A stretch of 64,000 bases of DNA, taken from IMG/VR virus record IMGVR_UViG_3300033233_000020, positions 31,071 through 95,070 of that record. One strand, 5' to 3'. Below, in pieces: positions 1 through 64,000 of this stretch; the first letter of the stretch is position 1; every line of letters begins with the position of its first letter. Source of the stretch: a virus. Made by a program: the position numbers and the translations under genes. The notes beneath the pieces are model-generated. The model was not told the DNA's origin. It made no database searches and saw nothing but the letters and a program-made list of their open reading frames with translations.

Positions 1-1
1 G

Positions 2-631
2 AGCTTGAACATATCCATACTTAGTGTCAGTAGCTGGATCTTTTGATGCAGCAGTAATAGGAATACCTTCTACCGTTAATACGCGATCTTCAACTACTTC
101 TCCAATGAGTGGTTTAAGAGCTGGCCCACCGTTAACCCCTGGTATGTACAAAGGGGCTGGTAACGGGTTGATAGAAGACCAATTCCCGGCAAGCTGTACG
201 TACCAGTAGTCGGCATCTTCAGTGTAAGAGTCAACTCTTGCCCTTGTTCCTGTGCTGTCAATTACGTTATCAAAACGAAGTAGAGCACTAACGCGACACC
301 CTGTCCAGTGAATACCAAACTCTCTATTAGAAGTAGGAAATCCTTGTAATACGCCAATAATTACAGGGTCATTACCAGGAGCAGGAGTAGTTCCTTCTGG
401 AACTGGTAAGGTGTAACGAAAGGGAAAATTATATGATTTTTGGATTCCTACTGTAACAGCAATTTCATAACCACGTCTCCAACGTGTCCATGCAGACTCT
501 CGGTCCATGGCAACGATGGAGTTCGGTACTGAACCCCTGGAGAATTCAGTAGTAATACGTTTGATAGCACCAAGTTTGTAATCGGTCTGGTTGTTAAAGG
601 TACCAAATTTACCCCCAACTCTTTGTACCAT
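2..631 (-). CDS. Virion structural/tail protein, partial (runs off the window's left edge)
   Basis: Hand-translated open frame from ATG at 631 (MVQRVGGKFG...AWTRWRRGYE...); continues the structural operon. Confidence 0.7.
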   Translation of the reverse strand, partial: MVQRVGGKFGTFNNQTDYKLGAIKRITTEFSRGSVPNSIVAMDRESAWTRWRRGYEIAVTVGIQKSYNFPFRYTLPVPEGTTPAPGNDPVIIGVLQGFPTSNREFGIHWTGCRVSALLRFDNVIDSTGTRARVDSYTEDADYWYVQLAGNWSSINPLPAPLYIPGVNGGPALKPLIGEVVEDRVLTVEGIPITAASKDPATDTKYGYVQA

Positions 632-633
632 CT

Positions 634-1425
634 TTAATAGAAACCGCCCTGCGCATAGACATGTGCTCCTGGCAGATAACCAGAGATATTAGGACCATCG
701 GCAAACACACCAACGTATACGCGATCACCACGCTCTAGAAAAATGCCTTTATTGCGTAGTGGTGCTGTTTCACCAAGGCCGGTAGTATTACCTGCACTCA
801 TAACAGGAGCAGATAAAGCTGGCATTACATCACTACAATCAACTTGTTGCGTATTGGCCGGAACCTTCTTAGTAAACAACACCTTGTAGTCGCCACTCGC
901 GGGAATTGGTGTAGTGGTACCTCGCGTTTGGTAGAAGACAAAATTTACGGCTGGTTGATTAGCGTAAATTGTTCCACCATAACTGAAGCCAGAGGTAACA
1001 CCCGTTGAGTAAAGAATAGCTGTGTTGATTCCCGTAAGAGTACCTGATCCTGTGTAGGTGTAAAACCCAGCACCAGCAAAAGGTGCTCCTGCTCCAGTAA
1101 GAATACCGGTACTTACGATTTGTGCAATCTGACCGCTAACAAAACTAATGGGAGTACCAGAGGTACCGGAGCTTACCGTGTGATCTACGTCACGGTAATC
1201 ATCGTTGCGGATAATGGTAATGGAATCAATTACGCCGCCACTATTATTATCTTCACTGAGGTTGGCATCCATGTCCACCAAAATAGCTGGGGCCTGACCA
1301 CCTTGTACAACCAAAGTATTTGCTGCACCAGCGATTTGAGTAGTTACTCGAACCGAATCAAATAGAGGCCGGTCAATTAGAAGGGGTTGCTTGTTGGTAC
1401 TAGTACTGGCTATTTGACTAAACAC
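634..1425 (-). CDS. Virion structural (tail) protein; start uncertain
   Basis: 263 aa, Gly/Thr/Ser-rich, ends GGFY; in virion operon. Confidence 0.6.
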   Translation of the reverse strand: MFSQIASTSTNKQPLLIDRPLFDSVRVTTQIAGAANTLVVQGGQAPAILVDMDANLSEDNNSGGVIDSITIIRNDDYRDVDHTVSSGTSGTPISFVSGQIAQIVSTGILTGAGAPFAGAGFYTYTGSGTLTGINTAILYSTGVTSGFSYGGTIYANQPAVNFVFYQTRGTTTPIPASGDYKVLFTKKVPANTQQVDCSDVMPALSAPVMSAGNTTGLGETAPLRNKGIFLERGDRVYVGVFADGPNISGYLPGAHVYAQGGFY

Positions 1426-1474
1426 CCTGTCTCTGGTAGATTGACAGGGGCCTCCGAAAACTTCTTTTATTCTA

Positions 1475-2038
1475 ATGGTACAAACAACTTTCCAGTGCTT
1501 CCTTTGTGGTGTTTTTTATGAACGCAGTGGCAACACGGCAGCATGGCATAGAAAACGGTTGCGCGACAGAGGATATACGTTTTGCTCAAAAGAATGTGGT
1601 TCTTTTAGGCATGGAGGATACAAAAATAAAACAAGTGAGTACGCTTCTTGGAATGCAATGAAAGATCGTTGTAACAATAAAAACTCCACAGCATACGCAC
1701 GATACGGCGGACGGGGCATTACACACGATCCAGCCTGGGCCGATTTTAAAAAGTTTTTAGAGGATATGGGTCCTAAAGAAAACCCAAAACTAGAACTAGA
1801 ACGTATTAACAACGATAAAGGTTATTACAAAGCGAATTGCCGCTGGGCTACACACAAAGAACAGACACGTAATCGTGGGGGTAAACGAGCAACACGGCTT
1901 TATACTTTCAATAACAAAACCATGTGTATTGCAGACTGGGCAAAAGAAGTGGGCATCAGCCCACAGTCAATGCAAAAAAGACTAAACAAAGGATGGGATT
2001 TGGATAGAGCCTTAACCCCACCCCTTAACAATACTTAA
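1475..2038 (+). CDS. Free-standing HNH homing endonuclease
   Basis: SWNAMKDRC...YGGRGI...LERINNDKGY..NCRWAT motif; C-terminal IADWAKEVGI HTH; antisense to the operon. Confidence 0.85.
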   Translation: MVQTTFQCFLCGVFYERSGNTAAWHRKRLRDRGYTFCSKECGSFRHGGYKNKTSEYASWNAMKDRCNNKNSTAYARYGGRGITHDPAWADFKKFLEDMGPKENPKLELERINNDKGYYKANCRWATHKEQTRNRGGKRATRLYTFNNKTMCIADWAKEVGISPQSMQKRLNKGWDLDRALTPPLNNT

Positions 2039-2062
2039 CTGCCTACCAAGCTTCCCTTCCTA

Positions 2063-2764
2063 TTAAAGCAGGGAAGGGAAGACTAACCCAGGAAGACCAC
2101 GCGAGAAATCGTCAACAGTAGTGTTGGGATCTGTAGGACCAGATAGTACATTCAAGAGTTCATTGTTCAACAATTTACTGATGGGAGATTGATAGTTAGC
2201 ATTCTCCAAGAAACTCTTTTGTAACATCTGCTGAAATAAATCCGACTTCTTCGGGTCACTTGTTCCTGCAGTGGTTGCTGCAGATGCAATCTGCCCCTGC
2301 CCTGGAAGATCACCAAGAACACGTTGAGCATTTGCGTACAAATCACCACCTTGCTTAAAGCGTGGTAGTGCACCAGCAACTGAAGTCCCAAAGGAATCTT
2401 TGGCGTTCAAAGAGACATTCGGATTCCCACCTAAGACAGTTGCATAAGCACGATCAATTCCCATCTCACCTGGCTTAAAGCCACGGTCAAGAAGAAATTG
2501 AACAGCTTGTGGCATCTGTTCAGCACGGGTGTATTTACCCATGCGTGAAGGATCCAGGTACTTCTTTTGTTCAGAAGGACCAAATTGAATCATCCCATAG
2601 TAGTTGCCGCCAGCACCACCCCGAATATTGGGGTCCATGTTGACGCCTGACTCTAAGGAAAGGAATGCTCCCAGTTCGTATGGATTTAATTTTAGACGTT
2701 GAGCAGCATTAAAAATTGCCTGGCGATCAGCCGTAGGTAAAATGCCAATCTTGCTTCCAGACAT
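2063..2764 (-). CDS. Virion lytic transglycosylase/lysozyme-like protein
   Basis: LESG catalytic Glu and YYGMIQF motif, then a low-complexity tail. Confidence 0.7.
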   Translation of the reverse strand: MSGSKIGILPTADRQAIFNAAQRLKLNPYELGAFLSLESGVNMDPNIRGGAGGNYYGMIQFGPSEQKKYLDPSRMGKYTRAEQMPQAVQFLLDRGFKPGEMGIDRAYATVLGGNPNVSLNAKDSFGTSVAGALPRFKQGGDLYANAQRVLGDLPGQGQIASAATTAGTSDPKKSDLFQQMLQKSFLENANYQSPISKLLNNELLNVLSGPTDPNTTVDDFSRGLPGLVFPSLL

Positions 2765-2774
2765 CGACGGTACC

Positions 2775-2891
2775 CTATTCTCCTACCCAATTTGAATTTG
2801 CCTTAAGACCGGGAACAAACACTGCTTGAAGAGCTACGACTAGACTCAGTTTTGCGGTAAGTCGACGGACAAAATTAGGGCAAAGAATCAT
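2775..2891 (-). CDS. 38-aa signal-peptide-like small ORF
   Basis: MILCPNFVRRLTAKLSLVVALQAVFVPGLKANSNWVGE, hand-translated; below the ORF-track cutoff. Confidence 0.45.
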   Translation of the reverse strand: MILCPNFVRRLTAKLSLVVALQAVFVPGLKANSNWVGE

Positions 2892-2897
2892 TGGTTT

Positions 2898-2974
2898 TTA
2901 GCAACAACACTGGTCTCCGTAGATCTTGTGATCTGTTACCCAGTAGGTGGACTTACACACTAAGGTGCTGCCAA
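2898..2974 (-). ncRNA. Structured leader RNA containing a TGTAAGT-bulge motif (copy C4)
   Basis: TTGGCAGCA/TGTTGCTAA, ACTGG/CCAGT and AGATC/GATCT stems; TGnTAAAGT extended -10 just upstream. Confidence 0.5.
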
Positions 2975-2996
2975 GTGACTCTACTTTAACAAAAGT

Positions 2997-3947
2997 TTAT
3001 TTTGCGCCTGCTTGTTTTAGGAGCTGCTCTTGATAAGCCTTGATCATTTCAGGTGTCACATCTTCGCCACTAAAGTTCATAAGCCGAGGACCTTCTCCAA
3101 GGGCGTAAATGGGACCAGCGGGATTCAGTGCTGGATCTACTTGTGGTACCAATGGTGATGGCCCCATTGTGTACTCACCAGCTCCTCTAGACATACCGGG
3201 GAAAGTACGCTCCATTAGAGGATTAAAAGCAGGAGTAGGAACTTGACCTGTCTGTTTGTAAATGGTATCAAAACCAGACTGTCCAGTTTGAACTTTTGCA
3301 GCTAATTTAGGCTTAGCCTTGGCCCACATCTCCATCCCCATGTCACGAACGGAGTTCATTTCTTCTTGGGTCTTAGCTGCAGACCTAGCCGCCTCATAAC
3401 GTAGCAACTCAGGGTCTTGAGCTGTTAATTGAGCAGTACGAGATAGTTCCTGTTGATACGCACGATCTGCAGGAGAGACTATACCAGGCTGTCCTGTAAA
3501 GGTGTTAAGGGAGTAACCAGCGTTTCCACCACCTCCACCGCCCCCACCAGGTCTAGCTGCATCTGCAAGACGTAACTCAGCACGGCGATAGGATTCACCA
3601 TCAGCACTAGGAGGAATAGAGCCAATCACACCGCGATAGCGCCTTTGATTCGCAGCAACAGCAGTGGGACTAGAGCCAGCATACCCACGTGTCTGTGTAG
3701 AAAATTGATTTTGAATACTTGTTCCAAGATTTTGTAAACTTGTAATGATATTATCGTTTGGGTTAAAAACTTTAGGCACGATATATGCAAGGTCCATTAG
3801 TGTTCCAACCGGCCCTAGCAATCCAGTCGCTCTGGGCACCCCACCTCCACTCTTAGGCATTGTTGTACGAGCGTTTAGACGTTGCCGTGCAATACTACCG
3901 GCATCGCGTCCACTGGGATTACGTAATAAAAAGTCAAGCGGGTTCAT
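2997..3947 (-). CDS. Hypothetical virion (internal) protein
   Basis: 316 aa, Gly/Ala/Pro-rich with a poly-Gly run. Confidence 0.55.
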   Translation of the reverse strand: MNPLDFLLRNPSGRDAGSIARQRLNARTTMPKSGGGVPRATGLLGPVGTLMDLAYIVPKVFNPNDNIITSLQNLGTSIQNQFSTQTRGYAGSSPTAVAANQRRYRGVIGSIPPSADGESYRRAELRLADAARPGGGGGGGGNAGYSLNTFTGQPGIVSPADRAYQQELSRTAQLTAQDPELLRYEAARSAAKTQEEMNSVRDMGMEMWAKAKPKLAAKVQTGQSGFDTIYKQTGQVPTPAFNPLMERTFPGMSRGAGEYTMGPSPLVPQVDPALNPAGPIYALGEGPRLMNFSGEDVTPEMIKAYQEQLLKQAGAK

Positions 3948-3949
3948 GC

Positions 3950-4411
3950 TTATCTCCAGTTAAGGTTTAAGAAAATACTGGAACCAGTACTTACGTCAGC
4001 AGGGCCAGGCAGCGCCTGGATAAATTCAGCACCGGAACGTTCGTAGCGATACCTGGCCTGGAACGGATCTTTGTAGTTGGGAACGTAAAGGATGTTGGCA
4101 AGTCGATTTGTCTCATAAAGATAAATCTCATCCCATACCTTTAATGCTTCCTTGGCATTACTGGATCTGATCGTACGATCAACGTCACCAGCAATGTTCT
4201 CAATCCGAGTAGAAGGCGAAGTTGCTACTTCGGTTTTCTTCTCGGCTGTGTCGCAGCGACCAACCTGAATAATGATCTTATCGTAGAAATAAGAATCAGG
4301 TACCGTGTTTAAGGATTCCTCCAGGCGAGCATAGTCACCCGCTGGTACAGAAACAACGTAATACCCCAAGTGGTATCTAACTCTACTTTTGTCGAAGTCA
4401 GATAAACGCAC
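3950..4411 (-). CDS. Probable head-tail adaptor/neck protein
   Basis: 153 aa, DKSRVRYHLGY N-terminus; position downstream of capsid genes. Confidence 0.5.
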   Translation of the reverse strand: MRLSDFDKSRVRYHLGYYVVSVPAGDYARLEESLNTVPDSYFYDKIIIQVGRCDTAEKKTEVATSPSTRIENIAGDVDRTIRSSNAKEALKVWDEIYLYETNRLANILYVPNYKDPFQARYRYERSGAEFIQALPGPADVSTGSSIFLNLNWR

Positions 4412-4446
4412 TTTTTGCCTTCAGTATTGTTTTATTATAAAAGCAC

Positions 4447-5088
4447 TTATCCAAGCAGGCCTTGTGTTGGTATTAACCTAGATAGCTCTTGGCTTAATAA
4501 CTGTTGCGTCAATGAAGGTTGTTGGCTTTGATTTAGTAATTGTTCAAATAAAGCGTATTGTAATTCTTGATCTTGACTGTCAGGCGCAGCAGATGGTGTG
4601 GCCGCCGCAGAAGCAGGAACAACGCTGGTATTAGTAAGATCAGTTGCTTCCCCCAAGTTTTTCATGTGGCCATAACCTAATTCATATTTGTTATCTCCCG
4701 TTGTCCACGTAGCAAGATTACCATAACCACCAGCATCTTTACGTGGGGTGAATTTAACGTCGCCCTCTACAAAAATTTCAGTCCCTTCTGCTCCAGCAAG
4801 ATCACGTCCTCTGTGATTAGTAGAGGCACCAGGAATACCCGTATTCCTTGGACCAAATCCAGAAGTAACTGTCAACCCAGCGGCGGGATTTAATGTGATT
4901 TCTCCGTTCTTACCTTGAAGATATTTCGGTACTCGATTAGCTCCTATCCTCACGCCCAGGAATTTGCTCTTATGGTATTTTGGGTTTTCGTATTCGCCGG
5001 TAAGTAGGTTCTTTACATACTCATGAAGGTGTGGACCACTAGAAACACCAGTGGAACCTAATTGCCCCAGTCTTGTGATATTCGCCAT
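4447..5088 (-). CDS. M23 family peptidase, circularly permuted
   Basis: GSTGVSSGPHLH at the N-terminus; HRGRD, GGYGN and YGH later. Confidence 0.8.
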   Translation of the reverse strand: MANITRLGQLGSTGVSSGPHLHEYVKNLLTGEYENPKYHKSKFLGVRIGANRVPKYLQGKNGEITLNPAAGLTVTSGFGPRNTGIPGASTNHRGRDLAGAEGTEIFVEGDVKFTPRKDAGGYGNLATWTTGDNKYELGYGHMKNLGEATDLTNTSVVPASAAATPSAAPDSQDQELQYALFEQLLNQSQQPSLTQQLLSQELSRLIPTQGLLG

Positions 5089-5104
5089 ATATTAATTTTA
5101 CCAA

Positions 5105-5128
5105 GAAAAAACCCCGGTCACCCAGGGC
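5105..5128 (-). terminator. Rho-independent terminator after the capsid genes
   Basis: GCCCTGG-GTGA-CCGGGGT followed by a U-tract on the minus strand. Confidence 0.7.
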
Positions 5129-5161
5129 AAGTAATGCGCTAAAAGCGGAAAGGTAGATGTG

Positions 5162-5593
5162 TTAAACGCGGATCAGATCGGCTGCCATTACGGATTCCCA
5201 ATCGACCCTTCTAATCTGTTTCAACTGCTCAAGACTGCTGAATTTCTCACCCGATAAAGAAAGTTGAAGATCTTTAATTTCTCGAGCAGTTTTTAGACCA
5301 ATACCCTTAATATGGTCTGCAATCATTTGGGCTGTAGCACCGTTGATGTTAAGTCTTGTGTCGGGAGGGAAAGTACGAGGTGCTTCTTTAGATGCTCGAT
5401 CTTTTACTTGAAGAGTTTTGACTTTTTGAGTCGCTTGCTCATCAGGAAGCAATTCGGTTTTGTACGCGGTATACAGGCGACCATCTTGGTCTTCGACCAT
5501 GAACCAATCACCTGCATCCCACTCACTAACAATTCTTACCCGTGCTCCAGTCTTTTTATGACGATGGAGAATTTCTTCGGTGCTAGTAGCCAT
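5162..5593 (-). CDS. Helix-hairpin-helix (ComEA-like) DNA-binding protein
   Basis: RLNINGATA...IKGIGLKTAREI...FSSLEQL. Confidence 0.75.
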   Translation of the reverse strand: MATSTEEILHRHKKTGARVRIVSEWDAGDWFMVEDQDGRLYTAYKTELLPDEQATQKVKTLQVKDRASKEAPRTFPPDTRLNINGATAQMIADHIKGIGLKTAREIKDLQLSLSGEKFSSLEQLKQIRRVDWESVMAADLIRV

Positions 5594-5634
5594 AAGACCA
5601 GATCAATTAACAATCTGGTCTTAGTTTAGCCTAA

Positions 5635-6429
5635 TCAGCTAACAGTGCGACCAGTTAAGTAGCCATCGATGTCTTCGTAGCCAGGTGCATCGTCAGGAAC
5701 GATGTAGCAAACTTCGACACAGAGGTAACCAGTGCGGCCAGCAGTTGAGTCACCGCTGGAGATGTAGAAACCACCACCAGTTGCTGTGGCGTTACCAGAG
5801 GCCTTGGAGAAGACCTTAAAGGTAGTTGCGCTGGTATAGGTAGCATAAAGTCCGGTGACGGTCGCAGACTGGCCGGTAGCGGTCAGGATGGGCACGTTAC
5901 CAAACGCTTGTACACCACCAGCGAACAAGATCTCACCCACTTGACCACCAGAAACGGTAGAAGCAAGGTTGGCTTGTGCAGTAGGCTCACCGGAATAAGC
6001 AACAGGGCTACCAGCGTTGTCGCGGCCAAAGGAGATCACGTTGCCGGTGGCGGCATAGATACCAGAAGCAACACGACCATCACCCCAACCAGAAGCAACC
6101 GAAATTGCCGTACGATAAACGTAAGCAGATTGGGTGGCGTTACCAGAGATCACCATTCCGGTGATGTCGGTACGGGTATCATCTTGCCGATAAGGCGAAG
6201 GGATGATAACAGAAGCAGTGGAGACAGGACCGCTGCCAGAGGTTGCCGTCACAGGAACGTAACCACGAGCCTGGAAGTAACGATAACCAGGGATAGCCAG
6301 CACCGAAGTGGGGCCACCTTTGGAAGAATCGTCAGTACCGTTTTGGGTATTGTCAATATTCTTATACCAGCTATTCAGGGGTTCAGCCCAGTTGCCGGGA
6401 AAGATTTTTTTAGCTGAAAGATAGGACAT
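5635..6429 (-). CDS. Minor capsid/decoration-type structural protein
   Basis: Directly after the MCP; AGAGGAA Shine-Dalgarno; Gly/Ser/Thr/Ala-rich. Confidence 0.55.
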   Translation of the reverse strand: MSYLSAKKIFPGNWAEPLNSWYKNIDNTQNGTDDSSKGGPTSVLAIPGYRYFQARGYVPVTATSGSGPVSTASVIIPSPYRQDDTRTDITGMVISGNATQSAYVYRTAISVASGWGDGRVASGIYAATGNVISFGRDNAGSPVAYSGEPTAQANLASTVSGGQVGEILFAGGVQAFGNVPILTATGQSATVTGLYATYTSATTFKVFSKASGNATATGGGFYISSGDSTAGRTGYLCVEVCYIVPDDAPGYEDIDGYLTGRTVS

Positions 6430-6458
6430 TTATTCCTCCTAATGTAATTTATTTTTTA

Positions 6459-7610
6459 TCAGACGTCGCCGTCGTCTTGCAGGAAGCTGAACGCAGTGGT
6501 AATGAAGTCCTTGTTCAGAATCTCAAAACCAGCGTACAGTTGCCAAATCAGAATGATAAATCGGCTGAAGTCATCGTTATTGTTGATGAGGACTTGAGCA
6601 TTCGGGCCACCGATACCCACGCCAACTGCTTGAGGACCGAAGAAGTAACCTTGAGCGACTTCGTAGGTACCTGCGCCAGGGGTAGTGCCCAGGGTAGCAG
6701 CTTGGTTCTTGGTTGGGAAGTTGGTGGATTCGAAGAACTTCACACCTTCAAACTGAACGCCAGTAGGCATCACAGGTTCACCGGCAAGGAAGTAACCTTG
6801 ACCAGCTTGAGGACCTTGGAAGAAGCTAGCGTTGTTAGGCATCATGGGGTTACCCATGTACATGCCTTGACCAGGATTACCGGAGTAACGTGCAATCTCG
6901 CGGAAGTCAGGGTCACGACGCAGATGCATCATGAACGTGGGGTCGCAAATACAACGATACAGACCATCAGCGAAGGTAGGAACGTTGCGCTTACGCAGGT
7001 CCTTAACAACGGTCAGAAGGTCGGTACGAACTTGGAACTGCTGAACGTTAGCAGTGTACTCGCCTGCGGTGTAAGAAGGGTTCTTGGTCTTGTTACCAGG
7101 GAAGTAGTAACCACCTTGGCTAGAAGATGCGGGACCATTTGCTTCTGCCTTGGACAGTTCGTCAAGGAAGACGCGGTCACGCCAGCGGCGGTAGTCGTCG
7201 AGCAGGGTCAGTGAACCGATGCTCTGGTGGAACATATTCAGGTTACCGGTGTCCAGCAGCATGCGCTGGGCGGTAATCAGAGTTTCACGAGCAATCTTAA
7301 AGGTGCTGGGCTGAGTCGGATCGCCGGGGTCAGCAGGACCGGTGTATTCCTTAAGCACCACAAGGACTTTCTCCTTGGTGATGTTACGGCTGTTGGCGGT
7401 ACCGATGGTCTGGTCAGCGATGCGTTCGCGGCTGTCCTTAGTACCAGGGCTGCCCCAGAACTTGTAACGGTCGAGCTGAACAGTTTGGCCAGGCTGGGAA
7501 GTAAAGTCGTGGACAACCACGGGCTCTACAGCCATCTCGCAAATGTAAGCAGGGTGGGGGCGGTAAAGTTCCGCGCCCAGAATCTTAGGAAAGTCTGTAT
7601 CAAGAAACAC
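6459..7610 (-). CDS. Major capsid protein
   Basis: 383 aa; PGQTVQLDRY, FFESTN and FFGPQAVG HK97-type segments; strong codon bias; GGAGG RBS; follows portal/scaffold. Confidence 0.85.
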   Translation of the reverse strand: MFLDTDFPKILGAELYRPHPAYICEMAVEPVVVHDFTSQPGQTVQLDRYKFWGSPGTKDSRERIADQTIGTANSRNITKEKVLVVLKEYTGPADPGDPTQPSTFKIARETLITAQRMLLDTGNLNMFHQSIGSLTLLDDYRRWRDRVFLDELSKAEANGPASSSQGGYYFPGNKTKNPSYTAGEYTANVQQFQVRTDLLTVVKDLRKRNVPTFADGLYRCICDPTFMMHLRRDPDFREIARYSGNPGQGMYMGNPMMPNNASFFQGPQAGQGYFLAGEPVMPTGVQFEGVKFFESTNFPTKNQAATLGTTPGAGTYEVAQGYFFGPQAVGVGIGGPNAQVLINNNDDFSRFIILIWQLYAGFEILNKDFITTAFSFLQDDGDV

Positions 7611-7720
7611 TTTCTTTTATCCTCCAGTGTCGCTGTGGACGATTATTTTATCGGGGAAAGATTCAGACACAAGTGTCTTATCTAACATAAATTTTAGCAG
7701 GCGCTAATTTACTAAGTAAA

Positions 7721-8308
7721 TCAAGCGTATTGCAGGCCAGAAATAGACCGCGTTGGGATAGATCGCCGGGCGCCAGGCATGTTGCTGGATTGATAAGCTT
7801 CTGGGTCAGCAATTCCTTGTTGGAAACCAGGCGTACCCATCTCACCAATTGCACCACCAAGGGCAATGCCACCTAAGCCAGCTAAGCCAGCGGAAAGAGG
7901 TACAGCGGCGGCGGCGGCACCAGGAAATGCTGCTGCGTTTAAAGTAGCCGGCAATCCCAATAGATTTGTTCTAGCAATATTGCCCACAGTCTTGGGATCG
8001 TATAAAGTTGCGGCTTGGCCACGACTCATATATTCAGGACTGTTAACAATTCCTTGATTAACACGTTCCCTAATAGAACGATTAGATTGTCCCATAGACT
8101 TATTCAAGCCCTTTTCAACTAATCCTGGAAGGGCTTGTCCATACTTACCAGCAAGTACGCGGGCACCCATCAAACCTGCTGCTCCTCCAAGGCCGCCTGC
8201 AATTGCAGCTAGTCCAGCAGAACCAGGATCTTCACCTTGAGAAAGAGCGTACCCACCCGTGGCTAGGCCAGCGGCAGCGGGTACGCCATACCTAAGATAT
8301 TGGCGCAT
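7721..8308 (-). CDS. Gly/Ala-rich membrane-like virion protein
   Basis: Multiple GxxxG hydrophobic segments. Confidence 0.55.
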   Translation of the reverse strand: MRQYLRYGVPAAAGLATGGYALSQGEDPGSAGLAAIAGGLGGAAGLMGARVLAGKYGQALPGLVEKGLNKSMGQSNRSIRERVNQGIVNSPEYMSRGQAATLYDPKTVGNIARTNLLGLPATLNAAAFPGAAAAAVPLSAGLAGLGGIALGGAIGEMGTPGFQQGIADPEAYQSSNMPGARRSIPTRSISGLQYA

Positions 8309-8312
8309 GGCC

Positions 8313-9266
8313 TCACTCCATCACAAACAGTTTGTTTGCAACAGCTTGAGCAGGAGCTTGGTTGATAACGCGCCAGGCGTTAGCAGGATCACGATCCATT
8401 ACTTCCTTAAAAGTACCCCAGAAATCCTGGGACTGTTGAGGAGAAGATGCAGCAGGAGGTGCAGGGAACTGACCCATTTGTTGCATGGGAGCTCGCGTAG
8501 GATAACCAACCGTTTCCAGTTGACCTTCGTTTTCGTACACAGGGTACGGACCTTCAGGACCAAAGAACTTCAGCGTGTAATCGCTGAGCACATCAGGGTT
8601 AGTAAGGATCTCGTTATATGCAAGATTCTCTTGATGCTCATTAACAGAAAACCGGGCGTAACCAGTCAACGTATTAGTTGCTTCGTGGCCCCATGCCACT
8701 GCGCTGTCCAGCATTGCTTCCAGGTTTAGCGCGTACTGGTTTAGTACTGCCGGAGCTTCCGTTCCGTACGCGTCGACCACCATCCGGCTTTCCGGACTCC
8801 ACTGGAGCACTTCCGCTACCTCGGCCAAGGAGGGACTCGAGGAAGTTTGGGAATAGTTGGGCGAGTAGGTCTGGTTTGTTTGCCAGGTCTGCGGAGCCGA
8901 TTGTTGCGTAGCTGGGCTGCTGACTTGTCCGTAGTTGGCCGGGATAAACTGAGTCGGACTGGCTTGTTGCGAGTACTGTCCCTGGAATGGGGATGGCACC
9001 GGGCTCCCCAGTAGGTTCACTACTTTGTTGAATGCCGACTCCCATGGGTTGCCGTTCTGTTCCGCCGGTTGGGATTGGGGGGCGTACTGAGTAGGCGCTG
9101 ATTGGTAACTGGTAACCCCCTGAGGTGCCATCTGGGGCACTGCTTGGGGATAGGCTGTTCCCACTTGGTAAGGAGCCACTGGTGACGCTTGGGTCACGTA
9201 GCTGCTTGGAGCCACTGCTGGTGCTTGGCTCATCTGTGGGATCGATTGGACGGTAGCGTCCTGCAT
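8313..9266 (-). CDS. Probable capsid scaffolding protein
   Basis: Between portal and MCP; Gln/Pro/Ser-rich N-terminal half; AAGGAG RBS. Confidence 0.6.
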   Translation of the reverse strand: MQDATVQSIPQMSQAPAVAPSSYVTQASPVAPYQVGTAYPQAVPQMAPQGVTSYQSAPTQYAPQSQPAEQNGNPWESAFNKVVNLLGSPVPSPFQGQYSQQASPTQFIPANYGQVSSPATQQSAPQTWQTNQTYSPNYSQTSSSPSLAEVAEVLQWSPESRMVVDAYGTEAPAVLNQYALNLEAMLDSAVAWGHEATNTLTGYARFSVNEHQENLAYNEILTNPDVLSDYTLKFFGPEGPYPVYENEGQLETVGYPTRAPMQQMGQFPAPPAASSPQQSQDFWGTFKEVMDRDPANAWRVINQAPAQAVANKLFVME

Positions 9267-11013
9267 AACTCATCTCCTTTTGTAAAGCTTCTAGTGTTCG
9301 ATACAGATAGGGCGTCAGATCTAGACGAGGGTCCGCAGCCATTGGAAGATCCGGAGCTTGCGGGTGAGGGGTCTGCATCATGCCCCCCACGAGACGAGAT
9401 AGTTGGGAGAAAGCTCCCTGCAACTCGTTTACCATCCTGAACGGGAACCCAGATAACATCTCGGCCCGTTCCTCATCTGTTTTTGAAGGGAAGAGGTACT
9501 TCAATGCTTCAATGCTATCAACACCTAATTCCTGAAGGTTTCTAACAACAATTGAGTTGTTCAAGATGTCCTGCGTAGATTCTTCATAAACAGGTCCCAT
9601 CCAACGCCAGAACACTGTAATGTCACCGTCAGGAATAAGTCCTTTGACACCAGGGGGAACCATCTTTGCTTCCACCAGGGCCATCATTATCTTCTTCAGT
9701 TGCTCGTTGTATTGCTTTAATGCATCTTCATAAGCAGCCTCCTCTTCTGGACTAACACCTGCTTCTGGCTGAATAGGCTTCTCAAAACCTGCAGCATTAG
9801 CAAGCGTATCTTTAAACAGTTGCTCCTCCTGGTAGATAATCAACTCAAGGCAACGAGCGATACCGTGACTATAGATAGCATTGGCCTTCTTTTTAGATGT
9901 GGCTGATACGCGACCAAACAGTGACTTGTATTCTGTTGCAGTAACACCAGCGGAAATTGAAAGCTCGTCTACACCGCCAAGCGAGGTACGAATCTCCTCT
10001 CGGTACTGACGAATAAAAGCATTTTGATCTCCACTGATTGCATCTGGAACAATGTAACCAACTCGGTCATTTGGTTCCAGGTTTGCAATAATACGTGGTA
10101 CTCGCAGTTGGCCATCAACACCACGGCTAATGGGATCTGCTTTAAACGTAGACCTAGTTAAATTAGCAGGACTAGAGAAGCCAGAGTTAGCAGCAATAGA
10201 AGGACGTTGAACAACTGAGTCACCACCAGCTTCTATGAGGTCAGTCTTGGGTCTAGAAGAAAGTAGGGTTGGGTTACCAAAGAACTGAATGTTCTTGCGC
10301 ATATTACGCACCAATTCATCATGCGTGACAATGTGATTCGCCATTGAATCAAAATCACCGCTTCCCTCCATTGAGAAGCCCTTAGGATTATTGAGAATCT
10401 CTACGCAGGGAATAAAACGCAACGTATTGGTAAACTTCTTTGTCTTACCAGGAATCATGTAGTTGATGTTGTCAAAAGACATCTCACCTTCTGAGTGAGT
10501 CTCTTCAATTACATCACGTTTAATTGAAAGTCTTATGTATCGCTTTGATCCTGGGGCCTCGCCGGAATTGATATCGTTCAGGTTGTTAGTGCCAATATCT
10601 GCGCCAAAACCATTCCCTCTCCGCACCTTATAGCTATAGATGATCACAACTTCTTCTAGCTCTCCGTCTACGTTGTAAAACGTACGATACTCATGAGACC
10701 TGAAGTAGTAAAGGCGATAATTTGACTTAGTAGGACGAACGTAAAATAAACCCTTACCATCGGCAATAAAATAATCCCAAATGGAATCAAGCCGAGTATC
10801 TAGCTTGTTGTATTTTAAAACGCGATCAATAAAGTCTTTTCGTTGGTTACCAAAATTGTCCTGTGAAGGAAAAAATTCAACTCCTTGGCGGATACCAAAA
10901 AGTTTCATCTGTGCAATATGAGAAGCAACAATACCAGAATCAACGACCGCGTTCCCATCGCGCTCAATGTAAGCGTCAATGATTTCCTTGAGTCGACTGT
11001 TAGCGTTCGCCAT
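8674..11013 (-). CDS. Probable portal protein with overlapping C-terminal extension
   Basis: Size and synteny (terminase-portal-scaffold-MCP); FIPCVEILN and FFGNPTLL segments. Confidence 0.7.
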   Translation of the reverse strand: MANANSRLKEIIDAYIERDGNAVVDSGIVASHIAQMKLFGIRQGVEFFPSQDNFGNQRKDFIDRVLKYNKLDTRLDSIWDYFIADGKGLFYVRPTKSNYRLYYFRSHEYRTFYNVDGELEEVVIIYSYKVRRGNGFGADIGTNNLNDINSGEAPGSKRYIRLSIKRDVIEETHSEGEMSFDNINYMIPGKTKKFTNTLRFIPCVEILNNPKGFSMEGSGDFDSMANHIVTHDELVRNMRKNIQFFGNPTLLSSRPKTDLIEAGGDSVVQRPSIAANSGFSSPANLTRSTFKADPISRGVDGQLRVPRIIANLEPNDRVGYIVPDAISGDQNAFIRQYREEIRTSLGGVDELSISAGVTATEYKSLFGRVSATSKKKANAIYSHGIARCLELIIYQEEQLFKDTLANAAGFEKPIQPEAGVSPEEEAAYEDALKQYNEQLKKIMMALVEAKMVPPGVKGLIPDGDITVFWRWMGPVYEESTQDILNNSIVVRNLQELGVDSIEALKYLFPSKTDEERAEMLSGFPFRMVNELQGAFSQLSRLVGGMMQTPHPQAPDLPMAADPRLDLTPYLYRTLEALQKEMSYAGRYRPIDPTDEPSTSSGSKQLRDPSVTSGSLPSGNSLSPSSAPDGTSGGYQLPISAYSVRPPIPTGGTERQPMGVGIQQSSEPTGEPGAIPIPGTVLATSQSDSVYPGQLRTSQQPSYATIGSADLANKPDLLAQLFPNFLESLLGRGSGSAPVESGKPDGGRRVRNGSSGSTKPVRAKPGSNAGQRSGMGPRSN

Positions 11014-11073
11014 TAACTATTTATCGCCCTTGATTTTTATATCTTAACAGATTAAAGAAAGTAAATTACTAAA

Positions 11074-11706
11074 TCAAGAAACGGTTTTTCTGTTGAAACC
11101 CGCTTGCTTGGTTTGCTGCATATTTGTCATTGCTTGTATGTAACGACCAATTGGATTCCCTGTGCCAGAAATTAAAAGCTCTTCCGTCTCTGCTGGTTGT
11201 TGTGATACGTTGTCTACTTTGTCTTTATTTTGCATGTTTGTTAGTGCTTGTACGTAGCGACCAAATGAATTCCCTGTACCAGAAAGTAAAGGCTCTTCCG
11301 TCTCTGCTGGTTGCTGTGCTGCGTTGCTTTGTTGATTTATATTTTGCATATTTTCTATTCCTTGTGTGTAGCGGGTAAAAGGCTCTCCAGGGCCTGCAAA
11401 AGGATTAAATACTGTAGACATAGATGCTACATTTCCTATATTCATCGCTGGTTGACCCATTGCTTGAGGTCCAAATACAGCTCCTGGATTTGATTCCATG
11501 ACATCACGAAGATTTTTTATCCGTTGCCCAGTTGGAGTGTTATCCATTCCACGACGCCAAAGTTGATTAACCCCTGGCTGCTGCCCTGGTGGGAAAGGAT
11601 CCCGTGTCCATGTACCCGCAACTGTAGTATCCGGTGCACCGGCATTCCCAATATATCCAGCTTGAACACTCTTTTGCAATGGATTGGAATTAAACATTTT
11701 TTTCAA
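11074..11706 (-). CDS. Hypothetical protein with a 38-aa internal repeat
   Basis: QQPAETEE.L.SGTGN..GRY.QA.TNMQ occurs twice. Confidence 0.6.
   Translation of the reverse strand: MKKMFNSNPLQKSVQAGYIGNAGAPDTTVAGTWTRDPFPPGQQPGVNQLWRRGMDNTPTGQRIKNLRDVMESNPGAVFGPQAMGQPAMNIGNVASMSTVFNPFAGPGEPFTRYTQGIENMQNINQQSNAAQQPAETEEPLLSGTGNSFGRYVQALTNMQNKDKVDNVSQQPAETEELLISGTGNPIGRYIQAMTNMQQTKQAGFNRKTVS
11116..11356. repeat. 114-bp imperfect tandem repeat (about 2.1 copies)
   Basis: CTTCCGTCTCTGCTGGTTG at 11181 and 11295. Confidence 0.8.
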
Positions 11707-11722
11707 ACCTGTTGTTTTTATT

Positions 11723-11908
11723 TTACTCTTCTTTTACTTCGTAACCAGAAGGGTCATGTACTTTGCTCAATACAATACCCTCGCCCTTCAAATCCCAATT
11801 AAGAATATCCCCTTCTTTCCATCCAAGCTCATCAATTAGTTCATCTGGAAACTCAATGAACAATTCCCCTTGTTCATTTTCTTGAACCTCCACAGTGTAA
11901 CTTGTCAT
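11723..11908 (-). CDS. AbrB/MazE-like DNA-binding protein
   Basis: ELFIEFPDELIDELGWKEGDILNW. Confidence 0.7.
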   Translation of the reverse strand: MTSYTVEVQENEQGELFIEFPDELIDELGWKEGDILNWDLKGEGIVLSKVHDPSGYEVKEE

Positions 11909-12198
11909 TTTGTAAAAAGCTTTTCCACTAGCTTATCAAGCTTAAGGTTGATTTGCCTAAAGTTATCATGCATTTCCTGGATTTCCCTTAAGAAGTCAAC
12001 CTTGAGAACGTATTCCAAGGGGAGCCGGCTCACTTGATTTTCTAATGAGTTTAAACGATTCTCTTGCTTACTTAACAATTCGTACACTGTTTTAACCCTA
12101 TCGCTTGCACGTGAAAGTATCTTGTTTGCCACCCAGCTCCCACCTCCAATTGAGGATATTACCGCCGTTAGGACGAGAGCAAAATATTCCGGGCCCAT
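11905..12198 (-). CDS. Membrane-anchored coiled-coil protein
   Basis: N-terminal TM segment, heptads, LPLEYVLKVDF. Confidence 0.55.
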   Translation of the reverse strand: MGPEYFALVLTAVISSIGGGSWVANKILSRASDRVKTVYELLSKQENRLNSLENQVSRLPLEYVLKVDFLREIQEMHDNFRQINLKLDKLVEKLFTK

Positions 12199-12227
12199 CA
12201 GTCAAATACTTTTCTATATTTTACTAT

Positions 12228-13766
12228 CTAAAAATCAATCTGAAGATTCCCTTTACGCATCAAGCCTGTAACGAGCCAGACCAGGGCGTCAACACAGTCA
12301 TCGTGACTGCTTACACCGAAGTTAGTCAACTCTTCAAACATTGCCGTAAAGTTTCGATAACGATTAAAAATGATCTTTCTATCTTCAAACATACCCATGA
12401 TGCCACGGAATCTTGCCAGTTTATCTGCCCTAAAAGCTTTTACGGGATGCCAATTTAAGTTGTATAGTCCTTCATTATTTAAGCAAACTCTTTTGAAGTC
12501 TGATTCCAAAGAAGCCTGATAGGCTACTGCTTCAGACCAAATAGCACACGTTGAATAGGTAGGAAAATACATTCCACCTTCATCCTTACCAATAACAGAC
12601 CAGTCATTTAAAAGCTCTTTCAACTCATCTAGTTTCTCCAAGTTACCCATCACACGTAGTCGCCTGTAATCAATGATGTGGATCTGATCGCCAATGCGAC
12701 CACCCAATACCATCACCGTGTAATCATTCTTTTCTTTGATTCCAGCGGAGAGGTCAACCCCAATACCAAGAGCATCAAATTCAGTTGCTATTTCAGCTTT
12801 AACAATAAGTTCCGGCGTCAGCGACAATTCATTTTGCCTGACAATCTGATTCATGTACTGGAAAGAAAAAGCAATAGGTGCCTGCCTCTTCTTTTCCTTC
12901 AAGTAATCAAGGGACCACATCTCTGGCCAATAGGACTGCTCTTCTCCCGTGATGGGATCATTGTTGATTGCAGATAGAACAATCTGACGCCAATTATTTT
13001 GCTCATTAAAAGTGGTTGCATGGATGTCATCATGCCTAAATCTGGTACCTAGACAAATTGCTCGACCACCTTCAAACATCGTTGGCGCAATAACTGCGTT
13101 CCAGTTATCTTGCATTGTGCGCCTGATATCTGGGTTAGAAATATCGGCACTACTTTTAATAGGGTCATCGATACAAACTAAATGACTACGCTTGGATGTA
13201 ACTGATCCCTTTAGGCCTGCGGCACACAAAGTAAACTGTTCATCACCTGTGTTTTCAATACCCGCAAAACGATAATCAATTGACCAATATTCATTGCTGG
13301 TTACGTTCTTAAGAAGTCGTACAGACGGAAATACTTCTTGATACCGTTTACTTTCAATAATTCGTTTAATGGTTGCCGACTTAGAGCGAGCAATGTCAAC
13401 CGTATAGGACAAGTAAAGAATTTGAAGCGGTTTCTTCGCTGTGGTGTGAACACCAATAGACCATGCTGCAAGCAAACCCAAGACTGTTGATTTGGCTGAA
13501 CCCCTGCTGGCAAGTAGGTCTAGGTTTGGTCCAGCAATCTTGAGTAAACAATCACTGTCTTGGTTTGTTACCAGATGTTGATGCCATTCAAGGTGGTGCT
13601 TCGCTGGTTTCTTTTTGGGATCAATGTACTCGCAGAAAAAAGCAAAATCATCTCTTGCTCTAATCAATGAGTCTTCATCTTTATGTTTGCGTATCTTGTG
13701 ATTATTAGCGGCTGCTTGTGCGTTACGTCTATATGCAAGATGAAGATTTGAAGCCACGTTAGCCAA
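12228..13766 (-). CDS. terL: Terminase large subunit
   Basis: Walker A ASRGSAKS, Walker B VCIDDP, coupling GTRFR.DD, RNase H GVDLS and HDDCVDAL. Confidence 0.92.
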   Translation of the reverse strand: MANVASNLHLAYRRNAQAAANNHKIRKHKDEDSLIRARDDFAFFCEYIDPKKKPAKHHLEWHQHLVTNQDSDCLLKIAGPNLDLLASRGSAKSTVLGLLAAWSIGVHTTAKKPLQILYLSYTVDIARSKSATIKRIIESKRYQEVFPSVRLLKNVTSNEYWSIDYRFAGIENTGDEQFTLCAAGLKGSVTSKRSHLVCIDDPIKSSADISNPDIRRTMQDNWNAVIAPTMFEGGRAICLGTRFRHDDIHATTFNEQNNWRQIVLSAINNDPITGEEQSYWPEMWSLDYLKEKKRQAPIAFSFQYMNQIVRQNELSLTPELIVKAEIATEFDALGIGVDLSAGIKEKNDYTVMVLGGRIGDQIHIIDYRRLRVMGNLEKLDELKELLNDWSVIGKDEGGMYFPTYSTCAIWSEAVAYQASLESDFKRVCLNNEGLYNLNWHPVKAFRADKLARFRGIMGMFEDRKIIFNRYRNFTAMFEELTNFGVSSHDDCVDALVWLVTGLMRKGNLQIDF

Positions 13767-13796
13767 CAGCCTTTAACTGCATACTAACTTACTTTC

Positions 13797-13949
13797 TTAT
13801 TTATCGTTCTTTTGCTTCTTGTATTGCCTTGCTTTATCCAAGGCAACCTTACGTTTCTCCGTATCACTCATGTCAGATCCGTCTTCCTTTTTAGTTTCTG
13901 TATTTTTAAAATGCGCTATTAATTGAAGAGGTGTTTTGGGTTTATTCAT
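13797..13949 (-). CDS. Small Lys-rich protein (50 aa)
   Basis: Hand-translated MNKPKTPLQLIAHFK...KKQKNDK; start overlaps upstream stop (TAATG). Confidence 0.6.
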   Translation of the reverse strand: MNKPKTPLQLIAHFKNTETKKEDGSDMSDTEKRKVALDKARQYKKQKNDK

Positions 13950-14161
13950 TAAACAGAACGAGCTTCTGGCTTACGGGAAACATTTAACAACTCTTGAAAT
14001 TTATCGGGGTCGCCAGGGGTAGGTGCATCTGTTTTTTTGGGTTCTGAACTACGTGCTTGAAGTGGACGATCACCACTGTTTTTTTGTAGTCTTTGGACCA
14101 TACTAAATATGTCTGCTGGGGTAATAAAACCAGCGGTTGGCTTGTTAGCTTTATAGTCCAT
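13949..14161 (-). CDS. Hypothetical protein
   Basis: ORF tiles the operon. Confidence 0.55.
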   Translation of the reverse strand: MDYKANKPTAGFITPADIFSMVQRLQKNSGDRPLQARSSEPKKTDAPTPGDPDKFQELLNVSRKPEARSV

Positions 14162-14164
14162 AAA

Positions 14165-14782
14165 TTAATCCTCGAATTGCATCTTAGCCCATACACTCAT
14201 CGATGCTTCATGCAATGGACCTTCAATAGGATCGTCTTTGAAGATTAACATTAACTCTCGAATTGCGCGGTCTGCGCCAGCCATCAATAAACCCTTGTTG
14301 TCCCTGGATGAAGTAAAGGAATCAACCTGAGAAATGGTGCTGCGTAATTCTTTTTGTAGGCTTGCAATACGCGCAACACCTACATCTCTTTTTACTGCAA
14401 AGTTTTCAATATCTTCTCGTAGTTTACGGATGTCTTCCTGCATCTCTCTAATTTCTGAGAGCAAGATTTTAAGGTGATTAGGTTTTGGGAACTTATTGTT
14501 TACCCATGCTTCCGCAGCAACTATGCTGCCGCGATACCCAAGGAACCTGGAGTACAGGTAAACTTGAATAGGGGAGAACGTGTCTTTAGCAAAAGAATAA
14601 AACGAATCTAAGGTAGGAACATCCAGGCCTTCAAGCCAGTAGTCAAATACCTCAATATCGATACGCTCGTTGGGACTGCCCGTAGTCTCGTGCTTCGTCT
14701 GATTCGCCGAAACGCTGGGCTTGTTCTGCGCTTGTGCGCTGTTCTTGGGCGCTCTTTCCGAGACTTTCCCTTTGCTGTGCAC
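14165..14782 (-). CDS. Possible terminase small subunit; start uncertain
   Basis: Helical/coiled-coil protein of about 170-205 aa just upstream of terL. Confidence 0.4.
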   Translation of the reverse strand: MHSKGKVSERAPKNSAQAQNKPSVSANQTKHETTGSPNERIDIEVFDYWLEGLDVPTLDSFYSFAKDTFSPIQVYLYSRFLGYRGSIVAAEAWVNNKFPKPNHLKILLSEIREMQEDIRKLREDIENFAVKRDVGVARIASLQKELRSTISQVDSFTSSRDNKGLLMAGADRAIRELMLIFKDDPIEGPLHEASMSVWAKMQFED

Positions 14783-14897
14783 CCTGGTCCTCCATTTTCT
14801 TTTTGGAAAAATCGTAAGCTACGCCAGCTGCTTGACGATATTTGTCAAGATCAAACCAATCATCATTTTCGTAAGTTGGTGCTGGATCGATAGCCAT
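14652..14897 (-). CDS. Small charged virion protein
   Basis: WFDLDKYRQAAGVAY; tiles the operon. Confidence 0.6.
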   Translation of the reverse strand: MAIDPAPTYENDDWFDLDKYRQAAGVAYDFSKKKMEDQGAQQRESLGKSAQEQRTSAEQAQRFGESDEARDYGQSQRAYRY

Positions 14898-14911
14898 CTA
14901 AATAATCCTAC

Positions 14912-15121
14912 TCAGAAATTACTCATCATGCCAGCCATACCTTGGGCAAAGGTACCGCGACGATCTTCAACAGCTTTTTGACGCACTTGACGCTTTTTGG
15001 AGCCTTCAAGACGATCAAGCAGTTGTTGGAACTCGACAAGATTAACAGCAGCGTCAGCACCAGTGTTGCCAGCTACACCTTGATTGGATACACCTTGATT
15101 GGATCCACTTTGATTAGCCAT
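14912..15121 (-). CDS. Small virion protein
   Basis: GGAG RBS; FQQLLDRLEGSK...GMAGMMSNF. Confidence 0.6.
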   Translation of the reverse strand: MANQSGSNQGVSNQGVAGNTGADAAVNLVEFQQLLDRLEGSKKRQVRQKAVEDRRGTFAQGMAGMMSNF

Positions 15122-15164
15122 AACTCCGAGATTTAACTTCTTAAATTATAAGATACCTTATCTG

Positions 15165-15749
15165 TTAAAAGTTGAATGCGGAAACAAGACTACCAAGGAT
15201 GGCGGTACTGCGATCAATTTTTTTACCTTTAATACCGTATTCACCACGAATATTTTCAACGTTTGCTGCACCGGCGTTGATAATACCTTGTAAATCAATG
15301 GCACCTTTGGCGCGAATATTTTCAGCTCCTAGGACACCTTCTAACTCTCTATCCGAAGAATACTTAGTACCTTCAAGATTTAATGCACCTAATCCTAAAG
15401 CAGTGTTTTTCTTTATCCTTTCAACAGCTATTAGCGATTTACCGTTTTCTTTGGCTACATCAATAGAACTCTGAGCATTTAAAACTCCGAGGTTCTGAGC
15501 TAATGTGCCTTGGTATGCACCAGGGGTTAAAAACTCCTCGGAAGAAAAATCACCAAAACCAGGTACGTCTACAGGGGAAGAGTTACCACCCTCTCTTGCA
15601 CCATAACTAACATCAATGCCCATAGACTTAGCTATGGGTATCACACCGCCTTTTATACCTAGCTTTTTCTTGATTAGATTTAAACCAGCAAGATTTAATG
15701 TATCCCTGCCTTTAAGCGCATCTCTTATTTGTTGTTCATTGCTTGCCAT
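15165..15749 (-). CDS. Putative internal/ejection protein
   Basis: Repeated (V/A)ENIR-type units; amphipathic C-terminus. Confidence 0.5.
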   Translation of the reverse strand: MASNEQQIRDALKGRDTLNLAGLNLIKKKLGIKGGVIPIAKSMGIDVSYGAREGGNSSPVDVPGFGDFSSEEFLTPGAYQGTLAQNLGVLNAQSSIDVAKENGKSLIAVERIKKNTALGLGALNLEGTKYSSDRELEGVLGAENIRAKGAIDLQGIINAGAANVENIRGEYGIKGKKIDRSTAILGSLVSAFNF

Positions 15750-15755
15750 TTTTTA

Positions 15756-16331
15756 CTAACCTCGATACACAAGAGGATCGATCTTTAGCCCATAACGAGC
15801 ACCTGTAAAACCAACTGCTCCCGTATTGGGATCTTTTGTTGGTACAAGTCGCCCGTACATTGCAGATACCGCCTCCTCAGAAGGAGTTTCCGCCTGCGCA
15901 AAATTACTAGCAGGATTTGAGTAGGCCATACCAGCTATCTCTTGCAGAGAAGGGCTTTCTTTTTTGAAATATTCACGTTCTTCAGGATTCATTACTCTTC
16001 CCAGGGCGGAAAGATAAGTTTGCTGTGCCTTATCCAAGGCTTCTTTTTTGGAAGGGCTATAAGTTGCTTTATAAGCATCAGTCCAGGTTCTGCCTCCAGG
16101 TTGGAAAGTTCTTGATTTAGGATACATTTTTCCTATTGTAGCAATATCAAAAGCTGCCTGGCTTGGGTCAGTCCCAGAGGAAAGCACTGATTGAAATAAA
16201 TCAGAAAGCCTGTTTTCTTCTTTTTCACCTAGGCGATCATTGCTGAATATTGTTTTCCAATATTCCTGTGCATCCGGATCCATGTCTGGCGCATCAGGAC
16301 CCCCAAAAATACCACCAAGAAAACTACTCAT
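15756..16331 (-). CDS. Putative internal virion protein
   Basis: MSSFLGGIFGG N-terminus typical of pilot-like proteins. Confidence 0.5.
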   Translation of the reverse strand: MSSFLGGIFGGPDAPDMDPDAQEYWKTIFSNDRLGEKEENRLSDLFQSVLSSGTDPSQAAFDIATIGKMYPKSRTFQPGGRTWTDAYKATYSPSKKEALDKAQQTYLSALGRVMNPEEREYFKKESPSLQEIAGMAYSNPASNFAQAETPSEEAVSAMYGRLVPTKDPNTGAVGFTGARYGLKIDPLVYRG

Positions 16332-16837
16332 TATGTTCTCCGATAAATAGGGCCATACAAATCTTTTCTAGCAGCAGAAGCAGTGACGCCACGCGTGTTT
16401 AAAAGATTTTCAAAATCCTGTGGTCCATAATAACCAGCTTGCCTGGCACTAGCTTTATCCCTAAGGGATTGCATCTCTCTGCCGTACTCTTGGTTTTTTA
16501 AAAATTCTTGGCCTGCCAGGTTAGCAACAAAGCCAATTTTTGCTTGGCGTTGTGCATTCTTCATAGAAGCTTCTGCTGCTTGGGTAGCCGCACCAGCACC
16601 ATAGAGACTCATGAGCCCACCAGCAATTAAGCCAACAGGGCCTCCTGCCAACCCAAGCAATCCACTAGCAGCCCCACCTGCGGCAGCAGACCCACCTGCG
16701 GCAGCAGCTCCACTTGCGGCAGCAGCCGCCCCTGCACCAGCAGCAGCTCCACCTGCACCAGCAGCCGCCCCTAGCCCACCAAATGCAGAAGCCGGATTAA
16801 AAATGGCGGGATTAAAACCAGAAAAAGAACCAAACAT
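16331..16837 (-). CDS. Pilot/ejection-like Ala/Gly-rich protein
   Basis: Long poly-Ala/Gly run then GLLGLAGGPVGLIAGGL and a Gln/Ala helix. Confidence 0.6.
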   Translation of the reverse strand: MFGSFSGFNPAIFNPASAFGGLGAAAGAGGAAAGAGAAAAASGAAAAGGSAAAGGAASGLLGLAGGPVGLIAGGLMSLYGAGAATQAAEASMKNAQRQAKIGFVANLAGQEFLKNQEYGREMQSLRDKASARQAGYYGPQDFENLLNTRGVTASAARKDLYGPIYRRT

Positions 16838-16849
16838 CTAATCAACCTC

Positions 16850-17374
16850 CTAAAAGTATTTTACCACTTGAGGTGCTTGAAAATTCTCTGTCTGTCTTCC
16901 GAAAGCAGTTGCAGCTTCTCGGCCATACATCTGCCCTGCGTTTGCAATTTGACCAGGAATATTAGTAATTGTTTTAAGTAAGTTTGTAGCTACTAACTCT
17001 TGAAATTCAAGGGGTCTTGCTTTTAATCGGTTAGCGAATTGCCTTTGCTCAGTCATATCTAAAATCTTAGAATAATTCTCTAACAGCTGATTGTCACTTT
17101 GCTGTCTCATTTGATTACCAAAAAGCTGAGCCATGGCCATGCTACGTGCAGTTTCATCAGGAATAGCATTAGCTGCATTGACAGCAGCTTGAAAATCCTG
17201 ACCACCAAATCCACCCATATTACTAGATATTCCTTGTGGAGGCTCTAGTAGTGTTACCGGTGTGGTTACCGTGGGATCTAGTTTAGTTCTAAACGCGTTA
17301 CTGTAATTTGGGTCAAAACCCTGGAACCCACTAGCAAGAAGATTACCAAAAGCTTGTGAAGAAGCAGATGCCAT
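16850..17374 (-). CDS. Putative internal virion protein
   Basis: Gln/Ala/Asn-rich ORF in the operon. Confidence 0.5.
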   Translation of the reverse strand: MASASSQAFGNLLASGFQGFDPNYSNAFRTKLDPTVTTPVTLLEPPQGISSNMGGFGGQDFQAAVNAANAIPDETARSMAMAQLFGNQMRQQSDNQLLENYSKILDMTEQRQFANRLKARPLEFQELVATNLLKTITNIPGQIANAGQMYGREAATAFGRQTENFQAPQVVKYF

Positions 17375-17379
17375 GTTAT

Positions 17380-18333
17380 TTACCCGAATGCGATACTAGG
17401 TGCTTGAAGGTTAGCACTTGCGTAAGGATTAGATTGCAATGCAGTACGTAACGTTGCACCCATCTCAGCCTGACTGCCTGTTGCTAGTTTACCAGCGGTT
17501 GCCAAGGTTCCAAGCATCGCATACTGTTGGCCTTGTGTAGCCATCAATGCTTGCTGACGTACTAGGTTAGCATTGTTCATCTTTTGAATCAAAGGATTCA
17601 TCCTTTGCATATCAAGATAATCTTGCTCACTATTGAACAAACGTAAATCTTTAATATTGCTGGTTTGAATTCCTTGAGCACGACCAAATAAATCAAGTCC
17701 TTGATCAGCCATTAAATACTGTTCAGCAAGTTGATTTTTTAAATCATCTTTCCCAGTAATAGGATCACCAGTTAAAGAACGCTTGGTACTTTCAGCTAGC
17801 TGTGCTCCAATATTACCACTAATCATGCCACCAGCTACAGGCAAAGCAGCTTGCCCTAATTTACCTAGTAGACCAACAATGCCAGGAGCTTTGGCAACTC
17901 CACCAAGAACAGCCTTACCTAAACCAACACCAACAGCAGAACCCAGTAAACCTCCACCAAGAGCACCTAAAGCGCCTGTTGGACGGCCAGCTTGTGCTTC
18001 TTCTACTGCGGTGAATACAGGAGCGATGGTACCGCCTATTAAACCAACGCGGCCCATAGGAATATTTTGTAACGTCCCTGGCAATTGACCCAATGCTGCG
18101 CGAGCACGTGTAAGTTGTTCTTGCGCAAAATCTTTTGCGTTATTAAAACGAGAAGCTTGTACGTTTTGCTGTGTAATATCAACGTCACTTAAAAAGGGTT
18201 GTGACGTACCTGCTACAGAACGCCTTTGCTTAAGGGTTATATCCTCAAGAGGTGAACGCGCACCATAAGTGTTAACTCCCCCTAGGTCAACACCTGCTTG
18301 TAATGCAGCTAACTGTTCGGGAGTAAGGGCCAT
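17380..18333 (-). CDS. Putative ejection protein with glycine-zipper segments
   Basis: GALGALGGGLLGSAVGVGLG; Gln-rich helical C-terminus. Confidence 0.55.
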   Translation of the reverse strand: MALTPEQLAALQAGVDLGGVNTYGARSPLEDITLKQRRSVAGTSQPFLSDVDITQQNVQASRFNNAKDFAQEQLTRARAALGQLPGTLQNIPMGRVGLIGGTIAPVFTAVEEAQAGRPTGALGALGGGLLGSAVGVGLGKAVLGGVAKAPGIVGLLGKLGQAALPVAGGMISGNIGAQLAESTKRSLTGDPITGKDDLKNQLAEQYLMADQGLDLFGRAQGIQTSNIKDLRLFNSEQDYLDMQRMNPLIQKMNNANLVRQQALMATQGQQYAMLGTLATAGKLATGSQAEMGATLRTALQSNPYASANLQAPSIAFG

Positions 18334-18363
18334 CTATACATGTATTACATTAATTAAATTCTA

Positions 18364-19293
18364 TCACTGCATATCTTGTTGGTATTCAACAAGCGTTGGT
18401 AATCTTGGTCGATTACCTTGTGCGATTGCTTCGTTGATAACGGTACCAATCGCAGCACCAGCAGCAGAACCTAAGCCTGCGCCAACAATGCCCCTACGGA
18501 AGGCCTGCTTGGGTCCAGGAGCTGTCCTGATTGCTGCTGCGGTACCAGCTAAGCCAGCAGCCGCTGTTGTGGCTGAGGCTATGTTTACGGGGTAACCAAG
18601 GACACGTAACTCTGGGACGCCTTCTAAGTTCTCAGGTGTGGCTTTGACTAGCCCCATGAGACCTTTGTCTTGATAATAATTCCGCATAAACTGACTATAA
18701 CGCTCAGGCGTTAAGTCAGGAATATCTTCTTTTGCTGTTTCATATTTTAGTGGTCGGCCGGAGCGACCCAAAAAGAAACGTTCAAATAATTCAAGACCTG
18801 GTTGAGTGGTTTCCCTACGATCTTCTGAACCTTCTTCTGCGTAACTCTGAGCGTATCCCTTGGGACGAAACATCTCGCCGACATTGGTAATGTCATAGTT
18901 ACCTGCAAGTGCTGTGGCTGGTAACGCAATAGCGGAACCAATCAGACCGGTCTTTAGTGGACCCAGCTCCTTGTAAGTTTCTTTACCAATGGTCTTTTCA
19001 ATTCCTTTCTCAAGTATTGCAAGCGGATGGTTGTACCGCCAATAAACACCACGTGTACCATCATTGGTGATGTCTGTGGCAATACGTGCTGCCATAGCAC
19101 CAACTGCTTGAAGAGGAGTCTCCTTAAAAGAAACACCCCTACTTGCTAATTCTTTTTTGTAAGGACTGGCAAGATTTAAAACACTTGGATATGCTTCGTT
19201 TGCTGCTTTGCTTGATTCCGCACTCTTACGTGCGCCAAGTAACACTTGTCTACCACCATGTAACAGTGCTTGAAAGGGACCTGGATTAGACAC
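18364..19293 (-). CDS. Putative virion membrane-active protein
   Basis: Hydrophobic Gly/Ala helices; ELFERFFLGR core. Confidence 0.55.
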   Translation of the reverse strand: MSNPGPFQALLHGGRQVLLGARKSAESSKAANEAYPSVLNLASPYKKELASRGVSFKETPLQAVGAMAARIATDITNDGTRGVYWRYNHPLAILEKGIEKTIGKETYKELGPLKTGLIGSAIALPATALAGNYDITNVGEMFRPKGYAQSYAEEGSEDRRETTQPGLELFERFFLGRSGRPLKYETAKEDIPDLTPERYSQFMRNYYQDKGLMGLVKATPENLEGVPELRVLGYPVNIASATTAAAGLAGTAAAIRTAPGPKQAFRRGIVGAGLGSAAGAAIGTVINEAIAQGNRPRLPTLVEYQQDMQ

Positions 19294-19864
19294 CGACTAT
19301 AGCCCCCATCTGACGACCGATACCAGCGATGTCATATTGCTGTGGATTTAAGGCATCTTCAAGAGCACTACGCAGGGCGACATTTTCAAGACCTTGTGCC
19401 TGAAGCATGGTGCCAGGGAAATAAGAGTTGGGTGCACCACCGGCAAGCATACCCTTGTTAATTAAATCCCTTTGGACATTTTGCTGAAGAATCTGTTGTT
19501 GCTGTAAAGCTTGATCCTGTGGTGGGATGTACGGTTTCTCTAGAGAAGATACAGCTAAACCAGATAGAACAGACGCAACAATGTTGGTGGGTATCTCTAG
19601 GGAAGAGCGTGGGTTCTCGGTTCGTATCTTACCAGTTGCCGTATCTTTTATCTGCACTGGTGACTTGGGGCGCAAACCACGCACTGCAAGAGTTGCTGGA
19701 TATGAAAATAAAAAGTCTGCCGCACCGTATTTTAATGCTGCCCCAGGATCACCAGCCAATAAACCCATGCCTGTAGTGAGGGCTGCACTGATACCAGCAT
19801 CCATAGCCACTCCAGGATTCTTCTTGATCAGGTTCATTAAACCCTGGAAAACCTGGCCTTTCAT
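19286..19864 (-). CDS. Putative virion protein
   Basis: ORF coupled to the downstream gene; TATAAT upstream. Confidence 0.55.
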   Translation of the reverse strand: MKGQVFQGLMNLIKKNPGVAMDAGISAALTTGMGLLAGDPGAALKYGAADFLFSYPATLAVRGLRPKSPVQIKDTATGKIRTENPRSSLEIPTNIVASVLSGLAVSSLEKPYIPPQDQALQQQQILQQNVQRDLINKGMLAGGAPNSYFPGTMLQAQGLENVALRSALEDALNPQQYDIAGIGRQMGAIVGV

Positions 19865-19899
19865 ATACGTATCTTTTTACTTATTATACGAGACTTAAA

Positions 19900-20472
19900 T
19901 TAAGTATTCTCAGGACGCTCTTCTTTTTTCTTATCAAATCCTGATTCACCGGACAACAAGCTTGCAACAGACACGTTGCCATCCGCTTCATTTTCTACGC
20001 GGCTTTCAGCAGCAGCCATAATATTACCCTTGGGATCTGGATTACGTACACTGGGAAGTGGGTTTCTAACTTTATCTTTTTGTGAAATTGTTGGGCTTAA
20101 ACGATAAGCATCTACCCAAGTCTCTTTGAAATCAGGAGCAGATTTAAAATTCATATTTGTCCTGGCGCGGCCTAGATCAAAATCAAATAACTCAGAACGT
20201 TCAGTATCAAAACGACCAAGGCCAGCAAAGACCTCATACTCTTCTGGTTGATTGCCTACAAAATTAAGACGAGGATTAAGAGCAAGCTTTCGTGTTACTA
20301 GTTTGTTACTTAGTTCTCTTGCGCCAAACCTATTAATATTAAAGGGAGGTTCGCCTTCAGAAGATTTAGCTTGAAATGAATCAGCGTAGTCAACTTTCTT
20401 TTGCTTTAGAAAAGATTGCCCTACTTCATCAATGTAATCAGAAGGATTACTTAGTCGGCTATCTCTTGGCAT
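19900..20472 (-). CDS. Hypothetical protein
   Basis: 190-aa ORF; start overlaps upstream stop (TAATG). Confidence 0.6.
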   Translation of the reverse strand: MPRDSRLSNPSDYIDEVGQSFLKQKKVDYADSFQAKSSEGEPPFNINRFGARELSNKLVTRKLALNPRLNFVGNQPEEYEVFAGLGRFDTERSELFDFDLGRARTNMNFKSAPDFKETWVDAYRLSPTISQKDKVRNPLPSVRNPDPKGNIMAAAESRVENEADGNVSVASLLSGESGFDKKKEERPENT

Positions 20473-20708
20473 TAGCTATTTTCCTTTTCAGATTTTTTCT
20501 TCTTATGTAAGCCTACTAGCGTTTGACGCAACCGCGCTTGTTTCACCGTTTTTTCGTCATACTTATCAGGGCTGCCCAATACGTTTGACTGAAGTTGTGC
20601 CGATGTGATACCACGGCGCTTTGCTTTTGCTGTAAATGCACCTTCCTTCATCTCAGTCTTTTGAATCCACTTCTTATCTTTTTTCTTTTTATTGTCAGCC
20701 ATGATCAA
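20472..20708 (-). CDS. Small highly basic protein
   Basis: KKWIQ..MKEGAFTAKAKRRG...KQARLRQTL; likely start ATG at 20702. Confidence 0.7.
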   Translation of the reverse strand: MIMADNKKKKDKKWIQKTEMKEGAFTAKAKRRGITSAQLQSNVLGSPDKYDEKTVKQARLRQTLVGLHKKKKSEKENS

Positions 20709-23700
20709 CCCCTCTGGTAAAACACATTGCGTTGAATGGGTTTTACAGTCTGACTTAGTGGAACCATTCTACCCTGCCTACGCACCATACGTTCCTTGGG
20801 TTGACGATCAGCAAAACTCCAAGTATCGACTTCATCTTCGTCAAGTAAATCTTTACGTGGATTCTTTTTAAGCACGTAGTTTTCTGCTGTATCCCGCTCC
20901 AAGGCTTTTGTATAGAAATCTAAAGCAGAGTCAGGTGTGTAACCCCTGGGCGAAAGGGGATTAGTTTCCAGTACTCCTGGTATCACGGGTTGATCACTCC
21001 CTCCTGGTACGCGCACTTTATTTATTGCTCTGTTAATAGTCGGCCCCGGTTGTACACCGCGCTTATAAGCAGCTTGTGCCATCAGTTTATTACCAAAATC
21101 CTGAAGTTGTGCACCAGTTGTACCATAACGGGAAACAGTTTCTGATTCACTCAGGTTACCAAGGCCAGCGGGGATAACCCCCATGCCTTCACCAAGATTT
21201 AACGCACCACGAACAACGCGTCCCCCAGGAGTTAAGTTTGCATTTAAAGCAAGTTGATTACGCTCTTGTAATTGACGTTGAGAAGTTGGTTCAAGTAAAA
21301 CTTTAAGTTGCCCTGGAGTATACTGATAGTTTCCTTCAAGGACACGAGATGCAGGCCCCGATGCAGCAGCGGCTGATCCTGTGTATGGATTAGACGTACG
21401 TGCTGTAGAACCTGTGCTAATTCTTGCGTTTCTAGCTCCAGGGGTTTCCATTTCCCTGCGTAACTTAGACATCAAGGAACCAACTTGAGTATTAGCTGTT
21501 CCCGTAAAATTAACACCTTGATTTTGTGCTAATTCAATAAGCCTTTGTTGGGAAGTAGTACTTATACGTGGCGTAAAGAACGCAACGTTTCTTTTATCCG
21601 GATAATCTTCCCCAATGGTCATGGGATCAACACCACCGCCACCCGTGGTTTCATAACGCCCTGGGATTGGAATTTTTTCATCATCAGTTGCATATACAAT
21701 GTAACCGCCCCGATTAGTTACCATCTTGCCTTTTTCATCGCGCAAAGGAACTAATCGACCATCTGAATCAACTTTAAATTTCTTACCGTAAACCGGAGTA
21801 TTTTTTTCAGTTTTTAAAAGATTCATTGCAAACGTAGTACCGGCTTTGTCTATACCGTAATCACCTTCTTTTAAAATAGGAAGATTAATTCCTTTTTTAT
21901 TCATCAAGAAATTATCAATTCTTTCTGTAATAAAATTTTGATAATGATAAGGCTCGCCTATATCAGCCAAGGTAAGACCTTGCTTAAGTCCTGTGGTTAA
22001 TAGCTCCGGATCTACACGCCGCAGATAAGCAGCCTTTTCTTTGGGATTATTGAAATATGCGTCTTTAGCAGCTTCTGCTTCATCCTGTAGTTCAGAACGA
22101 GATAAAGTTAGTTTTGTAAGGGGCGCATTTGGAACATCAACAAAGGGACTGCCTGCCGCATCTGGCTTAACGCCAGGAATGCGACTACGACGATAACCAA
22201 CTAATGGCTCTTCTTCGTCCAGGAGTTCTTTACCTGGTGCAGAATACAACAAACCATCATCACCCTTTATTACACCTGAATTCTTTCGCCATTCTGATAC
22301 TGGTTGGGTCGTGAGAAACTGGCTAACATTAACTTGATCTGATTGAGAACCACCAACAAGCTTGCTTCCCTGTGTGTTGATATCTGCAGATACTACCCTT
22401 TTGTTTTGCCGATTACCGACTTCAAGCGATTTAAGATAGCTGCTCAAATTAGCATCAGCATTTAATTTACCTTTTAATGCATTTGCTTCTTCAAAAGAAA
22501 TAGCATCAGCATTTAATAAAGCGTTGATGTTTTTAATTTCTTCTTCATAACTTGGCGCGGCAACTATACCTCTCGTCTGAGCATTATCTGCATCCCGGCG
22601 CAAGGGAAGAACAACGTCCTGGAACCGCTCCTCACGTTCAGATCCAGAAGCAGCCCCTCTCATTGTTTGGGTAGCTCCAGGGATCATAGTTGTTCCTTGG
22701 TTGGTTTTTTCTTTAAACGCTTCTGTCTCAATTAAAAGATTACCAACACCTTCCGTGTCTCCATATTCAGCGCCACCATACTTACCGCCCGTCATCACTT
22801 CGGTTGGATCAATATTTACATCATCAACCATTTGAACAAAATTACCTGTATTGGGATCACGTACAAGACCTGCTTCATTTAACTGTTCTATTTGCCTGAG
22901 TTGCTGCCAATCTGTAGTGTCAACAAGATTTGTCAACCCTTCACCACCAGCGCCTCTGGTCTGTTTGGAATAAGTAGGACTACCTGGCATCGAAGCTGCT
23001 GCGCCACCAGCAATTTCAAAGGTTGGGTTTGCACTCACACGACCCGCTCGCTCCTCAGGGGCTTCTCCAAGATACTTTTTAAGATCTTCAGTTTTGATAT
23101 TAGGATTCAGAAACATATCTCGCATTTCCCTTGGATAAGACACCGAAGCCATGGTGCGATCTAGGATCTCTTGCGGGCTAAGACGATTTATACCAATGCC
23201 TTCACGTCCAGCAGAATCAGAAAATTCAGCAAGCCTGACTTGATTCCCACGAACGTTTACTCCTAATGCTCTTAATTTTTTAGCATCTTCAGCAGAGCGA
23301 AGTGAAAGAGTACCTGTTAAGTCAGCAGCAATTCTACCACCTTTTTCGTAGATATTTTCTTGATACCTTCGATTTGCATTTCCCATCTCTTCTAACAGTT
23401 CTTCTGTCTCCCAAGGGTTACTTGTAAGTACGGAGGGCTTCCTTTTAACTTGATCAACAGGGGAACCATCTGGTAATTGAGAAGCAACGCGAGCAGCTTC
23501 AGCAGAAACATTTTCTGCTTGTCGACTAAACCTTACAAAATCGGTATCTGGTTTGGTGTGTTGCGTGACGTTCCCAGTAGTTTGGTCAACAGGAACACCA
23601 TCTGGTAATTGAGAAGCAACACGATTGATTGGCTCATCTTGCTCCATCATCCAATTACGTTGCTCACTTGCAATATCTTCAAGTATTTCAATTTGGCCTA

Positions 23701-24280
23701 GATCAAGATCTTCATTACGTTGTAATTGATTTTTTACACGGCCTGTTGCTTGGTCTTCCCCAGACTCCAAAGCAGCTATAGCTTGTCTTACATTGAACCC
23801 ACCAGTTGTCTGTTGTTGATCAACAAGAGTATTGGCGATATCTACTTTGCTAAGAACATCAGCCACTGCATCATCAACTGCGGAGCTAATATCCACTGCT
23901 TGTTTTACAGGTGCTACTGGAGCATCCATAACGACTTTTGAAGGTGCTACGGATGTTGGTTTGGTCCTCCCGGCTTCCCTTATTTGTTCTGTGTCATATT
24001 TTGATAAATCAAATGAGGAAACACCCGACTGACCGGTCGCCTTGCCAGATCGCAACATGCGTCGAGCAGCAAGACCTGCTCCAGTAAGCCCAGCAAGACC
24101 TAAACCTATTCCAAGTCCAAGAGCTAAGGGGTTGCTGTTACTGGATTCTTGTGATTTAAGTTGATTGCGCCGAAATTCCAAAACCTCAGGCGCTTGTTGA
24201 GCACGTTCTTCCGGTGATTCTGGGTAAGGTTGTCCCGTTGCACGGGAATAAGCGTAAAAATCAGCAGGAGCAAGTGCCAC
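20705..24280 (-). CDS. Large (1191 aa) probable internal virion/ejection protein
   Basis: Long ORF; one N-terminal TM (LALGLGIGLGLAGLTGAGLAA); internal RVASQLPDGxPVDQ duplication. Confidence 0.65.
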   Translation of the reverse strand: MALAPADFYAYSRATGQPYPESPEERAQQAPEVLEFRRNQLKSQESSNSNPLALGLGIGLGLAGLTGAGLAARRMLRSGKATGQSGVSSFDLSKYDTEQIREAGRTKPTSVAPSKVVMDAPVAPVKQAVDISSAVDDAVADVLSKVDIANTLVDQQQTTGGFNVRQAIAALESGEDQATGRVKNQLQRNEDLDLGQIEILEDIASEQRNWMMEQDEPINRVASQLPDGVPVDQTTGNVTQHTKPDTDFVRFSRQAENVSAEAARVASQLPDGSPVDQVKRKPSVLTSNPWETEELLEEMGNANRRYQENIYEKGGRIAADLTGTLSLRSAEDAKKLRALGVNVRGNQVRLAEFSDSAGREGIGINRLSPQEILDRTMASVSYPREMRDMFLNPNIKTEDLKKYLGEAPEERAGRVSANPTFEIAGGAAASMPGSPTYSKQTRGAGGEGLTNLVDTTDWQQLRQIEQLNEAGLVRDPNTGNFVQMVDDVNIDPTEVMTGGKYGGAEYGDTEGVGNLLIETEAFKEKTNQGTTMIPGATQTMRGAASGSEREERFQDVVLPLRRDADNAQTRGIVAAPSYEEEIKNINALLNADAISFEEANALKGKLNADANLSSYLKSLEVGNRQNKRVVSADINTQGSKLVGGSQSDQVNVSQFLTTQPVSEWRKNSGVIKGDDGLLYSAPGKELLDEEEPLVGYRRSRIPGVKPDAAGSPFVDVPNAPLTKLTLSRSELQDEAEAAKDAYFNNPKEKAAYLRRVDPELLTTGLKQGLTLADIGEPYHYQNFITERIDNFLMNKKGINLPILKEGDYGIDKAGTTFAMNLLKTEKNTPVYGKKFKVDSDGRLVPLRDEKGKMVTNRGGYIVYATDDEKIPIPGRYETTGGGGVDPMTIGEDYPDKRNVAFFTPRISTTSQQRLIELAQNQGVNFTGTANTQVGSLMSKLRREMETPGARNARISTGSTARTSNPYTGSAAAASGPASRVLEGNYQYTPGQLKVLLEPTSQRQLQERNQLALNANLTPGGRVVRGALNLGEGMGVIPAGLGNLSESETVSRYGTTGAQLQDFGNKLMAQAAYKRGVQPGPTINRAINKVRVPGGSDQPVIPGVLETNPLSPRGYTPDSALDFYTKALERDTAENYVLKKNPRKDLLDEDEVDTWSFADRQPKERMVRRQGRMVPLSQTVKPIQRNVFYQRG

Positions 24281-24383
24281 TTATTGCAATAACCATGTTT
24301 CTATACACTTATTTTAAATGTAAAAATTTAAAACGGATCAAATGCTATAGACTATATAGATACTGAGTACCGCACCAAGGCAA

Positions 24384-24614
24384 ATGCCAAGATATGGTGA
24401 AAAGACAGACAACGATATGTTGTTTGAACGCGCAGTTGCCTTTAAGGCTATCGCTACCAAGGCAGAAGAGCTTGGGGAAAAAGGAGCACTACCTTTTGAA
24501 GTACGTTCTTTCATCCAAGGGGCAAATAAAGAACTTGCAAATCAAGTGCCTGACCCTGAAATGTACAGCAAAGCGTTAAAAGTTGCAGCAACACAAAAAG
24601 TTAACAGAAGTTAA
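24384..24614 (+). CDS. Hypothetical protein
   Basis: 76-aa ORF preceded by a TAGACT -10 element. Confidence 0.55.
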   Translation: MPRYGEKTDNDMLFERAVAFKAIATKAEELGEKGALPFEVRSFIQGANKELANQVPDPEMYSKALKVAATQKVNRS

Positions 24615-24870
24615 ATAAAATAAACGCAAATTTGGGGTAAAAATTAGGGCTAAGGCCCTTTTTTACTGACATTTTTTAATGTAAATAATTTTTTATAGTT
24701 TTTATTCAACATGTAATCTGTATTTGTACTAGGACGTTTTTGTACATACAAAAAGCCTCACTTTTTTACCTATTAGGGGTAAGATTTACTCAACCCTTCT
24801 CACATACCCTACCCGAATATAAGTACGTAGAGAAAAAAAGAAAGGCGGGATGGGTTGAATAAGAGTAACG

Positions 24871-24900
24871 GGGGCTGCGCATCCGAGCAACGCAGAAAAC
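24871..24900 (+). repeat. Early 5' hairpin motif A, copy 1
   Basis: GGGGCTGCGCATC-N6-ACGCAGAAAAC; CTGCG/CGCAG stem. Confidence 0.65.
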
Positions 24901-24918
24901 CAACGCACTTTCAGTCAA

Positions 24919-25209
24919 ATGACACCAGCAACAACAGCAACAGCACCAACAGCTAAGTGGAAGCATAACTGGCGTGAATCAACTGGCAACAGGCCAGTAG
25001 ACGCCAAGCTTTTCCACAGCTATGTGGAACAAGCGTATGAATTACTTAAGGAGTTTACTTCAGCAGACTTCTTATACCACGATGTGCGAGAGGTTTGCCA
25101 ACCACAGTATCTGTTCAGTGTCGTATCTGACATGACTGAGTGTAAGCTCAGCATGAAGATATATAACACTGAGTCAGGACTACGCGTCATTACCATCCAT
25201 AAGGTATAA
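24919..25209 (+). CDS. Early hypothetical protein
   Basis: ATG ORF after motif A1. Confidence 0.6.
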   Translation: MTPATTATAPTAKWKHNWRESTGNRPVDAKLFHSYVEQAYELLKEFTSADFLYHDVREVCQPQYLFSVVSDMTECKLSMKIYNTESGLRVITIHKV

Positions 25210-25303
25210 TACCAGCCAATAAGCTGTCGTTCACCCCAAACCCCTTGCTATCACTACGTTCTTATACCCATTTAGGCTAAGTATCTAGGTGGGGCAAATA
25301 AGA

Positions 25304-25332
25304 TTGTCGTAGCAATTAGGGCTATGTATAAA
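25304..25332 (+). promoter_or_regulatory. Sigma70-type early promoter
   Basis: TTGTCG-N17-TATAAA immediately before motif A2. Confidence 0.55.
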
Positions 25333-25334
25333 CA

Positions 25335-25364
25335 GGGGCTGCGCATCTGTAACACGCAGACAAC
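25335..25364 (+). repeat. Early 5' hairpin motif A, copy 2
   Basis: GGGGCTGCGCATC-N6-ACGCAGACAAC. Confidence 0.65.
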
Positions 25365-25383
25365 TCACTTGCCTATCAACATC

Positions 25384-25605
25384 ATGGATTACAACTTTTG
25401 GGATCCTAGTAAAGACTCCCTTTGGGGAGTTTACGAGAAAGGACAATGCGTTTATGTTTATTGCTCCAAGCTTGAAGCTCAATTTGCTGCCGAAGACATT
25501 GGCGGTCAATTGGTTGAAGTCAGCAATCAAGAGCTGCCAGACTTTTGGTTTTACAACGCAGGTCTCAATTTAATTCGCACAGGTTGTTATCACCAAGTCT
25601 ACTGA
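25384..25605 (+). CDS. Early hypothetical protein
   Basis: MDYNFWDPSK...; start reassigned downstream of motif A2. Confidence 0.6.
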   Translation: MDYNFWDPSKDSLWGVYEKGQCVYVYCSKLEAQFAAEDIGGQLVEVSNQELPDFWFYNAGLNLIRTGCYHQVY

Positions 25606-25678
25606 ACTGTAGTACTCCGTTTGCGGAGGGCCAGGTGCAACTCCTGGCTTCAGTTATTGCCTCCAGCGGAGATAGGCA
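25601..25678 (+). ncRNA. tRNA-elbow-like element B1
   Basis: ACTGAA/TTCAGT, CTCCG/CGGAG, GCCAGG-TGCAACT-CCTGGC, plus a 3' hairpin. Confidence 0.65.
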
Positions 25679-25698
25679 CCGCACACACGGAGAACACC

Positions 25699-25917
25699 GT
25701 GACCAACACTACTACAGCTACACTTCCTACCAGGGAAGAGCTAGCTAACACGGCCTACGATCTCATCCAGTTCTGGATGGAGTCAGGCCACTCGCAACTA
25801 CTAAGCCGTGAGCAAGCACTTGAGATTGCCGCATGGGGTCTCAAGATTGCTGGCGAACGCGAGTTGCAAGCCCAAGTTCTTGCGGAGCTTGTAGAGCTTC
25901 CCGAGAACTACGGCTGA
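25699..25917 (+). CDS. Early hypothetical protein
   Basis: GTG start with GGAG RBS. Confidence 0.6.
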   Translation: MTNTTTATLPTREELANTAYDLIQFWMESGHSQLLSREQALEIAAWGLKIAGERELQAQVLAELVELPENYG

Positions 25918-25980
25918 TCCGTCAAAGCGGAAGGCAGGGTGCAATTCCCTGCTCAGCAATTACCACTCACTGAGAGTGGT
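25913..25980 (+). ncRNA. tRNA-elbow-like element B2
   Basis: GCTGA/TCAGC, TCCG/CGGA, GCAGGG-TGCAATT-CCCTGC, ACCACTC-ACTGA-GAGTGGT. Confidence 0.65.
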
Positions 25981-25993
25981 CAACTCAACCGTC

Positions 25994-26182
25994 ATGTCTA
26001 ACTACAAAACATTCAGCTTCGCTGTCACAGGCGTTGTAGCAACCATGGCTATTGTTTGTCACCTTGGTGTACAAGCACTAGACAAGGCTACAGCCGAACA
26101 ATGCAAGACACATGCATGGCCTCAGGTTGCACATCAAGTCCACATGGACTGGTGTGCAGACAATGGCTATGCAACCAACTGA
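25994..26182 (+). CDS. Small membrane-anchored protein
   Basis: N-terminal TM; C..H.WP...H..WC motif. Confidence 0.65.
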   Translation: MSNYKTFSFAVTGVVATMAIVCHLGVQALDKATAEQCKTHAWPQVAHQVHMDWCADNGYATN

Positions 26183-26247
26183 GTCCGTAAACACGGCACT
26201 GGGAGGTGTAAGTCCTCCCCCAGTTATTACCACCCACTGAGGGTGGT
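26177..26247 (+). ncRNA. tRNA-elbow-like element B3
   Basis: AACTG/CAGTT, CCGT/ACGG, GGGAGG-TGTAAGT-CCTCCC, ACCACCC-ACTGA-GGGTGGT. Confidence 0.65.
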
Positions 26248-26260
26248 TACACCACTGACC

Positions 26261-26413
26261 ATGGCTATCCGCAAAGCTATCGCCACTCAACTCTCCAATG
26301 CTGCCAAGGCTTTGGAGAAAGACCAGACTAAAGAGCAAGCCGGTAGGTTAATCAACAGCATGCGCATTGGCTTAGCTAATGTCATCATGCCTAACATACC
26401 GCTGGCTAAATAG
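26261..26413 (+). CDS. Small hypothetical protein (50 aa)
   Basis: Hand-translated MAIRKAIATQLSNAAKALEK... Confidence 0.55.
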   Translation: MAIRKAIATQLSNAAKALEKDQTKEQAGRLINSMRIGLANVIMPNIPLAK

Positions 26414-26473
26414 TACGCACGTACTACTCCCCTCCCACCCGCAAGGGTGGGCACACACCCCTAACTAATCACC

Positions 26474-26659
26474 ATGCTTCAACCTATTCTTGCGATTGTC
26501 ATGGGCACTGGTGCTGGCATGCTTCTAACCGTCGCCGGGCAGAAGCTACTCAACCAGCATTACCAGGAAACATGCCCATCCAAACCTACACATCAGCTAG
26601 TATCTATCACCAGCTTTATCGGTGATGCAGACTACTGTATCAACAAGAGTTGGCTCTGA
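26474..26659 (+). CDS. Small membrane protein
   Basis: N-terminal TM and two Cys. Confidence 0.6.
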   Translation: MLQPILAIVMGTGAGMLLTVAGQKLLNQHYQETCPSKPTHQLVSITSFIGDADYCINKSWL

Positions 26660-26666
26660 CACTTCT

Positions 26667-26693
26667 TGTCCTAAGCATGACATTAAACTGCTA
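26667..26693 (+). ncRNA. Pseudoknot motif E, copy 1
   Basis: TGTC-CTAAGCAT-GACA-TTAAAC-TGCTA. Confidence 0.75.
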
Positions 26694-26721
26694 CCAACTC
26701 AACCTAACCCAACTAAAGACC

Positions 26722-26934
26722 ATGTCTCAATCTATTTTCGAAATTGAAAACGCATACGTATGCGTCGTGAATGGTGAACCAGAACTATTTGAGACACAAC
26801 AACAAGCAGAAGATCATGCCATGGAACTTAGCTTTGCATGGTATGACGCACAGCTTGATGTCCCTGCTCCGCGATTAGCAGTTATGTCAGTCACCAACTG
26901 GCTAAACCTGCAATCACGATTAGCACTCGTCTGA
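26722..26934 (+). CDS. Early hypothetical protein
   Basis: ATG 28 nt after E1. Confidence 0.6.
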   Translation: MSQSIFEIENAYVCVVNGEPELFETQQQAEDHAMELSFAWYDAQLDVPAPRLAVMSVTNWLNLQSRLALV

Positions 26935-26980
26935 TGTTTGCCCAGAGGGCTTCGGCCCTCTCTGCAGATTTCATATCTGC
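26931..26980 (+). promoter_or_regulatory. Alternative-hairpin element D1
   Basis: AGAGGGC-TTCG-GCCCTCT then GCAGAT-TTCAT-ATCTGC. Confidence 0.55.
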
Positions 26981-27007
26981 TACTCAACTACAACCCAACT
27001 AGGAACT

Positions 27008-27250
27008 ATGTCTCCTTCAAGCGTTGAACATCTACTCACCCAGCAAGCTCGCCTTCTGGCACGTAGAGAAACACCAGTCATCGACCAAGAGCTTGAGAAC
27101 TTACGCCAATCGGCATTGGAAGTATTCTTCCAGTGGCAAGATGGCTTATGTGAGTTCCAAGATCTAACACCTTTCGTTGCCATCCTTGAGAAGAAGGTTG
27201 ATCTCAACCAGTCACTACTCAAGTGGGAACAAGAACACATCACTGACTGA
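27008..27250 (+). CDS. Early hypothetical protein
   Basis: AGGA RBS; helical 80 aa. Confidence 0.65.
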   Translation: MSPSSVEHLLTQQARLLARRETPVIDQELENLRQSALEVFFQWQDGLCEFQDLTPFVAILEKKVDLNQSLLKWEQEHITD

Positions 27251-27252
27251 TC

Positions 27253-27426
27253 ATGGAACAGTTAACTCTTCAACAAACGGCATTACTCAACCGTTACCAC
27301 CGTATTTATGCGGCATGGTTAAAGGTTGAGACTTATGAAATGGATGTCATGCTCTGCGCAGCTTACGCTTCCGCACTTGACACCTGCCTTGCTGCTGACT
27401 TTAATCCTTTTGATTACCCTGAATAG
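27253..27426 (+). CDS. Small hypothetical protein (57 aa)
   Basis: Hand-translated MEQLTLQQTALLNRYHRIY... Confidence 0.55.
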   Translation: MEQLTLQQTALLNRYHRIYAAWLKVETYEMDVMLCAAYASALDTCLAADFNPFDYPE

Positions 27427-27427
27427 A

Positions 27428-27485
27428 CTGATCTCTGCACTTAACCCTGAGTAACACCAGGGCTTTCTGCAGGGTTCACCCCTGC
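27428..27485 (+). promoter_or_regulatory. Alternative-hairpin element D2
   Basis: CCCTG/CAGGG then GCAGGG-TTCAC-CCCTGC. Confidence 0.55.
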
Positions 27486-27511
27486 TCAACACTCACATCA
27501 TTCACAGCACC

Positions 27512-27745
27512 ATGAAAGCATTACTCCTTGCATTAGTTCTGACAACACCCGCCATTGCTCAATCTATTGATCCTATTGCATATGGCGAAAGGTATTGTCT
27601 ATTACGTAAATTGAATATTGATTCTGCAACGGCACGTAAAACTGCTGTTGAATACAGCTATGATACACACCGTAGCCTGGTAAATAGCAAAGAAGATATT
27701 TCTGCTGCTGCTAAATACACAGTTAAGAACTGTCCTGACTTCTAA
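27512..27745 (+). CDS. Small secreted protein
   Basis: Signal peptide MKALLLALVLTTPAIA; YC...CP. Confidence 0.7.
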   Translation: MKALLLALVLTTPAIAQSIDPIAYGERYCLLRKLNIDSATARKTAVEYSYDTHRSLVNSKEDISAAAKYTVKNCPDF

Positions 27746-27774
27746 CCTGAACTACTCACACCTTTGTTAACAGC

Positions 27775-27966
27775 ATGAAACAAATCATCTCACTTGGTAA
27801 CAACCGCTACATTCACCTAGACACTTATGGTGGATACAGGGAATCCCCTCTGTCTAAACTCGTCATGACAACCCTTGTACTAGCTATTGCAGGAATTACT
27901 GCAGGAGCTATGGTTGGCATTGACAGCACCAAGATCAACCCACCTACTCAACACCAAACCAAATGA
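27775..27966 (+). CDS. Small membrane protein
   Basis: Single TM. Confidence 0.6.
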   Translation: MKQIISLGNNRYIHLDTYGGYRESPLSKLVMTTLVLAIAGITAGAMVGIDSTKINPPTQHQTK

Positions 27967-28196
27967 ACACCTATGTAGCACTCATTGCAGATGACAGTGG
28001 CAGATACTGTCACGTCTATGGCACTGCAAACACATGGCATAATTACGTAGACCAACTCGAAGAGCTGGGCTGCGAAGTTGTCGAAAATCAAACCGACGAC
28101 TATGACATACAAGACCTTGGTACCATCGACGATGAAATAGGCGTGGTACCCATCACCAAGCTACTAACATCCACTGACTTTATCCCCTGCAGATAA
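27963..28196 (+). CDS. Acidic hypothetical protein
   Basis: ATGA overlap with upstream gene. Confidence 0.6.
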   Translation: MNTYVALIADDSGRYCHVYGTANTWHNYVDQLEELGCEVVENQTDDYDIQDLGTIDDEIGVVPITKLLTSTDFIPCR

Positions 28197-28570
28197 TGAA
28201 TAACCCACAACATCCCATCACCCCACCGCCGGAGCTGGTGCAGCAGTGGTTGTGCTCAGACGACTACCTGTGGGGTCCGCTTGAGCAGACGTCCATCACC
28301 ATCACGACCAACCGGCTCCAGAACGTCGCCGCCCAAGCCGCCCAATGGGGCGCCGACCAGGAGCTGGAGGGGTGTTGTAGGTGGTTGCCGAAGCTACCCC
28401 CGTGGAGCGCAAACGACCTGCGCAAGCATCGCCGCCCCAAGCCGCCGAGCTTGAAGGAGCAGGCGCTAACTGCGCTACACGCTGTTGCAACAGGATCTAA
28501 TGACACCCGTGAGCAACACCAAGACCTTGACACTATTCGCCAAGCATTAGAGGCATTACCTAATGACTGA
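28196..28570 (+). CDS. Hypothetical protein (HPITPPPELVQQW family)
   Basis: GC-rich; N-terminus shared with the ORF at 35035. Confidence 0.7.
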   Translation: MNNPQHPITPPPELVQQWLCSDDYLWGPLEQTSITITTNRLQNVAAQAAQWGADQELEGCCRWLPKLPPWSANDLRKHRRPKPPSLKEQALTALHAVATGSNDTREQHQDLDTIRQALEALPND

Positions 28571-28772
28571 ACGTGAAAACTTCTACAAGTGGATAAAAAC
28601 CTGTCCACTTACTGACTACAAAATATGTGAGGCAACTCTAACTTCTGTGTCATATGAATTTAACTTCAACACTGTTGAACCAGACATTGATCAACTCATT
28701 GATGATGTATTGATTCATCTAGAGAAATAGCCAATACTACCCATGTATTGGCACATCTTCTAATACATAACC

Positions 28773-28799
28773 AGACCTGAGCATGTCTATAAACTGCTC
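28773..28799 (+). ncRNA. Pseudoknot motif E, copy 2
   Basis: AGAC-CTGAGCAT-GTCT-ATAAAC-TGCTC; stem 1 compensated. Confidence 0.75.
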
Positions 28800-28830
28800 C
28801 GCAAAACCCACATTCAATCCCCTGCAAATC

Positions 28831-29031
28831 ATGCAATCAACCTCTGACTTCATTGATGAGCAACGCAATGCTGACATGCTTGATGCACTGGCAGACATTG
28901 CATACGAACAAGAACAAGCTATGCGTGAATCCGAGCAAAGCGATTGGGATGGCATCGATGAAATATCTGATGCCGAACGCAATGCTTGTGATCACTACAA
29001 CGAACGTTATGTAATCACTACCCATGACTAA
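28831..29031 (+). CDS. Acidic hypothetical protein
   Basis: ATG 31 nt after E2. Confidence 0.6.
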   Translation: MQSTSDFIDEQRNADMLDALADIAYEQEQAMRESEQSDWDGIDEISDAERNACDHYNERYVITTHD

Positions 29032-29121
29032 CAAAGCACCACAAGATGAGGATCTAATACTCATCGCTGTAGCAATCTGCTACACACTATTCACTTTACT
29101 ATTCCAACTCATTTCAGAACT

Positions 29122-29481
29122 ATGGCACTCCTACCTGAACAACTACTCATTGCCGAAGTCGTTGGCTACGAACCCGTCACCAATGACGAAGGCATGCAAC
29201 AATACCCAGCCGACGTTGACTTTCAAGATGCACCCAAAGGTGCCATCCCCTGTACAGGAAACGTCTACAAGAACAAGAAGGGCGTCCTCCGTTGCTACTG
29301 GATTCCAGCCGGTGGCAACTACTCGTCAGAGGAAGGGGACGAACTCACAGGTTGGTACGACGTACCTGACCTCGAAGACATCGAAGAATGGACTTTCGAC
29401 TCAGTCTGCTTCACACCCTGTGACGACGAAGTCGAACCTGACCACCCCGATAGCTGGCTAAGTATCCTTGGCCTTATCTAA
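29122..29481 (+). CDS. Acidic hypothetical protein
   Basis: DIEEWTFDSVC.TP.DDEVEPDHPDSWLSILGLI; strong codon bias. Confidence 0.7.
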   Translation: MALLPEQLLIAEVVGYEPVTNDEGMQQYPADVDFQDAPKGAIPCTGNVYKNKKGVLRCYWIPAGGNYSSEEGDELTGWYDVPDLEDIEEWTFDSVCFTPCDDEVEPDHPDSWLSILGLI

Positions 29482-29498
29482 TTAATTAGATTACGCAT

Positions 29499-29705
29499 TT
29501 AAGGAGCAAACTTCTGCATTTGATTTAATAATCTAATATCTGCTTGTTTTTTTATTACAGGAATGCTTTCATTATTTACAATAGACTCTAAAAAGCTTAT
29601 CACTTTATCTTGCGATGGCATAGAACCATGAGCTTTCATGTATTCTTGTTGCCATCCTTGCAGAAAAGGACTATTACTTATTGAATATCGACCAGCAATT
29701 AACAT
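29499..29705 (-). CDS. AT-rich antisense hypothetical gene (moron-like)
   Basis: Opposite strand; TAAAAT upstream. Confidence 0.45.
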   Translation of the reverse strand: MLIAGRYSISNSPFLQGWQQEYMKAHGSMPSQDKVISFLESIVNNESIPVIKKQADIRLLNQMQKFAP

Positions 29706-29737
29706 CTTATTTACACTATAGATGTTAATATTTTAAC

Positions 29738-29795
29738 CCTGGGCAACCACAATCGCTAAGCACATAGCTTAGAAAGATATGGTGTAAGTCCCAGG
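29738..29795 (+). ncRNA. TGTAAGT-bulge stem-loop C1
   Basis: CCTGGG-CAA-[CCA..CTAAGC/GCTTAG..TGG]-TGTAAGT-CCCAGG. Confidence 0.6.
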
Positions 29796-29811
29796 ATCAA
29801 CCCTCAATTCA

Positions 29812-30096
29812 ATGCAAACCTACCCCGAGTATCCAGTGTCTGACCACGCAAACATCCTACGCATCATCAAGGAACTCAACGAGATCCTTACACGTGAATC
29901 CAAGCGTTACGAAATGGATGAGCACCTGACTCCATCTATGCGCAGCTTATTGGAGGAGGAGATCATTCCTGCACTAGAGAATGAAATCAATTGGGAACCA
30001 AGTGATGCAGACCTTGGCTATGGTGGTGAACCACCTATGACTGCTGATGAAATGCACACTGCTGCATGGCAACAGCACCAAGAACTACATAGGTGA
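29812..30096 (+). CDS. Hypothetical protein
   Basis: GEPPMTADEMHTAAWQQHQELH C-terminus. Confidence 0.65.
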   Translation: MQTYPEYPVSDHANILRIIKELNEILTRESKRYEMDEHLTPSMRSLLEEEIIPALENEINWEPSDADLGYGGEPPMTADEMHTAAWQQHQELHR

Positions 30097-30401
30097 GATA
30101 CTTGTAATCCGAGTAACTACCATCTATTCATAATCCGAATAACAAAGGGCTGGTACGCATTAGTACCTAAGCCTGGTGCGGCCAGGCACCCTTTGTTAAA
30201 CGACGGAATCCCAACGGGAAGAATAGATCACTGGCCAGTGAGGTCTCGAGAACCACACAAAGTCTAACTTTTAATCAAACTTAACTAACTCAGTACAAAT
30301 ACCCAATGAGACTAAGAGATCCCCCCTGCACCCCCCTGGCAACCCACCACCAGCACTATTAGATTTAGAAGTAAGTCCCATGTAATACACATAAGACTTA
30401 C

Positions 30402-30430
30402 TTGCTCTTCCTTGACATCCCTGATAGACT
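30402..30430 (+). promoter_or_regulatory. Sigma70-type promoter
   Basis: TTGCTC-N17-TAGACT. Confidence 0.5.
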
Positions 30431-30455
30431 ACCAACTCATTCACCCACTCATCTC

Positions 30456-30683
30456 ATGCCACTCATGTCACCACTCAACGACGCACCTAAGCCACGCATT
30501 CCAGATGCCATCGACAAGCAACGGCTGCAAGCAATGCAGCTCGTAGCAAAGATGAAAGAATCTGCGGATAAGTACGGCGTTGGTTTCGTCGGCGGCTTCA
30601 TCAGCCCCAACGGACAAAAGTTCATGATGACAAACATGAACGAAGATGACACCAACGCACTCTTGCCGGATGACCTTAAGTGA
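30456..30683 (+). CDS. Hypothetical protein
   Basis: ATG downstream of the promoter. Confidence 0.6.
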   Translation: MPLMSPLNDAPKPRIPDAIDKQRLQAMQLVAKMKESADKYGVGFVGGFISPNGQKFMMTNMNEDDTNALLPDDLK

Positions 30684-30919
30684 TTTACAAATCAATCACT
30701 GATCGTTACGAAAAGATATGGCAGATTACTGCAGAGGTAATTGCCCATCCTCACCGTACGATTACACCTCATGACAAACATCGTGCAACCGTTCTCATCA
30801 GCTTCTTATCCGGAGATGATGAGATGGTTGAATACATTCATTCTCAAATGAATGAAGATGATTTCAAACAGACCAAACAAATCCGCACCTTTGTACATGA
30901 CAAAAAAATCACCCATTAA
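30680..30919 (+). CDS. Hypothetical protein
   Basis: GTGA overlap with upstream gene. Confidence 0.5.
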   Translation: MIYKSITDRYEKIWQITAEVIAHPHRTITPHDKHRATVLISFLSGDDEMVEYIHSQMNEDDFKQTKQIRTFVHDKKITH

Positions 30920-31094
30920 CTTTGACAGAACCATCGCAGGTGTCAACATCACCGAGAATGGTATCAAGTCGTACACTAAATCGTTTCAGCTTGGTCCCTT
31001 CCAGCTGACACTTAATGCTCGTGACTCTGGCGTACATGGATCTATATCCTTGCCAGGCACAGGCTTGAGTAAGAGAAACATTAAGATAATCTAA
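30897..31094 (+). CDS. DUF4236-like small protein
   Basis: FQLGPFQLTLN...SISLPGTGLS. Confidence 0.5.
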   Translation: MTKKSPINFDRTIAGVNITENGIKSYTKSFQLGPFQLTLNARDSGVHGSISLPGTGLSKRNIKII

Positions 31095-31098
31095 AGAT

Positions 31099-31127
31099 AC
31101 GTCCTGAGTATGACGTTAAACTGCTCA
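31099..31127 (+). ncRNA. Pseudoknot motif E, copy 3
   Basis: ACGTC-CTGAGTAT-GACGT-TAAAC-TGCTCA. Confidence 0.8.
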
Positions 31128-31152
31128 TCACTCACCTTCAACTACCACTGCA

Positions 31153-31347
31153 ATGACTACAGCAAAACCATTTGAATCTAATCTCAACATACTTGACCGC
31201 GTTCATGTTGCAAATTGTGCAGCAGAACGTGCACGTATGTACTGCACCGATACCGAAAGGTTCAACGGTGAGTTTGCTACAGTACGCATGTGGACAAACT
31301 ACAAGTGTTTCATCTCGAACTACGGTAGCTACGTAGAAACTTACTAA
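31153..31347 (+). CDS. Hypothetical protein
   Basis: ATG 25 nt after E3. Confidence 0.6.
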   Translation: MTTAKPFESNLNILDRVHVANCAAERARMYCTDTERFNGEFATVRMWTNYKCFISNYGSYVETY

Positions 31348-31604
31348 TGTCTGTCTTATCTATTCACGACACATCAATTGATAACAACCATGTCACAGTT
31401 ACAGCAGTTGTGGAAGACATGCATCTCCTACGCAGAGCAACTCGCGATGACCCTGATCAATGGGGTCCAGGCCTTTGTTCAACATCTTTTGAACTGGCTG
31501 ACGACCAATCAATCCCTACTGATGAAGATGGCTTCTGCAGCTATCTTGATCAGCTTGACCCCCAATGGCAACTCGTTGACCTCTCTGATCGCTACCTAAC
31601 ATGA
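31347..31604 (+). CDS. Hypothetical protein
   Basis: TAATG overlap; VTAVVEDM...DPDQWGPGLC. Confidence 0.65.
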   Translation: MSVLSIHDTSIDNNHVTVTAVVEDMHLLRRATRDDPDQWGPGLCSTSFELADDQSIPTDEDGFCSYLDQLDPQWQLVDLSDRYLT

Positions 31605-31804
31605 TTGGCTTCTCCTTTGAATTCAAACGATGGTATGTAGTAGTACGTGGCCCCAAGGGTACCGTCTACTTAGCCTTTGGCTTTGCTAAGCAAATGCCTG
31701 TGTTCACACCAGCTAAAACTATGACTCTCCAAGAGTACATAGATGATTACAATGATGCCATCGTATTCACTAACGAAAGTGGTGAAGAGTTAATGCGCAT
31801 CTAA
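31601..31804 (+). CDS. Hypothetical protein
   Basis: ATGA overlap. Confidence 0.6.
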   Translation: MIGFSFEFKRWYVVVRGPKGTVYLAFGFAKQMPVFTPAKTMTLQEYIDDYNDAIVFTNESGEELMRI

Positions 31805-31807
31805 TCT

Positions 31808-31837
31808 AACGTCCTGAGTATGACGTTAAACTGCTCA
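31808..31837 (+). ncRNA. Pseudoknot motif E, copy 4
   Basis: Core identical to E3. Confidence 0.8.
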
Positions 31838-31863
31838 CACAATAAATCCACCCTTAACTCACC

Positions 31864-33573
31864 ATGCAGTTCCAACTACCCACAAATTTACAAACTGAGT
31901 TGATTGCGTATGATCCACAGCTCAAGGCTTTGGCTCGTACTCAAAAGCAATCAACAACCAAGAAATCTAAATACCCACTGGGTAATCCTATTGATCTTAT
32001 CCCTAATGAAATCATTACAGCAGAGAGAGTACAAGATGCCATTGATGCAATCAACAAGGCACCAGCCCCTGGTCGTTACCGCGAGTTCACCAAAGTAACG
32101 TCGACAGGTACAATAACCCACGCAGTCCTTTACCACTACGAACAAGTATGGTACGCAGCCTGGCTGCCACCTAAGGGCAAGGAAGCTGACTATATCTATG
32201 GCTATACCTATGCATACAAAGATACAGCTACTGTACGCAAGTTATTGCCACGTGCTTTAAACATGGCAAAAGATGATTGTGTAAACAAACCATCTGGTAG
32301 ATGTACGTTTGTTACTTATACACAACAAGTAACCAAACAAGATGTCATCAATGGAAGAGATACATATAATTGGAACATACCAAACATGCAACGATACGCG
32401 CAAAAATCACAAAATATGCGCGAACCTATTGATCGTTTTGAAAACCAAATTGAAATGTCTATACCTCAATGGAAAGACTCTAGAAATATATTCGAACGTA
32501 TCAAAACCACATGTATTGCAGAGTTATTTACACGTGATTTCCATACTGAATACTGGAAAGACATAAACAAATCCAAGTGGTTACCTTCTGTTGATATTAT
32601 CTTTAGCTTTATTAACAACCAAGATGTACACAGCTCATACAACTTATTCGCTGAAGATCTTTATGGTTATAAAAGTATCTTGCACATATTAGATACACCA
32701 TACTTTCGTAAGTGGATCCAAAACAAATGCAATGAATCTATAGAATCATTTAACAATCCAGATACTGATACAAAGATATCAATTACACAACCATGGCTTA
32801 TGATCTTTCATCTGTGTAAACAGATCAAAACCGTACACAATATCTGGGGAAATGCATGTCCTCTTGATTACTATCAAACAAACCTCAATGCTTTACTCAG
32901 TGTTAGTTATAACTCTGGTTACAGTAAAGACTATGCTTATCCGTGGCTAGTTAAACATATGCCTGTCGCTTCATTCTTTTCACTAGTAAATAAATTTTAC
33001 GAGACAAAGATAGACAACACGTCATCTTATTATTTTACAAACAGAATTGGAATATATCAATATCCTTTTAGGGAACTAGAAGATACATTGTCAATGGTTG
33101 AAACAATCCTCAAAGACAAAGGAGAACTAGCGCCACCAAAACGCTGGCGTATTACTGAGTTCCATGACTATGTACAAGCAGAAGCTTGGAAGATAACTAA
33201 TGTAAATCAAAGGCTACCACAAGACCTATTCCCTGTACCAGTCAAGGTTCAACACAATGAACAGAACTGGACATTCATTCAACCTATCGATACACACCAA
33301 CTTGCAGCCTGGGGTCAAGCCGTACGCAATTGCGTCGGCAATGCCACAGGTTATGCAGAAGGTGTACGCAAGAAACAACACTTTATTGTTCTATGCATGA
33401 TCAACAACCAACCACAGTTCACAGTCCAACTTAAAGTAAGTATGGGCATGATGACCGTTGATCAGATCGCTGGTGTCTCCAATGCCAGGCTAACGGATGA
33501 GCAACGTGAGTCTTATACAAAAGTATTTGGACAAGCGTTGCAACAACGTGAGGAAGTGCTAGCATCTGCTTAG
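31864..33573 (+). CDS. PcfJ-domain protein
   Basis: C-terminal FHD...QPIDTHQLAAWGQAVRNCVG...Y...QFTVQL..QIAG..NA. Confidence 0.7.
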   Translation: MQFQLPTNLQTELIAYDPQLKALARTQKQSTTKKSKYPLGNPIDLIPNEIITAERVQDAIDAINKAPAPGRYREFTKVTSTGTITHAVLYHYEQVWYAAWLPPKGKEADYIYGYTYAYKDTATVRKLLPRALNMAKDDCVNKPSGRCTFVTYTQQVTKQDVINGRDTYNWNIPNMQRYAQKSQNMREPIDRFENQIEMSIPQWKDSRNIFERIKTTCIAELFTRDFHTEYWKDINKSKWLPSVDIIFSFINNQDVHSSYNLFAEDLYGYKSILHILDTPYFRKWIQNKCNESIESFNNPDTDTKISITQPWLMIFHLCKQIKTVHNIWGNACPLDYYQTNLNALLSVSYNSGYSKDYAYPWLVKHMPVASFFSLVNKFYETKIDNTSSYYFTNRIGIYQYPFRELEDTLSMVETILKDKGELAPPKRWRITEFHDYVQAEAWKITNVNQRLPQDLFPVPVKVQHNEQNWTFIQPIDTHQLAAWGQAVRNCVGNATGYAEGVRKKQHFIVLCMINNQPQFTVQLKVSMGMMTVDQIAGVSNARLTDEQRESYTKVFGQALQQREEVLASA

Positions 33574-33622
33574 CTCGCACAGCTTGCCGGTCCTATCCTC
33601 GTAAGTAGGGCCGGTACCACCT

Positions 33623-33847
33623 ATGACTGAACACACTGACGAACAACTCCTAGCCATGGCAATGGCAAACTTAGGAGGATACATTCATGACAACTCACCA
33701 CACTATGTATTAATAGAAGATCCACGTAACGAAGATGACTTTGATACGTGGAGCTATGGTACAGAACCATTACCTAATGACCACACTTGGCGTTCTACAT
33801 CAGTCGATGTAGATGTAAGCCCAAGTGACGCAGACGTGACGGAATAG
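33623..33847 (+). CDS. Acidic hypothetical protein overlapping C2 and the tRNA 5' end
   Basis: ATG ORF of 74 aa. Confidence 0.5.
   Translation: MTEHTDEQLLAMAMANLGGYIHDNSPHYVLIEDPRNEDDFDTWSYGTEPLPNDHTWRSTSVDVDVSPSDADVTE
33784..33827 (+). ncRNA. TGTAAG-bulge stem-loop C2, immediately 5' of the tRNA
   Basis: CACTTGG-CGT-TCTACATC/GATGTAGA-TGTAAGC-CCAAGTG. Confidence 0.6.
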
Positions 33848-33915
33848 GTATACGTAACGCACTTAAAATGCGTCGGCCATTGGCCTTGCGGGTTCAAGTC
33901 CCGCCGTCTGTACCA
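33830..33915 (+). tRNA. trnL: tRNA-Leu (UAA), intron-less, CCA encoded
   Basis: GCAGACG/CGTCTGT acceptor, ACGCA-CTTAAAA-TGCGT anticodon arm, long variable arm, GCGGG-TTCAAGT-CCCGC, ACCA. Confidence 0.93.
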
Positions 33916-33937
33916 ATTATTTACTTAACAAAACATT

Positions 33938-34222
33938 ATGTCTGATTTTAAAACTTTTGGTTCTTGTCTCACTTGTCCTCATTGTTCAAGTGAATATTTA
34001 CATCTTCGTGAAGTTCATGTAATGGCTCGTGACGGTGAGTCTAATGAATACGGTTTATGCATGGATATAAATGTAGAACAATCCACATTTAAATGTGGAA
34101 CTTATATTGACGAAAATACAAGTAAACGTGATGCAACTACATTAACTTTTTGGTGCGAACTATGTGGAAAAGATTCTCAATTAACGTTTGCTCAGGAAAA
34201 AGGACTGACAGCAATTAAATAA
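33938..34222 (+). CDS. Zn-binding hypothetical protein
   Basis: CPHC...YLH and FWCELC. Confidence 0.65.
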   Translation: MSDFKTFGSCLTCPHCSSEYLHLREVHVMARDGESNEYGLCMDINVEQSTFKCGTYIDENTSKRDATTLTFWCELCGKDSQLTFAQEKGLTAIK

Positions 34223-34225
34223 TTA

Positions 34226-34255
34226 TTTGGGCATTGCTTGCATGTAAGTCCCAGA
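34226..34255 (+). ncRNA. TGTAAGT-bulge stem-loop C3
   Basis: TTTGGG-CAT-TGC/GCA-TGTAAGT-CCCAGA. Confidence 0.55.
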
Positions 34256-34291
34256 CAGTAAACCAACTGTAATTTATCTTCAATCAACACA

Positions 34292-34654
34292 ATGACATTC
34301 CTTGCTGCCTTCAAGCATCTCATCCCTAACTTCCACGCATACTCAGATGATGAACGCCGTTACAACATCGGTGCTACCTGGACTGCAGCCGATGGGCTGC
34401 AGGACTATCACAACCTTGAGATGCGCTACGTGCGTAACTCAGAGCAGCTTGCTCTCCAGGGGCAGCCACAACCTGATGGCTCATGGAAGTATGTCGAGCC
34501 TAATGGGTGCGTACATACCATGACTGCAGAGCGGGCACAGGCATTCATGCAACAAACACATGAGCATGCCAACATCATGTGCACAATGCTCGACCGCTTA
34601 CGTGAAGCTGGCCTCATGGATAACATCGTTGACACTGAGGCAAAAGCAGCCTAA
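34292..34654 (+). CDS. Hypothetical protein
   Basis: 120-aa ORF with good codon bias. Confidence 0.7.
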   Translation: MTFLAAFKHLIPNFHAYSDDERRYNIGATWTAADGLQDYHNLEMRYVRNSEQLALQGQPQPDGSWKYVEPNGCVHTMTAERAQAFMQQTHEHANIMCTMLDRLREAGLMDNIVDTEAKAA

Positions 34655-34676
34655 GCTCTTAGCCGAAGCTCTTTAT

Positions 34677-34704
34677 CCCCTTGTGTAACAGCAAGGGGCT
34701 TTTA
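34677..34704 (+). terminator. Putative intrinsic terminator
   Basis: CCCCTTG...CAAGGGG-CTTTT. Confidence 0.5.
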
Positions 34705-34712
34705 CTTACACA

Positions 34713-35042
34713 ATGCAACCACAAAATCCAAACACTGGAATCAACCTTGATCTTGTTGATGATGTTGTTTATCGGATACCAGAGTGGACATGGTTTGTTG
34801 TTAAGGATCGCTTAGTCACAGACTTAGTAGATGCTATGACAACTACAATACTTGAACGTCTTACTGGTGATCCAGTTGGTGATGATCGTGCCCAAGAAAT
34901 TCTTTATGATTACTATGCATCATCTGACAGAAACAAAGATCTAATTGTTGATTCATTTAAGATCATTGGTGAAGAACAAACTTTGTATTCACTTGATTCT
35001 CTTCAACTAGACAAAATTACTGAGCCTACTAACAATGACTAA
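34713..35042 (+). CDS. Acidic hypothetical protein
   Basis: 109-aa ORF. Confidence 0.65.
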   Translation: MQPQNPNTGINLDLVDDVVYRIPEWTWFVVKDRLVTDLVDAMTTTILERLTGDPVGDDRAQEILYDYYASSDRNKDLIVDSFKIIGEEQTLYSLDSLQLDKITEPTNND

Positions 35043-35523
35043 CCAACACCCCATCACCCCACCGCCGGAGCTGGTGCAGCAGTGGCTCGCTGAGCCAGAA
35101 TACGTTTCTGGATGGAGCGGCAAATGTATGCTGATCAGCATCACCGATCACCGGCTCAGCAACATCGCCGCCAAGGCCGCCCAATGGGGTGCCGACCAAG
35201 AGATGGAGGCCAGGCAGCAGAAGATTCGCTCCGGCCCTGAATCGCCACTAGTGGAGCGCGTCGCTGATGCAATCGCAGCACAGGCCACCTCTGCTGGCAT
35301 CGTCAACGACCGCCCTGCCCGCGCCGCGATCCTTGTGGTGGCGGCGTGGTTGCGAGAAAAGGGCTACGGATCGTGGGTGACACTTGAACAGGAGGCCAAC
35401 CGATGGTTGACTACGCCCGCGCCGTCCTCGCCCGCTGGGGCACACCCGCCAACACTATTAACCAGGAGGACTACGACTGATGGAGGAGCATTACGAATGG
35501 GAGCTGCAAGATTCCAGTGGTGA
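35035..35523 (+). CDS. Chimeric hypothetical protein (HPITPPPELVQQW module plus LVERVADAI module)
   Basis: GC-rich; shares a 42-bp block with 28208-28249. Confidence 0.55.
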   Translation: MTNQHPITPPPELVQQWLAEPEYVSGWSGKCMLISITDHRLSNIAAKAAQWGADQEMEARQQKIRSGPESPLVERVADAIAAQATSAGIVNDRPARAAILVVAAWLREKGYGSWVTLEQEANRWLTTPAPSSPAGAHPPTLLTRRTTTDGGALRMGAARFQW

Positions 35524-35686
35524 ATGGGTGGCAGGCGGATCGGCCAATGATCAAGTCGCCGTGCATCGAGAAGGTATGCACTATCTGGCTGTCTACTTAC
35601 AAGACGGGCCGCACCTACTCACGATCCGCAAGCATCAAGTGCTCACGATCATGCAAGCAACCATCCCCACAAGTGAGGAGAACTAA
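35480..35686 (+). CDS. Hypothetical protein
   Basis: AGGAGG RBS; WELQD..GEWVAGGSA. Confidence 0.65.
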   Translation: MEEHYEWELQDSSGEWVAGGSANDQVAVHREGMHYLAVYLQDGPHLLTIRKHQVLTIMQATIPTSEEN

Positions 35687-35931
35687 TGACTGAACTATCC
35701 CCCGCCGTGCAGGCGGTCGAAAACGCATACTTTAACGCTGACGGTTTTGGTTACCGAAACGGTCTCGCCGCCGCCCTGCGGGCTGCTGCTGATCAGGTCG
35801 TACCTGATAAATCTCATCCCAAAGAATCTCAATTTTGGGATGATGAAGCAGAGCAGGAGTGGCAAAACAATCGCCATGTTCGCCTCCAATTCCTCGCCAT
35901 CGCCGCCGAGCTGGAGGGTAATGAACTGTAG
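35686..35931 (+). CDS. Hypothetical protein
   Basis: GAGGAG RBS; LAAALRAAADQVVP...LAIAAELE. Confidence 0.7.
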   Translation: MTELSPAVQAVENAYFNADGFGYRNGLAAALRAAADQVVPDKSHPKESQFWDDEAEQEWQNNRHVRLQFLAIAAELEGNEL

Positions 35932-36268
35932 GTACTGCAACTCAACTAACACACGTGTCACAGTTACTCGACAACATCCCAATGAAACAAGACGGTATTG
36001 CAGGTGCCTTGACTGTGAGGCTCACTACAAAACTATAGAGACATACGCGGTATCAAAGCGTGGTGCACTACCAGGGGTAAAGCAACATGGGAACTGCCGT
36101 GTCAAAGGTGAGCAAGTTGGTACTGCTGTACTAACAGAGGCAAACGTTCTAGAGATTAGAAGGCTTGCTTCTGACAATCAAACGTATATCCAAATCTCTA
36201 AACGATTTGGCATACACAAAGACACCGTTTACAAAATCATCAAACGCAAAACTTGGTCTCATGTCTAA
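35921..36268 (+). CDS. NrdR-like Zn-ribbon plus HTH regulator
   Basis: MNCRYC...RRYCRCLDC...KTIE then LTEANVLEIR...RFGIHKDTVYKIIKRKTWSHV; GGAGG RBS. Confidence 0.65.
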   Translation: MNCRYCNSTNTRVTVTRQHPNETRRYCRCLDCEAHYKTIETYAVSKRGALPGVKQHGNCRVKGEQVGTAVLTEANVLEIRRLASDNQTYIQISKRFGIHKDTVYKIIKRKTWSHV

Positions 36269-36563
36269 GAAACAATCCATTCCTAAGTTCCAGATCGGTG
36301 ACCGTGTCGCTGAAAAACCAAAGCCTCGCGCTATCTATGCAAAGACTGCGGCAACAATTGAGCGCATCAAACCGTATACAGTTCAACGGTATGGTACAGT
36401 ACTTGACACGGTGTACAACAACACCAGAGGTAAAGTTGCTGTGCCTTACGTCAAGATTATGTGGGATGGTGCACAATCACCAGTCACCCATGCACAGTGC
36501 CGCATCTGTTTAGAGAAAGATCTAACAGCGGTAACCATTGATTACTTCAATGCAAGAGATTAA
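36261..36563 (+). CDS. SH3/KOW-like hypothetical protein
   Basis: KFQIGDRV...RYGTV...VKIMWDG. Confidence 0.55.
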   Translation: MSKKQSIPKFQIGDRVAEKPKPRAIYAKTAATIERIKPYTVQRYGTVLDTVYNNTRGKVAVPYVKIMWDGAQSPVTHAQCRICLEKDLTAVTIDYFNARD

Positions 36564-36565
36564 TT

Positions 36566-36907
36566 ATGCACTGTACTAACTGTGAAAAGTTTGATGCTCG
36601 TATTGTTGAGTCTCGATTACGTCTAGATGGTACACGCTATAGAAGGTATGCATGTAACAATTGTTCACGTCGATGGACAGTCAACCAGGCAAACGCAGCA
36701 AACCCACGGCCAAGGCTACCTAACACAGGTTACAAAACACAACAAGTAAATCGTAAACTAACTAACATGGAAGTGGCTGAGATCATAATGTCTCCGCTTA
36801 CCAACAGGGAACTAGCTTGTATCTACCCTATATCACATCAATCAATTCAAAAGATACAAGCCGGGAAAACATATCGTGAAGTTTATTTGGTGTTAAAGGA
36901 ACATTAA
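36566..36907 (+). CDS. Second NrdR-like Zn-ribbon plus HTH protein
   Basis: MHCTNC...IVESR...YRRYACNNCSRRWT; KLTNMEVAEI...GKTY. Confidence 0.65.
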   Translation: MHCTNCEKFDARIVESRLRLDGTRYRRYACNNCSRRWTVNQANAANPRPRLPNTGYKTQQVNRKLTNMEVAEIIMSPLTNRELACIYPISHQSIQKIQAGKTYREVYLVLKEH

Positions 36908-36908
36908 A

Positions 36909-37223
36909 ATGAATACTACCTTACGTCACAGGCACAATCGAATGAGAGAATCTGAGTTATCAAAAGACGGTAAATCCTTTCACCCTGTTATTAAAAATGT
37001 AGCTCGTGCAATAAGCGACTGGCATTCAGAGCACGATTGGTTTTTTCAAACTGATCGAGCCATTCGTACTATTGATGCTATTGCTGTCGAGCTAAACAAG
37101 GAAGGACACAAGGAAGCTGCCAAGTATTTAGGCAGGATAATTGATGGCAATGAACTTAAAGCTAAGTCTCCAGACTTAGCTGAAACTACAGAAGAAACAA
37201 AGTTTAGTGCTTTGTATTTTTGA
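36909..37223 (+). CDS. Hypothetical protein
   Basis: 104-aa ORF. Confidence 0.55.
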   Translation: MNTTLRHRHNRMRESELSKDGKSFHPVIKNVARAISDWHSEHDWFFQTDRAIRTIDAIAVELNKEGHKEAAKYLGRIIDGNELKAKSPDLAETTEETKFSALYF

Positions 37224-37228
37224 TTATT

Positions 37229-37256
37229 CGTCCTGAGTATGACGTTAAACTGCTTA
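37229..37256 (+). ncRNA. Pseudoknot motif E, copy 5
   Basis: CGTC-CTGAGTAT-GACG-TTAAAC-TGCTTA. Confidence 0.8.
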
Positions 37257-37308
37257 AGTATTACAGATAAGTTTTACTTATCTTCACATCTAACTCAACT
37301 CATCTAAA

Positions 37309-38073
37309 ATGAAACTTCTTAAATTCTCCACCGGTAACGCCAAGCTTGGTAAGCGTTTGATCTTCAGCATCCCATCGGGCTACACTTGCCCAGGTGCTGG
37401 TGTATGCAAGACTTTTGCTGACCGTGTCACAGGCAAGATTCTTGACTTGCCACAGTTCAATGGGACCATCGCAGATGAGTTTCGTTGTTTTGCGGCAATG
37501 TCGGAGACCAGGCCAAATGTACGAGATGCACGTTGGTACAACTGGGACTTACTCAAGGAAGTAATGTATTCATCTGACAACCAGACTAGTGCGCTAACCG
37601 GGTTGATAGAACTATCTATTGCAGTACAACCGGTTCTTGATCTTTGTAGGATCCATGAGGGAGGTGACTTTTGGACTGAGCTATACATGAAAGCTTGGCT
37701 TAATGCTGCACGTAACCACAGCAACCGTAAGTTCTATGCTTATACCAAGTCTTTGAACATGTGGTTAAACCTTAAGCAAGACATCCCATCAAACTTTTAC
37801 CTTACTGCATCAGTAGGTGGTACTCTTGATGCCATGATCCCAGGTAATCTAGATACCTTTAAGCGTGTTGCTTATGTTGTGTACACAGAACAACAAGCGG
37901 CTGAACTAGGCCTAGAGATTGACCATGATGATGAGCATTGCTTTGGTGACAAACCGTTTGCATTACTGGTTCATAGCTCCCAGCGGGCAGGATCACTTGC
38001 TTCTCAAGCGTTAACTCAACGCAGGAAGGATGGCATGTGGACTGGGTACAACAAAGCAAAAGTTGCAGCATAA
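37309..38073 (+). CDS. GP88-like (radical-SAM-related) phage protein
   Basis: GNAKL, FSIPSGYTCPGAGVC, CFA, RIHEGGDF, FYAYTKS. Confidence 0.75.
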   Translation: MKLLKFSTGNAKLGKRLIFSIPSGYTCPGAGVCKTFADRVTGKILDLPQFNGTIADEFRCFAAMSETRPNVRDARWYNWDLLKEVMYSSDNQTSALTGLIELSIAVQPVLDLCRIHEGGDFWTELYMKAWLNAARNHSNRKFYAYTKSLNMWLNLKQDIPSNFYLTASVGGTLDAMIPGNLDTFKRVAYVVYTEQQAAELGLEIDHDDEHCFGDKPFALLVHSSQRAGSLASQALTQRRKDGMWTGYNKAKVAA

Positions 38074-38126
38074 CCCTTGCATTTGTGTGGAAGGTCTGTA
38101 GTATTTACATGATCTTCCACATTGTT

Positions 38127-38360
38127 ATGCCCTACGTTATCTCCACAGTTGAAGACAATGTTAATTACTGCATCACTGCAGATAAAGAAACCATGTCATT
38201 CCAATTGATTCCTGTAGAATCAGATTCAGATTTATCACACGTGTTTAGCCATCCTTACCAAAGCGGTGCGTTAAATATCCTTCGTTGGATCCAAGCTAAT
38301 GACCAAGCTCTCGCCAGTAAAGACCTCGTCATTTCCGATGAAGGACGATTCCGGCACTAA
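38127..38360 (+). CDS. Hypothetical protein
   Basis: ORF overlapping the polA start. Confidence 0.5.
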   Translation: MPYVISTVEDNVNYCITADKETMSFQLIPVESDSDLSHVFSHPYQSGALNILRWIQANDQALASKDLVISDEGRFRH

Positions 38361-40164
38361 GAAATTTTTTGTGTTCGATTTGGAAACTGACGGTCTGTAC
38401 GATGAAGTTACAACGATTCACTGTCTGGTCTTACATGATCTCAACAGAGACCAGACTTTTACTTATGGGCCTGACAGCATTGCTGCTGGTCTTGAGCAGC
38501 TGGCTACCGCTCATGTTCTAATAGGACAGAACATTTTATTTTTTGACATCCCTGTGATACGTAAGCTGTATCCGTTCTATACCTTTGCGGCTGCTCGTAT
38601 TATTGACACACTCATTACAACACGACTCATCTGGCCTAAGGAAAAACTCTATGACATGGACACAGAACAATATACGCAGGTTCCACCGAAGCTGCGGGGT
38701 TCGGCATCGCTCAAAGCATGGGGCTATCGCCTATCAGATTACAAGATTAGCTTTAAAGATTTCAAAAAGTACAGCGAAGAGATGTTGGCATACTGCATTC
38801 AGGATGTTAATGTCACTACGCAATTGTTTAGGCACACGCAGAAACAGTCATGCTCTGAGGCGGCGCTCAAACTGGAACATGATTTTGCTTTGGCAATTGA
38901 AAAACAAATTAGGTCAGGTTTTCCTTTTGATGTGGATGCATGTCTTGATCTGGTGGATAATCTCAGAACAAAACAGGCGACGCTCGAAGCTAACTTGAAG
39001 GAACTATTCCCACCTAAAAAGATCGAGACAGTATTTATTCCTAAGGTAAACAATGCAAGTCGTGGTTATGTCAAGGGCCAACCGTTTACTAAAGTCATAC
39101 ATGAAGAATTTAATCCTGGGTCGCGTCAACAAATTGTAGATCGTCTGCAAACTAAGTACGGATGGGTGCCAGAGAAGTCAACAGAGAAAGGAAACCCGAT
39201 CTTAGATGATGACGTACTAAGTGCATTGCCATACCCAGAGGCTAAGCCCTTAGCTGAGTACATGTTGATTAAGAAAAGACTTGGTCAGATTGCTGATGGT
39301 AATAATGCTTGGCTTAAGTTAGTTAATGATAAGACCGGATGCATGCACGGTGATGTCGTAACTAACGGGTGTATTACAGGACGATGCGCACACCGCAACC
39401 CAAACATGGGGCAGGTTCCCGCTGGTTACTCAGAGTACGGTAAAGAATGCCGTGGATTATTTCATGCACCTGATGGCTGGACCTTGATTGGTGTAGATGC
39501 TAAAGCTTTAGAACTGCGTTGTCTTGCTGGTTACCTTGCCCATTGGGATGGCGGAGAGTATGCACGTGTAGTAACAGATGAATCAATTGACATTCACGTG
39601 TTTAATAAAAAGATGTTTGGTGTGCCTACCAGAGACATAGCAAAGCGTTTGCTGTATGGCTTGTTGTATGGATGTGGTGCACTCAAAGCGGGAACAATTA
39701 TTGATCCGAATGAAAAGAATGAATTAGTTTTGCGTGAACTAGGAAGTACCGCAATCAATTCATTCATGAAAGGTATACCCGCATTGAAAGAACTTAAGAA
39801 CAGAATTGCAAATAACATTGCAGCTCGTGGTTACCTTATTGGTTTAGATGGTAGACCACTTTTTTGTAGATCTGATTTCAAAGGATTGAATGTATTACTA
39901 CAAGCATCTGGTGCACTAATAATGAAACAAGTTGTTATTGAACTGCATAACAAGATGTACGGCCTTGGTTATATTTACGGTCATGACTGGCAGCAAAACG
40001 CTATGATCCATGACGAAATTCAGGTATCTTGCCCACCAGCTATGGTGGATACCCTGACAACCGTTGCATTAGAAGCGTTCCCTGCATCGCAACAATTCTT
40101 TAACTTCCAGTGTCCTATTGAAGGGGATGCTCATGTAGGATACTGCTGGTCTGATACTCATTAA
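38338..40164 (+). CDS. polA: Family A DNA polymerase with 3'-5' exonuclease (T7-like)
   Basis: ExoI FDLETDG; ITGR..HRNPNMGQVP; motif A DAKALELR; motif B RDIAKRLLYGLLYG; motif C IHDEIQ. Confidence 0.95.
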   Translation: MKDDSGTKKFFVFDLETDGLYDEVTTIHCLVLHDLNRDQTFTYGPDSIAAGLEQLATAHVLIGQNILFFDIPVIRKLYPFYTFAAARIIDTLITTRLIWPKEKLYDMDTEQYTQVPPKLRGSASLKAWGYRLSDYKISFKDFKKYSEEMLAYCIQDVNVTTQLFRHTQKQSCSEAALKLEHDFALAIEKQIRSGFPFDVDACLDLVDNLRTKQATLEANLKELFPPKKIETVFIPKVNNASRGYVKGQPFTKVIHEEFNPGSRQQIVDRLQTKYGWVPEKSTEKGNPILDDDVLSALPYPEAKPLAEYMLIKKRLGQIADGNNAWLKLVNDKTGCMHGDVVTNGCITGRCAHRNPNMGQVPAGYSEYGKECRGLFHAPDGWTLIGVDAKALELRCLAGYLAHWDGGEYARVVTDESIDIHVFNKKMFGVPTRDIAKRLLYGLLYGCGALKAGTIIDPNEKNELVLRELGSTAINSFMKGIPALKELKNRIANNIAARGYLIGLDGRPLFCRSDFKGLNVLLQASGALIMKQVVIELHNKMYGLGYIYGHDWQQNAMIHDEIQVSCPPAMVDTLTTVALEAFPASQQFFNFQCPIEGDAHVGYCWSDTH

Positions 40165-40359
40165 ACATGGAGTCAACTGAACTTCTCATCAATAAAAAAT
40201 CTGATTTAAAAATTGTTTGTCCTGAGCACGGGACACACGACCAGTACATTAGTAGCGCCATTAAAGGATATGAAGGCTATTGGTGCATGTTGTGTTGGCT
40301 TAAAAGTCTTGGTGATCCACTACCAATAAGTCCGTGGTCATAATCAAAAAATAGTTTTT

Positions 40360-40386
40360 CGTCCCAAGTATGACGTTAAACTGCTT
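40360..40386 (+). ncRNA. Pseudoknot motif E, copy 6
   Basis: CGTC-CCAAGTAT-GACG-TTAAAC-TGCTT. Confidence 0.8.
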
Positions 40387-40407
40387 TAACACTACCCTTT
40401 TGATTTC

Positions 40408-41217
40408 ATGAATCAAACATTTGTTTGCGCTCAAACAACCGAAGTCCCTCGCGAAGTTGCCATCAGTGCTACTAACTACGCTATGCGTTGTGCAGTATTG
40501 TTGCCTCCCGTTGGGAACAAAGCTCCAACTTCAATCGAACTTAATGTCTATGGAAAAAGTGCAGAACGTTTCGCTCGTACAACTCGAGGGGCGCAGATCT
40601 ACATTCACGGCGCCAAGCTACGTTTCGATCTGGAGTCCCGTACGTATTCTTTGCATGGAGGAATCATTGCAACGGTGGATGAATCATTCCCGATCCTTAA
40701 CACCGTTATCCTCAGTGGACGTTGCGTTAAAGACATCGATCAAGAAGACGCACGTGCTTTTAAAACAACCGCTGATAAGTTAATGATTTGTAATCAAACT
40801 CTTTCAGTTAACACTGGAAGAAATCAAGCAGATCTATTTAACTTCTATGCAATTAACACTGCACAAGATAAGTTAAATAACGCTGAGCTTTTGGTTAACT
40901 TCACACGTAAAGGTGTGGGTCTTACTATCCAAGGCAAGCTGACTACCGATGCCTGGGTTGATGCAACAACCAAGGAGAAACGGACAGCCACCAAGATTCA
41001 ATTGGTGAACATGACCCTGTCACCTAAAGGCAATGATGGTTCCAAGGCAATCCAGCCGCAAGCAACGGTTGCATCTGAGGGAGAAGCTGCTACCCTATGG
41101 GGTGGTAAGAGTGCTGAAGACGAATCAGACGCTTGGACCAAGACCTCTGGTGGTAGCCTGCCTGATCTTCCTGGTCAGTACGGCCCAGTACCTGAACTAG
41201 CTCACGAACCATTCTAA
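40408..41217 (+). CDS. ssb: Single-stranded DNA-binding protein with two OB folds
   Basis: Two N..(I)LSGR-type starts; KGVGLTIQGKLTTDAWVD; acidic tail ending EPF. Confidence 0.75.
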   Translation: MNQTFVCAQTTEVPREVAISATNYAMRCAVLLPPVGNKAPTSIELNVYGKSAERFARTTRGAQIYIHGAKLRFDLESRTYSLHGGIIATVDESFPILNTVILSGRCVKDIDQEDARAFKTTADKLMICNQTLSVNTGRNQADLFNFYAINTAQDKLNNAELLVNFTRKGVGLTIQGKLTTDAWVDATTKEKRTATKIQLVNMTLSPKGNDGSKAIQPQATVASEGEAATLWGGKSAEDESDAWTKTSGGSLPDLPGQYGPVPELAHEPF

Positions 41218-41226
41218 TTTAAACTA

Positions 41227-41457
41227 ATGATTGATTTTAAAATTGATTCTGAAAATCCGCATTTATTGCATACAGCAATAGCATACGATTTTTTCTTTGA
41301 AAACTATGGTAAATTTCTTGACGCTGCAGTTGCAGCAGGAAAGAATGACATAGAGTTGGTTGATGAAATGGAAAGAATATTAGATCTTTCTTTTGAAATG
41401 GCCAACATGTTTACATCAAAAGTACAACAAGAACAAAAGATTGATGACAACATTTAA
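41227..41457 (+). CDS. Hypothetical protein
   Basis: ORF in the replication operon. Confidence 0.55.
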   Translation: MIDFKIDSENPHLLHTAIAYDFFFENYGKFLDAAVAAGKNDIELVDEMERILDLSFEMANMFTSKVQQEQKIDDNI

Positions 41458-41683
41458 TCAATTTAAGTTTGAAAAGACTGACAGCAATTCAACACTTACT
41501 CTTGAAGTAGGTGCTGATGGTTGCCAAGAGATTGTAGATGAGTTTATTCGTTTTATGCGTGGATGTAGCTTTATAGATGTAAACATCTATGACGCTATGG
41601 AAAATGCAGTCGAAGAACACACTGCTTATCAAAAGCACATTAACCAAGCTGCCAAGCTTGGTCTTCATGTACCAGGTGAATAA
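41444..41683 (+). CDS. Hypothetical protein
   Basis: EIVDEFIRFMRGCSF motif. Confidence 0.6.
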   Translation: MTTFNQFKFEKTDSNSTLTLEVGADGCQEIVDEFIRFMRGCSFIDVNIYDAMENAVEEHTAYQKHINQAAKLGLHVPGE

Positions 41684-41693
41684 GTAAGTCGTC

Positions 41694-41722
41694 ACGTCCT
41701 AGGCAAGACGTAAAACTACCTA
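41694..41722 (+). ncRNA. Pseudoknot motif E, copy 7
   Basis: ACGTC-CTAGGCAA-GACGT-AAAAC-TACCTA. Confidence 0.75.
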
Positions 41723-41743
41723 CCACCCATCTCTGACTTAATT

Positions 41744-42847
41744 ATGACAACCACTCCGGTTGATATGATGAGTAAAGCTTGGATCGATAAGATCGAAGCT
41801 GAAACAAAACCCTCTGAACAAACCTTTAACACATCTAAGAAAATGGCTGTAAAGAAAACTTCTTCTTCCTTGGCTACACGTGGACTGGATTCATTCCTTG
41901 CTTTTCAATCCAAAGAATTTATTTCAGGTTACCAAAACCTCGTCACCCTCCAGCCCCTTAACAAATCCAAGACACGAGGTTGGTTCGTGCGGAACTCAGA
42001 CCTTGACACTTGCGGATGGAGTGCCACTGACAATCAATTTGCTAAAGGTTCAGTTCTCTGGAACTACAAGCAAACTTTTGGTATGGCTCCCAATACTTCA
42101 GTGGAAGAAGGACTCAATTTCACTGAGCCTCGTTTACAAATCCTTTTGCGTTCCCCACTTATGGTTGAGGAAGCTACAGGGATGAGGCAAACGATTGGTA
42201 CGTTTGACAATCCTGATGTCAAAGAACTATGGGATGCAGACAAGCTAGCTGCTGATCTTGCCAACAGCAAAGGCGAGATGTACAAACGTAAGTACAGTGT
42301 ACGTACAAAGTACTTGGTGTACATTCTTACCGAAGACAATGCACGTGCCCACAAGATTCCAATGGTACTTACCTTGAAGGGATTGAATGGCACTGATGTA
42401 TCAGAGAAGGTAAAGCTGTACGAAAAAGAAATGTCTAAGTGTTTGAGCAAGGCGCTGGACTCTGAGATCCCTCTAGCATTTAACGAAAAGTTTTATGCCA
42501 CTACTGTGTTTGCTCCCGTACTTGCTAACGAGATGCGTGGTGCCAACAATGTAGAGATCTGTGCTATTGAATCGTTTGACATTCCAGAATACACCGATCA
42601 AGCAACTGCTGTTGAATCGTTGAGCCGTATGTCAATTCCAGACGAAGATCGTGCTTCTACCTGGAAGTATCAAGAAATGTTCAATGATTACATAAATCAA
42701 CATTCACGGCAAGATGCTGAAAAGCTAGGTGGTGCCTATGGTATCAAGCCTGGCGTACAGATTCTTCCTGCAAATCGTGGCGAAGCAGTTGATGTAAAAG
42801 CATTGCCTGCTCGTGATGAAACTACAGGTGAGGATTTTTCTCTCTGA
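41744..42847 (+). CDS. Conserved-looking protein, possibly DUF5895-like (ssDNA/recombination-associated)
   Basis: 367 aa; RLQILLRSPL and YLVYILTEDN..AHKIPMVLTLKG; family recalled, not verified. Confidence 0.45.
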   Translation: MTTTPVDMMSKAWIDKIEAETKPSEQTFNTSKKMAVKKTSSSLATRGLDSFLAFQSKEFISGYQNLVTLQPLNKSKTRGWFVRNSDLDTCGWSATDNQFAKGSVLWNYKQTFGMAPNTSVEEGLNFTEPRLQILLRSPLMVEEATGMRQTIGTFDNPDVKELWDADKLAADLANSKGEMYKRKYSVRTKYLVYILTEDNARAHKIPMVLTLKGLNGTDVSEKVKLYEKEMSKCLSKALDSEIPLAFNEKFYATTVFAPVLANEMRGANNVEICAIESFDIPEYTDQATAVESLSRMSIPDEDRASTWKYQEMFNDYINQHSRQDAEKLGGAYGIKPGVQILPANRGEAVDVKALPARDETTGEDFSL

Positions 42848-42848
42848 G

Positions 42849-43100
42849 TTAAGACTCTGAGGTAGATATTGGGCCAGGCGTCAAGCTTGGCCCTTTACTT
42901 TCCAAAAGTATTTTCTTCATCAATCCACATATGACTCCCTGCCTTTGTGTTGCAACTGTCAACAACAGAATTGCAATCTCTCGCAATTAACTTACGGAGT
43001 TGCATTCGTTAATCATTCGTTGAGTTTTTTCTTTCCAAAACAAATCATTAATGCTTGGAGCTAGCTCCATACCATCAAACACACCACTGGATTCTTCCAT
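42849..43100 (-). pseudogene. NblA-like ORF interrupted by an in-frame TAA (42987-42989)
   Basis: MEESSGVFDGMELAPSINDLFWKEKTQRMINECNSVS*LREIAILLLTVATQRQGVICGLMKK... Confidence 0.45.
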
Positions 43101-43138
43101 TGGTTTTAAGCAATCAATTCATTCTACCTAAAACAATC

Positions 43139-44104
43139 ATGTCTACACAACTGCTTGAACTTAATGCAGCGCAAACTTTAATTTACAATCGCAGTAATTT
43201 ACGTCGTGCTGTCAAAGATTTTGATGATACGGAAATCGCCGGCATTAGCTTGCGAGATAATCTTGTGGTTGTGGTTCGTACTGATGGTAGTGAGCAAATT
43301 TACCCACGGAAAATAGTTGTTGCTGCCTACCAGGAATACACGAGCCGTCTTAAACATTTCTTTTCTTACCTTGGACCTAACTACCGTGGACCATCGATCT
43401 GGCACAACAACGGCTACGTACTCTTCAAGGGATGGACATACGGCCATGCCCTTGGACACATTACTGCTAATGCAAAACTACAAGCGTCGTGGGCCGATAA
43501 GTTTATCCATATCAATGATCAAACAAAACTGGAGGCGTTACTACAATCAGAACATACGGACATTGGGTATCTCATTGCCCCTGAAGGCTTCCGTCATATG
43601 CAATCAATTGAACTCGGCTCTGCTCTTAATGATTCTCCAGGTGATGACGCTGAGTCACAAGCTGAGAATGATAAGCCTAAAGAATATGCGCCGTATTGCT
43701 CATGCGGATCGTTCAAGAAACAACTAAATAATTTAGTTAATTTCCAACAGGAGATTCTTGGGTACAGGCCGACATGTATCCACATGACCTGGCTGCACAA
43801 GTACAGAGCCCTTCTCTCTGAGCGGTCTAGGGTCAGGACAGAGGTGCGTGGCGGTGCAGCGGTAAAGTGTGTAGCATGGGCTTACGCCCCGCCTGAAGAC
43901 CACATCAGCAAGGGACGCTTTGTTCTATTGCATACCAACTCAGGATCTATGGCACCCATCAGCCACTGGCGTTCCTACAAATCAAACGAGGTGTTTACTG
44001 AAGAACATGCATGGGATCTATTCTTTAATATGCTTGAGGCTGACTATGTACCATTCCCTTTGACATCCTTGCCCCAACTATCTTCTGCGCTTAAGAAAAA
44101 ATGA
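43139..44104 (+). CDS. SWIM zinc-finger protein
   Basis: CSCGSF...PTCIH. Confidence 0.65.
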   Translation: MSTQLLELNAAQTLIYNRSNLRRAVKDFDDTEIAGISLRDNLVVVVRTDGSEQIYPRKIVVAAYQEYTSRLKHFFSYLGPNYRGPSIWHNNGYVLFKGWTYGHALGHITANAKLQASWADKFIHINDQTKLEALLQSEHTDIGYLIAPEGFRHMQSIELGSALNDSPGDDAESQAENDKPKEYAPYCSCGSFKKQLNNLVNFQQEILGYRPTCIHMTWLHKYRALLSERSRVRTEVRGGAAVKCVAWAYAPPEDHISKGRFVLLHTNSGSMAPISHWRSYKSNEVFTEEHAWDLFFNMLEADYVPFPLTSLPQLSSALKKK

Positions 44105-44319
44105 CTGACACCTTTGACCCAGCTAGTTGGGTATACAAGTTACACATTGAAGTTATTAATGAAGAAGACGGATCTGCTACCATTCAAATTGAATGGGATG
44201 AAACAGATTCTGAGCTTGACTATTGGAATAGCTTAGGTAAAGAAGGGCAAGAAAAATTTATTATAGATGCTCTTTATGCTTCATTTGAAAACCTTGGACT
44301 CACTACCAATGACACTTGA
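44101..44319 (+). CDS. Hypothetical protein
   Basis: EEDGSATIQIEWDE motif. Confidence 0.6.
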   Translation: MTDTFDPASWVYKLHIEVINEEDGSATIQIEWDETDSELDYWNSLGKEGQEKFIIDALYASFENLGLTTNDT

Positions 44320-44638
44320 CACCTACGGATTACCAGAAGAAGAGTACCTTTCTGTCTTTGAAGAAAAAGCTGAGTTTGCTTGTAAAGCATTGAATATTGT
44401 ATTGAAGGTAGCAAAAAGTCAAAACATAGATCTTAGTCTTAAATTGTTTTGGGATTTGTACCAGGAGATTGGCTATGCAACAGATGATGCATGCCGTGTA
44501 AAACAAAAACAAGAAGACCCTGAAGCACTTGAAGCGCGTAGTTATTCATCAAGTACTTATCCCACAACGGCTGCAGTTTTTGCTGAGGTGCAAAAACTAG
44601 AAAAGTTAATACAATCTGTTATCGAATCAAAAGAATAA
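44309..44638 (+). CDS. Hypothetical protein
   Basis: ORF in operon. Confidence 0.55.
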   Translation: MTLDTYGLPEEEYLSVFEEKAEFACKALNIVLKVAKSQNIDLSLKLFWDLYQEIGYATDDACRVKQKQEDPEALEARSYSSSTYPTTAAVFAEVQKLEKLIQSVIESKE

Positions 44639-44642
44639 AGTA

Positions 44643-44670
44643 ACGTCCTAGGTATGACGTAAAACTACCC
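44643..44670 (+). ncRNA. Pseudoknot motif E, copy 8
   Basis: ACGTC-CTAGGTAT-GACGT-AAAAC-TACC; stem 2 compensated (GGTA/TACC). Confidence 0.8.
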
Positions 44671-44693
44671 ATCACCACACAACAACACACATC

Positions 44694-44816
44694 ATGTTTG
44701 AATTTCTTACCACTGTTATTGCACCAAAAGTTATTCAAGTTTTTACTGAGCTTGCATGGGCAGCATGCGCAGCACTACTGGTCTATACAGTAAACAAAGT
44801 ATGGAAGGCTGTATGA
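44694..44816 (+). CDS. 40-aa hydrophobic peptide
   Basis: MFEFLTTVIAPKVIQVFTELAWAACAALLVYTVNKVWKAV; 23 nt after E8; ATGA overlap with next gene. Confidence 0.55.
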   Translation: MFEFLTTVIAPKVIQVFTELAWAACAALLVYTVNKVWKAV

Positions 44817-45094
44817 AATATGTACAAACAATTAAATCAATCATGGTTTATCCGGAAGGGGAGCCCTGGTTTCATGAGTCTGCTACCGAGGTATCTCTTG
44901 AGGATGAGGGCGGTGGCTATTATGTAGTACTTACTCAATGTCCCGATAGTCCAGAACCTGCTCAGGTTCGCTTAGACCCTGAGGAATTAGATGCAGTCTA
45001 CTGTGCAGCTAAGCAACTATTAAATTCAACACAACACAACAATGACAACCTCCCAACTTACACAGGCGAACTTAAACAAGCTAAATGTTCTTAA
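44813..45094 (+). CDS. Hypothetical protein
   Basis: ESATEVSLEDEGGGYYVVLTQ motif. Confidence 0.65.
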   Translation: MKYVQTIKSIMVYPEGEPWFHESATEVSLEDEGGGYYVVLTQCPDSPEPAQVRLDPEELDAVYCAAKQLLNSTQHNNDNLPTYTGELKQAKCS

Positions 45095-45761
45095 ACTGTA
45101 TGAGCACTATGTTGCTATCGAAAGGTCTCTGCCTCTTCTCACTCCAGAGTCGCAAGACCTGGCGCAATCTGAATTGGAGCAGTGCCTGGCGCTACGTTCG
45201 GAAAAGATTGATCGTCTTTACTACGCATGGGCGCACCACGAGGATGCAGTAGAACGTGCTAAGAAAGAACAAGAGCTTCTTGCAGCAGCAAGGAAGCACC
45301 ATGAATCTCAAGTCACACAGATCAAAGCACTGATCAACTGGCTGAGGAGGTCAGCACCTATTGATGGCAACAAGATCAAAGGTAAAGACTATGAGTTCAC
45401 CTTAAGCAAAAAGAAAACACCTACGGTACTAGTGTCTTCTGAGGTCCAGGATTGGACGGAGGAGGAGCAACAAAAATACTGTATTATCGAAACAGTTACT
45501 ACAACCAAACATACTGTGGTAACTTCAATTGATGGGAAGGTTCTTGAAGAAGATACCAAACCATCGATCAAGACTGAAACCATCCCTAATCTCAATGCCC
45601 TCCTCAATGCTTATCAAAAAGGACAACACATCCCATCCGGTGTCAAGATCCAACAAGACTACAACATCAGGAGAGCGCGAATCTTGGTCAAGCGATCAGT
45701 GGAGTTATCTCCATCCGCATATCCAAGCGAGTTTTTATCAGAACCTGATCCCGCCTTCTGA
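45042..45761 (+). CDS. Siphovirus Gp157-like protein
   Basis: EKIDRLY coiled coil; KIKGKDYEFTL; KGQHIPSGVKI. Confidence 0.6.
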   Translation: MTTSQLTQANLNKLNVLKLYEHYVAIERSLPLLTPESQDLAQSELEQCLALRSEKIDRLYYAWAHHEDAVERAKKEQELLAAARKHHESQVTQIKALINWLRRSAPIDGNKIKGKDYEFTLSKKKTPTVLVSSEVQDWTEEEQQKYCIIETVTTTKHTVVTSIDGKVLEEDTKPSIKTETIPNLNALLNAYQKGQHIPSGVKIQQDYNIRRARILVKRSVELSPSAYPSEFLSEPDPAF

Positions 45762-46002
45762 CCTGGATGACGCACATATCTTGTGCCGTTGCCATGAGCA
45801 GGCCATTGCAGACTTCCAGATGCAAATCGAAATGATTGAACTGGAACTTGCAATGCTTACTGATGATGGTGACGTGCTCCCATACAATGAGAGTAAGGCA
45901 CAAGAGTTAGAGGAACGCAAGCTTAAGTTAATGACAGGCAAACGCTTTCAAACTAATGCACGTAATGCCTACTGGTATTACCTGATGAAAGCTAAAAACT
46001 GA
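45529..46002 (+). CDS. Coiled-coil hypothetical protein; true start probably downstream
   Basis: Helical C-terminal 90 aa. Confidence 0.5.
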   Translation: MMGRFLKKIPNHRSRLKPSLISMPSSMLIKKDNTSHPVSRSNKTTTSGERESWSSDQWSYLHPHIQASFYQNLIPPSDLDDAHILCRCHEQAIADFQMQIEMIELELAMLTDDGDVLPYNESKAQELEERKLKLMTGKRFQTNARNAYWYYLMKAKN

Positions 46003-46035
46003 TAGCTGTAAACTTAAGTAAAGACAAAGGGTTCC

Positions 46036-46299
46036 ATGACTGAAGATAATCAGCTTATCAATTTGATTGCTGGTTTTACCAGTGGTGGAACTCCTTTACA
46101 AGCAACAGTAGGTAGTAAGGCTGAGTGGATGGTAACCATCTTGACAGCATCCATGCTGGCAAATGAAACGCTAGCAGCATCCATGGTTCCAGAAGAGATG
46201 GTGGATGCTGCCATCAACTATATGAATGTAATACAAGAGCGCCTCTCGTACTACGAAGGTGCTAAGCTGCATTCCCTTGAACGTCTGTTAAACAACTGA
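46036..46299 (+). CDS. Hypothetical protein
   Basis: 87-aa ORF with TAAACT -10 upstream. Confidence 0.6.
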   Translation: MTEDNQLINLIAGFTSGGTPLQATVGSKAEWMVTILTASMLANETLAASMVPEEMVDAAINYMNVIQERLSYYEGAKLHSLERLLNN

Positions 46300-46348
46300 C
46301 CAAGTCCAAGCATTGGTGCTAAGGTACCTATGTTCTTACTCTCCAATA

Positions 46349-46549
46349 ATGGAACCGATCCCCACTCCAACCATCACAGTTTCTTTTGCAATAGATCTTG
46401 AATTAAAGTACGATCCTTTTAAAGGCAAGTCTCCCGTGCAGTTTGCTGCCTTGGTAGAAGATGATCTACATGATGCATTGATGGACTTTCGTCCTGAAAC
46501 CCTTAGCGCATACACCTCAATCACTGCAATCAACGAAGACAATGTCTGA
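46349..46549 (+). CDS. Hypothetical protein
   Basis: ORF. Confidence 0.5.
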   Translation: MEPIPTPTITVSFAIDLELKYDPFKGKSPVQFAALVEDDLHDALMDFRPETLSAYTSITAINEDNV

Positions 46550-46784
46550 TCACAACCAAGGCAGCACTCTATTTGATTGGGATGTAAAAAAAGAGCAGCG
46601 CAAAGCTGACTTTATGGAACACCTTTTTGATGTCTATAAGCCTAGTAACAATTGCTACACAGGTTTGTGGCAAAAGTTTTGCATGGGTGAAGCAGGTGAG
46701 TACTGCAAGAACATGTACTACGAGCAACTAGAAGCTATCCAAAACTACTTGGAAACAATTGAAGTCAAAGAAGTAAATGAGTGA
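46542..46784 (+). CDS. Hypothetical protein
   Basis: RKADFMEHLF..Y...YTGLWQKF. Confidence 0.6.
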   Translation: MSDHNQGSTLFDWDVKKEQRKADFMEHLFDVYKPSNNCYTGLWQKFCMGEAGEYCKNMYYEQLEAIQNYLETIEVKEVNE

Positions 46785-47016
46785 AGAAACTAATAAATCT
46801 CAACGTCCTAACTGGATATGCGATCCGTGTGGGCAACTATACGGCAGGTGGTACCAGGGGAATTACAGTGGACCATTGAAGCATTGCGCTACATATCACA
46901 ATGGAACATGTGATATCTGTTTAGACAAAACATCAGTTACAGAACCACGGGACTACGGTCACGTGGTTCGTGATTGGAAATACAGATACGAGGTAGATAG
47001 TAAGCGAAGCCAGTAA
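46777..47016 (+). CDS. Small Zn-finger protein
   Basis: WICDPCG...ATYHNGTCDIC...VTEPRDYG. Confidence 0.65.
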   Translation: MSEETNKSQRPNWICDPCGQLYGRWYQGNYSGPLKHCATYHNGTCDICLDKTSVTEPRDYGHVVRDWKYRYEVDSKRSQ

Positions 47017-47020
47017 ATAT

Positions 47021-47365
47021 TTAATTGCCAGCAGCAATTGAAAACAATACGGTTGCTGTAGTACCGCCTGTTTCAGAAACAAAAATAGGTTGAATATACT
47101 TTACAGGATGATTAGCTGTGTTGTAATGAAAAGTTCCGTTTGCAGTAATAGTCTGGTTAGCAATTATCTTTGACCAGTTTGTGCCATCAATTGAACCGTT
47201 TAACGCCACAACCACGTTAGTGTTAATGTCTGCTACCGTAGCAAACAAACTAAAGTTCTTTGAGACAATAGAAGGCGGCAAGTAAACAGATGTGGACTCG
47301 CCAGAAGCAGGCGCTGATAATACAGGATAGTTATTGAAAAGAATATCTGGAGGACGTACTGACAT
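47021..47365 (-). CDS. Beta-rich structural-type protein
   Basis: VVVALNGSIDGTNW...PVKYI. Confidence 0.55.
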   Translation of the reverse strand: MSVRPPDILFNNYPVLSAPASGESTSVYLPPSIVSKNFSLFATVADINTNVVVALNGSIDGTNWSKIIANQTITANGTFHYNTANHPVKYIQPIFVSETGGTTATVLFSIAAGN

Positions 47366-47456
47366 ACTTTTGTTTTTTCTGTTTTAATTTTACTGCATAA
47401 AACTATAGCCAACCTTCAATCAACTCCTGATAAACTAGAAGTATTGATACGGCGTT

Positions 47457-48017
47457 ATGTACACAGCATATCCAACGCAACCACCCCAGATGGGGGTTGA
47501 GTCACCCCAGGCTGGTGTAGTACCAGAGCCTCAGGCCAAGCCTAAAGGTCCTGCTAAATCAAAAGCTAATGGCGACATAGGTGCTTTTATACAACAGTGC
47601 ATTAGTCTTTGTTCTTACCTAAAAGAACTGGAGACTCAATCTCATTTGATTCATTTGAATTATGAGGGATCAAACTTCTTGGGTGTTCATGCATTCTTAA
47701 AAGAACAATACGAAGCACACCTTGAGCAGTTCGATACAGTTGCTGAATTTATTCGCAGCATGGATTACATGATGCCAATGTGTGGCTCTGGACTCAGAGA
47801 CTCAGCACCTGTCATGCAATCAGTAACCTCGTATAAAGGTACTGACATGCTTGGTGTGTATTACAAGAACCTTGAAGAGCTAGGTATGAAAGCTAAGAAG
47901 CTAGAAGCCGTAGCTGAGAAAGTGCATGCTATTGACATCCAGAACTATATGGCTGACCTTGTGGGCCAGGCATTTAAGGCGGCTTGGCAAATCAAAGCGA
48001 CGTTGCGGAATAGCTGA
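47457..48017 (+). CDS. dps: Dps/ferritin-like protein
   Basis: HLNYEGSNFLGVHAFLKEQYE...DTVAEFIR...KAAWQI; Pro/Lys-rich N-terminal extension. Confidence 0.8.
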   Translation: MYTAYPTQPPQMGVESPQAGVVPEPQAKPKGPAKSKANGDIGAFIQQCISLCSYLKELETQSHLIHLNYEGSNFLGVHAFLKEQYEAHLEQFDTVAEFIRSMDYMMPMCGSGLRDSAPVMQSVTSYKGTDMLGVYYKNLEELGMKAKKLEAVAEKVHAIDIQNYMADLVGQAFKAAWQIKATLRNS

Positions 48018-48889
48018 TGGGAGATTTTTTTCAACAATTTTTAAACACAGCAAGAGCTAAATACAAAGAAGCGGATAAGGCTGCGGGTGGTTGGCTGCCA
48101 GGAGGCGGTGTTGCGTCTCCTTTAACGCAAGCAAAACAAGAGGGAGAACGTAATATGGCTAATCAAATCCGGCAGCAATCCCAACAATATGTCGGTCAAC
48201 CAGGGCGGCTTGCTGGTAAAGGACAACTTTCAAATGTCGTTAGAGCTACTACACAAGCAGGTACCAATCCAGTTTCAGTTGCTTTAGGCGATCCAAAAGC
48301 AGTTGAAAAAGTAAGTCAATATTATGCGCAATATCCGGAGATGCAAAATGAATTTGATCTTAATACAAATATGTTCTTGCGTTATCTCTCAGGTACCGGA
48401 GCGGATGGCTTAAAAGTTGCACCAGATGTGGGCAAACAATTGTATTCGGATATTCAAAAACAAGAACAAAAATTCAGAGATCCGCAGTATCGAGAAATGC
48501 AAATTTCTGCTTTTTCGCAAAACCCTGAATACATAAAAGAAAATCTTTTGAAAGGACGTATCCCTGTTTATTACGGTGGCGTATCAGATGCTGTAAGCCC
48601 ACACAAATCCACACTTCCTATTGACAAAGGAGAACGTTGGCAACTTCAAAATTCTTTAGGTGCTCACTGGGCTAATCCTGTTGGAAATAACTATGCGATA
48701 CAAGGAGAAAAATACAATTTTGTTTATGCGCCTATTGCAAAAGGCGGTCGAGAAGACCGTCAAAACATGTCTTTCTTACCAATAACACCAGCAGATATGG
48801 GAAGAAATCTTGTTTCAAAAGGTTTTGGTAATCCTTTTACGTATAACTTAAACGTCAGTCCATCTGGTGACGTAAAAGTTTATCCTTAG
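48017..48889 (+). CDS. Hypothetical protein
   Basis: 290-aa ORF; DKAAGGWLPGGG. Confidence 0.6.
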   Translation: MGDFFQQFLNTARAKYKEADKAAGGWLPGGGVASPLTQAKQEGERNMANQIRQQSQQYVGQPGRLAGKGQLSNVVRATTQAGTNPVSVALGDPKAVEKVSQYYAQYPEMQNEFDLNTNMFLRYLSGTGADGLKVAPDVGKQLYSDIQKQEQKFRDPQYREMQISAFSQNPEYIKENLLKGRIPVYYGGVSDAVSPHKSTLPIDKGERWQLQNSLGAHWANPVGNNYAIQGEKYNFVYAPIAKGGREDRQNMSFLPITPADMGRNLVSKGFGNPFTYNLNVSPSGDVKVYP

Positions 48890-49134
48890 TCAGCCCAGTG
48901 CTCAAGCCTATGGCAGTTGCAGCATAGAGGAATACATTTAACCATCTCTTCTTCAATGCGTTTCCATCCATACCCATGATTTACCATGTTGGAGATGTTA
49001 TGGTCTTTATCTCCCAGGTGGTGGAACTCTAAGATGCGGTGATCATCTATGCTGCAGTGCTGACATTTTAAAGTCTTTTTGTACTCAAGAAATTTTTTTC
49101 GATGTGCATCGATACGTTGTTTGACTTTTGACAA
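48886..49134 (-). CDS. Small HNH endonuclease-like protein
   Basis: CQHC..DDHRILEFHH...KCIPLCCNCHRLEH. Confidence 0.8.
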   Translation of the reverse strand: MSKVKQRIDAHRKKFLEYKKTLKCQHCSIDDHRILEFHHLGDKDHNISNMVNHGYGWKRIEEEMVKCIPLCCNCHRLEHWAD

Positions 49135-49342
49135 CTATTCCAATGCCTTACTACGCCACTAATTATAAATAGATTTGTTATGAAGTAGGTTATGAAAACT
49201 ATTGTTTGGATGCCGGCCACTAGGTCGGCATCTTTAGTTTGGTGTGATGCCTTTTCTCCTAAGGCAAGAGCCCATAGCTTCCACAACTTTTTCAAGCGTT
49301 GACCTTTAGAATGCATAGAATAAATACAAGTGCTTTAAGTAT

Positions 49343-49618
49343 ATGCGTCTGCGTCCTGGTTTTGATATCGACATTAATTTAGTAGATGACTACGGTGACA
49401 TCTACGTAGGACCACTTGTAATCTCCTGGTGCAACCAAGGGGATGGTGAACATGGATCCTTTGGTCTTAACTGGAGCGATAAGTGGCACCTGTATATGAC
49501 GTACTATGAACCATGTGATACGTTTACCGGTTCAACCCATGGCTGGCCAGGCTTTGTAGATTGGGAGCTATGTGTATATAACGATCAAGCAAGGTTTATC
49601 AAGATTACAAAAAATTAA
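49343..49618 (+). CDS. Hypothetical protein
   Basis: 91-aa ORF. Confidence 0.5.
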   Translation: MRLRPGFDIDINLVDDYGDIYVGPLVISWCNQGDGEHGSFGLNWSDKWHLYMTYYEPCDTFTGSTHGWPGFVDWELCVYNDQARFIKITKN

Positions 49619-49700
49619 AGCACCTATCACACCTGATAAATATAGCTATGCAACCGTTGACAATCCACAAGATTTCATATCTTTTCTGGGTAATTAAAAA

Positions 49701-49773
49701 TCAACTGTGCTGGAATCGAACCAGCTATCCAACTCCCTTGTCGGGGTGTCCTTACCAATGGACTACCAGTTGA
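49701..49773 (-). ncRNA. tRNA-like RNA with a non-canonical anticodon arm
   Basis: TCAACTG/CAGTTGA, D-arm GTCC-ATTGGTAA-GGAC, T-arm GCTGG-TTCGATT-CCAGC; no standard 5-bp/7-nt anticodon arm; no CCA. Confidence 0.7.
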
Positions 49774-49777
49774 GTTA

Positions 49778-49934
49778 ACCCTCTGTTTGAGCATCATTGA
49801 TAACTAAATGAGAATGCCTGCAAGCCTGTGCGCACAGTGTAAAGCCGTTCTCGTTACCAAGCTAAGCTTGAGGGTGTGTACTAATCCGTTGAGCTTGCCT
49901 ATAGGTCCCCGGCTCACCAGTGGATTTAACTGGC
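49778..49934 (-). ncRNA. Large structured RNA, possibly manA-motif-like
   Basis: CCAGT/ACTGG hairpin whose AATCC loop matches downstream GGATT; ACCCTC/GAGGGT; GAGAA/TTCTC; 3' GATGCTCAAACAGAGG; family assignment from memory only. Confidence 0.5.
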
Positions 49935-50024
49935 AGAAGTGATCAACCCCCTGGCCTGCAAACACAGGACTTAATTACGCAAACACGGCGACTGGAAATT
50001 TCCGGTCCGTGCGCTGCTTTCCGT

Positions 50025-50033
50025 ATCATAACA
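50025..50033 (-). promoter_or_regulatory. Extended -10 promoter for the RNA cassette
   Basis: TG-T-TATGAT, 7 nt before a long hairpin (49979-50017). Confidence 0.55.
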
Positions 50034-50118
50034 GAAAACCCCAGGTTCTCACACCTGAGGTCATGTTCCAATACCCGTTCCATCTGGGATGGACTCTTGT
50101 ATTCTAAATTACTTTTTC

Positions 50119-50868
50119 TTATTCTTTAAACAGCTTTAAGGTTTCTAGTAGCCAATTTTTTTTATAGCTCTTTACTTTTCTTGGTGCACCATCAACATAT
50201 TGAATGCGCGTGGGGGGCTCCTCGTCAAACTGTTGCCTGTAGCTATTTGCTACAAACTTTCCAACAATGCTTGCTTTGTTGCGCTCCAGGCGTTTTTGAA
50301 ATTGTTCCATATATGCATCACTAATGGTCATTTCCTCATCCCCTGGAGGCAAGAGAAAATCAGAATTGACACGCATTGCGTTGTTACGGGCAAGATCTGA
50401 AAACAAAATCTTGTCGCGATCATCAAAACATCCAAGATCTTTAATAAAATCAACTGATTCTCTGAGAAGATTCAGTACGTTTGTACCAGAAATAGGTGGT
50501 TGTAGTGCTGAAGGTGTGGTTGCTTGGCGATTAAGTTCACCCAAGAACCATTTATCCATCCATACCCTAAATGGTGTTGATATCCAGCGAGCTAGATCAA
50601 CCGCGATTAAGGGATGAATCCATGTTTCACCGCCCTCGCTACCGCCAATTTTAGACTCAACCAAACCGTAGACCGGGATTCGGTCTTCGGTCGACAGCGT
50701 CTCTAGGTACTCGTTGGTTTGATTTAATTCTCGGTATTTAGTCCAACGTTTGCCATTTGCCTTGCACATGGCGGTGGCATTGACGTAGCCATCTGTGGTG
50801 CGCCGAGAAATGGGCGTACCGTTCCAGGAACGAACATCAAGCGCGTCTTGTGATGCTAGGATTTCCAT
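50119..50868 (-). CDS. KilA-N domain protein
   Basis: DGYVNATAMCKANGK...ETWIHPLIAVDLARWIST.F. Confidence 0.9.
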   Translation of the reverse strand: MEILASQDALDVRSWNGTPISRRTTDGYVNATAMCKANGKRWTKYRELNQTNEYLETLSTEDRIPVYGLVESKIGGSEGGETWIHPLIAVDLARWISTPFRVWMDKWFLGELNRQATTPSALQPPISGTNVLNLLRESVDFIKDLGCFDDRDKILFSDLARNNAMRVNSDFLLPPGDEEMTISDAYMEQFQKRLERNKASIVGKFVANSYRQQFDEEPPTRIQYVDGAPRKVKSYKKNWLLETLKLFKE

Positions 50869-50963
50869 GATGCGTTAACTAAAGGACGGGGTGACAACCG
50901 TCCTTTTTTCATGGTAGCAGATTCCAGGGGGGCAACCCAGTCCTAGAAACACCGTAGTGCAGA

Positions 50964-51131
50964 CTATTTTTTCTTGGCCGCAGCCTCTTTCTTCTTAGCA
51001 ATCATTTCCTTGAACTTGTTACGTGCTGCAGTTTGCTTGTCTGATGCACCACCTTTTCCTTTAGGAGGAACTGGTTTGCCTTTAGGTGGTACTGCTTTGC
51101 CTTTAGCAACAGGTGGTTTCTTAGCAGCCAT
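50964..51131 (-). CDS. Histone-like Lys/Pro/Ala-rich peptide (55 aa)
   Basis: MAAKKPPVAKGKAVPPKGKPVPPKGK...AAKKK, hand-translated. Confidence 0.65.
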   Translation of the reverse strand: MAAKKPPVAKGKAVPPKGKPVPPKGKGGASDKQTAARNKFKEMIAKKKEAAAKKK

Positions 51132-51163
51132 GATCTTTATTAGATTAGCTTCTTTATTTTAAG

Positions 51164-51364
51164 TCACTTCTTCTTGGGAGTCCTAGCTTTTTTGCTAGCT
51201 TTCTTTGCTGCTTCTGTGTTAGGTACAAACTGTTTACCTTGTTTGCTGCCGGCTTTTTTCTTTGCATCAGTCTTGGTACGTTCCTCTTTGGAGAGGGAAG
51301 CCCATGCCTTTTCAGGTAAGTAGCGTTTGGTTTGCCCAGATTGAATCGCTTTATCAGCTGGCAT
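51164..51364 (-). CDS. Basic protein (DUF5872-like C-terminal half)
   Basis: KRYLPEKAWASLS...KKKAGSKQGKQFVPNT. Confidence 0.65.
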   Translation of the reverse strand: MPADKAIQSGQTKRYLPEKAWASLSKEERTKTDAKKKAGSKQGKQFVPNTEAAKKASKKARTPKKK

Positions 51365-51648
51365 TACTTTGACTCCTTATATTTTTTGGCCGCAGACTTT
51401 GCTTTGGTTCGTTTTTCGTACTCATCTTTGGTGGACCACTTTTCTTTCCCCCACTTCTCTAGAGATTTTTGTTTCTCACCTTTACCGCCTTTGTATCCAC
51501 CACCTGTTTTTTCATACTCTTGGACTAAAAGTTGACTTTTCCTAGCACTCCATTGACCTGGCTTACCGCCTTTGGAGCCAGCCATTACGCGATCTTTAAT
51601 GTTCTCGCGCAACTCAGGTTTGGAGTACTTGTTTGTGTCCTGAGCCAT
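51364..51648 (-). CDS. Basic protein (DUF5872-like N-terminal half)
   Basis: YSKPELRE...GSKGGKPGQWSARKSQL...GGGYKG. Confidence 0.7.
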   Translation of the reverse strand: MAQDTNKYSKPELRENIKDRVMAGSKGGKPGQWSARKSQLLVQEYEKTGGGYKGGKGEKQKSLEKWGKEKWSTKDEYEKRTKAKSAAKKYKESK

Positions 51649-51688
51649 AATAAACTTGTGAATAAATATTTAATTATCTACTAATCTG

Positions 51689-52249
51689 TTAATAAGGTGG
51701 CATCCCCATAGGTGGCATTCCTGTGGGCATACCCATAGGTGGCATTCCTGTGGGCATACCCATAGGCATTCCCATCAGTTGCATCCCTGGAGGTTGTTTG
51801 TTAAGGTGCACTCCATACGAATATTTGTCTCGGTTGGGATCGTTGAGTCCTAGCTGAAGAGCAGCGGTACTTGGATCATTAGAAACATTACGTTTGCGGA
51901 ACCCAAGGAAACCTTCTGGTTGTCTGGTATTAGCGTTATAAGCACCTGAGGCTTCAAGATAGAGTGCGTTCCTAGCATCACCAATAGGAATAGTTGCTGA
52001 ACCGCGAATAGATTGAGTGGTTGGATCTACGCTTGCGTTAATATCAGTACCATAGACATTACTATACCCAATGCCAAGATTTAAAGGGGGTGGTGGCATG
52101 CCCATTGGGTTGAAGCCCATGGACATTCCCCCACCAAGAGCCCCTGCTCCACCAGGGGGAAAAGCAGGTAAAGGAGTGATAGGTTGATCAGTAGTTGATA
52201 AATTGCGAGCGCGATCTAAATGCTTCTGGAATAATGCAGGATCAGCCAC
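51689..52249 (-). CDS. Hypothetical protein with Pro-Met-Gly repeats
   Basis: C-terminal MPMGMPTGMPPMGMPTGMPP; 27-bp tandem at 51711-51764. Confidence 0.6.
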   Translation of the reverse strand: MADPALFQKHLDRARNLSTTDQPITPLPAFPPGGAGALGGGMSMGFNPMGMPPPPLNLGIGYSNVYGTDINASVDPTTQSIRGSATIPIGDARNALYLEASGAYNANTRQPEGFLGFRKRNVSNDPSTAALQLGLNDPNRDKYSYGVHLNKQPPGMQLMGMPMGMPTGMPPMGMPTGMPPMGMPPY

Positions 52250-52374
52250 TTTTATTTTGTCTTTCTTTAATTATACGCTCCCACTTACAAGGACGAACAG
52301 CCTTAGCCCAATCTTTGTAAGGATTGGGGATCAGTTCTTCTAGCTTCCAAAAATAATCTTGGAGGCGTTCTTCG

Positions 52375-52608
52375 TTAGAAGAGTGGGTCATCTGCAGGAT
52401 GTGCGGGCATGTTGCCGCTACCCTTGGGAGAACCGGCAAACTTATTCATCATTTCATCCATGCACTCTAGAGATTCACAGCGCACTAGGAGGTCGGCTAG
52501 TGTGTTGATCGTCAGGCTGTGCTCAGACCGTGCCGCAAAAGCCAGGGCATCACGCAGGCTGCTCGTTGCTTGATTCACTGACTCCTTGACTTGGGTACTG
52601 AGGGCCAT
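52375..52608 (-). CDS. Hypothetical protein
   Basis: MALSTQVKESV...LRDALAFAARSEH. Confidence 0.6.
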   Translation of the reverse strand: MALSTQVKESVNQATSSLRDALAFAARSEHSLTINTLADLLVRCESLECMDEMMNKFAGSPKGSGNMPAHPADDPLF

Positions 52609-52791
52609 CTGCATTTCCGTTGGTCTCTTCAGTATAGCTATTGTCGGAGGCATTTAGCTTAGAGAGTAAAAGACTTTGGAGAAGCTGGGTGTGAGTACTA
52701 AGAAACTCTTTGTTTTGGTCAATGATACCAATGTATTCTGAAGGGCTAGCCATGGTTTGTAAATACGGTTGACACTAATAAAGAGTAGGGT

Positions 52792-53382
52792 TTATTCCCA
52801 AGGCTCCTCCCAGAGCCATCCAATTTGATAACCAAAGATGTAGGGTGCAATGCCAAGGGATTCCATTAGTTCATTGATGAGTCGCCCTTTGCCTATCAAG
52901 TTACCGTTTAAAGTTTGAAAGTTGTCATCAACAACAATTAAAGTCCCAGGGCGGATGATGTTTTTGGCGGCACATAACTCTTTGAGGTGATGAGCTGCTG
53001 GTGCCCAATCATTGTTCCAATCTTCGATGTTGTAAGAGTCCAGGTAAAGGAGGTCAACGCGACCTTCCATTTCACCCAAGGCTTCTACAGAATCACGCTC
53101 AATGATTAGAGCTTCTGTTGTTGCATTACGTGCTAGCTGACATGCTTTTGGATCATTGTCAATTGATATTAGGTTGCCACCATGGCATTCGATGTACTTG
53201 TCGAAGAGAAGGGTGGAGCAACCGTCGCCTTCATAATTGTTTTCTTCCCGGTACGTACCTGTTTCTATGATTGTTGGATGTTTAATTTCACCTAAGAATT
53301 CAAACATAGTTTCAAACGAAGTCCTCCTTTTGTTTAGACGTGGAGAAATATCGTCAAAATATTTACGCCAAGTACTAGTCAT
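52792..53382 (-). CDS. Class I SAM-dependent methyltransferase (Methyltransf_24-like)
   Basis: IIETGT, ISIDND, DSVEAL, DLLYLDS, LIVVDD. Confidence 0.8.
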   Translation of the reverse strand: MTSTWRKYFDDISPRLNKRRTSFETMFEFLGEIKHPTIIETGTYREENNYEGDGCSTLLFDKYIECHGGNLISIDNDPKACQLARNATTEALIIERDSVEALGEMEGRVDLLYLDSYNIEDWNNDWAPAAHHLKELCAAKNIIRPGTLIVVDDNFQTLNGNLIGKGRLINELMESLGIAPYIFGYQIGWLWEEPWE

Positions 53383-53537
53383 CAGATGTCAGTCCGTATG
53401 TAGGGAAGATTTTCTGCCTTAAGTGTAGCTTCAAAATTATCTGCATCAACCGTTTCAACGTCTTCGATCACACGATATTTGAAATCAGCACCTCTGATTT
53501 CAGAGTCAATGTAGAAGCGGGTTAAGTTAATGGACAT
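53382..53537 (-). CDS. Small hypothetical protein (51 aa)
   Basis: Hand-translated MSINLTRFYIDSE...; coupled to hli and the methyltransferase. Confidence 0.55.
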   Translation of the reverse strand: MSINLTRFYIDSEIRGADFKYRVIEDVETVDADNFEATLKAENLPYIRTDI

Positions 53538-53737
53538 TAGTTGAAGAGGCCAATAATTTCAAAGATTGATTTCTTGGTTGCAAACTCTGCCATCAAGACA
53601 GAAATAATGGTGAGCATGGCAATGCGTCCATTAACGCGCTCAGCGTACCAAAGGAAGTCATCTGGGTGGGTGGGGATGTCTAGCAGGTTGAGATCTGGGC
53701 AATATTCTTTGGTTAGCTCAGTAAAAAATTCTTTCAT
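53537..53737 (-). CDS. hli: High-light-inducible protein
   Basis: AERVNGRIAML chlorophyll-binding motif plus TM. Confidence 0.85.
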   Translation of the reverse strand: MKEFFTELTKEYCPDLNLLDIPTHPDDFLWYAERVNGRIAMLTIISVLMAEFATKKSIFEIIGLFN

Positions 53738-53738
53738 C

Positions 53739-53831
53739 TCAACGGAATATGAACGCTAGAAGTAAGTCTATAGCAACTAGAAGTAAAACGGCAGCGGCTA
53801 CGGCCGTATAGAAGGAAGATAGTTCGTCCAT
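53739..53831 (-). CDS. 30-aa single-TM peptide
   Basis: MDELSSFYTAVAAAVLLLVAIDLLLAFIFR, directly upstream of hli. Confidence 0.45.
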   Translation of the reverse strand: MDELSSFYTAVAAAVLLLVAIDLLLAFIFR

Positions 53832-53877
53832 AAAAACTGAAAACCTACTAGAATATAGGTAATATACTCGTCTTTTC

Positions 53878-54729
53878 ATGGCGGCGACTGCAACTACAGA
53901 AAATCCGCTCTACGTACAAATCAAACAACATCCTGATTTGTTGGCGGAACTTAATGCTCAGCCTGCCAGGGTTACGATCAATGGTAAGAGGCACTACAAT
54001 ACTCCGTTCTATACGGGGCCGGTACCGTCAGTAACCACTATAATTTCTGAGACTGCATCAGAAGCCAACAAAAAAAAGTTGGAGATGTGGGCTAAGAATA
54101 ATCCGGGGGTGAAGGAGGCCGCTGCTGAGCGCGGCACCTGTATCCACTCTTGTATGGAGCACTATCTCAAGAAGGAAGAGTTTGAAGTCCCAGAGGAGTA
54201 TTCCGAATTTTGGGGTGGTATGCCCCAGATGTTGGACTTGTTTGAGGAAGTGATCTGGGCTGAGACGCCCCTACAGGACAAGCATCAATTTGCTTTGTCT
54301 TCTGATGGGGTGGGCAGGGTATGGGGCTGGGATAAAGAAGACAGGGGCTGGTGTGGATCTCCTGACATTATTGGGGTGGCAAGTGGCAAGCTTACGCTGG
54401 CAGATTTGAAGACCTCTGTAAAACCCTACTCTCGTTACTGGCCCAAGAACTTGGAGAAAGGATCGCCTGAATGGCGGAACTTACTTGCAGGCAACATGAA
54501 ATTTAATAAGACATGCCTGCAGCTCGGGGCTTATGACCTGGGTATTGAGCAGAGCTTGGGCATGACAGTTCAGCAGGCAGCAATCCTGGTGTCGACGCCT
54601 GAACGCACTCAACTCTTTAAGATCACCAGGAATCACCTCAATATTATGAGGGAGAAGTGGTTGAAAGTAGTAGAGGAGTACTATAGCCAGATCGAGCGTT
54701 GTGGAATATATGATGCTGATTTGGTATAA
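53878..54729 (+). CDS. PD-(D/E)XK exonuclease
   Basis: PSVTTII, ERGTCIH..ME, GSPD, LADLKTS, QLGAY. Confidence 0.85.
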   Translation: MAATATTENPLYVQIKQHPDLLAELNAQPARVTINGKRHYNTPFYTGPVPSVTTIISETASEANKKKLEMWAKNNPGVKEAAAERGTCIHSCMEHYLKKEEFEVPEEYSEFWGGMPQMLDLFEEVIWAETPLQDKHQFALSSDGVGRVWGWDKEDRGWCGSPDIIGVASGKLTLADLKTSVKPYSRYWPKNLEKGSPEWRNLLAGNMKFNKTCLQLGAYDLGIEQSLGMTVQQAAILVSTPERTQLFKITRNHLNIMREKWLKVVEEYYSQIERCGIYDADLV

Positions 54730-54841
54730 AAATACCAACAGGAAATGAGACTAATGAGACTTGCTGATCTCAAGGAAATAAACCTTGTTTAGGTGGTTTA
54801 CTAGGCGTAGGATAAGAAGACAAGAAAAACAAAAAACCTCG

Positions 54842-55027
54842 ATGGAGATTTCGGTCTCGGTCGGAGAGTGGATCCAGGCACTGTCCTGCCGCATGTCTAA
54901 TGCGGTAGATGGTGACTGCTTTTTACTCCCTACCCACATGCACTTACATGCTTTTGAAACCCTAAAAGAACAAGAGCAATTTGCTGAGAAAAAGTTTAGA
55001 GTAAAGTTAGCTTCCAACGTTCACTAG
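54842..55027 (+). CDS. Hypothetical protein
   Basis: Short ORF ending 2 nt before the primase gene. Confidence 0.45.
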   Translation: MEISVSVGEWIQALSCRMSNAVDGDCFLLPTHMHLHAFETLKEQEQFAEKKFRVKLASNVH

Positions 55028-55029
55028 AA

Positions 55030-57690
55030 ATGACAAGCAAAAATTCAATGGCTCTGCTGCCAGGGCAGATAAGGCTTGACTACCTTTCGATTGATTGGCC
55101 TCTCACTCCCTTGGGAGCACACAAAAATCCATATGTACAGGGCTGGCAAAACAAACCGCACACCCCACAAGAAATTGAAATTGAGTTGGGTGAGGGACAG
55201 TGCAAAGCAGTTGGCTTGATTAGTGGACCAGCCTTCAATAAACCCTATGGCTACGTCTGGGTTGATGTCGATGGTGCAAGCGTATACCCACTAGTCGAAA
55301 AGATCTCGGGGCAATCATTTAATGAGGCCTTGCCGCCAACACTGACAATCTGTAGTGGTAAAGAGGGGCGAGAACGCAAGCTTTACAAACTTCCTAAAGA
55401 TGCATGGAAGGTATTTGTCAGGAACAAGTACGTCTGGTATGCCGATGGTGACAAAGAAAAGCTAGAGATTCTATGGGGTAAGCACCAGGGCGTCTTGATG
55501 GGGTCTCACCCTGAGACTGACGGTTACTTTACGGCACCTGACCAGGGATATGAGTGGGTAAGCAAATTACCTACGTTACCTAGCTGGATTTTGTGTGGCA
55601 TTACTGAGAAGAACGAACGGCAAGGGAAACCCAATACTGATATCGCTCGTGTTGTTGGCCCAGGATTTGCGTTAAATACCCGTATCCCAGTGGAGCGGGA
55701 TATGAAGATTGCGAGGGAGGCAATGCGGGCCATGCCACCAGAAGCAACTGATGACTATGACATCTGGATCATGGTTGGGCAATCGCTTCATGCATTGGAT
55801 GAAACAATGCTTGATGAATGGGATGAGTGGTCCAGGCAGTCGGACAAGTATCGGGAAGGTGAATGTCTGAAGCGTTGGCGTTCTTTCACTAAAGGTGGTG
55901 GACGCAGCATGGGATCTTTGATTCACATGGCGCAGCAAAATGGTTGGCAGCCACCAAGTGAGCACCAAGGTATGAATGTCGATGATGACATGCTTGAGCA
56001 TGTGTCCAAACAACTAGATCAAATCTCAGAGGAATTTGAAGTGCCTATTACTGAACATGAACGCACTGCGGTAAACAAGAAACCAATCAAGCGGAAAACT
56101 ACTGACAAACAGTCGGGGGGAGGAGGTTCTGACAAGGAAGATAACAAGAAAAACAGGAGCAAAGATAACGACTCTTCTGATGTTATTACTGGGGTTCTTT
56201 TACAAACGTACAAAGGTAACCTGCGTTATAGCCGAATGCACAACCAGTTCTTCATGTATGGAGCTAAGCATCCAGGGCTTTGGTCTTCGTTGGGAGAGTT
56301 AGATATGAAAGGACGCATACGTGAAGAACTAGAAGCAATTAAAATAACTTTCCTACCAAATGGCTACACAATTCATACAATTAATGATGTTTTTGCGCAG
56401 TTAAAAATCACGTTGATGTTTGAGGATTGGCACGAGGGATCTGACTACTTGCTGTTCTCCAATGGGATCTTGGATGTTCAAAGACGTACTCTGTTGCCTT
56501 TTGATAGAGAAATGTATATGACACAACGGTTCCCCTATGAGTACAACCCGGCTGCGGAATGTGAAGAAATTGTTAAATGGCTGAAGCAAACACAGGATGG
56601 TGACTGGGGTAGGGTCCAGGTGTTGAGAGCTTGGTTGAGGGCTGTACTGCTGGGGTGTTCTGATATTCAGAAGTTTGTGGAAATTGTTGGCCCTGGTAAA
56701 TCAGGCAAATCAACCTATGCAAACTTGGCCCATGCTCTGGTGGGTGACGAGAATGCAACCATCTCAAGCCTGGAACACCTTGAAAAGAACAGGTTTGAAA
56801 CGGCGAACCTGTATAAGAAGAAGCTACTACTGTTCAATGATGTTGAACGGTATGGCGGTTCGGTATCAGTGTTGAAGGCGTTGACAGGTGGTGACCTTCT
56901 GCGTAATGAACAGAAGTTTCAAACGGATGCACAAAAACCTTTTAAGTTTGGTGGCCTTGTGATGATTACGGCTAACGAGCCAATTCAAACTACGGACCCA
57001 ACTTCGGGGCTTGCCAGGCGGCGGTTGACAATTCCTTTTAACAACCCATTTAAAGGTACGGCTGCCCAACAGCATGTGCTTATTGATATGGATGGGAAGG
57101 GTAATGCATACGGTAAGTTTGCTCCTTTGCTACCAGGACTGGTCAACTGGGTCTTGGATTTGTCTCATGTTGAGATGAAGGAGCTGCTAATGGAGACAGC
57201 AAAGACAGTACCTTTTTATGTTGGGTATCAGACGGAGCAAGTGCTTAAGTCCAATCAACTGTTGGACTGGATGCATCATTCAGTTGTATTTGAATTTAAT
57301 GTGGCAAGTGCAGTGGGCTTTGCAAAGCCTGCTCCACAAGGAAGCTCAGGTGTTTATGTCAACCACGACAAGTGGTTGTATGCTTCGTATTCTGAATTCT
57401 GTAAGTATTCAAATACAAATATCCTGGGCCGCAGTCGATTTGAAAGTCTGCTGATGGACGTATGTGTGCATCAGTTGGGACTAAATGTTTATCGGCTTAA
57501 GAATTCAAGAGGTATGAGGGTTGTCAACTTGATGATCCGCAGCAATGACCCACGCATGAAAGAGTACCCCTCCATTGTTGAGCTGGGATTAAACAAGGCT
57601 AAGTACCGAGAGTTTTATGGTCCCAAGTCACAGATAGAGTATGCGAAGGGGGATGCGACAATGGAAGATAACATCCAATTAAACGAATGA
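55030..57690 (+). CDS. Prim-Pol/PriCT-2/D5-type SF3 primase-helicase
   Basis: VWVDVDG; DYDIWIMVGQSL..W.EWS..S.KY; Walker A GPGKSGKST; LKALTGGD; MITANE; LARRR. Confidence 0.9.
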   Translation: MTSKNSMALLPGQIRLDYLSIDWPLTPLGAHKNPYVQGWQNKPHTPQEIEIELGEGQCKAVGLISGPAFNKPYGYVWVDVDGASVYPLVEKISGQSFNEALPPTLTICSGKEGRERKLYKLPKDAWKVFVRNKYVWYADGDKEKLEILWGKHQGVLMGSHPETDGYFTAPDQGYEWVSKLPTLPSWILCGITEKNERQGKPNTDIARVVGPGFALNTRIPVERDMKIAREAMRAMPPEATDDYDIWIMVGQSLHALDETMLDEWDEWSRQSDKYREGECLKRWRSFTKGGGRSMGSLIHMAQQNGWQPPSEHQGMNVDDDMLEHVSKQLDQISEEFEVPITEHERTAVNKKPIKRKTTDKQSGGGGSDKEDNKKNRSKDNDSSDVITGVLLQTYKGNLRYSRMHNQFFMYGAKHPGLWSSLGELDMKGRIREELEAIKITFLPNGYTIHTINDVFAQLKITLMFEDWHEGSDYLLFSNGILDVQRRTLLPFDREMYMTQRFPYEYNPAAECEEIVKWLKQTQDGDWGRVQVLRAWLRAVLLGCSDIQKFVEIVGPGKSGKSTYANLAHALVGDENATISSLEHLEKNRFETANLYKKKLLLFNDVERYGGSVSVLKALTGGDLLRNEQKFQTDAQKPFKFGGLVMITANEPIQTTDPTSGLARRRLTIPFNNPFKGTAAQQHVLIDMDGKGNAYGKFAPLLPGLVNWVLDLSHVEMKELLMETAKTVPFYVGYQTEQVLKSNQLLDWMHHSVVFEFNVASAVGFAKPAPQGSSGVYVNHDKWLYASYSEFCKYSNTNILGRSRFESLLMDVCVHQLGLNVYRLKNSRGMRVVNLMIRSNDPRMKEYPSIVELGLNKAKYREFYGPKSQIEYAKGDATMEDNIQLNE

Positions 57691-58037
57691 GTAAAGGCAG
57701 GCACTTGATCCTGGATCTCTATGGTTGTGACCCAGGTATCCTTGATGATTATGATGAGTTGACGCGCCTGCTTGAAGCAGCTTTGAATATGGCGGGTGCT
57801 ACTATCCTTCGTATCTTTGGTGAGAAGTTTGAGCCGCAAGGCGTCACCATACTGGCGTTGCTTGCTGAGTCTCATGCGTCCATTCATGCGTGGCCTGAGT
57901 TGGGATATGCAGCAGTCGACTTATATACATGTGGTACTGCAACCGCGACCGATAAGGCTGCAGAATTTTTAATCCATAAACTTGGTTGTAAACACCATGT
58001 GCAACAAGATCTTATTCGGGATTCAGCAAAAAACTAA
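57687..58037 (+). CDS. speD: S-adenosylmethionine decarboxylase proenzyme
   Basis: GRHLILDLYGC, FEPQGVT, LAESHASIH cleavage site, DLYTCG. Confidence 0.93.
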   Translation: MSKGRHLILDLYGCDPGILDDYDELTRLLEAALNMAGATILRIFGEKFEPQGVTILALLAESHASIHAWPELGYAAVDLYTCGTATATDKAAEFLIHKLGCKHHVQQDLIRDSAKN

Positions 58038-58040
58038 AGT

Positions 58041-58934
58041 TTAATAAGCCGTGTTTAATTGGCTCTCTAGTTTTTTAATTTTTTTATCTTTTTCTGTTTC
58101 CATGCCAAGTGAGCCAGCTAACATCCCAGTAAGACCAAGACCGGTAACGGCGCCTACTTCATCTCCTATAAGACGCCCTACTGCACGTCCAACGTGCTCT
58201 CCTGTGATGGGTTTTGAATCTTTAAGCAAAGATTCAAACGCAGCTCCAATATTTATATCTGTTCCAGGGACTGTTTTGTTTTTGGTAAGTAGGGCCATTT
58301 TCACAATATTATTATCCATGTTTGCAGCGGCCTGTGTGTTGATTAAATTCTCAACTTGATTAAAGCCTTGATCCATTAAATTCTGAGCTGTTGCTCCCAT
58401 TTGTTTGCGTTGTTCAGGAGAAAGATTCTCAAGCGTCTCCAGTACCGAACGTCCTTGTCCGACTGTGGTAACAGTGTTGTGATATTTTTTAAAAATCTCA
58501 GGATCAACACCATATTTGCCGGCAAAGACTTGTGGACTTTGTAGAGCTTCGTGTAAAAGTTGAGAAGAAGTTTGACTTTTTAATTCTTGTTTGATTTGAC
58601 CTTTGCCAAAACGTAAGGTTTCTTGGGCTCCTTTAGCAAGTGTCTTTTGTCCCATTCCCCTGCCAAAGCCCGCGAGAAGTCCTTCTTGATTTTTTAAAAC
58701 ATTTGGGTTAATGCGTTTTCCTAGTGCGGCTCCTATGTGTTTACCTAATAATCCAATACCAAAGCCGCCAGCTACAGCTCCTACTGTTTGTAAAGCAACT
58801 TGTGGCAATGAGACATCAGTGCCCATTAAGCTTAAACCAGCCGGAACACCTACAAACAAACCTTCTTGAAATTCATTAAAAACTTCATTCTGCTGAAGCT
58901 GCATAAGCTTGCCAGCAAGTTCTGCTTTTTTCAC
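58041..58934 (-). CDS. Glycine-zipper membrane/virion-like protein
   Basis: GAVAGGFGIGLLGKHIGAALG; GRAVGRLIGDEVG. Confidence 0.55.
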   Translation of the reverse strand: MKKAELAGKLMQLQQNEVFNEFQEGLFVGVPAGLSLMGTDVSLPQVALQTVGAVAGGFGIGLLGKHIGAALGKRINPNVLKNQEGLLAGFGRGMGQKTLAKGAQETLRFGKGQIKQELKSQTSSQLLHEALQSPQVFAGKYGVDPEIFKKYHNTVTTVGQGRSVLETLENLSPEQRKQMGATAQNLMDQGFNQVENLINTQAAANMDNNIVKMALLTKNKTVPGTDINIGAAFESLLKDSKPITGEHVGRAVGRLIGDEVGAVTGLGLTGMLAGSLGMETEKDKKIKKLESQLNTAY

Positions 58935-59000
58935 TGTCTAGTTTTTTACTAGTCTACTTTGTTTTATTTTTAGTATAGTTAGACAAGACGTCTTCTGTTA

Positions 59001-60269
59001 ATGACTAACAAACCTAAGCTCCTGTGGATTGCAGACTTTGCTGCAATGACCGGATTTGGACGGGTAAGTGGTGCAATCTTGCCGCGTATCAAAGATAAGT
59101 ATGACATCACGGTGCTGGCATGTAACTGGCATGGGGATCCAACGCCTGAGCAGAAAGATTTCCGTATGTTTCCAGCGGCTAATCGTTTTCAGCAAGCACC
59201 GTTTGGCGAAGATCGCATCCGTGAAATCGTAGAGCGTGAGCAGCCAGATATTATTTTTACGTTGAACGATCCTTGGATTGCTTCAGAGCAATATCGACGC
59301 ATTCAAGACTTGCATCAACAGAAAAAATTTAAGTTCTGTGGTTACATGACCATGGATTCTTACGATTGGCTAGGTGGTATTGATCCTCATATCAGTGAGT
59401 GGGACTCGCTCATTACCTTTACGGAATTTGGTGCCTACGAATTCCTTAAGGCAGGCATAAACAAACCTATCACTGTTATCCCCCATGGCCTAGATAGCTC
59501 TGTCTTCTACCCCAAGGACAAGAAAGAGGCACGTAAAGAGTTAGGGCTATCGGAAGACATCTTTATTTGTTTCAACGGCCAACGTAATCAGCCGCGTAAA
59601 CGAATGGACATTACCATTGCTGCTTTTGCATTGTTTGCAGTGGGTAGACCAGATACTCAGTTGTACATGCATTGTGGACTCAAAGATCAGGGCTGGGATC
59701 TGATGCCGTTGTTCGCACGTGAGATGAAGCGTAATGGACTGGATCCCAACCATCGCATCATCATGACTGCTAATACACCACAGCCTCCAAACGTATCAGT
59801 GGAGATGCTGAATACCATCTACAACGTTGCTGACGTTGGTATCAACACCACTAAAGGAGGGGGCTGGGAGCTTGTCAACTTTGAGCATGCCGCCTGCCGT
59901 GTAGCGCAGGTGGTACCGAACCATACGAGCACCAAGGAGATTTTTGAGGGGCACGGAGAGCTGATTCGTTGCGACCACATTGACGTTGACCCAAACTATG
60001 GACGAGATATGCCGTGCCCTTCGGTTGAGCACCTCGCTGAAATCTTGGCGAATTTGTATGAGGATCGGGAACACCTTGATCAAGTTGCTCAGTTTTGCTA
60101 CGACCGAGTGACGGAACCCCAGTTTAAGTGGGACAACATTGCTGATCAATTTGATGTGGAGTTCCAGGGGGTGTTGCGAGCTGAACCTTTGGTGAGTGCA
60201 GAGTCTGTCTCATCGGAGAAAAAGGGGAAGTGTAAGAAGAAGAGGAAGAAGGTATTGGTTGGTGACTGA
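59001..60269 (+). CDS. Glycosyltransferase family 4 (GT-B)
   Basis: TGFGRV, IPHGLD, RNQPRKR, YNVADV, GGWELVNFEHAAC. Confidence 0.88.
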   Translation: MTNKPKLLWIADFAAMTGFGRVSGAILPRIKDKYDITVLACNWHGDPTPEQKDFRMFPAANRFQQAPFGEDRIREIVEREQPDIIFTLNDPWIASEQYRRIQDLHQQKKFKFCGYMTMDSYDWLGGIDPHISEWDSLITFTEFGAYEFLKAGINKPITVIPHGLDSSVFYPKDKKEARKELGLSEDIFICFNGQRNQPRKRMDITIAAFALFAVGRPDTQLYMHCGLKDQGWDLMPLFAREMKRNGLDPNHRIIMTANTPQPPNVSVEMLNTIYNVADVGINTTKGGGWELVNFEHAACRVAQVVPNHTSTKEIFEGHGELIRCDHIDVDPNYGRDMPCPSVEHLAEILANLYEDREHLDQVAQFCYDRVTEPQFKWDNIADQFDVEFQGVLRAEPLVSAESVSSEKKGKCKKKRKKVLVGD

Positions 60270-60295
60270 GAACCAAGGCTATGACTGAGTTTTTA

Positions 60296-60319
60296 CCCTG
60301 GCGAAAGCTGGGGTTTTTT
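60296..60319 (+). terminator. Intrinsic terminator
   Basis: CCCTGGC-GAAA-GCTGGGG-TTTTTT. Confidence 0.75.
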
Positions 60320-60331
60320 GTTGCAAAGCTA

Positions 60332-60643
60332 GTCTCAAAGTGAGACAGGTACAGAGATTGATGCGACTGGGCCTAATTTCTCTTTAAGTAATGGAACAGC
60401 CTTATCCCAGATTTATATTTAGGGATGTGTAAGATTTTTGAGACACATGTGAGTCTCATGAGATTCATCTTACACATCCACTTCTTACACATCGGATGAG
60501 GCTGTTCAATTAGTACTAGAGTAATAGGGGGGTTTAAGTCCATACTCTGCACTTAAAAGGGCAATTCTCATGCCTTGTCTCAAGTGAGAAATATGAGACA
60601 CCTTTTGCACCAAGCCTTTTGACGGAATCTTACACATCCACTT
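60332..60643. repeat. Nested inverted and direct repeat array (candidate replication origin)
   Basis: Four TCTTACACATC units; about nine TGAGA(C)/(G)TCTCA units; 14-bp IR 60394/60494. Confidence 0.7.
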
Positions 60644-60648
60644 TTTCT

Positions 60649-61326
60649 ATGGCAAACGTAATGCGTGGCTACAAACCAGTAAAAGAGCAAGTCAACTTTC
60701 GGTACTTACGCTCCACAGATACCAAGGCACTGGAAAGGTGGGGTTACTACCGGGGTTTCCCCTGTGCTTTTGGTCATACCATTCGCGATTCAACAAATCA
60801 CTGGTGTTATGAGTGCGTATTAAAAATCAAAAGTAATTTCTGTGGGTTCGATCTGAACTATTTACACCTGGACTACAAGGCTTCAATGCACCGGTTGTGG
60901 CAGCGTGTCCAGATCGGCAGTTGGGATGAGTGCTGGGACATCTCGGACCCTGGTACCAAGGGGCTCAAGCGCGTCTGGATGCCTTCTCACCGCTCCTTTA
61001 CGGACAATACACTCGGCAATAACATCACCGTTCAGAAGGCCATCTATGCTTGCACCTGGGGGGATGTAGGTAGTCTCAGGGTAAGTCGCACGTGCAACAA
61101 TCCAAGATGCTGCAACCCGCTTCATATGGTCAGTAGCTGGAACCGTAAAACACCTCCTAAGGTTGTTTCACCTTTCTGTACTGAGTATGAAGTTGAGAAA
61201 CTGATGCTGCTTGCTGACCTGGAACGTAAAGGCATGGATGCCAATAAAGTAATCCAACGCGAGTTTAGGGCTAGCATCACTGCTCCCAAGGATGCTCAAA
61301 TTGACCCCAAGTACAATGAAGAGTAA
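60649..61326 (+). CDS. His-Cys/HNH-like Zn-binding protein
   Basis: C.FGH..RD....CYEC; DECW; RTCNNPRCCNPLHM. Confidence 0.65.
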   Translation: MANVMRGYKPVKEQVNFRYLRSTDTKALERWGYYRGFPCAFGHTIRDSTNHWCYECVLKIKSNFCGFDLNYLHLDYKASMHRLWQRVQIGSWDECWDISDPGTKGLKRVWMPSHRSFTDNTLGNNITVQKAIYACTWGDVGSLRVSRTCNNPRCCNPLHMVSSWNRKTPPKVVSPFCTEYEVEKLMLLADLERKGMDANKVIQREFRASITAPKDAQIDPKYNEE

Positions 61327-61346
61327 CCCCAGATACTGGCAGTGAA

Positions 61347-62285
61347 GTGGCAAGAAGCCAGGAAATCCAACGTCAACGTACACAAAATAATCCTCTTGTT
61401 TTAGGCAGCTTTGATACGACCACGCTTAAATACTTGAAGGGAAGCCTGGGACCGCTGAATCAACTTGTAGGTAAAGCTGACACTAGCCAACAATCAAACG
61501 GCGGATTTGGCGGCGGGGCTTACAATCATTGGTTCCAAATTAATTTAGAGGCTAGTGCCTGGATAATTGTTGTTAAATCTGGGCCAAAACCAAATTATAT
61601 TCAGACTTCTGTTTATGATTTAGATAAAAAACCTATTGAAGGCAGGGGAATATTTCAAGGAGATTCTATTATTACTGATACTGGCACTGCTCTTTTTTAC
61701 CCCTATTTAAATACGGTAATGGGGGCCCAGTCTGATCTTTATAGTACATTTGATTCGGTACGTTTAGATCGTGGCGACGAAAGATATTATCCCTTGGAAG
61801 CCGGTAGATACTTGCTTTGCGTATCAACAACCAGGAATGAAATTATAGGTTATGAAATTGGACTGATAATTGAATTTCCAATAGATCAAATATTTTTTGC
61901 TTTAGAAGATGAAGGCGAAATTTCTTTGCTTTTAAAAGAAACAGCGATTGATTTTTCACGTACTATTAATATTATTTCTCCAATTACTGTTGATACGATT
62001 ATTAACACAGATAGCAATCGACCCAACGGTTTTACCGAAGATACAAGTCAAATAAATGCAGGTGTTACCGTGACTGTTTTATTTGGATCGGAATGGTTTA
62101 TTGGTGCCCCCGTGCCCTCGAGTCAAGCAAATGAATTCACTGTTATCTTAGAGCCCGGCAGCAATCTGTATTATGATACCATTCATGATCATTCCCTTGA
62201 AGAATGGCAAAGCAGCTGGGAATCTACGCATCAAGATACGGATAAATTTCCAGAAGTATTTATCCCTTTAACCAATAGGTTGTAA
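61347..62285 (+). CDS. Hypothetical, probably structural, protein
   Basis: Beta-rich; LEAGRYLLCVS. Confidence 0.55.
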   Translation: MARSQEIQRQRTQNNPLVLGSFDTTTLKYLKGSLGPLNQLVGKADTSQQSNGGFGGGAYNHWFQINLEASAWIIVVKSGPKPNYIQTSVYDLDKKPIEGRGIFQGDSIITDTGTALFYPYLNTVMGAQSDLYSTFDSVRLDRGDERYYPLEAGRYLLCVSTTRNEIIGYEIGLIIEFPIDQIFFALEDEGEISLLLKETAIDFSRTINIISPITVDTIINTDSNRPNGFTEDTSQINAGVTVTVLFGSEWFIGAPVPSSQANEFTVILEPGSNLYYDTIHDHSLEEWQSSWESTHQDTDKFPEVFIPLTNRL

Positions 62286-62350
62286 TATATTCTTTGTAAA
62301 TCGTACATATAGGGATCTAAAATGTTTATAGGATTTTAAATAGTTTGCTC

Positions 62351-62491
62351 ATGGATTTCCTCTATCATCCTGCCTTTTGGATTATTGTATCTGCTGCTTC
62401 TGAGTTAATTGCTCTGTCTCCTTTAAAAAGCAACAGCATTATTCAATTGGTATTACGTGCCATTTATTCAGTTAAACTGGGAAAGTTCTGA
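62351..62491 (+). CDS. Holin-like small membrane protein (46 aa)
   Basis: MDFLYHPAFWIIVSAASELIALSPLKSNSIIQLVL...; adjacent to the endolysin candidate. Confidence 0.55.
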   Translation: MDFLYHPAFWIIVSAASELIALSPLKSNSIIQLVLRAIYSVKLGKF

Positions 62492-62587
62492 CTAAACTTG
62501 TGGGCAGCAGTATTAATTAAATACTGTTTACTACTGGGTCTCAAAATGCTATTACCTAATAACAATAACAATGTTAGAGAGCTAAAT

Positions 62588-63124
62588 CTATTTAGATGTT
62601 AGGATTGACCAGCCAGTGTTGCGGCCATCAACCTCCCAACGTGGGAGCCAATTTTTTTTAGTGTATTGAATATTTTTACCTGCAGTGGAGGAATTGCTGA
62701 CGTATCCACCAGATGACATATTACCTTCCCCAAAGGGATCATGTAATACCAAATGGGTAGGTGTAAAACCACACACTACGCCCCAATGACCACCACCTGT
62801 TGGTTTAGCTGCCGTGCCATGATGCAACCATCCGCAAGCAACAGGTCTGTTGTTACGTATCTCATTTTCTAATAGAGTTAAATTTCCATTAGTTACAAAT
62901 TTTGCTTTAAGTCCCAGAGATTGAAGTGTTTTTAACTGTGCGGAACTATCCGTGGTATCTCCAAATTTTTGTCTTATTGCATTGTATTCATCATCTGTTT
63001 TTATCTTTCCATAAAAAGCGGCAACCATTGCGCAAGAAGAAGAAAAGCACTCACGATTTCCCTGCCCTGATTTATTGTCAAGCTGATAAAAATAAGGAAC
63101 CACTAAAGTTTGCGTGGTAGTCAT
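62588..63124 (-). CDS. Peptidase C39-like endolysin
   Basis: VPYFYQLDN, ECFSSSCAM, GGGHW, HDPFG. Confidence 0.8.
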   Translation of the reverse strand: MTTTQTLVVPYFYQLDNKSGQGNRECFSSSCAMVAAFYGKIKTDDEYNAIRQKFGDTTDSSAQLKTLQSLGLKAKFVTNGNLTLLENEIRNNRPVACGWLHHGTAAKPTGGGHWGVVCGFTPTHLVLHDPFGEGNMSSGGYVSNSSTAGKNIQYTKKNWLPRWEVDGRNTGWSILTSK

Positions 63125-63666
63125 GGCTGCGTAAGGGTTACGCGCAAGCGTGTTTCTGGGACGCCTGGCAATGCGCTATTGCGTACGTCTTTGTAGCCGT
63201 ACTTACGGCCTTGAAGGATGATTTCATCTTCCCGGCCGAAGTTCTTGATTGTTACTTGCTGAAGGTGGTTGAGGGGATGACACTGGAAGCCATGTTTTTC
63301 GGAGCACTTCGCCACGTCAATCTTGTTGGTGAAGGTAAAGACATCTTTCGCTGTGTCCTTTTTGAAGTCCACGATGCCGCCATCGCGCTTGCTGATGATG
63401 ACACCTTGAGGGCCAAAGGTTAGGGAGTCGGAGCCGGTGCTGCCGTTGAAGCGCCAGGAAGTGTAGATGCCACGGTCGAGGTAGAAGCCAGTGACGCCTT
63501 CTTTGCCTGTTTTCATTTGCAGGCCCGCCAAGTGATTGGTGGGAGCACTAGTAGCAATGCGGACGATGCCTTGCTTGACCGTGAAGGTAGAGTAGGCACG
63601 TTGCGCTGGAATCAAGGCGTTCCAGTTGAGCGTGGCTAGGAGAATAGAAAGCAGTGCTGGATTCAT
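63121..63666 (-). CDS. Secreted-type hypothetical protein
   Basis: Hydrophobic N-terminus; GSTGSDSLTF, IKNFGREDEIILQG; higher GC. Confidence 0.6.
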   Translation of the reverse strand: MNPALLSILLATLNWNALIPAQRAYSTFTVKQGIVRIATSAPTNHLAGLQMKTGKEGVTGFYLDRGIYTSWRFNGSTGSDSLTFGPQGVIISKRDGGIVDFKKDTAKDVFTFTNKIDVAKCSEKHGFQCHPLNHLQQVTIKNFGREDEIILQGRKYGYKDVRNSALPGVPETRLRVTLTQP

Positions 63667-63693
63667 GGGGATGTTAATAAAAAGGAGTGATAC

Positions 63694-63999
63694 TCACTGC
63701 CACGGCAAACCAGATGCTTTACTGGGCGCGTGTTGCTCATCAAGTTGTGCTTGCAGGGCTGCCTCTACCTCTTCTACCTTTTCGGCGCCGCCAAGTTTTT
63801 CCTGCACCCAGCCAATGACGATCTCGGGGGTGAGGTCGGCAAAGGGGATAATAGCGTCTTCAGGAGCTTCAAAGCCAATGCTGCCGTAAGCGCCGGCAGA
63901 GTAGGTGCCGTCATTGGCATCTACGGTGTAGTGGGCAGTGAAAACAATGCCGTCAGCAGCATGACGCTCAAGCTGGGCAATGTTCCAAGTGGTGATAGT
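63694..63999 (-). CDS. Tail-fibre-associated small protein, partial
   Basis: TWNIAQLERH..DGIVFTAHY...IPFADLTPEIVIGWV...SGLPWQ. Confidence 0.7.
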   Translation of the reverse strand, partial: TITTWNIAQLERHAADGIVFTAHYTVDANDGTYSAGAYGSIGFEAPEDAIIPFADLTPEIVIGWVQEKLGGAEKVEEVEAALQAQLDEQHAPSKASGLPWQ

Positions 64000-64000
64000 A

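Follow-up and report, generated by a model that had tools for sequence, protein, structure and literature searches.

RNA folds at the gene junctions of the early and middle genes of a freshwater cyanophage

How would the long polycistronic RNAs expected from a 20-kb array of co-directional early and middle genes be turned into separately usable messages? The question is raised by the stretch of viral DNA studied here (64,000 nucleotides, positions 31,071 to 95,070 of IMG/VR record IMGVR_UViG_3300033233_000020, hereafter the window), whose source is an S-EIV1-like freshwater cyanophage. One answer would be that conserved cis-acting folds at the gene junctions cut these RNAs up into units. Between the early and middle genes (24.9–44.7 kb) we found at least five families of RNA folds (A–E), all on the plus strand and at gene junctions (Table 1). 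An earlier note, made from the sequence alone, had described these five families, and all of them were located, with exactly eight plus-strand copies of E and the two, three and two copies it had listed for A, B and D. For family C, for which three copies and a fourth in the late module had been claimed, two copies and a C-like hairpin were recovered; a copy near 30371 is doubtful, and the late one could not be identified with certainty (one candidate is a minus-strand hairpin at 52279–52293). The proposed order along the array (A, B, D, then C and E) holds only as a rough trend because E1, at 26667, stands before D. Rfam, where the families might already have been catalogued, gave no match above threshold for any of them.

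Table 1. Features of the early and middle gene array, in order of position within the window.
Feature	Position	Strand	Description
A1	24867..24900	+	invariant CUGCG-11 nt-CGCAG hairpin, preceded by GGGG
Sigma-70-like promoter	25304..25332	+	TTGTCG, 17-nt spacer, TATAAA; overlaps ATTGT..ACAAT inverted repeat; directly upstream of A2
A2	25331..25364	+	second A hairpin
B1	25601..25678	+	P1 with TGA stop, P2, T-arm-like P3 (loop UGCAACU), P1', AUU linker, P4
B2	25913..25980	+	tRNA top-half mimic, P3 loop UGCAAUU
B3	26177..26247	+	tRNA top-half mimic, P3 loop UGUAAGU
E1	26667..26694	+	28-nt coremin-like H-type pseudoknot
D1	26932..26980	+	closing stem from 1 nt after TGA stop, apical hairpin, alternative 3' hairpin reusing the middle segment
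D2	27427..27485	+	same three-segment element (CUCUGCA / UGCAGGG / CCCUGC)
E2	28773..28800	+	pseudoknot, two compensated stem-1 pairs (AGAC/GUCU)
C1	29738..29795	+	CCUGGG/CCCAGG stem, CA.../...GUAAGU internal loop, inner hairpin
E3	31100..31127	+	pseudoknot
E4	31810..31837	+	pseudoknot before 569-aa PcfJ-like gene
C-like hairpin	33585..33616	+	10-bp stem, loop ends GUAAGU
tRNA-Leu(UAA)	33830..33915	+	genuine tRNA in line in the gene array; 5' part overlaps last codons and stop of ORF 33623-33847
C3	34226..34255	+	UUUGGG/CCCAGA stem, GUAAGU loop
E5	37229..37256	+	pseudoknot before GP88-like gene
E6	40360..40387	+	pseudoknot directly before SSB gene; copy with the most conserved position
E7	41695..41722	+	pseudoknot, stem 2 UAGG/CCUA, before DUF5895 gene
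Intrinsic-terminator-like hairpin	42871..42893	+	T-rich tail; after DUF5895 gene
E8	44644..44671	+	pseudoknot

Family E is a 28-nt H-type pseudoknot, and no further copy was found on either strand in the rest of the 95-kb genome. A model of it gave 317 matches, all on one strand, in the window, S-EIV1 and 80 viral loci related to them, and five complete genomes carry 4–6 copies each, on a single strand per genome. Among the relatives stem 1 is paired in 100% of cases, and at three of the four stem-2 pairs the partners are exchanged (AU 63/GC 36/GU 18; AU 77/GC 48/GU 7; CG 71/UG 52/UA 9), giving a score that 0 of 500 shuffles reached. The model used (R1) contained stem 1 only, so the stem-2 pairs were not fitted to the alignment. 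The compensatory changes claimed earlier for families B to E were checked among relatives: both stems of E covary, B and D co-change (see below) and the basal stem of C varies. The 8-nt loop of E (CYRRGYAW, with a stem 2 of 4 bp) has near-invariant bases, which binding of a specific protein, a ligand or a catalytic function would explain just as well. E is not special to this phage: its near-invariant core, for which fewer than one chance match is expected, has at least 120 in bacterial contigs from many phyla and occurs also in other, unrelated phages. Stem 2 covaries in the bacterial copies as well. These also precede genes with Shine-Dalgarno sites and are sometimes followed by an intrinsic terminator or arranged in tandem with terminators, so that the role of E may be more general, or different.

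In the phage lineage the knot is placed relative to both neighboring genes. The gap from the upstream stop has its mode at 5 nt (75 copies), is shorter in only 8/176 and tails upward, and the gap to the downstream start, counted from the second base of the 3' strand of stem 2, has a sharp floor at 22–25 nt, again with a tail, i.e., the spacing is a lower bound and not a fixed value. The leaders that follow contain 5.6% G, in keeping with the A/C-rich leaders reported before, and the 24 nt after the knot have no predicted structure in 87% of the copies. Such leaders could mean that the elements mainly serve the translation of messages that lack Shine-Dalgarno sites, with a stable fold some 13–25 nt before the AUG (the E knot, P4 of B, the second hairpin of D) recruiting or positioning the 30S subunit or keeping terminating ribosomes for re-initiation. 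The clustering of the fold-to-AUG distances (22–25 nt for E, 12–21 nt for B P4 and 19–31 nt for D) agrees with this, as do the stop codons inside or beside the first helix of B and D, which a terminating ribosome must therefore remodel, and the E loop (C-Y...A), which with its 4-bp "codon" helix may resemble an anticodon loop set on mRNA. However, lower bounds with tails are what steric exclusion gives, and fixed registers are not; no reading frame is preferred in the way expected of translation through E; and the bacterial knots stand 21 to >50 nt from their starts, with Shine-Dalgarno sites present, some of them preceding terminators and not genes. We consider a primary role in translation rather unlikely.

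The same unstructured leaders and near-invariant loop bases could belong to an operator, which E (and perhaps C) would provide for a trans-acting factor, either a phage protein (the SSB or another) that represses a regulon of replication genes, or a small ligand as in preQ1-I-like riboswitches. T4 gp32 represses through a leader pseudoknot followed by an unstructured leader, and E is found before the SSB gene in nearly every relative (the counterpart of E6 matches at about 9947–9991 in nearly all SSB-centred loci). Besides, the topology and A-rich third loop of E resemble those of the preQ1-I and SAM-II knots, and the tandem knot-plus-terminator units of L356 look like attenuators. Nevertheless, we find an operator quite doubtful, as the same sequence beside unrelated genes in many phyla speaks against a phage-specific protein, the SSB has a bacterial-type OB fold and is not gp32, no expression platform is seen in the phage (the 3' strand of stem 2 lies ~20 nt from the AUG, with no terminator), and the Rfam PreQ1 model found no match even at E<=10 in the 76-nt stretch searched. 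The invariant single-stranded bases of the knot also bear on the idea, to our mind highly improbable, that it cleaves itself, as a minimal ribozyme or as a component of one. Known small ribozymes cluster similarly at phage gene junctions, and one Selenomonadaceae contig with four knots also has three twister-like ribozyme matches that stay under the gathering score (E 1e-5 to 2e-4); two of its knots follow a twister match by ~120 nt. Yet to our knowledge no natural self-cleaving RNA is as small as 28 nt, far below any known one, and no Rfam ribozyme model matches the knot; its coremin relatives are moreover stable enough to survive exonuclease assays (PMC6546385).

We favor instead a reading of E as a compact pseudoknot of high mechanical robustness that follows the coremin design (xrRNA-C or Watson-Crick coremin), which would remain folded between the terminating and the initiating ribosome and block a host 5'-3' exonuclease, most likely RNase J, or perhaps scanning RNase E or stray ribosomes. 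Each downstream gene would retain a protected 5' end behind such a roadblock. RNase J is unrelated to Xrn1, and we know of no documented RNase J-resistant knot. The support is indirect: the core of E is also that of coremin xrRNA, at which a 5'-3' exonuclease stalls in systems from eukaryotic viruses. RNases E and J are both encoded, and essential, in cyanobacteria (PMC8682795).

Family B looks like the top half of a tRNA. Its P1 and P3 stems (4–10 bp and 5–7 bp singly) sum to 11–12 bp in 32/40 copies, the gap between P3 and P1' is zero in 34/40, the P1 region holds a stop codon in 36/40, and the P3 loops also include UUCGACU, UUCAACU and AUCGAAU. On an unfitted MAFFT alignment, two-sided changes were detected at 11/14 pairs, and 95.8% of cells were paired compared to 78.7% in shuffles. 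All five complete genomes fetched contain B; in B1 of the window P4 belongs to the pseudoknot subtype, and GGAG and a GTG start come after it. ARAGORN and the Rfam tRNA model did not call B a tRNA. The geometry is that of an RNase P/RNase Z substrate and the same array includes a genuine tRNA (relatives also have tRNAs at the equivalent junction), which gives indirect support to a putative cleavage of B by tRNA-processing enzymes as a mimic of the acceptor/T-arm stack. The cut would fall in the invariant A-UU linker if made by RNase Z or RNase E, and possibly at the 5' side if made by RNase P; the upstream gene would then end in a tRNA-like structure, and the downstream gene would carry a hairpin 1–4 nt from its new 5' end. 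Against this, an RNase P cut at the base of P1 would remove the stop codon of the upstream gene.

The remaining families suggest other tasks. A may be the 5'-terminal hairpin of primary transcripts: with initiation at the adjoining promoter, A2 would begin within a few bases of the transcript's 5' end. The promoter and A2 are arranged in the same way in L001, L201, L202 and L211; a generic promoter scan around 25304..25332 gave nothing above chance. Homologues of A in six related loci lack covariation, as the earlier note had implied. D, a three-segment alternative-pairing element beside a stop codon, has segments that co-vary in about 24 copies and might refold once the ribosome terminating upstream covers the first of them. 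C, found in C1 downstream of an extended -10-like TGTTAATAT, could offer a hairpin with a T-loop-like internal loop to some partner. The hairpin after the DUF5895 gene is likely the end of one transcription unit.

The homology blocks shared with S-EIV1 and L202 end at A2, B2/B3, E1, D1, D2 and C1, as one would expect if the repeats mattered mainly as DNA, either as short homologies for the exchange of gene cassettes between phages, like the promoter-early stem-loops (PeSL) of T4-type phages, or as signals of single-stranded DNA or of promoters; E also has a conserved length near that of a single-subunit RNAP promoter. We think this very unlikely, since the covariation, with frequent G-U pairs, is confined to the sense strand, the positions follow the stop and start codons, the copies of E keep their synteny among relatives and are not mobile, and a T7-like RNAP was looked for and not found. 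Any genome carrying repeats can be expected to recombine at them as a side effect. Because G-U pairs are tolerated we read the folds at the level of RNA: families A–E are strand-specific structures at cistron junctions, real on the sense strand, positioned with respect to the stop codon before them and the start codon after them, and kept across a widespread phage lineage. The toolkit envisaged earlier, in which a long host-RNAP transcript would be cut, its new 5' ends protected and ribosomes loaded gene by gene, is to this extent partly supported; calling it a "code" overstates the data. That the folds split one long message into separately protected genes has, in our judgment, an even chance of being right.

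Among known systems, the published coremin motif of eukaryotic RNA viruses, plant viruses among them, is GUCCGAAGACGUUAAACUAC. It stalls Xrn1 as well as scanning ribosomes and favors -1 frameshifting, and loops of 6–8 nt and a Watson-Crick stem-2 variant also work (PMC10520033, PMC10321173, PMC6546385). E has the identical hairpin-1 stem (GUC/GAC) and spacer (GUUAAACU), a pyrimidine as first loop base, A-D at the loop end, pairing between loop bases and the spacer's 3' end, which the Watson-Crick variant also has, and the usual site after coding regions or between genes. It differs in its 8-nt loop, which lacks G at position 2 and does not fit YGAD/YGNNAD, in a 4-bp stem 2 moved 2 nt downstream, in the second hairpin needed for Xrn1 stalling, missing in 168/176 copies (8/176 have one), and in its bacterial host, where resistance to RNase J is putative. 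An Enterococcus copy of the knot, which precedes a PF06810 scaffold gene, aligns over the full length of the Rfam model of GP20-b RNA (RF03003), a candidate cis-regulator located upstream of scaffold genes in phages, and the 5' half of the model has the same GUC...G(G/A)CG-UAAAA-stem arrangement; however, the scores (14.8–19.2 bits) are below the gathering score of 36.2, the phage E copies give no match at all, and GP20-b adds a second hairpin and a 3' tail. With the minimal frameshift knots of luteoviruses (BWYV) E shares the 26–28-nt H-type form, a 2-nt loop 1, an A-rich 7-nt loop 3 and the frameshift geometry, standing 5 nt past the ribosomal A-site codon, but it has neither a slippery site nor a consistently used open extended frame. 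Compared with the T4 gene 32 leader, E6 likewise puts a knot and an unstructured leader before an SSB gene, although the eight copies precede unrelated genes and the SSB is not gp32-like. The PeSL elements of T4-type phages and REP-type intercistronic stabilizers are also short structured repeats at early-gene junctions, with homology blocks ending at them as here; in place of a simple promoter and hairpin, this phage has several distinct, complex, covarying folds at defined positions relative to stops and starts. Finally, B differs from tRNA punctuation and tRNA-like signals (mitochondrial polycistrons, plant mitochondrial t-elements, MALAT1-mascRNA) by the absence of an anticodon arm, a non-canonical second arm, G at position 55 in most loops, an upstream stop codon inside the acceptor-like stem, and a conserved AUU linker and fourth hairpin behind it, its cleavage being putative. 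What they share is an acceptor-like stem stacked on a T-arm-like hairpin (11–12 bp) with a 7-nt T-loop-type loop, located between coding regions of one transcript, in an array that holds a real tRNA.

The viral record is 95 kb long, and the window makes up its right-hand 64 kb. Stretch 30000-44000 of the window has 81% identity to Synechococcus phage S-EIV1 (KJ410740) over 59% of that length. Between about 24.9 and 47 kb the + strand carries almost every gene. Small genes of unassigned family are in the majority; the recognisable genes encode a family A DNA polymerase, an OB-fold SSB, GP88-like, PcfJ-like and DUF5895 proteins and two NrdR-like zinc-ribbon proteins. A Pfam search with 30 early and middle proteins gave no RNase or RNA-binding candidate, a generic promoter scan of the array found nothing beyond chance, and terminator-like sites are few (see table). 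The ends of the blocks of homology with S-EIV1 and with the related locus L202 coincide with RNA elements, so that the elements also mark cassette boundaries. Two genes of the array have a common N-terminal coding segment (80-98% nucleotide identity) that, judged by this similarity, is an internal paralogous domain. Another feature of the array is a lone ORF on the opposite strand, which with the -10-like sequence that follows it may be a regulatory node.

The earlier note had proposed that the gene junctions between 24.9 and 44.7 kb hold five families of repeated RNA folds (A to E), and the presence of such structured families was confirmed. Family E has eight copies in the window; all are on the + strand, and the rest of the 95-kb genome has no further copy. 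We built a covariance model from its 4-bp hairpin only; the second stem was not part of it, and the alignment is therefore not fitted to that stem. With this model 317 matches were obtained from the window, S-EIV1 and 80 related viral loci that had been retrieved by way of the SSB gene, and every match is on the gene strand; five complete relatives have 4-6 copies each, on a single strand per genome. Stem 2, formed by loop bases and the 3' tail, has three of four pairs exchanging freely between AU, GC and GU; at the fourth, 132 of 136 copies have GC. Its covariation score was reached by none of 500 shuffles, every shifted register failed, and the frequent G-U pairs indicate that the structure is on the sense strand. 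E is a 28-nt H-type pseudoknot consisting of stem 1 (CGUC/GACG), loop 1 (C-Y), stem 2 (RRGY/RCYY), a 2-nt junction (A-W) and loop 3 (UUAAACU). The stem bases G8, U9, C10 and G21, A22, C23 are invariant or nearly so and paired in 100% of the 136 distinct copies. E could also be read as a promoter for a phage RNA polymerase, but no T7-like RNA polymerase was found in the viral record, and the sense-strand G-U covariation argues for an RNA.

The position of E has a lower limit, and not a fixed value, relative to both neighboring genes. The gap from the stop codon is below 5 nt in 8 of 176 cases and exactly 5 nt in 75, with a tail upward, and the distance to the start codon, taken from base 2 of the 3' strand of stem 2, has a sharp floor at 22-25 nt with a tail above it. 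The leader after E has only 5.6% G, and the 24 nt that follow are without predicted structure in 87% of copies. The two floors would place E as near as possible to the terminating and the initiating ribosome while being unfolded by neither, and they fit an element that must stay folded. We also considered that E is translated through, in the -1 or read-through frame up to an AUGA overlap. However, two frames are equally open, only 19 of 158 copies end at the start codon, and no sign of a consistent frame change directed by E was found. A preQ1-I riboswitch was also considered and is not supported: the Rfam PreQ1 model had no match at E<=10 in a 76-nt stretch, the 3' strand of stem 2 ends about 20 nt 5' of the AUG, and the leaders have no Shine-Dalgarno site.

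As to known families, the only pass at Rfam gathering thresholds in the window was a tRNA-Leu, and no copy of the E-type knot matched any family at threshold, a comparison that covers Rfam and not the catalogue of structured phage RNAs (PMC10690425). Scans by E-value over 24-47 kb and over single copies gave noise apart from two sub-threshold similarities. One is to the plant-virus UPD pseudoknot, which has GUUAAACUG in common with E. The other is to GP20-b (RF03003; gathering 36.2 bits), which did not match the E copy of the window phage and scored 14.8 bits in the comparison locus L263 and 19.2 bits in L221; an Enterococcus E-type copy aligns along the whole model at this last, sub-gathering score.

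Family B was sampled from loci fetched through an early gene and from the early regions of the five complete genomes, giving 40 candidates of which about 38 are convincing. A closing stem P1, whose 5' strand contains the stop of the upstream gene (usually TGA), encloses a small hairpin P2 and a T-arm-like hairpin P3 with a loop of always 7 nt. Compared with the T-loop U54-U55-C56-R57-A58, the P3 loops UUCGACU and UUCAACU are canonical, while most (UGCAAnn or AUCGAAU) are one position off. The 3' strand of P1 abuts P3 (gap 0 in 34/40) and is followed by a linker of a nearly invariant A and an invariant UU; a fourth hairpin, P4, begins 1-4 nt past it, with the start codon 12-21 nt after P4. The acceptor/T-arm stack of tRNA is 12 bp long. 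P1 (4-10 bp) and P3 (5-7 bp) add up to 11-12 bp in 32 of 40 copies, so that B matches this coaxial, gap-free stack in length. However, it has one extra arm and not two, and no cloverleaf with an anticodon arm; ARAGORN and the Rfam tRNA model called the real tRNA-Leu only and no copy of B. RNAalifold recovered just three pairs from a first alignment because two subtypes were misaligned, and one subtype was re-aligned instead. When 19 copies were aligned with plain MAFFT, 95.8% of cells were paired (78.7% in shuffles), and changes on both sides were seen at 11 of the 14 pairs. The compensatory changes claimed by the earlier note are thus borne out in B as they are in E and, in three segments together, in D.

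The real tRNA-Leu is in line with the array, and related phages have tRNAs at the same junction, which implies that tRNA enzymes must already act on the array RNA. RNase Z has a preference for U next to the discriminator base. If B were cut within the A-UU linker, by RNase Z or RNase E, a hairpin would stand almost at the 5' end of the downstream gene.

Family D (about 24 convincing copies) has three co-varying segments, for instance CUCUGCA / UGCAGGG / CCCUGC and AUCUGCA / UGCAGGU / ACCUGCA. The middle segment can take either of two partners: the first segment, which closes a long stem around an apical hairpin of variable sequence, or the third, which gives a small hairpin 19-31 nt 5' of the AUG. 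The stop codon lies 0-6 nt ahead of the first segment, so that a terminating ribosome would favour the second fold. Family C, usually right after a stop codon, has a stem that is mostly CUGGG/CCCAG, with variants, an internal loop CA.../...GUAAGY and a variable apex; its 7-nt strand is identical to the loop of B3 that resembles a T-loop. The invariant hairpin of family A, which shows no covariation, lies a few bases 3' of a conserved sigma-70-like promoter with an operator-like inverted repeat. In S-EIV1, a cultured relative, families B, C, D and E all occur. Another conserved motif, Y-shaped and at 30135-30200, has compensatory changes in all three stems in at least seven relatives and no Rfam match.

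The E-type knot is not special to this phage. A first, loose pattern brought up chance matches mixed with real ones in viral contigs. The 24-base core pattern was present in at least 119 contigs of viruses, many of which do not belong to the S-EIV1 group, and had at least 120 exact matches in bacterial genome contigs, where fewer than one would be expected by chance. The bacterial matches listed come from Desulfobacterota, Omnitrophota, Bacillota, Saccharibacteria, Actinomycetota, Chloroflexi and others, and stem 2 covaries in them too. The knots are found soon after the stop codons of small genes (often 5-10 nt), preceding or between intrinsic terminators, 5' of Rrf2 regulator genes in Omnitrophota and 5' of phage scaffold and prohead-protease genes in Bacillota. 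At many bacterial loci, in anaerobes, a small conserved ORF ending in ...AHC(K/S/G)EGC, which matches no Pfam family, stands 5' of the knot, often followed by an Rrf2 regulator or copper/YHS-type genes.

Coordinates of features in the window and in bacterial or viral comparison loci (L-numbers)
Feature	Location	Strand	Description
Terminator-like sites	24646; 34677; 42871		34677 weak
B1-type P4 subtype	25655-25700 and relatives		Own pseudoknot, loop GCGG/UGUGG with downstream CCGC/CCACA, compensated; then true GGAG Shine-Dalgarno and GTG start, unlike other leaders
Two genes with common segment	28196-28570; 35035-35523		Segment at 28208-28370 and 35044-35209
Lone ORF	29499-29705	-	AT-rich, 68 aa, breaks + strand array; then extended -10-like TGTTAATAT, just 5' of C1
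Y-shaped motif	30135-30200		In non-coding 30097-30455; two hairpins inside an outer stem, the first with loop GCAUUA, the second with a UGCG loop, UAA between them
C-like hairpin	within 33623-33915		CACUUGG...GUAAGC CCAAGUG just before tRNA-Leu; conserved in relatives
tRNA-Leu(UAA)	33830-33915		Overlaps last codons and TAG stop of ORF 33623-33847
tRNA-like gene	49700-49773	-	ARAGORN call, undetermined two-base anticodon; not called by Rfam at threshold
E-type knot in apparent CRISPR spacer	L226:1750-1870 (Bradymonadales MAG)		Flanked by two copies of a 37-nt repeat
Type-P1 twister-like matches	L257:79-133, 665-719, 2289-2343 (Selenomonadaceae MAG contig)		36-41 bits vs gathering 67; four E-type knots on same strand, two about 120 nt after a twister match
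Three E-type knots	L356:4620-4800		About 75 nt apart; knots 1 and 2 each followed immediately by intrinsic-terminator-like hairpin and U run
Small ORF with E-type knot	L250:1170-1370; L289:6700-6900		Examples

How dozens of genes on one transcript get different expression in phages without their own RNA polymerase is poorly understood, above all in cyanobacteria, which have weak Shine-Dalgarno sites and no Rho. The proposal that the folds act as RNA punctuation is supported in part: the analysis shows that the folds are structured, strand-specific, conserved and anchored to stop and start codons; processing, end protection and ribosome loading we infer from the resemblance of the elements to tRNA substrates and to coremin, the Xrn1-resistant motif (xrRNA-C) of eukaryotic RNA viruses. 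A fuller reading is that the E-type knot is the prokaryotic counterpart of coremin, a universal 28-nt roadblock for ribosomes and 5'-3' exonucleases alike, with which phages and bacteria of many phyla fix mRNA ends, and that in this cyanophage lineage, with B as tRNA-mimic cut sites and D as a termination-sensing switch, it forms a true punctuation system of polycistronic phage messages. We consider this whole possible but rather doubtful. The S-EIV1-like lineage offers several defined, covariation-rich folds open to direct testing, and the E core is a simple search key to hundreds of copies in bacteria and phages that are uncatalogued in Rfam. If E were a roadblock to RNase J or ribosomes, mRNA decay in bacteria would be tied to a fold for which plant and fungal RNA viruses are so far the only known source, and synthetic biology would gain a 28-nt insulator. 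Cleavage of B by tRNA enzymes, if it occurs, would make B a phage case of tRNA-style punctuation.

Coremin, GUCCGAAGACGUUAAACUAC, is built from a GUC/GAC hairpin whose loop is YGAD and a conserved spacer, and it requires a second hairpin after these. The motif brings Xrn1 to a stall, obstructs scanning ribosomes and stimulates -1 frameshifting (PMC6546385, PMC10520033, PMC10321173). Forms with longer loops (7- and 8-nt loops, e.g. CGAGUAA, are still Xrn1-resistant) or with a Watson-Crick stem-2 variant, xrRNA-WCC, are also functional (PMC6546385, PMC10520033, PMC10321173). In this literature the frameshifter paper does not contain 'bacteri' or 'prokaryot', nor the scanning-ribosome paper 'bacteriophage'. 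E differs in its 8-nt loop, C-Y-R-R-G-Y-A-W, where xrRNA-C has YGAD (4 nt) or YGNNAD (6 nt); the two agree in the initial Y and the terminal A-D and differ at position 2, a Y in E where coremin has G. It also lacks the second hairpin that coremin needs directly after the spacer for Xrn1 resistance (8 of 176 copies have one, against a shuffled expectation of 3.25). For these two reasons we call E only coremin-like, a term that describes its design as read from sequence and stops short of membership. It shares with xrRNA-C the 3-bp GUC/GAC stem of hairpin 1 and the spacer of about 10 nt, GUUAAACUAC, which in E reads G-U-(U/A)-A-A-A-C-U-(G/A)-C, with A27-A29 and U31 invariant and C30 in 148 of 150 copies. 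With xrRNA-WCC it shares an antiparallel Watson-Crick stem 2, in which four bases of loop 1 pair with the spacer end; its register is displaced by 2 nt in the 3' direction relative to the published variant.

Follow-up and report, generated by a model that had tools for sequence, protein, structure and literature searches.

A small pseudoknot repeated in a cyanophage genome and shared with unrelated phages, plasmids and bacteria: a candidate barrier to 5'-to-3' RNA decay

Introduction

Why would a cyanophage carry the same short sequence many times between its genes, always in one orientation, and what could this sequence do there? The 95,070-bp (95-kb) source genome belongs to a relative of Synechococcus phage S-EIVl, and the window is the whole stretch of 64,000 nt of it that was analysed. 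The original prediction described eight copies of an H-type pseudoknot ahead of SD-less start codons. It proposed an xrRNA-like element blocking RNase J, a translation enhancer or an operator for a phage protein.

The eight copies

The phage genome has exactly eight 27-nt copies of the pseudoknot, each of them intergenic and on the + strand. With a degenerate 25-nt pattern there are eight matches, likewise on the + strand only, where 0.00 were expected (100 shuffles). A covariance model returns the same eight copies with 35-48 bits, whether it is run on the window or on all 95,070 bp, and the next best score is 8.5 bits. Both searches place the copies at the predicted sites, although three of the predicted starts included one or two surplus 5' bases beyond the paired core. 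In the list below S1 and S2 are the two stems, followed by the nearest upstream stop, the downstream ATG and the orthologue or relative.

Copy 1, 26667..26693, + strand: S1 TGTC/GACA; S2 AGCA/TGCT, 4 bp; 43.7 bits; TGA 26657-26659, 7 nt upstream; ATG 26722 (70 aa), 28 nt downstream; S-EIVl orthologue L001:4255.
Copy 2, 28773..28799, + strand: S1 AGAC/GTCT, middle pair flipped to A-U in place of U-A; S2 GAGCA/TGCTC, 5 bp; 35.2 bits; stop 28728-28730, 42 nt upstream; ATG 28831, 31 nt downstream; variant recurs in relative L002:754.
Copy 3, 31100..31126, + strand: S1 CGTC/GACG; S2 GAGTA/TGCTC, 5 bp, one U-G; 46.9 bits; TAA 31092-31094, 5 nt upstream; ATG 31153 (64 aa), 26 nt downstream; S-EIVl orthologue L001:7739 has GGTC/GACC, a compensatory change.
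Copy 4, 31810..31836, + strand: S1 CGTC/GACG; S2 GAGTA/TGCTC; 47.7 bits; TAA 31802-31804, 5 nt upstream; ATG 31864 (569-aa PcfJ-like protein), 27 nt downstream; S-EIVl orthologue L001:8458 has TGTC/GACA.
Copy 5, 37229..37255, + strand: S1 CGTC/GACG; S2 GAGTA/TGCTT, 5 bp, two wobbles; 43.8 bits; TGA 37221-37223, 5 nt upstream; ATG 37309 (254-aa GP88-like protein), 53 nt downstream; S-EIVl orthologue L001:13665 has TGTC/GACA and AAGCA/TGCTT.
Copy 6, 40360..40386, + strand: S1 CGTC/GACG; S2 AAGTA/TGCTT; 42.5 bits; TAA 40341-40343, 16 nt upstream; ATG 40408 (269-aa SSB), 21 nt downstream; S-EIVl orthologue L001:16754.
Copy 7, 41695..41721, + strand: S1 CGTC/GACG; S2 AGGCA/TACCT, 4/5 pairs, one C-A mismatch; linker TAAAAC; 35.4 bits; TAA 41681-41683, 11 nt upstream; ATG 41744 (367-aa DUF5895 protein), 22 nt downstream; S-EIVl orthologue L001:18098 has GGCA/TGCC with all pairs formed.
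Copy 8, 44644..44670, + strand: S1 CGTC/GACG; S2 GGTA/TACC, 4 bp; linker TAAAAC; 38.2 bits; TAA 44636-44638, 5 nt upstream; ATG 44694 (40 aa), 23 nt downstream; S-EIVl orthologue L001:21348 has AGTC/GACT and GAGCA/TACTC, so that pair L4-D4 goes from G-C to A-U.

The predicted distances to the ATG (21-31 nt) are correct except at copy 5, for which 52 nt had been given instead of 53. The downstream genes are as predicted, the 367-aa gene coding for a DUF5895 protein according to Pfam. Every copy also sits shortly past a stop codon, a feature that the original prediction did not mention; the gaps are 5, 5, 5, 5, 7, 11, 16 and 42 nt.

Fold and covariation

Stem 1 consists of four pairs (N-G-U-C / G-A-C-N'). 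The 8-nt loop that it closes pairs with the bases directly past an A-rich linker (W-U-A-A-A-C) and so forms stem 2 of 4-5 bp. The linker presumably runs along the stem 1 minor groove, and together the two stems give about 9 coaxial base pairs. Three unpaired elements are strongly conserved: the C after stem 1, the U before the 3' arm and UAAAC. Since each stem is weak on its own (0 to -3.7 kcal/mol), this conservation points to tertiary contacts.

Within the window stem 1 is fully paired (4/4) in 8/8 copies, as CGTC/GACG six times and as TGTC/GACA and AGAC/GTCT once each. Stem 2 has 5/5 pairs in five copies and 4/5 in the other three, copy 7 having its C-A mismatch and copies 1 and 8 having lost the outer pair. 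A double compensatory change in stem 1 separates the partners in 4/7 orthologous pairs between the window and S-EIVl. The AAAC of the linker, which had been called invariant, is so in the window, but two S-EIVl orthologues have AAAA and AAAG.

Covariation of each stem was tested on a set of 150 sequences selected blind to that stem. The pattern used to select set A1 left out the 3' arm of stem 2. In this set 93.1% of cells are paired vs 85.7% in shuffles, pair L4-D4 is AU in 72 sequences, GC in 65, GU in 5 and something else in 8, and the observed covariation score was reached by 0/500 shuffles. In set A2, selected blind to stem 1, the second pair of this stem (alignment columns 2-15) is GC 135, CG 4, AU 3 and UA 3 times and the third (columns 3-14) is UA 128, AU 14, CG 2 and GC 1 times; all five measures gave 0/500. 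This bears out the predicted H-type pseudoknot, in which each stem covaries independently. G-U pairs are frequent, the orientation is almost always that of the flanking genes, and just 7/270 motif instances lie within open frames. Judged from the covariation of two stems and the G-U pairs, the motif is, as had been proposed, a single-stranded H-type pseudoknot read as RNA and not a double-stranded DNA promoter.

Distribution and position

The 27-mer was found in more than 119 viral contigs and at more than 120 bacterial loci in many phyla. Among cultured phages it is present in those of Mycobacterium, Staphylococcus, Synechococcus, Nostoc and Geobacillus; the phage carriers include Staphylococcus siphoviruses, a mycobacteriophage and T4-like cyanomyoviruses. 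Cyanobacteria, Bacillota, Actinomycetota, Planctomycetota and CPR bacteria carry it, and so do Acinetobacter plasmids. A search of 5,426 E. coli genomes, which detects near-identical copies only, gave none. In Rfam 15 the motif has no match, and nothing similar appears even when E is relaxed to 10. On these searches the fold is uncatalogued, yet common to many unrelated phages, plasmids and bacteria.

The motif lies at least 5 nt past a stop codon and about 20-30 nt ahead of the next start. The gap from stop to knot has its mode at 5 nt (46/167 viral instances) and is 5-11 nt in 103/150 viral instances with an upstream stop, whereas the gap from knot to start is broad in bacteria. Across contexts the preceding stop codon is linked more tightly to the motif than the next start. 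The motif is also found 2-12 nt (often 2-4 nt) upstream of tRNA genes; in at least eight independent cases the order is ORF stop, about 5 nt, knot, 2-12 nt, tRNA, and at two loci (L094 and L113) the knot lies between two tRNAs with no ORF ahead. Pistol, twister and RAGATH-5 ribozymes share loci with the motif, and an intrinsic terminator follows 13/108 bacterial copies. At about 55 bacterial loci a conserved micro-ORF enters the knot or ends 4 nt ahead of it; in the examples read, which cover both arrangements, the last conserved Cys codon is 7 nt from the knot.

The link to SD-less start codons is incidental since most genes in the region lack an SD: of 52 crude + strand genes between 24 and 49 kb, 43 have none, whether or not the motif precedes them. 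Genes with a clear SD follow the motif at variable distance in other taxa, where it is also seen ahead of tRNA genes and other, non-coding RNAs.

Similarity to coremin

The closest known RNA is coremin (xrRNA-C), which with its variant xrRNA-WCC is known from beny-, cucumo- and other eukaryotic RNA viruses and in plant viruses stalls Xrn1 and ribosomes (Dilweg et al., 2019, PMC6546385; 2023, PMC10321173, PMC10520033). Nucleotides A16-A20 of its 10-nt spacer, G-UUAAAC-UAC, are essential for Xrn1 stalling. Coremin-type RNAs with Watson-Crick pairing between loop and spacer resist Xrn1 and stimulate -1 frameshifting, and coremin-type RNAs block scanning ribosomes.

Stem 1 of the motif is identical to hp1 of coremin (G-U-C / G-A-C with a C-G closing pair), the linker, N-UUAAAC-U-(A/G)-C, matches the coremin spacer, the loop begins with a pyrimidine and ends in A followed by U/A, and it pairs with the spacer as in the WCC variant. 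Both elements are small, cis-acting and often present in several copies per genome, and viral coremin candidates with loops of 5-8 nt have been reported. The phage motif differs in that its loop is 8 nt with a second position that fits neither YGAD nor YGNNAD, and in that stem 2 is 5 bp at spacer positions 19-23 and not 18-20. Coremin requires a second hairpin (hp2) immediately past the spacer, whereas none is conserved in the motif. The carriers of the motif are DNA phages, plasmids and bacteria, all without Xrn1. Nuclease resistance is an assayed property of coremin, while the motif is likened to it here by sequence. Our literature search found no paper linking coremin to phages.

Alternative explanations

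Unlikely, but the best of the alternatives, is that the knot caps a 3' end by blocking 3'-to-5' exonucleases and so stabilizes the gene upstream of it. This needs an endonucleolytic cut downstream, by RNase P at a tRNA, by RNase E/Y in the leader or by a nearby ribozyme. The sharp 5-nt peak beside a broad distance to the start fits such a role, as do the ribozymes in the same loci, and RNase P at the tRNA loci would leave the knot close to the new 3' end. However, the conserved stem 1 and A-rich linker and the parallel with coremin suit resistance to force from the 5' side, trimming of the upstream tRNA would be hindered at L094 and L113, and where a terminator follows the 3' side is already protected.

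Next in rank, and also unlikely, comes an element directed at the ribosome. With a ribosome on the stop codon, the knot would lie where the mRNA enters. It would prevent read-through or post-termination sliding and so uncouple neighbouring cistrons, or it would pause ribosomes on a leader ORF. The spacing is almost never below its minimum of 5 nt, at which some 12 nt separate the P-site codon from the 5' edge of the knot, as in frameshift and read-through pseudoknots; the micro-ORFs and the effects of coremin RNAs on ribosomes point the same way. Recoding pseudoknots, such as the -1 frameshift stimulators of BWYV and similar viruses and the MuLV gag-pol read-through pseudoknot, have an A-rich loop 3 over stem 1 and lie 5-8 nt from the decoding site. 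The motif resembles them in fold class, size, loop 3 and spacing, but it has no slippery heptamer and no extended frame, the next genes use their own starts in varying frames, and no ORF precedes the copies in the tRNA arrays.

It appears improbable that a conserved host factor, be it an endoribonuclease, RNase P or some other RNA-binding protein, recognizes or processes the knot and so cuts or marks polycistronic RNA at gene boundaries. Such a site would account for the conserved unpaired bases and for the company of tRNAs and self-cleaving ribozymes, which are other elements of a punctuation type. Few RNA-binding factors are, however, common to all carrier phyla and plasmids, and coremin needs the same conserved bases for an activity without protein.

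A translation enhancer or standby site for the downstream SD-less gene, for example one recruiting ribosomal protein S1, is very improbable. In S-EIVl-like phages the knot is regularly 20-31 nt ahead of the ATG in C/A-rich leaders without SD, but many knot-free leaders are equally C/A-rich, the motif elsewhere precedes strong-SD genes, and copies inside tRNA arrays do not fit an S1 enhancer.

Still harder to credit is the operator for a phage-encoded protein. The eight copies do lie within one functional module that includes ssb. The T4 gene 32 operator and the preQ1-I riboswitch aptamer are likewise small H-type pseudoknots in leaders, the latter also with an A-rich tail, but the former is one site, to which its own gene product binds, and the latter is tied to queuosine genes. 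An operator is unlikely because near-identical 27-mers occur in unrelated phages, plasmids and bacterial chromosomes, with no obvious common phage protein.

The least credible is a DNA promoter for host or phage RNA polymerase, for which TAAACT could be a -10-like hexamer (TAnnnT) with a start a few bases beyond the motif, giving 15-25-nt leaders or the 5' end of adjacent tRNAs, and which BPROM annotates at the motif in Staphylococcus phage B166; it leaves the two interlocked covarying stems with G-U pairs unexplained, lacks a -35 element or sigma-70-like site at any copy, misses the would-be -7 T in about 10% of copies, and its hexamer and flanks are the bases essential in the plant-virus RNA element.

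A possible barrier to 5'-to-3' decay

The explanation we favour, tentatively and at somewhat less than an even chance, is that the pseudoknot needs no protein to form a barrier against 5'-to-3' decay, whether RNase J or scanning RNase E drives it, and so may shield the downstream message. We infer this function, its direction and the enzymes. Since a flaviviral xrRNA blocks bacterial RNase J1, the obstacle that such RNAs present is mechanical and does not depend on one enzyme. Tandem hairpins fail to keep scanning RNase E from sites downstream in E. coli, whereas H-type pseudoknots with 8-15 coaxial bp succeed (Richards and Belasco, 2023, PMC9943677), which would explain why the element is a pseudoknot and not a hairpin. 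Those knots resemble the motif in having coaxial stems (~8-11 bp) that separate downstream sites from an entry point upstream, and in a directional protection for which hairpins are no substitute. They were heterologous viral knots engineered into E. coli reporters, and no natural bacterial or phage element in this role is described there (PMC9943677).

Gram-positive mRNAs also have cis elements that stop decay in the 5'-to-3' direction and protect downstream RNA: 5' stem-loops, the STAB-SD of cryIIIA and the phage SP82 leader. The cis block is the same as that proposed here, but these elements are hairpins at the very 5' end or sequences that bind ribosomes; none is a conserved pseudoknot inside the message, and they are not shared between phyla.

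The xrRNA-like element of the original prediction is thus reasonable, with stem 1 and linker as in coremin. A role specific to RNase J is not general: this enzyme alone cannot explain the motif, being encoded in only 3/10 motif-bearing bacterial genomes, and Acinetobacter plasmids carry the motif too. RNase E/G is encoded in 5/5 tested of the seven without RNase J.

Several observations speak against a barrier. The tighter tie to the preceding stop could hint that the motif acts at gene ends or in termination. It is hard to see what a 5' shield would do 2-4 nt ahead of tRNA genes, where RNase P would cut the knot off. The second hairpin obligatory in coremin is missing, pseudoknots of 8-11 bp are merely modest obstacles to RNase E in E. 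coli (PMC9943677), and the E. coli genomes gave no near-identical copy.

In this reading each copy is transcribed within long + strand early/replication messages and folds compactly. As a barrier the knot would act in cis with no dedicated protein on decay machinery moving 5' to 3': in the Synechococcus host, RNase J as an exonuclease, RNase E that scans from a 5' monophosphate, or both. The knot lies as far upstream in the intergenic gap as possible, just clear of the terminating ribosome and, at 20 nt or more ahead of the next start, outside the initiating one, and so would stay folded on translated RNA. Decay begun in the upstream cistron would halt at the knot, so that the next cistron, tRNA or leader is spared and has a defined 5' end. 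In this way the operon would be split into segments, each of independent stability.

The eight copies and their fold

All eight repeats claimed in the original prediction are present in the window. A 25-nt degenerate pattern gives exactly these eight matches, all on the + strand, with 0.00 expected from shuffles. A covariance model agrees on the same eight and scores them at 35-48 bits, with everything else at 8.5 bits or below; this is true of the window as well as of the full genome, a single viral contig of 95,070 bp, complete by CheckV, of which the window covers bases 31071-95070. The copies start at 26667, 28773, 31100, 31810, 37229, 40360, 41695 and 44644, and each has a paired core of 27 nt.

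Parts of the paired core, 5' to 3'
N-G-T-C: stem 1, 5' arm
C-Y: first two loop bases
R-R-G-Y-A: loop bases forming the 5' arm of stem 2
T: last loop base
G-A-C-N': stem 1, 3' arm
W-W-A-A-A-C: linker
T-R-C-Y-Y: stem 2, 3' arm

Stem 1 pairs at 4/4 positions in every window copy; stem 2 pairs at 5/5 positions in five copies and at 4/5 in the other three. At seven of the eight junctions an orthologous copy is present in the related Synechococcus phage S-EIVl, which is 81% identical over 67% of window positions 31-45 kb. Four of these orthologues have the outer stem-1 pair exchanged on both sides (C-G to G-C, U-A, U-A and A-U), and at one junction the stem-2 pair between loop base 4 and base 4 of the 3' arm (L4-D4) changes from G-C to A-U.

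IMG/VR and the prokaryote genomes were scanned with a pattern in which stem 1, the loop and the linker are fixed and the 3' arm of stem 2 is left free. By our own arithmetic about 35 chance matches are expected in the prokaryote scan (1.2e12 positions x 2.9e-11). Among the 121 bacterial matches listed, about 114 pair at 4-5 of 5 positions with the 3' arm outside the pattern, for which the chance level is about 7%. Over 193 distinct cores L4-D4 is A-T in 94, G-C in 84, G-T in 6 and something else in 9, and at the pair L6-D2 an A is found opposite T in 31% of the cases and opposite C in 5%.

Two alignments were used to look at the stems independently. In the first (A1, 150 sequences, picked blind to the 3' arm of stem 2) 93.1% of the cells are paired vs 85.7% when shuffled, and the covariation score was reached by none of 500 shuffles. 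In the second (A2, picked blind to stem 1) the inner stem-1 pairs switch to C-G, A-U, U-A and G-C yet remain paired; all five measures lie above all 500 shuffles, and controls slid out of register are 23-52% paired. Taken together A1 and A2 have 93-95% of their cells paired, with slid controls at 23-55%. There are thus two stems, the loop pairs with bases 3' of stem 1, and both stems covary, as in an H-type pseudoknot. G-U pairs are common in both stems, each stem taken alone is weak (0 to -3.7 kcal/mol), the orientation of the motif is nearly always that of the flanking genes, and just 7 of 270 instances lie inside an open frame. We conclude that the element is an H-type pseudoknot which the transcript forms. 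The single-strand fold originally proposed is in this respect borne out by the covariation of both stems in the blind-chosen sets.

Distribution of the element

At least 119 loci with the motif were found in IMG/VR, and at least 120 in a scan of one genome per prokaryotic species. Among the cultured carriers are mycobacteriophage Labelle, B166-type Staphylococcus phages (with the copy in the late head operon), the T4-like cyanomyoviruses S-H35, S-RIM4 and S-SM2, Nostoc phage NMeng1, Geobacillus phage D6E, and phages of Paracoccus, Lactobacillus and Moorella. The bacterial loci belong to Planctomycetota, Omnitrophota, Desulfobacterota, Bacillota, Patescibacteria, Zixibacteria and others, with one to four copies per genome. 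Small Rep-type Acinetobacter plasmids carry a bona fide copy, which lies outside coding DNA at a distance of a few hundred bases from rep.

Plasmid copies
A. baumannii p86G (locus L255), NZ_CP139209.1, about 2942-2972: AGTC/GACT stem 1 with GAGCA/TGTTC stem 2
Locus L256: variant with a 10-nt loop

Ten genomes were compared from the family of a Synechococcus MAG, and copies were found in that MAG only, for which reason the cyanobacterial motif looks element-borne and not housekeeping. Two 36-nt queries gave no match in 5,426 E. coli genomes, in a blastn search which with a database this large detects only about 20 or more identical bases, so that the negative result carries little weight.

A cmscan search of Rfam, as proposed with the original prediction, named no family for the motif, preQ1, pistol and RAGATH motifs included: with Rfam 15 at gathering thresholds the whole window yields tRNA only, and at E up to 10 neither of the copies in window positions 31050-31900 is matched. 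A tiny, strongly covarying RNA which is widespread in phages, plasmids and bacteria is missing from Rfam and from the searchable literature, which is an annotation gap.

Other features of the window
33830-33915, + strand: tRNA-Leu(UAA), Rfam 56 bits, inside the early region
49700-49773, - strand: odd tRNA-like gene with a 2-base "anticodon" (ARAGORN)
28196-28570 and 35035-35523, + strand: two ORFs whose 5' regions (28208-28370 and 35044-35209) share 80-98% identity; a gene has been duplicated locally here, inside the early region
24867-24900 and 25331-25364: repeated intergenic stem-loop GGGGCTGCGCATC...CGCAGA, upstream of the pseudoknot block
30171-30187, 34677-34698 and 42871-42893, + strand: three terminator-like sites (hairpin plus U-tract) after ORF ends

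Position relative to genes

The gaps from the preceding stop codon to the knot are 5, 5, 5, 5, 7, 11, 16 and 42 nt in the window, and those from the knot to the next ATG are 21-31 nt with one of 53 nt. Among 167 viral instances the distance from stop to knot shows a sharp peak at 5 nt (46 cases) and is almost never less, and the knot-to-start gap in viral instances is concentrated at 20-31 nt. By this spacing the knot sits just beyond the footprints of both the terminating and the initiating ribosome. Bacterial copies are tied tightly to the preceding stop and have a broad distribution of distances to the next start.

None of the three terminator-like sites adjoins a pseudoknot, which places the knots within transcription units rather than at the ends. 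The knot is also found 2-12 nt upstream of tRNA genes, in at least eight independent cases, two of them (loci L094 and L113) between two tRNAs; a role peculiar to translation is therefore excluded. The association with start codons lacking a Shine-Dalgarno sequence, which had been part of the original prediction, turned out to be incidental, as genes here as a rule start without one (43 of 52 crude gene calls in the region).

Likeness to the coremin RNA of plant viruses

Coremin (xrRNA-C) is a plant-virus RNA which stalls Xrn1, blocks scanning ribosomes and stimulates -1 frameshifting (PMC6546385, PMC10321173, PMC10520033). It consists of a first hairpin, hp1, with a G-U-C/G-A-C stem and a YGAD or YGNNAD loop, a 10-nt spacer G-UUAAAC-UAC in which A16-A20 are essential, and an obligatory second hairpin, hp2, needed for Xrn1 resistance; in its variant xrRNA-WCC, nt 6-8 of the hp1 loop form antiparallel Watson-Crick pairs with nt 18-20 of the spacer (same references). 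The 3D structure of coremin was still unsolved in 2023 (PMC10321173, PMC10520033).

Stem and spacer of the phage motif are nearly base-for-base equal to those of coremin, and its loop pairs with its spacer. The stem of coremin's hp1, 3-4 bp long, is present as GTC/GAC in seven of the eight window copies; among 149 sequences selected without regard to stem 1 the share is about 90%, and variants are compensated. The spacer reads N-(T/A)(T/A)AAAC-T-(G/A)-C in all eight window copies; constancy of the linker outside the window is partly ascertainment, because those loci were fetched with a pattern containing it.

There are three differences. The phage loop has 8 nt (C-Y-R-R-G-Y-A-U) where coremin has 4 or 6; its first base (Y) and last two (A-D) fit the coremin loop, whereas its second base is Y and not G. 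The loop-spacer pairing, which exists and covaries, is 5 bp long and shifted in register by one, to spacer positions 19-23, in comparison with xrRNA-WCC. Finally, hp2 is absent: the knots are followed by unstructured C/A-rich leaders, tRNAs or varied sequence, and a leader hairpin occurs at copy 5 only. We read the element as an uncatalogued form of a known kind of RNA, the coremin-type pseudoknot, in a biological realm new to it. In three coremin papers there is no mention of bacteria or phages, and no paper was found which links coremin with the phage motif. For work on structure, the near-identity supplies a large set of natural variants of a coremin-like fold.

What the knot might do

The candidate role for the knot is that of a barrier to 5'-to-3' decay. 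Phage operons would then be split by an RNA "punctuation mark" into segments of independent stability. A viral xrRNA halts the bacterial RNase J1 too; such a block is thus mechanical. In E. coli, H-type pseudoknots with 8-15 coaxial bp shield downstream sites from RNase E scanning off a 5'-monophosphate end, and side-by-side hairpins give no such protection (PMC9943677); this would give a rationale for placing a pseudoknot with about 9 coaxial pairs between cistrons. The published results on RNase J1 and RNase E together make a 5'-to-3' barrier plausible in bacteria, and the xrRNA-like idea in the original prediction appears reasonable by analogy.

RNase J as a single general target was rejected. 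Just three of ten carrier genomes encode it (TIGR00649 above cut-off), one of the negative ones being deposited as a 3.8-Mb Zixibacteria chromosome, and the Acinetobacter plasmids carry bona fide copies as well; an xrRNA-like role specific to RNase J, as originally suggested, thus fails as a general explanation. RNase E/G is encoded by 5/5 RNase J-negative carrier genomes examined, a weak observation since the enzyme is expected in most bacteria.

Four points count against the barrier: the knot is anchored to stop codons, it adjoins the 5' ends of tRNAs, the second hairpin is missing, and small knots have a modest effect in E. coli (PMC9943677). For these reasons we hold a decay barrier to be possible, at somewhat less than an even chance. 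It is more doubtful that the element would be the first natural class of nuclease- or scanning-resistant RNA in prokaryotes, that is, a 27-nt protein-independent roadblock at gene boundaries in phages, plasmids and many phyla, which shares its structural solution, by common descent or convergence, with the coremin xrRNA found in RNA viruses of plants and fungi.

Other roles were considered. That the knot caps the 3' end of the upstream cistron is unlikely, that it acts as an insulator directed at the ribosome is slightly less likely still, and that it is a site for a host factor is improbable. A -1 frameshift or read-through signal would fit the spacing; no slippery site was seen by eye, and such a signal is contradicted by downstream genes which begin at their own ATGs 21-53 nt later and by the copies within tRNA arrays. 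The translation enhancer recruiting S1 and the operator for a phage protein, both from the original prediction, found no support and are given low odds.

The same low odds are given to a promoter. A scan of 25.5-45.4 kb found no sigma-70-like site overlapping any copy, a conserved -35 is lacking, and the would-be -7 T is missing in about 10% of copies. Conservation tracks base pairing, and two interlocked covarying stems are not predicted by duplex recognition. The earlier argument against a double-stranded DNA promoter therefore stands. In Staphylococcus phage B166 (L251, KP893289.1 21047-21083) the GenBank "promoter P5R" sits exactly on a bona fide knot with a CGAC/GTCG stem, between a head-morphogenesis gene and ORF41; the label is a BPROM prediction only and probably a mis-annotation.

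Elements found beside the knots

Elements adjoining the knots at the fetched loci
L216:6852-6926 (-), L159:6959-7024 (+), L184:261-335 (+) and about 55 other loci: tiny conserved ORF before or running into bacterial knots
L023:1045-1085 (+), L041 about 1560-1605 (-), L020, L072, L093, L114 and L140: second conserved structured RNA of about 40 nt, directly after the knot
L080, L123, L154, L157, L119 and L225 (Bacillota and phage loci): recurrent element about 5-15 nt past the knot

The tiny ORF has the core M..(K/R)(R/K)(F/Y/W)M(L/I)(R/P)(P/R)(V/I)AHC(K/S/D)(E/G)G(C/H), and at many loci the 5' half of the knot is made up of the ORF's last codons plus the TGA stop, giving a peptide end ..S(R/W)(A/V). 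The wobble at third codon positions shows the ORF to be a coding frame. CTGCAGTAGAT, upstream of bacterial copies, was considered as a Cas12a-type repeat and this was rejected, as the same wobble resolves it into codons of the micro-ORF. Pfam and NCBIfam have no match to the peptide. At L216 the next genes code for Rrf2, ferredoxin, hybrid-cluster protein, desulfoferrodoxin and a flavodiiron protein, an arrangement resembling an operon for oxidative/nitrosative stress.

The RNA of about 40 nt has a 6-bp outer stem, AAU(A)UCAG and an inner hairpin GCC..GGC, and is without a match in Rfam; pistol, twister-P5 and RAGATH-5 ribozymes are found within 1-4 kb at the same loci. The recurrent downstream element, GCGU(U/G)U(C/U)(U/C)GGUU..(A/G)(A/U)GAGUC(A/G)GA(A/U)GGGCAA, looks like a riboswitch and is not named by Rfam at gathering score.

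Implications

If the knot does block 5'-to-3' decay, roadblocks of the xrRNA type would not be limited to eukaryotic RNA viruses. It would be a natural case of a pseudoknot obstacle to RNase E scanning, hitherto seen in engineered reporters only, and would provide a portable insulator of 27 nt for synthetic operons. For the phages themselves, such a barrier would explain how the stability of single cistrons is tuned within long operons.
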